A DNA stretch of 20,525 nucleotides from Thermoplasmata archaeon (GTDB lineage: Archaea; Thermoplasmatota; Thermoplasmata; GCA-020350865): contig CP070751.1 of assembly GCA_020348445.1 (NCBI GenBank), positions 1,104,309 to 1,124,833 on the forward strand. The letters run 5' to 3'. A program made the position numbers and the translations under genes. Each line of letters opens with the position of its first letter. Position 1 is the first letter of the stretch. Below, piece after piece: positions 1-20,525 of the stretch. Below the pieces are notes generated by a model. That model was not told the origin of the DNA, ran no database searches, and was given only the letters and a program-made list of their open reading frames with translations.

Positions 1-828
1 GAAAGGATCGCTGTTTATCAACTGATTCGACCATGGCCAGGTGTTTCCCCCGTCCAAGGATCTGTTTAAGTGAACATCGTAAACACTTCCCTCTCTTCTG
101 CCATCTGCCCAGGAAACATATACATTGCCTTGGGCTGCCGTTATGGATGGTGTGGTGATATTACCGGGAAGGTCAAAGTCTGTCAATCGAGTATTGGGTG
201 ACCAGTTTTCACCGTGATTTGCGGATTTTGAGAAGAAGATATCCGCATTTGGATTATTTCTGAAATCGAGCCAGGCTACGTACACATTGGTGCCGTCAGT
301 TGCCACATCCGGACCATATCTAAATTCGGCAAATTCATCATTTATCGGATTATTTATGGGTTCGATCCACAAATTGCCTCCATCTTCAGACCTGGCAAAG
401 TAGATGTCGCTACCAATTCGAGGGTCAGACCAAACAACATAGATGAATCCATTGGATGGATTCCAAGCGATGGATGGATCACCTTGCCAATTACCAAGTG
501 CATCTTGGTTTATCCTTCTTTGGCCCGTGAATGATTTTCCTCCATCCATGGACTTTGAGAAGTATACATCGTTACCTCCATTTCTTCCATCCAGCCATAC
601 CACATAGATTTCTCCTGAGGTTGCGTTCCAAGCGATATCGCAGTTGGTCTCCCATGACGTATCTGAACTGTCATCGTTTATTCTGGTATGCGGGGTTCTG
701 AATGTTTCTGCGATCACTGGTCTGAGAACGCACAAGATAAGAACTATGGTAGTAAATATTGTGAGTGGGATTTTAGGAATCTTCATATTGTGTAATTCTA
801 TTATGGAATTCTTCAATATGAACCGCAT
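1..828 (-). CDS. Secreted Asp-box/BNR-repeat (sialidase-like beta-propeller) protein, 3' end beyond the window edge
   Basis: Not in the ORF track; translated by hand. The frame is open from 918 to base 1. ATG at 828 follows GGGGGAG (alternative ATG at 786). Hydrophobic leader IPLTIFTTIVLILCVL. Asp-boxes SKSMDGGKSF, ARSEDGGNLW, SKSANHGENW, NRSLDGGNTW. Confidence 0.9.
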   Translation of the reverse strand, partial: MRFILKNSIIELHNMKIPKIPLTIFTTIVLILCVLRPVIAETFRTPHTRINDDSSDTSWETNCDIAWNATSGEIYVVWLDGRNGGNDVYFSKSMDGGKSFTGQRRINQDALGNWQGDPSIAWNPSNGFIYVVWSDPRIGSDIYFARSEDGGNLWIEPINNPINDEFAEFRYGPDVATDGTNVYVAWLDFRNNPNADIFFSKSANHGENWSPNTRLTDFDLPGNITTPSITAAQGNVYVSWADGRREGSVYDVHLNRSLDGGNTWPWSNQLINSDPF

Positions 829-1007
829 CACTTCTCCCCCAGTGTATCTTTTTACAATTATGGCAATTCTATTATTTAATGGTTTTAGAACCCTTTTTTG
901 GGATGTGGAGTCCCATAATTACTGACCATCCTTGAAATCTACTGTTAATAGGGTGAGGCAGATGTAACCTTAACTTAACAAACACCTGCAAACATTTGTT
1001 AAGTTCA

Positions 1008-1046
1008 CATGCTATTTTCGTGCGATATCTCACGGATTTGGCATGC
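1008..1046 (+). repeat. Repeat family B (interrupted palindrome), junction-type copy
   Basis: 1009-1046 ATGCTATTTTCGTGCGATATCTCACGGATTTGGCATGC matches 19559-19596 at 37/38 nt. Confidence 0.9.
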
Positions 1047-1127
1047 GTCGTATACTTGGAATTTGTTGCTATCGGAGGCATTGCATCTGCACAATAATGC
1101 AATTTTCAATTACTAATTTTTATTTTA

Positions 1128-1157
1128 CGGGATTATAAAGGTGAAATCTTTTGTGAA
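1128..1157 (+). repeat. Repeat family A (bulged hairpin) copy
   Basis: CGGGATTA-TAAAGGT-GAA-ATCTTTT-G-TGAA, preceded by the AT-rich linker AATTACTAATTTTTATTTT; the same linker type precedes the copies at 17002 and 19950. Confidence 0.8.
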
Positions 1158-1210
1158 AATACAGAGCATATTATCTATTCTAAATTGGTCATCTCATTTA
1201 TGAATAGCGC

Positions 1211-1226
1211 CAGACAAATTTATATA
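1211..1226 (+). promoter_or_regulatory. Archaeal BRE/TATA promoter, probably for the 1399 gene
   Basis: cagacaaaTTTATATA; TTTATATA at 1219-1226. Confidence 0.6.
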
Positions 1227-1398
1227 TCATCCTTTATATTTCCTATCTAACAACTTAGGAGAGAGTATAGGTGGAAGAAGCGGGGGGAGTGGTGAAATTC
1301 CAAAAGTAAGATAAATTGTGAGGGTGAATCTTACTGCTTCTTTTATTGGCTCTTTTCAGGGGGAATATAATAATACATATATAGGGGGGATAAAAGAT

Positions 1399-3111
1399 AT
1401 GAAAAACATCAGTAGAATATGTGTCCTTGTTGTGTTGGGATTTTTCGTGAGTATGAACTTTATCCCGGCTGTTCATGTGGGAGCTGTTCCGCCTCCTTCT
1501 CCGAGCCTTTTCGAGATTCCAGGGCCTATGACCTATCAGGCCTCGGCGCACCCGTTCGGACCTGCAAATGAGGTCCATGTGGCTGTGAACCCATTGGACG
1601 ACGACCACCTCTTGGTGGTGGCAAAGGACTACAGCCTTGGCGATTGTGATTTCAGTACCCCCTCAGGAAGTGGATTTCATGTGGGAAGCGCATCATATGT
1701 GACAAAAGACGGTGGATTGACCTGGACTAGATCCCGCGTGCCAATGCCATATCCCTTTGTGGGCCCCATTGTAGGGCTCCCCTATGCATGCGGCTCCGAT
1801 CCCGTGGCCTTGTTCGGCCCAGATGGAACGGCATATTACGTCGTTTTGAATTTTGATTATCAGGGCCCAAATCTAGGAAGAAGGGCGGCCATTGCCGTGG
1901 CCCGATCACCGGATGGAGGAGAAACATGGCCAGGATCCGAGATACGGATTGTCGAAGACTCGCCTGTGGTGGACAAAGAGTGGGGAGCCGTGGATGATGA
2001 AGGCCGTTTGCACATCGTGTGGTCCGACCACACGACGAACACGATCTGGTACAGGCGTTCCAATACAGCCTTTGAGTTCACCGAACCGGCAATCAATATG
2101 GGATCAGGCCTTCCGGGGGCACAGGTGGACTGCGGAACTGATGACGAGGTGTATGTCTTTTGGCGATCCGGAAACAATATCAGGTTCAGAAGAAGCACCA
2201 ATGAAGGAGCCGATTTTGAACCCATGACTACGCCTTTCATCATCGATCGCTATCACGCCCCCTATGATACTCCACGGATCTGGTGCCTGCCATCCATAGT
2301 GGTGGACGATAAACCTGATTCTGATTACACGGGAAGGATATATCTCGCATGGCAGGATGAGGATGGTCTTGCGTACTCGAACATCTGGATGCGATACTCA
2401 GATAACGAAGGAGATACCTGGAGCGCAGCCGTTTTGGTGGACGAGAATGATGACCCTGCTCTTCGCTCGATATTTCCATCTATGTCCCTCAGTAGGAATG
2501 GGCGCGTGGACATCGCATGGATGCAGGAGGGACCCGATGCAAACGTTTTCAATGCTTATGCTGCTCGTTCTTTTGATGGTGGCTTTACATGGTCGCAGTA
2601 CGGCGCGGTCTCGGATAGACCAGTGATTGCTGAGTTCTCCTTTCATCAGAGCGGCAGCTACTTCATCGGCGACTACATTGGATCTGCATCTACCAACTGT
2701 AGAATCTGGGTCGCCCACCCCCAGACCCATGGCATCAACCCGCCGAGTAAAATCATCCGTACCGATGCCTACCTCACCAAGGTCTCCACCTGTTGGAAGA
2801 TCGATATCGCCGTAAATAAGTTAGGGATCTTGATCTCTGAAATAGAGGATCACATCAGAGGCCCGATTGGGCCTTGGCCGCCTTGTCCCCCCGTAGATTG
2901 CCCCTTAAATCCCGGCCAAGGAAATTCGCTGATCACGAAGCTAGAGGTGGCAACCAATAAGCTGAGCCAATTGAATGTCAAGGCAGCAAGCGGCGTCCTT
3001 AAAGCATTCTACAACGAGGTCAAGGCACTGATGAAGGCATCTGTTATTCCGCCTGACCTGGGACGATCCTGGGACGATTCGGCAACCGAAATCAGGAACC
3101 TGCTCGTTTGA
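1399..3111 (+). CDS. Secreted Asp-box/BNR-repeat (exo-alpha-sialidase-like) propeller protein with C-terminal FIMAH-like helical domain, 570 aa
   Basis: Start moved from 1318 to ATG 1399 (GGGGGGA upstream; signal peptide MKNISRICVLVVLGFFVSM). Asp-boxes TKDGGLTW, SPDGGETW, STNEGADF, SDNEGDTW, SFDGGFTW. C-terminus GQGNSLITKLEVA...LKAFYNEVKA resembles FIMAH domains. Confidence 0.88.
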   Translation: MKNISRICVLVVLGFFVSMNFIPAVHVGAVPPPSPSLFEIPGPMTYQASAHPFGPANEVHVAVNPLDDDHLLVVAKDYSLGDCDFSTPSGSGFHVGSASYVTKDGGLTWTRSRVPMPYPFVGPIVGLPYACGSDPVALFGPDGTAYYVVLNFDYQGPNLGRRAAIAVARSPDGGETWPGSEIRIVEDSPVVDKEWGAVDDEGRLHIVWSDHTTNTIWYRRSNTAFEFTEPAINMGSGLPGAQVDCGTDDEVYVFWRSGNNIRFRRSTNEGADFEPMTTPFIIDRYHAPYDTPRIWCLPSIVVDDKPDSDYTGRIYLAWQDEDGLAYSNIWMRYSDNEGDTWSAAVLVDENDDPALRSIFPSMSLSRNGRVDIAWMQEGPDANVFNAYAARSFDGGFTWSQYGAVSDRPVIAEFSFHQSGSYFIGDYIGSASTNCRIWVAHPQTHGINPPSKIIRTDAYLTKVSTCWKIDIAVNKLGILISEIEDHIRGPIGPWPPCPPVDCPLNPGQGNSLITKLEVATNKLSQLNVKAASGVLKAFYNEVKALMKASVIPPDLGRSWDDSATEIRNLLV

Positions 3112-3286
3112 CGCACAGATTCCGCGGGGGACCGAGGATGTTCTAATAGTTATATGTACTAAAGTCAGAACATCCCCTTTCTCCTCGTGTTATGTTCTTA
3201 TGAACTTGGGACTTAAGCACGAGGAGGCCAGTGAGTGGAGGTGCGGGGATTTTCCGGGGATTTTTGTGGTGGGTGGGGTTTTTAAG

Positions 3287-3316
3287 TGGGATTAGAGGGG
3301 TGAAACCCTTCGTGAA
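3287..3316 (+). repeat. Repeat family A copy
   Basis: TGGGATTA-GAGGGGT-GAA-ACCCTTC-G-TGAA. Confidence 0.9.
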
Positions 3317-3391
3317 ATGAATAGTAGTTGGATTTTTAGTTTTATTCTCTAGTGTTCACTGATTTCGTCATTTAGATTGCGAAATATGTAG

Positions 3392-3407
3392 GATAAATTA
3401 TATATAT
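3392..3407 (+). promoter_or_regulatory. Archaeal BRE/TATA promoter upstream of the leader of the 3569 gene
   Basis: gataaaTTATATATAT, about 160 nt upstream of ATG 3569. Confidence 0.6.
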
Positions 3408-3460
3408 CGCAAATACTATTGCGTTATTAAGAAATTTGGAGGAAAGTAAAGTGCACAAAA

Positions 3461-3568
3461 AGCGCCGAGGTGGGGCGCGATAACATCCTTGGAAGGAAAG
3501 GAGGGTAATTCTCTCTTCTTAAAAAATACCAATGGTCTCTTGATCTCAGAGAGTGGAGGTGATAATTA
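3461..3568 (+). promoter_or_regulatory. Conserved 5' leader element (family C), copy 1
   Basis: AGCGCCGAGGTGGGGCGCGATAACA (3461-3485), AAATACCAAT (3524-3533), SD GGAGGTGA. 23/25 identical to each of the other two copies. Confidence 0.85.
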
Positions 3569-4102
3569 ATGAGAAAAATGTTAGTTGTTGGAATATTTTT
3601 GGTACTTGCTGCAATGGTATTTGTAGGACCGGCAAACGCTGGTTCACAGGTCCCCTTCGAGGGTAAATTCGACGGCGGGAATGTCCCGGCTGTGGACCCC
3701 TTGGAGCGAGTTGTGGTGTCCGGACAAGCAAATCAGCTGGGGAAGTACACCGCGGTAATTGATGTCAATATGGCTATCTATGAAATCATTGGCTGGGTGG
3801 AAGTCGCGCCTGGCGTATTTTTCCCCATCCTTCGACTACCCACCACGGTGACATTCACTGCGGCGAACGGTGATGAGCTGTATGCAGACATGGACCTCAT
3901 CGGTATGCGCCATATGGTAGACGGGAACTTCCCATCCTTCACGCTGGATGGAACGATTACGGGCGGGACTGGTCGTTTCGCTGGTGCCACGGGATCCTTC
4001 TCGGGCTCTGGAGGCCAGATCACGATGCCCGGTGATGACACCGATCTGGTCAGCGGGACGTTCTTCGACGGGGCGATTTCGACAGTGGGCTCCAACAAGT
4101 AG
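3569..4102 (+). CDS. Secreted hypothetical protein, possible dirigent/allene-oxide-cyclase-like beta-barrel, 177 aa
   Basis: GGAGGTGA SD 6 nt before the ATG; signal peptide MRKMLVVGIFLVLAAMVFVGPANA; motif ITGGTGRFAGATG. Fold assignment is tentative. Confidence 0.8.
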   Translation: MRKMLVVGIFLVLAAMVFVGPANAGSQVPFEGKFDGGNVPAVDPLERVVVSGQANQLGKYTAVIDVNMAIYEIIGWVEVAPGVFFPILRLPTTVTFTAANGDELYADMDLIGMRHMVDGNFPSFTLDGTITGGTGRFAGATGSFSGSGGQITMPGDDTDLVSGTFFDGAISTVGSNK

Positions 4103-4180
4103 TAGCCCTGCTGTGCCAAGATCGGTGAGACACCGACCCTACTGTTGCGCAGTGGATAATGATAGTATCTAGGAAATTAG

Positions 4181-4217
4181 GGATAGACACCAGTCTATCC
4201 TATTCTTTTCTTTTTTT
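4181..4217 (+). terminator. Hairpin plus oligo-T terminator of the 3569 gene
   Basis: GGATAGAC-ACCA-GTCTATCC (perfect 8-bp stem) followed by TATTCTTTTCTTTTTTT. Confidence 0.6.
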
Positions 4218-4283
4218 GGTGTTTGTGTGGTATGGTGTACAATACTATGAATAAAAAAAATTGATGAAAAAATTGTATAATAG

Positions 4284-4373
4284 GTAGCAAAAATAGAGAA
4301 GGATGTCGTCATCGGCAACTATGTTATCATCGGTGTAGACATTTTCGTAAGAGATCGGATCATTGAACAATGA
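4284..4373 (+). pseudogene. Startless remnant of a hexapeptide-repeat (left-handed beta-helix) gene
   Basis: Between stop codons the frame reads VAKIEKDVVIGNYVIIGVDIFVRDRIIEQ*, with I/V at 6-residue periodicity. No start codon or SD. Confidence 0.45.
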
Positions 4374-4494
4374 GCGATTTTTGTGGACTGTCTGGGCCCT
4401 TTGTAAAATGAAAAGTGAGAAATGGAAAACCAAAAATTGACCGTCCGAAAACAATATAATTGAAAAGATATATAACGAGAAATGGAGGCATTTT

Positions 4495-5235
4495 ATGCAA
4501 GGGAATGATGATAGGAAAATGATATTGGCCATTATGATTACAGTAATGGGGATAGTCCTGCTCATGGTATCTTTTATTCTCCCATGGTGGGGACTTCATC
4601 TGGAAATGGATGGATCAGCATCAGGAGGCGGTTTTGGCGTTTCCATTTCAAGTGGGATTTCATATCAGGGAAGCGGGACAGGTTTCTATATCGGTAGCAG
4701 CACCTCAATTGTATATTCTGTTGCAGCCGTGCTGATTATCCTTGCGCTCATTTGCGCCTCATTGATGGTAACTGCCTTAATAATAAGCTTGATCAATAAT
4801 AATATGAAACCCAAATTCCCGCTGCAGTTGGGTGTTTTGGCAATGGTATTTTGTCTTCTGGCCCCTATAATATTCATGATTGCATTACCTATGTCAATGA
4901 AAGCCGATGCAGAAAAAGAAGCTGAAGATAGTGGCAATGAATATGTCGAACCAGATCGTGATGATCCCACTAAATCTTTCTTTGGAAGCTATGAAGAGGA
5001 GGGAGTTTTTCACACTGGTACAACTAAAAGTAATTGGGGCGGTGATATAGGCTGGGTTCTTTCATTCATTTCATTTTTATTTTTAGCTATTTCCGTTAAT
5101 TTGATAAGACCGAGAAAAGCAGCACCTCCTATTGCACAGGTAGCCCCACCAGAGGGAATCTATGTACCTGAACCTCAGCCACCACATCAAATACGATACA
5201 GTCAACCACCCCCTCCTCCACCACCCTCAAAATAA
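4495..5235 (+). CDS. Four-TM membrane protein with proline-rich C-terminal tail, 246 aa
   Basis: GGAGG SD at 4484-4488; four hydrophobic segments, the first ending LPWW; tail ends QPPPPPPPSK. Confidence 0.85.
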   Translation: MQGNDDRKMILAIMITVMGIVLLMVSFILPWWGLHLEMDGSASGGGFGVSISSGISYQGSGTGFYIGSSTSIVYSVAAVLIILALICASLMVTALIISLINNNMKPKFPLQLGVLAMVFCLLAPIIFMIALPMSMKADAEKEAEDSGNEYVEPDRDDPTKSFFGSYEEEGVFHTGTTKSNWGGDIGWVLSFISFLFLAISVNLIRPRKAAPPIAQVAPPEGIYVPEPQPPHQIRYSQPPPPPPPSK

Positions 5236-5262
5236 TGTGATTTTTGATAGCTTAATTTGTAA

Positions 5263-5292
5263 CGGAATTAAAAGGGCGAAAGCCTTCGTGAA
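5263..5292 (+). repeat. Repeat family A copy between convergent genes
   Basis: CGGAATTA-AAAGGGC-GAA-AGCCTTC-G-TGAA. Confidence 0.85.
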
Positions 5293-5345
5293 TCTAATAA
5301 ATGAAATAAAAAAAAGAAGAAGATTTGTGATTTGCTTTTCACTCA

Positions 5346-6299
5346 CTATGGGTTTATAACACGTATGGTGTCGCTCCCTTCAAATATTGTACCATCAAAA
5401 AGTTCTCCCGAGACTGTTATGGTTGCATCTCCTGGAACGCATGCATCCTGAACATTGGGTCTGTCAAATTTGACCATAAGATAAGTCTCACCCACACCAA
5501 CGGGATGAACTTCCGCAGATATACTCACAGGATTGCCGTTTATGTCCGTGATGGCAACTGTGGAAACATCTATATCCTCCACCTCGGCGTCCAGGTAAAG
5601 ATGAGTTATCGTGACAGGTTGTGCCATGTCCAGCGAAATCTCGGATCCATCGCTGTCCACATAGACCCAGCTTGTCATGGGGTGTGAACCAGCAAAAGTG
5701 GGATCAATTGAAAATGACCACCCTGTATCTGTTGGAATGTCCCCGATAACACCACCGTCCGTGTTGTAACCATAACCCCATGTACCCTCCACAGGACGTG
5801 TAACATCGAATTCTGCAAGATTGTCATCTGATTGTGCTGTGGTCACACCGGCCGGCAATCCATCGAAATCGAAGCGAACAGTGGCAGATGGTGAGCCTAC
5901 ATGTGGTGGGGTATTGGAATCTATGTTGTGGTGTACGAAGAAGCTCAGCTCCCCGGTCAATGTGTTTGTGTAAAGGTACAGCTTGCTAACATAGGGCTCC
6001 ACAAACTCGGTGTGGGCACTGGCACTCCAGTAGTCATAGTATACTGCATCGTTTTCTGCCCTCTCCACAGGTGATACGGTATGTGTGACTCCCCCTTGTG
6101 TTACTGTATACGCGTCTATGAAAGGCAGCTCGATCTCGCATGTGACCCATTTTCCATTGCTCTTCAGATTAAGAGTTTCGGGATGGATATTTACTCTGCC
6201 CGGGGCAATATAGGTAGGTGCGCATGCGTTCTGCGGAACAGAAGCCAGAACTAGAAGGGCGAATACCACGGCAGCAAGAATTGCTATTTTTTTTCTCAT
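5346..6299 (-). CDS. Secreted protein with a split 'TLNLKS-G-W' domain enclosing a ~177-aa passenger, 317 aa
   Basis: GGAGGTGA SD; signal peptide MRKKIAILAAVVFALLVLA. aa36-59 VNIHPETLNLKSNGKWVTCEIELP and aa237-317 ...LMVKFDR...GELFDGTIFEGSDTIRVINP align to the contiguous C-terminal domain of 8247..9794. Confidence 0.88.
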   Translation of the reverse strand: MRKKIAILAAVVFALLVLASVPQNACAPTYIAPGRVNIHPETLNLKSNGKWVTCEIELPFIDAYTVTQGGVTHTVSPVERAENDAVYYDYWSASAHTEFVEPYVSKLYLYTNTLTGELSFFVHHNIDSNTPPHVGSPSATVRFDFDGLPAGVTTAQSDDNLAEFDVTRPVEGTWGYGYNTDGGVIGDIPTDTGWSFSIDPTFAGSHPMTSWVYVDSDGSEISLDMAQPVTITHLYLDAEVEDIDVSTVAITDINGNPVSISAEVHPVGVGETYLMVKFDRPNVQDACVPGDATITVSGELFDGTIFEGSDTIRVINP

Positions 6300-6400
6300 T
6301 TCCTATCACCTCCCCCTATCATAATAGGCCTATTGGTATTTAGAGAAAAGAAGATACACACCCTCTCCTCCCTCCTGTCATTGCGCCCCACCTCGGCGCT
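6300..6400 (-). promoter_or_regulatory. Conserved 5' leader element (family C), copy 2
   Basis: Minus strand AGCGCCGAGGTGGGGCGCAATGACAGGAGGGAGGA (6400-6366), 33/35 identical to copy 3; AAATACCAAT at 6341-6332. Confidence 0.85.
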
Positions 6401-6687
6401 CCTTCGCAGCGCCTTGCCACAAAATAAAATTGTAATCGCCTCGTTCTTATTTTGTAGGCTCGTGCGCTCCTCCCTCTGATCTATCCCTCTGAGGGGATAG
6501 TAAATCAACTTGCTGACATAAATAATTATTGTTTAATTTAGTAAAAAATTGATTTCTCGCCAGATTGGTTGGTTTTTGGGGGGTGGGACCTTCGGGAAAT
6601 GTTGTATAAAGAGATCTCAATTGCTAAATTCTTATCGGGGTTAGCATGGTGACTTTTGGTCTCCATTATAAGTGGGAAATATCATTT

Positions 6688-6716
6688 CCCCTGTAGAAGG
6701 GTAAGGTCCTTTAAGA
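6688..6716 (+). repeat. Repeat family A, degenerate copy
   Basis: CCCCTGTA-GAAGGGT-AAG-GTCCTTT-AAGA; bulged G missing; head resembles the 10379 copy. A degenerate head CGGGGTTAG lies at 6636. Confidence 0.6.
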
Positions 6717-6801
6717 AAATATAAAAGAAATCAACATAATCACCTTTCTCACAACTTTTAAATATTATCCCAATAATTACAAATCTGCGGGGTTAAAGAT
6801 A

Positions 6802-7299
6802 ATGAAGAAAACCCAAAAGATCACAATCGCGATCTTGATACTGATTATCATTGCTGTATCTGGCTGTACGGCGCCAGTGATCAAAAAGAATATCTATTAT
6901 CGGGCTTGCTATAGAACTGTATTCGATTTGGCCAAGATCGAAAGTATTCTCACAAATAATAATATCACAATTCAGTGCGAGAACGAGAATATCTTTTTCA
7001 ATTGGGAAGAAGGCATAAATGATTATTCGGTAGAAGCTACTGAAGGAGTAATATATAAGTACGGTGGCTCACGCGACGATGAATCCGGGGAGTATTCAGA
7101 ATTGATATTATCCTTGGATGCTGTTGCTTACCCCGGGGTTGACAAAGATGATAATTATAAAGAAAAACTGGACCAAAGGAAATCCATGCTTGAGGATTCT
7201 ATGGAATACTTGACATCACTGATAAATAATTCAACCGGTGACTGGCCAGAATCCAAGGAGTTTGAATACGGTGATGTAAAGGAAGGAGGTTTTTGGTAA
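6802..7299 (+). CDS. Putative lipoprotein, 165 aa
   Basis: MKKTQK + hydrophobic stretch + lipobox-like AVSGC; TTTTAAAT TATA candidate at 6756-6763. Confidence 0.82.
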   Translation: MKKTQKITIAILILIIIAVSGCTAPVIKKNIYYRACYRTVFDLAKIESILTNNNITIQCENENIFFNWEEGINDYSVEATEGVIYKYGGSRDDESGEYSELILSLDAVAYPGVDKDDNYKEKLDQRKSMLEDSMEYLTSLINNSTGDWPESKEFEYGDVKEGGFW

Positions 7300-7320
7300 T
7301 TATATTGTAAATCTGCTTTA

Positions 7321-7354
7321 TCCATCGCACGGATTTGGCATACCATTTTGATGG
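7321..7354 (+). repeat. Repeat family B copy with a 5-nt deletion in the right arm, between convergent genes
   Basis: TCCATCGCACG-GATT-TGGCATACCA-TTTT-GATGG. Confidence 0.85.
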
Positions 7355-7378
7355 TATAATACTTGCATCAAATGAAGG

Positions 7379-7861
7379 CTAAAGCGAAATCTGCGCCGCA
7401 AACTCCTCTACCTTCTCCTGCCAGCCTTCTTTCAGTGGCCCCTTCATAGTCTCTGCCAAGACATAGAACTTCTTGTCAGCAACCTTCACCAGTCCCTTTC
7501 CCTTCAGGACCTCGTCCATGATGGGTATGGTCTTCCTCCATCGGTATATTTCCTCTTCAGTTGGCATCTTCCCGGTCTTTTTATCAGGCACCGCCTCCCC
7601 ATGGGTGGCAAATACGGCATATTTCGTTCCCGGTGACAGGACCACCTTCTTGATGAAACGGCGCATGCTCCCAATGGGCTTGCCGAACCGCGTGGGGGAG
7701 CCGAAGATATACAGATCAGCAGATGGCAGCTTTTTTGGATTCTCCCCCTTGATATGATGCACGTTCACATTGTGGCCTTTGGCCTCCATGACCCGACGCA
7801 GTTCTTCGGCTACCTTTGCTCCGTTCCCGAACTTCGATGCATGATACAACTCCACCCTCAT
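7379..7861 (-). CDS. Flavodoxin-family protein, 160 aa
   Basis: Start moved from 7984 to ATG 7861 (GAGGTGA SD 7 nt upstream). FMN phosphate-loop-like LYHASKFGNGAKVAE; IFGSPTRFG. Confidence 0.88.
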   Translation of the reverse strand: MRVELYHASKFGNGAKVAEELRRVMEAKGHNVNVHHIKGENPKKLPSADLYIFGSPTRFGKPIGSMRRFIKKVVLSPGTKYAVFATHGEAVPDKKTGKMPTEEEIYRWRKTIPIMDEVLKGKGLVKVADKKFYVLAETMKGPLKEGWQEKVEEFAAQISL

Positions 7862-7924
7862 TCTCTCTTCACCTCTTCCCTCTGAGGGGTAATGGTGGAC
7901 AGATTTATGTGTTAAAAAATATTT

Positions 7925-7954
7925 CGGGCTTAGAAGGGTAGAGCCCCTTGTGAA
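7925..7954 (+). repeat. Repeat family A copy between divergent genes
   Basis: CGGGCTTA-GAAGGGT-AGA-GCCCCTT-G-TGAA. Confidence 0.85.
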
Positions 7955-8246
7955 TAAGAATGTGAAAAATGAATAGTGTAGCATGACGAAGTTAAACTCA
8001 ATTTAAAATGAATCTTTCATTAATATTCTGAATATGACCAATCTCGTTTATATTATTGCGGAAGACATAAATATCCAGAACTCGATTCAGGCTCGGATGG
8101 AGGGAGGCTGAAGGGAATGGTGGAATTAGAAGAGGCGAGGGCTCGAATCTCGAAAATCTTGACCATTTCCAGATAGCCCTATCGCCTTTTTTTCGAATAT
8201 TCCCTTTGGCGTATACCTCAAGAAAAATATAAAGGAGGTAAGAGAT

Positions 8247-9794
8247 GTGAAAAATAGAATCGGAAAAAATAGTGCGTTCCTTCGTAAAAGTGCATTGACT
8301 CTCGCAATGCTACTAGCAGGATGGACCCTATTGGGTGGAATCGGCGGGGGAACAATGGTGACCACTGAAGAGGCTAAACTGACGGCCAGTGACGGTGCAA
8401 CCATGGACCAATATGGTGTCACAGTAGCCCTCGAGGGCGACACCGCGGTGGTAGGGGCGTGGGGAGACGACGATTTGGGCAACGAGTCCGGGGCTGCGTA
8501 TGTATATACACGCGCCGGCACCACCTGGACTGAGCAGGCGAAACTGACTGCAAGTGATGGCGGACCCGACATGGCTTTCGGGCATGCCGTATCCCTAAGC
8601 GGTGACACTCTCTTGGTCGGCTCGCCAGGAGACATTTTCGGAGCGACCTATGTTTTCGAGCGCTCTGGGACAACATGGATTGAGCAGGCGAAGATGGACA
8701 TCGGGACAGGGATCAATAGCTTTGGGTTCTCTGTTGCGCTCGATGGCGACACCGCTGTAATTGGGGATCCCATAGATTACGTGACCACAGGTCCTCATGG
8801 CCGTGTCTTTGTCTATCTAAGAAGCGGGACTACGTGGACTCAGCAGGCCATGCTCACGGCCAGTGACGGGCAGGCCGGCGACAACTTCGGAATAAAGGTC
8901 GCTCTAAGTGGAGACACCATTCTCGTTGCAGCGAATGATGTAGACGACCTGGGTTCGGATGCTGGTGCAGCGTATGTCTACGAACGGAGCGGTGGCGCCT
9001 GGACAGAGACTCAGAAACTCTATGCGGGCGATGGTGATGCCGGGGACCATTTCGGTACCGGTTTGTCCATTGATGGAGACACTGCCATCATCGGGGCGTT
9101 CTTCGATGATCCCATGGGAACACAGTCAGGATCTGCGTATGCCTTCGAACGCAGCGGAGGGGTCTGGTCCGAACAGCAAAAGCTGATGGCAAGCGATGGC
9201 GCGAACAACCACTACTTTGGTGGAAGAATAAGCTTGGAGGGTGATAGGGCTGTAATCACGTCCAATGGAGCGCCCCCCGGCGGTGCCGGGTACATATTCG
9301 AGCGCAGCGGCGGGATCTGGTCCGAACAGCAAAAGCTCACTGCAAGCGACGGTGTCCCAGGGGACTTACTTGGGTTCTCCGCGTCCTTGAGTGGGGATAC
9401 GGTCTTGCTAGGGGCTATCCGCAGCGACGGTCTAGCAACGGACTCAGGAGCTGCATATGTTTTTACCCTAACTACCACTCTGGATGCCACAATCGACATC
9501 AACCCTGATACTTTAAACCTCAAGAGCAAGGGCAAGTGGATCACAGGATATATAGAACTGCCTAATGGCTATGATGTCAATGATATCATTGTGGGAACAG
9601 TGAAGCTCAACGATGTCATACCTGCTGATTGGGGCAATGTTGAGGGCGACAGGTTGATGGTCAAGTTCGACCGCGGCGATGTCCAAGACCTGCTCGGACC
9701 TGGGACATACAATCTAAAGGTAACTGGAGAATTGACAGGCGGTATCTTTTTCGAAGGGTACAGTGACGAGATAACAGTGATTAATCCACCATGA
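8247..9794 (+). CDS. Secreted FG-GAP (integrin-alpha-like) seven-bladed propeller protein with C-terminal 'TLNLKS-G-W' domain, 515 aa
   Basis: GTG start 7 nt after GGAGGT; seven repeats of type KLTASDG..D.FG..VAL.GDT..VGA...G.AYV(F/Y); C-terminal domain from ~9486 (ATIDINPDTLNLKSKGKWITGYIELP). Confidence 0.92.
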   Translation: MKNRIGKNSAFLRKSALTLAMLLAGWTLLGGIGGGTMVTTEEAKLTASDGATMDQYGVTVALEGDTAVVGAWGDDDLGNESGAAYVYTRAGTTWTEQAKLTASDGGPDMAFGHAVSLSGDTLLVGSPGDIFGATYVFERSGTTWIEQAKMDIGTGINSFGFSVALDGDTAVIGDPIDYVTTGPHGRVFVYLRSGTTWTQQAMLTASDGQAGDNFGIKVALSGDTILVAANDVDDLGSDAGAAYVYERSGGAWTETQKLYAGDGDAGDHFGTGLSIDGDTAIIGAFFDDPMGTQSGSAYAFERSGGVWSEQQKLMASDGANNHYFGGRISLEGDRAVITSNGAPPGGAGYIFERSGGIWSEQQKLTASDGVPGDLLGFSASLSGDTVLLGAIRSDGLATDSGAAYVFTLTTTLDATIDINPDTLNLKSKGKWITGYIELPNGYDVNDIIVGTVKLNDVIPADWGNVEGDRLMVKFDRGDVQDLLGPGTYNLKVTGELTGGIFFEGYSDEITVINPP

Positions 9795-9814
9795 TCTTTA
9801 ATCTGCTCTGCACT

Positions 9815-9879
9815 GGGGGGGTGGCTCGTTTTCGGGCCTCATCTTTAAAAATCCCCCCTACAATTTTTTTATATTTTTT
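9815..9879 (+). terminator. Stem-loop plus T-rich tract after the FG-GAP gene
   Basis: GGCTCG-TTTT-CGGGCC (9823-9838) nested within G6 (9815-9820)/C6 (9853-9858), followed by T runs. Confidence 0.5.
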
Positions 9880-10005
9880 GAATCGAATAGGCTAGTAAGT
9901 AGTAGTCAGGATGCTGGCTGGGCGGGATTCCAATCTTTGGCAGGTGGGGTGTTTAAGTGCCCCAAAATAAAGGTTTTGGGCGGGTCCTGCGGGCGGAAAA
10001 AATTT

Positions 10006-10035
10006 TGGGGTTAGAGGGGTAGGACCCTTCGTAAA
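10006..10035 (+). repeat. Repeat family A copy
   Basis: TGGGGTTA-GAGGGGT-AGG-ACCCTTC-G-TAAA. Confidence 0.9.
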
Positions 10036-10041
10036 TAAGGA

Positions 10042-10257
10042 TCATTGTTTGAGAGCTTTGATTTCATTTTCCAATGTATGAATTTGATCAACCAGTTTCT
10101 TAACATGTTCGTGAACATCTTTTTCTATTTCTTGTTTGAGCTTCTTATTTTGGATCTCCAAATTATTGATCCAATCAAAGACATCTTCCATTTTTTCCTC
10201 AAGGTGTTTTATCCTCTTGGCCAATGGCTGATCCATGAGATACGCAGGTATTGCCAT
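10042..10257 (-). CDS. Small coiled-coil hypothetical protein, 71 aa
   Basis: GGGGTGA SD 5 nt before ATG 10257 (the track's GTG at 10266 lies inside the SD); TTTTAAAT at 10297-10290; heptad-like L/I pattern. Confidence 0.7.
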   Translation of the reverse strand: MAIPAYLMDQPLAKRIKHLEEKMEDVFDWINNLEIQNKKLKQEIEKDVHEHVKKLVDQIHTLENEIKALKQ

Positions 10258-10310
10258 AGCTATCACCCCAATAAAGTAATACCAATCTACATTTAAAACA
10301 TTTTTCTAAA

Positions 10311-10408
10311 CGGGGTTAGAGGGGTGGAGTCCCTCGTTAGAACGTTTATAATCAATTATTATTTTTAAATTTTATTTTCCCCTATAAAAGGGCGGAGCTC
10401 TTTGTAAA
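10311..10408 (+). repeat. Two tandem family A copies (10311-10340, 10379-10408)
   Basis: CGGGGTTA-GAGGGGT-GGA-GTCCCTC-G-TTAG and CCCCTATA-AAAGGGC-GGA-GCTCTTT-G-TAAA, starts 68 nt apart with an AT-rich linker. Confidence 0.88.
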
Positions 10409-10485
10409 ATGAAAATAAAGGTATATTTGAAAGATAAAAAAAAGAAAGAAGAAGGTTTGATGAAGTAATCTGTTTATTTCCCATG

Positions 10486-11556
10486 TTAAATCAAAGTGAC
10501 AGGTTCGCTGTAACCTTCAAATGGCGTGCCATCCGAAAGAAGTCCTGCGATTTTGAATTCCGCAGGTTTTACTGGGGGAGGACCACGCATTATGTGATCC
10601 TCCAACTCGCTGCGGTCGAATTTGAGCATCAGTTTCGTACCAGTAACTTTGCTCCAGTCAACAGGAATTGCATCTTCCATCATAATCCTGTCCGCAACGA
10701 AATCTTCGGCAGAATAGCCCTTGGGCGGTTCGATTTTGGCCATGACCCACCTACCATTGCTCTTCAGGTTCAATGTAAGCGGGGTGAAATGCCAGGGCGG
10801 GAGCGTTAGTATCGGTAATGTGGTTCCTTCGATCACAAAGGCGAAATCCAAAGGATGGCCCGCATAATCATGGTCTGAAGGATATTCCAAAGGTACCCAG
10901 CCAGTCGCAGTTTGCCTGACGGCATTGTCATTCCACTGCTGACTCGGGTCAGTGGACTTCCAACCGAACACCCCGGGCGTGGTGAGATAATGCTGAACTC
11001 CGAGCCAGTAGATGGTGTTTACATGCTGATAGTAAGCATCGGGTACGCTGATTTCGAAATTGTATTGGAAGACCATGTGATGGTCGTTTGGTGCGTAGAA
11101 TGGTGCTTCCGGATCGTACCAGCCCTCCGAGGTATTGGTAGCCACGTTTAATACTGTATATGAACCTGGTGAGAATGACATGTCCCACAGTTTTGTTCCA
11201 GGCATGCTGTAGTTGTAACCAGGCGTCCCCGGGGTATGGGGTGGAATGTCGCTCCAGATTGAAAGGATGAACATCAAGCCTGTGGGACCTGACGCGGGCA
11301 TTATATCCTTTTCAAACGAACCCCAGATGTGTATGCCGGTTATGTATCCGGTTTCCGTGCACTTAAAATCATCTGCCCTGATGGCCATAAGCGGCATCTT
11401 CACAGCCACACCGTTTGTGGATATATCAGGTGTTTGCGGCCAGTGCATCTTGTGGCCGTCCGTCGGTACCCAGTCCGCAAGGGATGATGCGGCAAATGTC
11501 ATGCTTGTTGCTGTGAACATTATACAAATCAGAGCTACCACTAATTTCTTCCTTAT
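10486..11556 (-). CDS. Secreted protein with C-terminal 'TLNLKS-G-W' domain; start probably ATA 11556 (track uses GTG 11541)
   Basis: GGAGGTGA-TACA-ATA AGG AAG AAA TTA GTG gives (M)RKKLVVALICIM. Passenger includes HKMHWPQTPD...ADDFKC; C-terminus FTPLTLNLKSNGRW...LMLKFDR...GLLSDGTPFEGYS. CDS is confident; exact start is uncertain. Confidence 0.85.
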   Translation of the reverse strand: MRKKLVVALICIMFTATSMTFAASSLADWVPTDGHKMHWPQTPDISTNGVAVKMPLMAIRADDFKCTETGYITGIHIWGSFEKDIMPASGPTGLMFILSIWSDIPPHTPGTPGYNYSMPGTKLWDMSFSPGSYTVLNVATNTSEGWYDPEAPFYAPNDHHMVFQYNFEISVPDAYYQHVNTIYWLGVQHYLTTPGVFGWKSTDPSQQWNDNAVRQTATGWVPLEYPSDHDYAGHPLDFAFVIEGTTLPILTLPPWHFTPLTLNLKSNGRWVMAKIEPPKGYSAEDFVADRIMMEDAIPVDWSKVTGTKLMLKFDRSELEDHIMRGPPPVKPAEFKIAGLLSDGTPFEGYSEPVTLI

Positions 11557-11652
11557 TGTATCACCTCCTCCCTCTCATGGGGCATATTGGTATTTTCCGG
11601 GAAAGTAGATTCATATTTCCTCCCTCCTGTCATCGCGCCCCACCTTGGCGCT
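11557..11652 (-). promoter_or_regulatory. Conserved 5' leader element (family C), copy 3
   Basis: Minus strand AGCGCCAAGGTGGGGCGCGATGACAGGAGGGAGGA (11652-11618); AAATACCAAT at 11595-11586. Confidence 0.85.
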
Positions 11653-11999
11653 CTACCCTCTTTACTTTATTTTCCTTTAAGGGGTAGAGACTTGATACAC
11701 TTATACGATTATAAAATTATGGATTAATTAAATCACAGTTTTAGGAAAATGTTGACCACCAATTGTCCATTAACTTATGTGCATTCAAAAAAGGATCAGG
11801 AAAACTCCATTTATCCTTACCCCCCCATCCCCTCCCTCTACTTCTCCCCCCTTGCCCCCATCTCTCAACCTAATCACCGAACCCCTCCCAACCGCGTTCG
11901 ATGGTAGAAAACTACGCGTGTCGGGGGCACGAAATTAGACTTAAGGGAACCGGATGAGGCAGTTATGGAGTGTGGGATCCTTGATAGATGATTTTAGGT

Positions 12000-12024
12000 T
12001 CCATCGCACGGATTTGGCATGCCA
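12000..12024 (+). repeat. Repeat family B, left arm plus core
   Basis: TCCATCGCACG-GATT-TGGCATGCCA; a further degenerate half-site ATCTCACGCATTTGGTA at 12121-12137. Confidence 0.85.
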
Positions 12025-12454
12025 CAGTGCACTTCGATCTGATGAATAAACATGCGAAGTGCACGTGTATTTAAATTATCTTAATTATATGATTTCCAAC
12101 TCGATAATTTAACCAAATCTATCTCACGCATTTGGTAGTTGATTTTGGAGTGATCCCTCGAATTTGGTATACAATCTACCACTCATATTTGGAAAAGGAT
12201 TTTTGGCCCACCTCAGGTAATTACACGGTTCTAACAAATCTCGAGTTTGATAACCAAGTTGATCTCATTCATCATTATAATGCAACAGTGGATACTTCCT
12301 TTGATATGTTCAATTAGGATGGTTTTCAACCAGAAAACAGTTATGGGCACCCAACAATGAGCACGTTGGCTGGATCGTTTTAGCCTTATCTATATAAATC
12401 TTGTCCTAATAAAAGTCGAATTTGATTTTCAGATTTGGGGACTGGCCCATCACC

Positions 12455-12464
12455 TTTTTATATA
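12455..12464 (+). promoter_or_regulatory. TATA box for the GH9 gene
   Basis: TTTTTATATA about 100 nt upstream of ATG 12561. Confidence 0.6.
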
Positions 12465-12560
12465 CTAATTATTCATAGTTTAATATTTAATTATAGTTGG
12501 TTTGACCCCTCGGGGTCAAGTTGGAGATGAAATAGTATACATCATCGTTGAGGTTTGGCT

Positions 12561-15500
12561 ATGAAGAGAGAATCGAAAAAGAAATCAAAATTATGTCCAA
12601 GAAGTATTACTTGCATAGCTGTTATTTGTCTTTTGTTTTTGTCAACACTTTCAATTTCAATAATATCCCAGGAAAAAAATCCTCTTGGAGCCAGCAAGGG
12701 TGAATCTGAACCCATGGGCGCAGATCCACCGATTAACCAGTCAGACATTGTAACAGGGGTCAGCTCTTCAAGAATTGTCCTAGATTGGGATGATGTACCT
12801 GGAGCTTCCGGCTACAATGTCTACTATGCTCCTGAACCAAGGTATTTAGATGATGATAATAATAGAAAGGCGGATGCTGCAGGAATTACTGAATCAATCC
12901 ATACGATTACCAACCTATCCCCCGCAACCAATGTATTCATTAGGGTTGAAGTTTTAGGTACGGAGGCAGAAGATCTTTATGACCATGCAAAAACACTTGG
13001 AGGGCCAAGAGCAGAGCTGGAGAGCGCTGTAAGGGAAGTTCACATGGCTGCTCCTGATATTATTGAGATCGTTTTTGCTGACTATCGAACTGTTTATGAT
13101 GGTAGTCAGTTAACTGGGAATGATGGTGCAGCTTGGCAGTCTGCAACCTGGACCATAACAAGATTGGATGGAAACCCAATCAATGTCCAGGCCGCACACA
13201 GGAAATCTATCCCAGTCTCCCAGCCAGATTGGGGATATAATACAGATACATGGGGGGATAAGGATAATGATGTCGTGGACCTGGATCACCATATATTTCT
13301 AAAGTTATATCAAAATGTTTTAACCAATCCAGATACTGACACAGCTGAGATATTGAATATCAAAACAACTGATGGTCCTACAGGAACCCTGGAGTTTAAT
13401 ATGGTCTTCAGTGATAACTATCTAGAGGGCCCAATAGATGTTAACCAGGTAGCTTATAGTCCTATGGCCACTGAAAGATATGCATACGTGCATGAATGGA
13501 TGGGTGATGGTGGACCTGTTCCAGTAACTAGCTATCAAAATTACCCAGCCTGTGTCTTATATGAACCAGCCAATATAACAGATGAAAGAGGTGTTGTGTT
13601 ATCAGGTATAAGTGTGGTAAAAAGAAGCCCTGAAAGACTGGATGCTTATGGTAAGGACGAAGCATCAGGAACTGATGTTGGTTCAATTGATATTTCTAGC
13701 TTAGGTGCTCAAGATAACCTAACCTATAGAGTAAAGATCCCTGGTGTTGGTGTTTCTTGGCCAACACAGGTAAGCAATCTAGGGTTTTTGAAAGCATTTT
13801 ATGTTACCCTAAGGGGTTTTGACGCAAACGGCTGGTATAGATCAATAGAAGAAGCGTACTGGGGACCCTACACAAGACCCATAGATGAATACTCTGATTG
13901 CGGCACAAGAAGCCATGGTTGGGCATATATCCCTCCTCCAGATTTAGAAAACTATGATTGGAACTCTGATTTTGATTTTAATGTCATGATCGATGGCAAT
14001 GGAGATCCAAAGGGAACCAAAATTCCAGTTAGAGGTGGATTTCATGATGCAGGAGACTTTGATATCAGGCCGTCACATACCATGATCCCCATAATTTTAC
14101 TTGCTGTTTATGAGCTTAACTCTAATGCATTTACTGATGGTCAATTGGATATTGAGGAAAGTGGTAATGGAATTCCCGATTTATTGGATTTAGCATTGTG
14201 GGGTTCAAGGGCATTTGAAGACATACAAAGAAGTAATGGTGGTGTAAGCATGGGTGTACAGACAGATGGACACCCACAACAGTACTTCTATGCCAATAAT
14301 GATATTTATAAAAGCCATCACCCAGGGTATCCAGGACTAAAACCTCATTGGACTTATGCGCCTTCTGCAGCAATAAGTGCAATAGCTGCTGGTTTCTTTG
14401 CAAAGGGGGCTTACTTAGTTGAACCATTTGATGCCGCCAGGGCTAGCGAATTAGAGACAAAAGCTATTGATGCTTATACCTATGCAAAGAACAATGGTGC
14501 AAGTACACATACAAAAATCTATGGTGCTGGAGAATTATGGAGATTGACCGGGGATTCTCAATATAAAGATGATTTTGAAAGTTTCTGGGATGCTGGTGCC
14601 TGGAACTATGAATCAAGTTCCTATGATAAATATAGAAGCACCAGTAATTATGTTAATGGAGATGTGGCATTACCCCAGTTTGTAGACGCTTATGTTTCTA
14701 TGCCTGGGGCCAGATCAGATATAGTTAACGCCTTTAAAGCTGATTTAATAACAATCTCAGATGAAAGGATAGCTGATACAGACAATAGGCACGGACATAG
14801 AAATAACAGACCTGTAACACATGTTGGTTATGGTCAAGGGTATGGTCTCGGTCGTTGGAGTGAAGCGACAATCAGCTTATTGAAGTTTGATGATCTAAGC
14901 ATAAGTGACAGACAAAAATATATTAACATGCTTAGTCTCAATGCTGATTTCCTTTTAGGCACTAACCCGTTAAGCCATGTTCCGATGAGTGGCCTTGGGA
15001 CCATAAACCCTATGGAGCCACTATGGCATGATGGATTGGCATTTCATAAACAGTTTGACTTACCTATTATCCCTGGATATAGCGTATTTGGTCCATTTGA
15101 TGACTTCACGGCAGATAGTTATTATGCAGAAGCTGGGGCCGGATTCTATCCAGATCATAACGATTTCCCGCTAATGAATAATTTTGCTGATGTTAGAACG
15201 TGGGTAAGAACAAGTGAGGGAACAAGCCATTACACACAAACAAGCCATGCGTTGTTTTATTGTGCTTTACTGGCTGAGGGGCTACAGGTTCCTGACTCTT
15301 GGAAGCCAGGTGGATCTAACTTCTTAAATGGGATACCAGGAACAGGTGGCGGTTCTCCTCCACCTCCTCCACCCGCTAATAAACTTCCCGTAGCCGATGC
15401 AGGGGACGATCAGAATGTCTTAGAGGACCAACCTGTTTATTTCGATGGGTCAGGCTCCTATGATCTTGACGGATTCATAGTTGATTACTCCTGGAACTTT

Positions 15501-16802
15501 GATGATGGCAATTTCGGCTCGGGCGAGAAGCCAAACCATATCTATGCCGACCCAGGTGTCTACACCGTCACTTTAACTGTAACGGATGATGATGGTGACA
15601 CGGGTCAAGACATTTGTACGATAACTGTAGATCCGAGACCTCCAAATCCATCTATAAACCTCGTTTACGGGTGGAACCTCATATCCTTCCCTTATATTGT
15701 AAGTGATACCAGTCTAGAAACTGTACTGAGCTCAATTGATGGAAAATACGATTCAGTTCAATACTTCGATTCCTCGGATTCTGCAGATCCTTGGAAACAT
15801 TATAACGTGAAAAAACCAGGACATCTAAATGATCTTACTCAAATTGATAATACAATGGGATTCTGGATCCATATCACCGATCCATCTGGTGCCGATTTGG
15901 TAATTGATGGAGATATACCTTCCATTCCACATAATATAACTCTAAATGCCGGCTGGAACCTTGTTGGTCTGCCCAGGACCGATTATATCACTGTTTCCGA
16001 AGTAAGATCTGTTTTGACAGGACCAATAACAATTTACGAATTCAATCCTCTTGGAGAGCCCCAGAACTGGAAAGGCCTCGATTTTGATGATGTGATGAAC
16101 CCTGAAAAAGGATTTTATATTCATTCTCCAGTCACCCAAACCTGGACCGTGGCAAATGGTGGGGCAACTGAATATGATGTGGATGTCAATACATTGGCAC
16201 TCTGGCATTTGAATGATAATCTGGATGATGTGACAGGACACGGTTATACCTTTGGTCTGCAGGGCAGCGCCCAGATCTCGGACGAGAACGTCATGTGGAT
16301 GGACAGTCCCTCGGGAAAATCCCTCAAATTCTCAGGTTATACAGATAAGGCAATGGTCTCAATTCCGCGCTCAGCATTGTGGAACTCCGCTGACGATGTC
16401 CTTGACTTCGAGGCAAGGATGTACATAGAGGCCTACGATGCCTGGAGCTATGAGAATGTTTATGTCATGGGATTGTACCAGAGGTACGACCATAACTACC
16501 TTTTCTACGATGGCAAATGGGAGGATCCACATATCAGGATCGAGAATCCCACAGCTAAAACATATATCATGGAGTCCACACAGGTCGCAAGTGATATTCC
16601 CCTTGGTGAGTGGTTCCAGATAAACCTTGTTCTGGGATGGGGACAGGCCTTCGTATATGTAAACGAACAGCTGGTGGCCAACCTAAGTATGCAGCCAGAG
16701 TTCGAGGGATTAAGTGATCCAATCGAGATATGGTTCGGTGGATTCGTAGGTTATGTAGATGAGATCAGGCTCAGCGATATCGATCGTAATGTGGATCCAT
16801 AA
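12561..16802 (+). CDS. Multidomain glycoside hydrolase family 9 (cellulase-like) protein: signal/anchor, N-terminal beta domains, Ig-like + GH9 catalytic, Pro linker, PKD, two GWNL repeats, LamG/ConA-like; 1413 aa
   Basis: GAGGT SD 6 nt before ATG 12561. VNQVAY (like the CelD_N NQVGY motif); GGFHDAGDFD at ~14034; candidate catalytic Glu in TSEG at 15216; SPPPPPP; PVADAG...YSWNFDDG...YTVTLTVTDDDG (PKD); GWNLISFP/GWNLVGLP; LALWHLND...GYVDEIRLS. Confidence 0.88.
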   Translation: MKRESKKKSKLCPRSITCIAVICLLFLSTLSISIISQEKNPLGASKGESEPMGADPPINQSDIVTGVSSSRIVLDWDDVPGASGYNVYYAPEPRYLDDDNNRKADAAGITESIHTITNLSPATNVFIRVEVLGTEAEDLYDHAKTLGGPRAELESAVREVHMAAPDIIEIVFADYRTVYDGSQLTGNDGAAWQSATWTITRLDGNPINVQAAHRKSIPVSQPDWGYNTDTWGDKDNDVVDLDHHIFLKLYQNVLTNPDTDTAEILNIKTTDGPTGTLEFNMVFSDNYLEGPIDVNQVAYSPMATERYAYVHEWMGDGGPVPVTSYQNYPACVLYEPANITDERGVVLSGISVVKRSPERLDAYGKDEASGTDVGSIDISSLGAQDNLTYRVKIPGVGVSWPTQVSNLGFLKAFYVTLRGFDANGWYRSIEEAYWGPYTRPIDEYSDCGTRSHGWAYIPPPDLENYDWNSDFDFNVMIDGNGDPKGTKIPVRGGFHDAGDFDIRPSHTMIPIILLAVYELNSNAFTDGQLDIEESGNGIPDLLDLALWGSRAFEDIQRSNGGVSMGVQTDGHPQQYFYANNDIYKSHHPGYPGLKPHWTYAPSAAISAIAAGFFAKGAYLVEPFDAARASELETKAIDAYTYAKNNGASTHTKIYGAGELWRLTGDSQYKDDFESFWDAGAWNYESSSYDKYRSTSNYVNGDVALPQFVDAYVSMPGARSDIVNAFKADLITISDERIADTDNRHGHRNNRPVTHVGYGQGYGLGRWSEATISLLKFDDLSISDRQKYINMLSLNADFLLGTNPLSHVPMSGLGTINPMEPLWHDGLAFHKQFDLPIIPGYSVFGPFDDFTADSYYAEAGAGFYPDHNDFPLMNNFADVRTWVRTSEGTSHYTQTSHALFYCALLAEGLQVPDSWKPGGSNFLNGIPGTGGGSPPPPPPANKLPVADAGDDQNVLEDQPVYFDGSGSYDLDGFIVDYSWNFDDGNFGSGEKPNHIYADPGVYTVTLTVTDDDGDTGQDICTITVDPRPPNPSINLVYGWNLISFPYIVSDTSLETVLSSIDGKYDSVQYFDSSDSADPWKHYNVKKPGHLNDLTQIDNTMGFWIHITDPSGADLVIDGDIPSIPHNITLNAGWNLVGLPRTDYITVSEVRSVLTGPITIYEFNPLGEPQNWKGLDFDDVMNPEKGFYIHSPVTQTWTVANGGATEYDVDVNTLALWHLNDNLDDVTGHGYTFGLQGSAQISDENVMWMDSPSGKSLKFSGYTDKAMVSIPRSALWNSADDVLDFEARMYIEAYDAWSYENVYVMGLYQRYDHNYLFYDGKWEDPHIRIENPTAKTYIMESTQVASDIPLGEWFQINLVLGWGQAFVYVNEQLVANLSMQPEFEGLSDPIEIWFGGFVGYVDEIRLSDIDRNVDP

Positions 16803-16932
16803 AGAGAGGAAAAAAAGTGGTTGTTGAGGAGGGGGAGTCTTGAGGTAGGACGTGTAAATCAGTATGAATCCGTATTTGACTGGAGTCATACCCGAAGTGC
16901 GGTTCAAACAAATTTCTGGTCAATAATTTCAG

Positions 16933-17032
16933 CGGATTTAGAAGTGGAAGTCCCTTCGGTAGGACGAATAAAAAGAGATTTTGATTATTAATTTTTATTT
17001 TCGGGATTAGAAGGATGGTGATCTTTTGTGAA
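16933..17032 (+). repeat. Two tandem family A copies (16933-16962, 17002-17032)
   Basis: CGGATTTA-GAAGTGG-AAG-TCCCTTC-G-GTAG and CGGGATTA-GAAGGAT-GGTG-ATCTTTT-G-TGAA, starts 69 nt apart. Confidence 0.85.
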
Positions 17033-17197
17033 TATGAATTGTCGGAATATAGGTAGAAATCTCTTATTTTTTCATGTATATTCATAATTATATGAGAATA
17101 ATAAATATAATGATTGGCTGAATAACCATTTATATATGTTAATTTATTACCGAAATTATACATAAACAGGTTACTAAATAAAAAAGCGGGGAATGAC

Positions 17198-17587
17198 ATG
17201 GATATCTGTTTGACAATTACTACGATAATAATACTTGGTCCATTTATCGCGGGTGTGGTTGCTGCTATAATAGCATCGAAGGGCAAAGGGAAGACGGCGA
17301 TTGATAAGTTTATAGAGAGCACGAGAATCTTACAATCATTTCTCATCATACCAATGAAATCCTATAAATCTAAAAGGAAAAAAATTAGGCAATCCATATT
17401 CTGCATACTCGTTGCTTTCGGTGTTATATATTTCACGGGATTTTGGGCCTACTATCAGGATATTGCCGCCCTAAAGATCATTTTCTCAGCTATCGCAATT
17501 TTATACATAATTATTTTAGTTCGAAACGTGATAGTTCTTGGGGCATTACTTGGATCAAAGAAAAAAACTAAAGCCAAATCCTATTAA
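17198..17587 (+). CDS. Small three-TM membrane protein, 129 aa
   Basis: TTTATATA at 17129-17136, GGGGA SD-like; three hydrophobic segments; basic C-terminus. Confidence 0.75.
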   Translation: MDICLTITTIIILGPFIAGVVAAIIASKGKGKTAIDKFIESTRILQSFLIIPMKSYKSKRKKIRQSIFCILVAFGVIYFTGFWAYYQDIAALKIIFSAIAILYIIILVRNVIVLGALLGSKKKTKAKSY

Positions 17588-17739
17588 TTACGAATTTGAT
17601 TCTTATGTTATGATGCTAGCCATTTTTGATCTCAAATCGTGATTCGTGAAGGGATGAAATGTGATTGAATCTCCAATATTCGGGTTGTAAAAGTGGTTAT
17701 GGAGATCATCTACTGTGGGAGTTCTGAAAGTAATTTATG

Positions 17740-17769
17740 CGGGATTAGAAGGGTAAAATCGTTCGGTAA
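17740..17769 (+). repeat. Repeat family A copy
   Basis: CGGGATTA-GAAGGGT-AAA-ATCGTTC-G-GTAA; 3' flank (aagacatataaaaagagatttt) resembles that of the 16933 copy. Degenerate head at 17681. Confidence 0.8.
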
Positions 17770-18011
17770 GACATATAAAAAGAGATTTTGAATAAATCAA
17801 TATAATATAATAAAAGGTTAAGAGATATAAATAATTATAACAAAATAACATAATTGAATAGAAAAAATTTTATATTTAGGAGTTGATTTACCTTCGGCTT
17901 TGGAAGGGAATTACCTGGAAGGTTATTCTCGGAAGGGCCTGAGTTGGGAGGTGTAATAGAACCTTCTCTTTGAATCATTCCCTTGTTCTCAGAGGGGGGA
18001 GGTGATAAAGA

Positions 18012-18737
18012 ATGAGAAAATTCATAACAACAGGAATGATATTGATATTTGTTATATCGATGTGTGCCATAACTATATCTTCCGCAGCAGTTGCCGCACC
18101 TTCAGGAAAAGGCGTTTCGACGCGCCCGATCGAGGATTTTGTTAACGCACAGGGTAAACACGGATGGTACCTTATGTGGGGAACTAATGCATGGGACCGT
18201 GAGGCGTACGTTGATTATGCTGGGATAGACAACGAAGCGATCATAGTCGCGGGCGGTGATGATCTCGGAACAACATTTTCCGGTACCATTACTGAGAAAG
18301 TTCTTAAAGATGGAAACACTCTAGTGCATGTCACTCTCTTCACAAAGAATGCACTGACCTATTCGTATGATGCTCCTATCGATGACTTTGTCTATGGAAG
18401 TACTCCGGGCGAGGTAATTAGTGGCGCGCATGCGTCCCTTGGCAGCAGCAGGTTCAGTCTCACATACATAACAGATGAAGCCCCAGGTGCACCGATGCCG
18501 GATTTGGTTGATATGGTTGTTTTTGGAATACCAGGCACGTATCCCACAAAAGTCAATTTCGTGGCAAATTCAAGGGGAGAGCTCAATGAGGAATATGGAG
18601 TTCCCCAGGGGACACCGGGTAGTTTAACGGTGGTAATGGAGGCAAATTTCAATGCACCAGGTCTCTGGAAGTGCGGTCACTTTTTGCCATCGTTTTGGCC
18701 AGTAAGCATTGTCAATGTGCAACAGATCGGTAATTAA
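18012..18737 (+). CDS. Secreted hypothetical protein, 241 aa
   Basis: GGAGGTGA SD 6 nt before the ATG; signal peptide MRKFITTGMILIFVISMCAITISSAAVA; TTTTATAT near 17869. Confidence 0.85.
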   Translation: MRKFITTGMILIFVISMCAITISSAAVAAPSGKGVSTRPIEDFVNAQGKHGWYLMWGTNAWDREAYVDYAGIDNEAIIVAGGDDLGTTFSGTITEKVLKDGNTLVHVTLFTKNALTYSYDAPIDDFVYGSTPGEVISGAHASLGSSRFSLTYITDEAPGAPMPDLVDMVVFGIPGTYPTKVNFVANSRGELNEEYGVPQGTPGSLTVVMEANFNAPGLWKCGHFLPSFWPVSIVNVQQIGN

Positions 18738-18761
18738 AAATTCTAAATATAAGGAAAAACG

Positions 18762-18802
18762 GCCCGGCATTCTATCCCTTGTCGGGTCCTCAAATTTTTT
18801 TT
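18762..18802 (+). terminator. Hairpin plus oligo-T terminator between convergent genes
   Basis: GCCCGGCA (18762-18769) pairs with TGTCGGGT (18780-18787, two G-T pairs), followed by a T8 run. Confidence 0.5.
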
Positions 18803-18836
18803 ATTGTATCAAACAGGGAACCAGGGAATCGCCTAA

Positions 18837-19190
18837 TCAACTTGCTGATTCTATCTCAATTAATATCTTATTTTTTCCTACTTTTGATATAATTACGATC
18901 TCATCTCCTCTTATGTCAAGATTTTTTTCCAAATCGGATGGAATCCGTAAAACGGTTCCTCTACCGCTTTTCGATAATTTCCTGTACAATTTTAGAGGTT
19001 TTCCCCAAATTTTCATTCTTCTGGCAACCTTAATCATCTTCTGGCCTTCCTCTTCCGGGATGAACTCCTCTCCGCATGATGTGCATCTGTTTCCTTTTTC
19101 AATGAAGAAATATCCTTCTACCTCAGACACGATATCCTCGACGTGTACTAATTTGCCCTTTTCACAAACAGGACACTTTTTTTCTTTCAT
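18837..19190 (-). CDS. Putative antitoxin: YgiT/MqsA-type zinc ribbon fused to an AbrB/MazE-like DNA-binding domain, 117 aa
   Basis: CPVC...CTSC at the N-terminus; LSKSGRGTVLRIPSDLEKNLDIRGDEIVI at the C-terminus. ATG 19190 lies 8 nt after GGAGGTGA and 1 nt after the upstream stop. Confidence 0.82.
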   Translation of the reverse strand: MKEKKCPVCEKGKLVHVEDIVSEVEGYFFIEKGNRCTSCGEEFIPEEEGQKMIKVARRMKIWGKPLKLYRKLSKSGRGTVLRIPSDLEKNLDIRGDEIVIISKVGKNKILIEIESAS

Positions 19191-19191
19191 G

Positions 19192-19440
19192 TTATCCTTC
19201 ACCTCCGGTTATTATAAAGATTGTTTCAAACTCCCAGTAATAAACTGCGACAACTTTCTTTTCTCCTTTCTTTTTGATATAGAATTCATATTTCTTTTTT
19301 CCAATCTTTTTTGTTTTATATGCGTTTTTAATGGCATCTCTTAGATCTTCATAATCCCAATCCCATTTTTTCATCCAAGTGTTTCGAAAGTGGTTGTTCA
19401 CTTCAAGTTTGCAAGTATCTATATCATATTTTCGCACCAC
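19192..19440 (-). CDS. Putative toxin (DUF4258/RelE-like small basic protein), 82 aa
   Basis: Small Lys-rich protein translationally coupled to the zinc-ribbon/AbrB gene; its own TATA (TTTAAATA, 19480-19473). Family call is by context and resemblance only. Confidence 0.7.
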   Translation of the reverse strand: MVRKYDIDTCKLEVNNHFRNTWMKKWDWDYEDLRDAIKNAYKTKKIGKKKYEFYIKKKGEKKVVAVYYWEFETIFIITGGEG

Positions 19441-19443
19441 TTT

Positions 19444-19464
19444 TTCACTACATTATGTATTGAA
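19444..19464. promoter_or_regulatory. Palindromic operator candidate for TA autoregulation
   Basis: TTCA-C-TACAT-T-ATGTA-T-TGAA lies between the TATA box and the toxin start codon. Confidence 0.5.
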
Positions 19465-19551
19465 TTTCATTATATTTAAAGGCTTCGATACAACTGCTGA
19501 ATGTTGATATAACTAAGATTTCGGATATGGTTACGAGGAGTCAATGCTCAT

Positions 19552-19613
19552 ATTTGGTATGCCATTTTCGTGCGATATCTCACGGATTTGGCATGCCATT
19601 TTCGTGAGATGGA
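19552..19613 (+). repeat. Repeat family B, head-to-tail tandem (partial + complete unit)
   Basis: ATTTGGTATGCCATTTTCGTGCGAT followed directly by ATCTCACG-GATT-TGGCATGCCA-TTTT-CGTGAGAT-GGA. Confidence 0.92.
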
Positions 19614-19823
19614 GGTTCATTGAACAAAGGGTCATTTTGGTGCACTGGTTCAGCCCTGAATAATCCCGCAAAAATTAGTGTTTTAGCCCGAGCAGATGGG
19701 GTGGGTGCGTTGGGAATCTGGGGATTTTTGCCGGATTCGGGTGATGCATTTGATTTTTTGCTCTGGGAGGCAAGGGTGAGCCTTTGGGAGGATATGTGAA
19801 AAGTTCTGGTTAGTAATTTTGAG

Positions 19824-20043
19824 CGGGGTTAGAGGGGTGAAGCCCCTCGTAAGAACGTCTATAGTAATTCGTAATTTTTGTGGAGTTAAAGAGGTGGAAC
19901 CTCTTGTAAGAACGTATGGTAGAAATTCTTAATTATTAATATTTATTTTCGGGATTAAAAGCCGGAGGCTTTGTGAAATAATATGTGAAATAATCCTTAT
20001 TACTTGTTTCTACGGGTTGAAAAGGGAGGGGGCCCTTTGTTTA
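19824..20043 (+). repeat. Array of four family A hairpins (starts 19824, 19881, 19950, 20013)
   Basis: Stems GAGGGGT/GCCCCTC, AAGAGGT/ACCTCTT, AAAGCC/GGCTTT, AAAGGG/CCCTTT; start-to-start spacings 57, 69 and 63 nt. Confidence 0.9.
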
Positions 20044-20074
20044 ATGTTAAGTAGAAATGATTGTTCTTGTTAAA

Positions 20075-20362
20075 CTAACTCATCTCTTCGATTTCAGACA
20101 ACTCTTGGTCAATATCCTCCAGTTCTTCATTCAAGCCTCTAAGTATTTGCATTATTTGGGCAATTGATGTGTCCGTCATCTCAGCGAGTTTCTTTATTGA
20201 AAAGCCTTGTTTATAGTATTCTATAACCATCTCTTCTACCACACCTTTAGCGATATACTTCCTTGCAACCGCTGACATCGGTAGATATTCAGCTTTAGAT
20301 TTCATATGAAGATATTTTACTATATTATCTGGTAATGTCACGTTTATATTTTCACTCATCAT
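20075..20362 (-). CDS. Putative antitoxin, RHH + HTH (UPF0175-like), 95 aa
   Basis: N-terminal INVTLPDNIVKYL (ribbon-helix-helix-like); YYKQGFSIKKLAEMTDTS (HTH-like); acidic tail; coupled to the upstream gene. Confidence 0.75.
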   Translation of the reverse strand: MMSENINVTLPDNIVKYLHMKSKAEYLPMSAVARKYIAKGVVEEMVIEYYKQGFSIKKLAEMTDTSIAQIMQILRGLNEELEDIDQELSEIEEMS

Positions 20363-20363
20363 T

Positions 20364-20525
20364 TCATCTCCATTTCTTAATTCTTCTAATCACAGCTTCG
20401 ATATCCTTTGGTCTTATATATACCTCCTTTAGATCATTTAGGAATGATATACCTTCATTATAGGTTACGAGTTTATTTTTTATCATGTAGCCAATATACT
20501 GGGGTGTTGTGTAGGATCTTATGCT
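20364..20525 (-). CDS. C-terminal part of a probable PIN-domain (DUF3368-like) toxin, 5' end beyond the window
   Basis: Manual translation SIRSYTTPQYIGYMIKNKLVTYNEGISFLNDLKEVYIRPKDIEAVIRRIKKWR*; the stop is 1 nt before the next ATG. Family call rests mostly on context. Confidence 0.65.
   Translation of the reverse strand, partial: SIRSYTTPQYIGYMIKNKLVTYNEGISFLNDLKEVYIRPKDIEAVIRRIKKWR

Follow-up and report, generated by a model that had tools for sequence, protein, structure and literature searches.

Of the platforms that accumulate single-gene cassettes and change their order, integrons are, to our knowledge, the only one that is well understood. A single enzyme family and a single type of site underlie them; the site, attC, spans 55-141 nt in an R''-L''...L'-R' arrangement with GTTRRRY and RYYYAAC boxes and extrahelical bases, and integron cassettes are mostly promoterless and face one way. 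Integrons with IntI and attC have reportedly been found in Archaea. The pdif modules are delimited by 28-bp XerC/XerD sites in alternating orientation that are served by a Xer recombinase, and in IS1 and IS1595 the Zn-ribbon and HTH of InsA bind terminal repeats overlapping the element's own promoter. The bacterial Rpn proteins (YhgA-like, Transposase_31) are ‘transposase-like’, occur in multiple copies and have a PD-(D/E)XK domain, and they are believed to promote recombination rather than to act as classical transposases; we know of no repeat arrays or cassette rows described in association with them. The archaeal cassette system described here, organized around two repeat families, A and B, looks integron-like while being built from different parts.

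The window, the whole 20.5-kb stretch of DNA that was analysed, is one entire contig of a metagenome-assembled genome (MAG) of an uncultured Thermoplasmata archaeon, with 100-N spacers on either side. About 26% of it is intergenic. Its genes are mutually unrelated, encoding BNR, FG-GAP, DUF7901, GH9+PKD and flavodoxin-like proteins along with secreted unknowns; eight lie on the + strand and nine on the - strand, and most have a Shine-Dalgarno (SD) sequence and a TATA-like box. This agrees with the original prediction, made from the sequence alone, of functionally unrelated genes that mostly carry their own promoter and SD. Of the two toxin-antitoxin (TA) pairs that had also been proposed, the two-gene arrangement held up, but the TA identity is weak, with sub-threshold matches only. 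The cassette at 18837..19440 (- strand) encodes a weak MqsA-like Zn finger (E 4e-4). The one at 20075..20525 (- strand) has weak HTH and PIN-like features; its orthologue in the congener G001 (88% nucleotide identity, on the mosaic contig described below) gives sub-threshold matches to HTH/UPF0175-like and PIN_4-like domains (E 0.004).

A family A unit is about 33 nt long and consists of a T-run, a GGGATTA box, a single 7-bp stem with a loop of 3-4 nt, and a GTGAAA tail, with no R''/R' pair. A covariance model (R1) built from 38 copies gave 14 window matches with E<0.02, every one of them on the + strand and in an intergenic gap. The chance of all copies sharing one strand is about 1e-4, and that of such intergenic placement, with clear copies occupying nine gaps, about 5e-6. 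Single units lie at 1115..1165 (50.4 bits; a row of alignment A1), 3274..3324 (after a G-rich stretch and a repeated element at 3108-3265, of which 3108-3252 matches a stretch of G001 at 87% identity), 5250..5300 (beyond the stop of minus-strand gene 5346-6299), 7912..7962, 9993..10043 (adjoining the stop of the coiled-coil ORF 10042-10266) and 17727..17777. Two gaps hold unit pairs: at 10298..10416 (starts 10298 and 10366) a type 1 unit, an AT-rich linker and a type 2 unit follow one another, the G001 counterpart being a single hybrid unit, and at 16920..17040 a second pair (starts 16920 and 16989) lies behind the GH9/PKD gene. Four tandem units occupy 19811..20051 (starts 19811, 19868, 19937 and 20000). 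Reading of the sequence adds an A-like hairpin that is degenerate and has no GGGATTA box, at 6675..6725 (+ strand; R1 E 0.68), in the gap 6300-6801, and a truncated module at 4340..4416 (+ strand; repeat families D9 and D11) made up of a B 3' arm, an A'-like stretch and an A 3' half copy at 4394-4416 (D9). With the nine clear gaps, these account for the ten full hairpin gaps and one half copy counted originally, and divergent, convergent and tandem gaps all hold copies, also as proposed.

Family B, an interrupted palindrome of 34 nt, occupies four sites in the window, all on the + strand: single units at 1008..1057 and 7305..7354, a unit followed by two degenerate units at 11984..12183, and an array of two to three abutting units at 19524..19615. 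The gaps 7300-7378 and 11542-12554 do contain B and no A, and a single gap, 18738-18836, holds neither family, both as had been read from the sequence. The B array at 19524-19615 and the adjoining 19616-20051 form the sole complete module in the window, in which the B array is followed by A', an inverted copy of the A box (19633..19681, - strand; R1 E 1.7; inverted repeat I24), then a G-rich spacer and the A array. A' pairs with the first A unit (19811) to enclose the G-rich spacer in a foldback, and this long-range A'-A stem (-46.7 kcal/mol, z -3.5) beats shuffled sequence. Most A copies are solitary, without A' or B. Pairing stands at 91% in the A stem, where both-side changes occur in 35 cells covering five of seven pairs, a level reached by none of 500 shuffles; in B it stands at 88%, with both-side changes in 49 cells. 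Stems of both families also contain many G·T wobbles, and these together with the compensatory changes indicate that the + strand is the folding strand.

In the MAG, A numbers approximately 22-35 copies and B 38-46, together confined to about 10 of the 353 contigs. Within each contig the copies are co-oriented and recur in B-then-A order. They are intergenic, in accessory islands, and are not spread through core operons. Neither A nor B behaves as a genome-wide REP, an outcome named in advance as refuting a cassette reading. Both families occur in the same four of five genomes of the genus and in none of a sample of 116 further genomes of the class, and the same architecture is seen in four MAGs and 20 independent metagenome contigs. 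All of the compared genomes are fragmented MAGs, assembled as N-joined contig sets, and G000 (5.16 Mb, versus 2.3-3.7 Mb for its congeners) may be a composite bin.

A copies mark the borders of blocks gained, lost, duplicated or re-ordered between relatives. One G001 contig is a mosaic that combines, in changed order, orthologues from the window, from contig 1508769-1515569 and from 2.29 Mb, with orientation relative to A/B retained in 8/8 orthologues. The flavodoxin-like cassette (7379..7864, - strand) has its G001 orthologue (85% nucleotide identity) at another place in the array, while the small coiled-coil ORF and DUF7901 gene (10042..11541, - strand) stay together as a pair there. At G000 1324400-1323800, extra cassettes lie between A units where the orthologous G001 site is a bare A1-A2 pair; one of them, a small-gene cassette, recurs in G001 at ~90% nucleotide identity with A on both sides and unrelated outer flanks. 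In G002, a B-A module takes the place of the gene 18012-18737 ahead of the TA-like cassette 18837..19440. Homology blocks begin or end at the edges of A, and between G000 and G001 cassettes share 84-89% nucleotide identity, compared with 68-80% for neighboring and core genes. The number of tandem A units differs between genomes by exactly one unit. The expectation that breakpoints of gain and loss would fall in the repeats thus stands for borders at A copies but not for the P-Q rearrangement junction (G001 L022 8426-8461), which holds no A and no B. At 85% coding identity, flanking non-coding DNA should no longer align, so that a number of apparent breakpoints at the ends of ORFs carry no information. 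Conservation of A in any case prevents the crossover from being located within it, and neither a circle nor a junction read was observed as a product of recombination.

A candidate for the enzyme of the A/B system is P0001, a multi-copy 322-aa protein encoded outside the window and annotated ‘transposase-like’ by the sources, with a putative IS1-like Zn-ribbon/HTH front and a Cas4/RecB-like nuclease back; no P0001 gene was found on the window's contig. Its N-terminal residues 21-113 match the IS1 transposase front end at scores under curated cut-offs (NF033558, E 8.5e-5 and 22.6 bits against a cut-off of 100; NF050000, 17.9 bits against 28; PF03811, E 0.014), and the four Cys of the Zn-ribbon are conserved. 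No DDE catalytic domain was found in P0001; its C-terminal half is PD-(D/E)XK, with catalytic D, E, D-x-K and QxxxY motifs present, residues D236, E243, D264, D277-Y-K279 and Q289 invariant and Y293 nearly so. The Pfam profile PDDEXK_1 scores near its cut-off, and the best Foldseek matches of an AF2 model (pLDDT 90.5) are Cas4 SSO0001, AddAB, Cas4 Pcal_0546 and Exo5 (probability 0.97-0.99, E ~1e-3). Among the Cas4 Fe-S cysteines sought in the C-terminal half, only C308 is conserved.

A B array lies ~35-180 nt from the P0001 start codon in 8/8 full-length close copies in the genus and is similarly placed in approximately 11 of 13 copies on independent metagenome contigs. B does more than border cassettes: it is associated with the promoter of this multi-copy nuclease gene, overlapping the gene's BRE/TATA region. 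The N-terminal identity of P0001 tracks B subtype (84% versus 69%), a comparison of 3-4 pairs that is confounded by relatedness, and the C-terminal identity does not (81% versus 79%). The P0001 paralogues are 72-80% identical in DNA, which marks them as old copies rather than a recently active element.

These observations suggest an explanation to which we give an even chance: the window is a nuclease-less stretch of cassette array in a modular DNA-rearrangement system of one genus. The N-terminal domain of P0001 would bind B arrays, and the protein would cut or process the single-stranded top strand at or beside A hairpins. Breaks would then be resolved between co-oriented A sites, and the segments between them, each one gene or pair in either orientation with its own promoter, would be excised, re-inserted, duplicated or lost with their orientation kept. 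More tentatively, this could be an undescribed archaeal cassette platform in which P0001 reads B and acts on single-stranded A to excise, capture and re-order cassettes, with movement between species and a function parallel to that of integrons with no shared parts. The original prediction of an archaeal capture and shuffling platform with non-attC sites stands as far as the sites, the A-bordered gain and loss and the reshuffling go; capture by a dedicated enzyme we only infer.

Most of these patterns could also arise from general recombination between repeats that face the same way. A/B modules might be non-autonomous foldback elements, MITE- or PATE-like derivatives of the nuclease unit inserted in one orientation between genes of accessory islands, with shuffling as a by-product of homologous recombination or unequal crossing-over. 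The A'-spacer-A arrangement does resemble a MITE with inverted ends, and nuclease-free modules far outnumber nuclease-bearing ones. Changes in tandem A unit number and A-bounded deletions are what unequal crossing-over would produce, and duplication followed by loss mimics re-ordering with orientation kept. However, most A copies lack A' and B, and copies of 33 nt that are only 60-90% alike make a poor substrate for homologous recombination. No module presence/absence was found between the same two neighbor genes, and the pairing of the hairpins is kept by compensatory change across copies, which points to continuing selection on the fold. We consider this explanation unlikely, though worth serious weight.

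A regulatory or architectural role, with A and B as operators, promoter-associated sites, insulators or small RNAs serving a variable island of surface-protein and defence genes, and with rearrangements that reflect the general plasticity of such islands and are unrelated to the repeats, appears improbable to us. B over the BRE/TATA of the nuclease gene is a plausible autoregulatory operator. Six + strand genes have an A copy ~60-110 nt upstream of their TATA-like boxes, and on the opposite strand the T-run of A supplies the BRE/TATA of two minus-strand genes; read this way, the T-run of the unit at 7912..7962 is likely the BRE/TATA of the flavodoxin-like gene. Yet the orientation of A is constant whatever the orientation of the flanking genes, so that A sits upstream of + gene promoters but behind the stops of - genes and has no consistent place in transcripts. 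No Rfam family matched, even at E 0.5, and the A-bounded gain and loss and the mosaic borders would have to be coincidence.

There is very little chance that the locus represents a diverged form of something already known, be it an integron/CALIN, a pdif-module array or a REP/IS200-type element. Co-oriented folded sites between unrelated genes, with TA-like pairs, do resemble sedentary integrons, and integrons have been reported in Archaea. A search of the whole MAG with PF00589 for IntI, however, gave no more than two partial hits, of 47 and 22 bits, both away from the A/B contigs and none in the window, and direct reading found no attC architecture in A. An integron or CALIN was rejected on these grounds and because the genes of the array are promoter-bearing and face both ways. 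The pdif modules were rejected because B is a 34-nt palindrome, always co-oriented, and has no linked tyrosine recombinase. For IS200/IS605, PATE and REP-RAYT, the five Y1 HUH (PF01797) matches in the MAG are all on contigs other than those with A/B, their hairpins are unrelated, the A and B profiles have no match in their flanks, and A/B copies are clustered rather than dispersed like REPs. An adjacent tyrosine recombinase or HUH/Y1 gene, which the original prediction had suggested looking for, did not materialize, as no IntI, Xer or HUH is linked to A/B. Its remark that the window holds no recombinase is correct for PF00589, but the window is an entire contig between N spacers, so this absence says little about the real locus.

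That the shuffling is an assembly or binning artefact is equally hard to believe: the N-joined contig sets, the oversized G000 and the tendency of repeats to break assemblies favor it, but A/B copies, being short and only 60-90% alike, should not make assembly graphs collapse, the architecture reappears across four MAGs and 20 independent metagenome contigs, and the rearranged blocks sit within single contigs.

If the cassette-platform reading is true, this would be a second, unrelated platform, and such platforms would have evolved more than once, with a PD-(D/E)XK nuclease and short hairpins of single-stranded DNA as the basis of the archaeal solution. It would explain the variation of surface and defence genes in these sediment archaea, and a small protein with two short DNA sites would be open to direct bench testing.

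Each known system shares some of these features. The A/B system resembles IS200/IS605, PATE and REP/RAYT in its short hairpins, which are specific to one strand, carry a conserved box at their 5' foot, face a single way within any region and are expected to act on single-stranded DNA; unlike them, it is clustered in few islands, and the MAG's own IS200 hairpins are unrelated. In complete modules the G-rich spacer is bracketed by A' and A in inverted arrangement, which may recall the ends of a MITE, although most A copies have no A'. With IS1/IS1595 the A/B system shares a putative N-terminal Zn-ribbon/HTH, a multi-copy gene and B units placed like binding sites over the gene's own promoter; the catalytic part of P0001 is Cas4/RecB-like rather than DDE, the gene is not bounded by terminal inverted repeats, and the copies are too divergent to be recent transpositions. 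P0001 may be likened to Rpn in being multi-copy, ‘transposase-like’ and PD-(D/E)XK, while belonging to a different sequence family. Integrons differ in having a tyrosine recombinase, whereas the candidate enzyme here is a multi-copy PD-(D/E)XK nuclease inside the arrays, B arrays recur within the array, and the genes face both ways with their own promoter and SD. Even so, as in sedentary integrons and CALINs, co-oriented single-strand-folding sites split unrelated accessory genes and TA-like pairs, cassette content and order vary among close relatives, and a multi-site B array beside a divergently transcribed nuclease gene recalls the arrangement of intI and attI.

Two co-oriented families of short repeats separate the genes of the window. 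A family A unit runs from a T-rich stretch through a GGGATTA-like box into a hairpin with a 7-bp stem and a loop of 3-4 nt, and ends in a GTGAAA- or GTAAGAACG-type tail. Family B units are interrupted palindromes of 34 nt, built from an outer stem of 8 bp, an internal loop (4x4) and, at the center, a palindrome of 10 nt. At E<0.02, a covariance model built on 38 copies gave 14 family A matches in the window; every one is intergenic and on the + strand, and together they occupy nine gaps. The original prediction had placed a full A hairpin in ten gaps and a half copy in one more, a count that is reproduced once a degenerate copy (6675-6725) and the half copy (4394-4416) join the nine. Family B has four sites in the window, often with abutting units, and the gap at 18738-18836 holds neither repeat. 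The A copy at 7912-7962 is intergenic if the long ORF at 7379-7984 begins near 7864; this is probably its start, because homology to the related genome G001 and the Shine-Dalgarno (SD) sequence end there and the flavodoxin match sets in at residue 47. The row of genes separated by repeats is confirmed. One complete module, in the order B array, inverted A box (A'), G-rich spacer and A array, occupies 19524-20051, and partial modules are many. A structured repeat at 3108-3265 directly precedes a G-rich stretch and an A unit, and is 78-87% identical to stretches of two congeners, G001 and G004. The G-rich spacers ahead of A contain G-quadruplex-type motifs on the + strand (3271-3300 and 19698-19723); two, set against about 0.3 expected per strand, were too few to serve as a lead.

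The genes between the repeats lie on both strands and, as predicted, are functionally unrelated, their domain content comprising two BNR-like genes, an FG-GAP gene, DUF7901, GH9 with PKD, a flavodoxin-like gene and several secreted unknowns. The two predicted TA pairs are present as gene pairs, their identity as TA systems drawing sub-threshold matches only. The window holds no tRNA or tmRNA genes, and a search of genome contigs for relatives of the DUF7901 protein gave a single distant planctomycete match, uninformative for synteny or taxonomy. A third repeat, a conserved GC hairpin oriented with the gene, sits in the 5' leaders of three secreted-protein genes (3461-3485, 6376-6400 on the - strand and 11628-11652 on the - strand) and is found in relatives too. 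Another conserved 5' leader is common to the FG-GAP gene (8098-8238) and its paralogue on a second contig, L012 (4930-5100). On three contigs a pair of A copies encloses a tiny coiled-coil ORF of 38-74 aa: 10042-10266 (-) in the window, 3539-3655 (+) on L012 and 8094-8270 (+) on L014. Their C-terminal heptad patterns are similar, and they may represent a recurrent mini-cassette or an accessory factor.

The 5.16-Mb record of this MAG, presented as a single contig, is in fact a set of 353 contigs with 100-N spacers between them; the window is one complete contig with such a spacer on either side. The labels on near-identical proteins from the genus, ‘Thermoplasmata archaeon’ and ‘Methanomassiliicoccales archaeon’, suggest that it belongs to uncultured Thermoplasmata. 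Comparing strands from contig to contig, or measuring how far islands lie apart, is therefore meaningless in this record, positions on different contigs are not comparable, and the statement that the window lacks a recombinase covers 20.5 kb only. The first ~2.0 Mb of contigs are ordered by decreasing length and are followed by a second, unsorted block. The MAG is also far bigger than its congeners (2.3-3.7 Mb), and because of this size it may be a composite bin.

Iterated nhmmer profiles and two covariance models, run over the 5.16 Mb, found about 22-35 copies of A and 38-46 of B on ~10 contigs. The original prediction had named an even genome-wide spread, as in plain REP or MITE behavior, as an outcome that would count against it; with the copies on about 10 of the 353 contigs that spread is not seen, and A and B are not a genome-wide REP. 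Within every contig carrying them the repeats are co-oriented, and they recur in the order B array, ~300 nt, A array, where the stretch between B and A is conserved and contains A' and the G-rich spacer. Of the five genomes of the genus, the same four contain A and B, and a sample of 116 other genomes from the class yielded neither. Ordinary genes give way abruptly to a 24-kb array on a 115-kb contig; this array encodes an AAA ATPase, a C-type lectin, NosD/beta-helix and fn3 surface proteins, a HEPN-nucleotidyltransferase pair and a KAP NTPase. An rve-type transposase 6 kb before the head of this array was dropped from consideration as it is absent at other arrays. AAA_14-DUF4143 ATPases recur beside B arrays on several contigs (989368-990567, 995578-996864, 3027882-3029063 and 4620633-4621877 of the MAG record); their position there is not fixed.

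Both repeats show the covariation expected of folded elements. The A stem is 91% paired across 38 copies, with 35 double-sided changed cells in five of its seven pairs and ~30 G·T wobbles; no shuffle equals the real value, and slid registers are only 34-65% paired. Pairing in B reaches 88% across 33 complete units, with 49 double changes that include the central palindrome variants GGCATGCC, GGTATACC, CGTATACG and CGGATCCG, and T·G wobbles are among the changes in its outer stem. Because the opposite strand would have A·C mismatches in place of these wobbles, the + strand is the one that folds, whether as RNA or as single-stranded DNA. A role as RNA fits poorly, since A lies upstream of promoters for + genes and behind stop codons for - genes, and Rfam returned no matches at gathering thresholds, nor when hits up to E 0.5 were admitted. 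In the predicted fold, A' pairs with the first A unit.

Comparison with congeners shows that the cassettes have been shuffled. A 9.6-kb contig of G001 carries orthologs of four window cassettes (the small coiled-coil ORF with DUF7901, the flavodoxin-like gene and the terminal TA-like pair), of two genes from 1508769-1515569 of our MAG and of one from its 2.29-Mb region, with protein identities of 74-90%. Gene order has changed on this contig, orientation relative to A and B has been kept in 8/8, and two adjacent genes have been swapped without inversion, at a junction that in G001 has neither A nor B. A gene for a Ras/Roc-type small GTPase (L012 2791-3351) is among the swapped cassettes. The original prediction had proposed looking in related genomes for gain and loss at the repeats, and this comparison revealed A-bounded gain and loss. 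At 1324400-1323800 of the MAG, additional A-flanked small cassettes lie in an A array that has a PIN-type pair on one side and a B array on the other; its G001 counterpart has only an A1-linker-A2 pair. One of these small cassettes recurs on another G001 contig with ~90% DNA identity, again with A on either side and with unrelated outer flanks. Two copies of a single module in G001 match perfectly up to a point just 3' of the hairpin, beyond which one continues into the linker and second A unit and the other into the cassette. Other pairs of A copies have only the left or only the right flank in common, with the switch at the edge of A and the crossover point not resolvable inside it, and the window's A pair at 10298-10416 is a single hybrid unit in G001. 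Breakpoints at ORF ends, seen for the flavodoxin-like and TA-like cassettes, were set aside as evidence, because alignment of non-coding DNA is not to be expected between genomes this divergent. DNA identity between the MAG and G001 is 84-89% in cassettes and 68-80% in neighboring and core genes, two control regions included, a difference that suggests that cassettes moved between the lineages after their split. Unequal crossing-over between co-oriented repeats, together with duplication and loss, could account for most of these patterns with no need for a dedicated enzyme. A dedicated reaction is inferred, and a candidate enzyme with cognate sites lies outside the window.

This candidate, the 322-aa protein P0001, was brought out by clustering all ORFs on contigs with A or B. 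A divergent B array lies 35-180 nt upstream of its full-length close copies in 8/8 cases within the genus, and a scan of independent metagenome contigs found a B array upstream in ~11/13. A TATA-like box located 25-35 nt ahead of the start codon directly adjoins the last B unit. As a general promoter element of leftward genes B was rejected, since only about half of its sites have such a gene, the nuclease gene excepted. The front of P0001 matches the IS1 transposase N-terminus (Zn ribbon and HTH) with scores below the curated cut-offs. The C-terminal part is a PD-(D/E)XK nuclease of the Cas4/RecB type, in which the D, E, D-x-K and QxxxY residues are invariant. Its AlphaFold model (pLDDT 90.5) is closest to Cas4 SSO0001, AddAB, Cas4 Pcal_0546 and Exo5, and its relatives, mainly on short contigs, are annotated as ‘transposase-like protein’ or ‘PD-(D/E)XK nuclease family protein’. 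Copies with a common B subtype share 84% identity over the N-terminal 125 residues versus 69% for other pairs, in a small sample confounded by relatedness; the corresponding values for the nuclease domain are 81% and 79%. Paralogs have 72-80% DNA identity and their homology ends at the stop codon, and for these reasons the copies are old and maintained rather than recently jumping insertion sequences. The copy at 1321215-1322204 of the MAG has an in-frame TAG, which marks a pseudogene or stems from a sequencing error. There is no P0001 copy in the window, where the B units are of the subtype found beside the copy at 4953549-4954505 of the MAG.

Literature searches found no published description of such a system or protein; a paper on archaeal integrons was among the items listed. 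The original prediction had also proposed looking for an adjacent tyrosine recombinase or HUH/TnpA(Y1) gene; in the whole MAG, no tyrosine recombinase or Y1 HUH gene is linked to A or B. The proposed undescribed cassette-shuffling platform has partial support: shuffling and gain and loss bounded by A are shown, a candidate enzyme with cognate sites has been identified outside the window, and the reaction is inferred. Among known systems, it differs from integrons, whose IntI and attC-like architecture are absent here, from pdif modules in having no Xer/dif-like arrangement, and from the IS200 copies of the same MAG, whose hairpins are unrelated to A and B. No Y1 transposase is linked to these two repeats.
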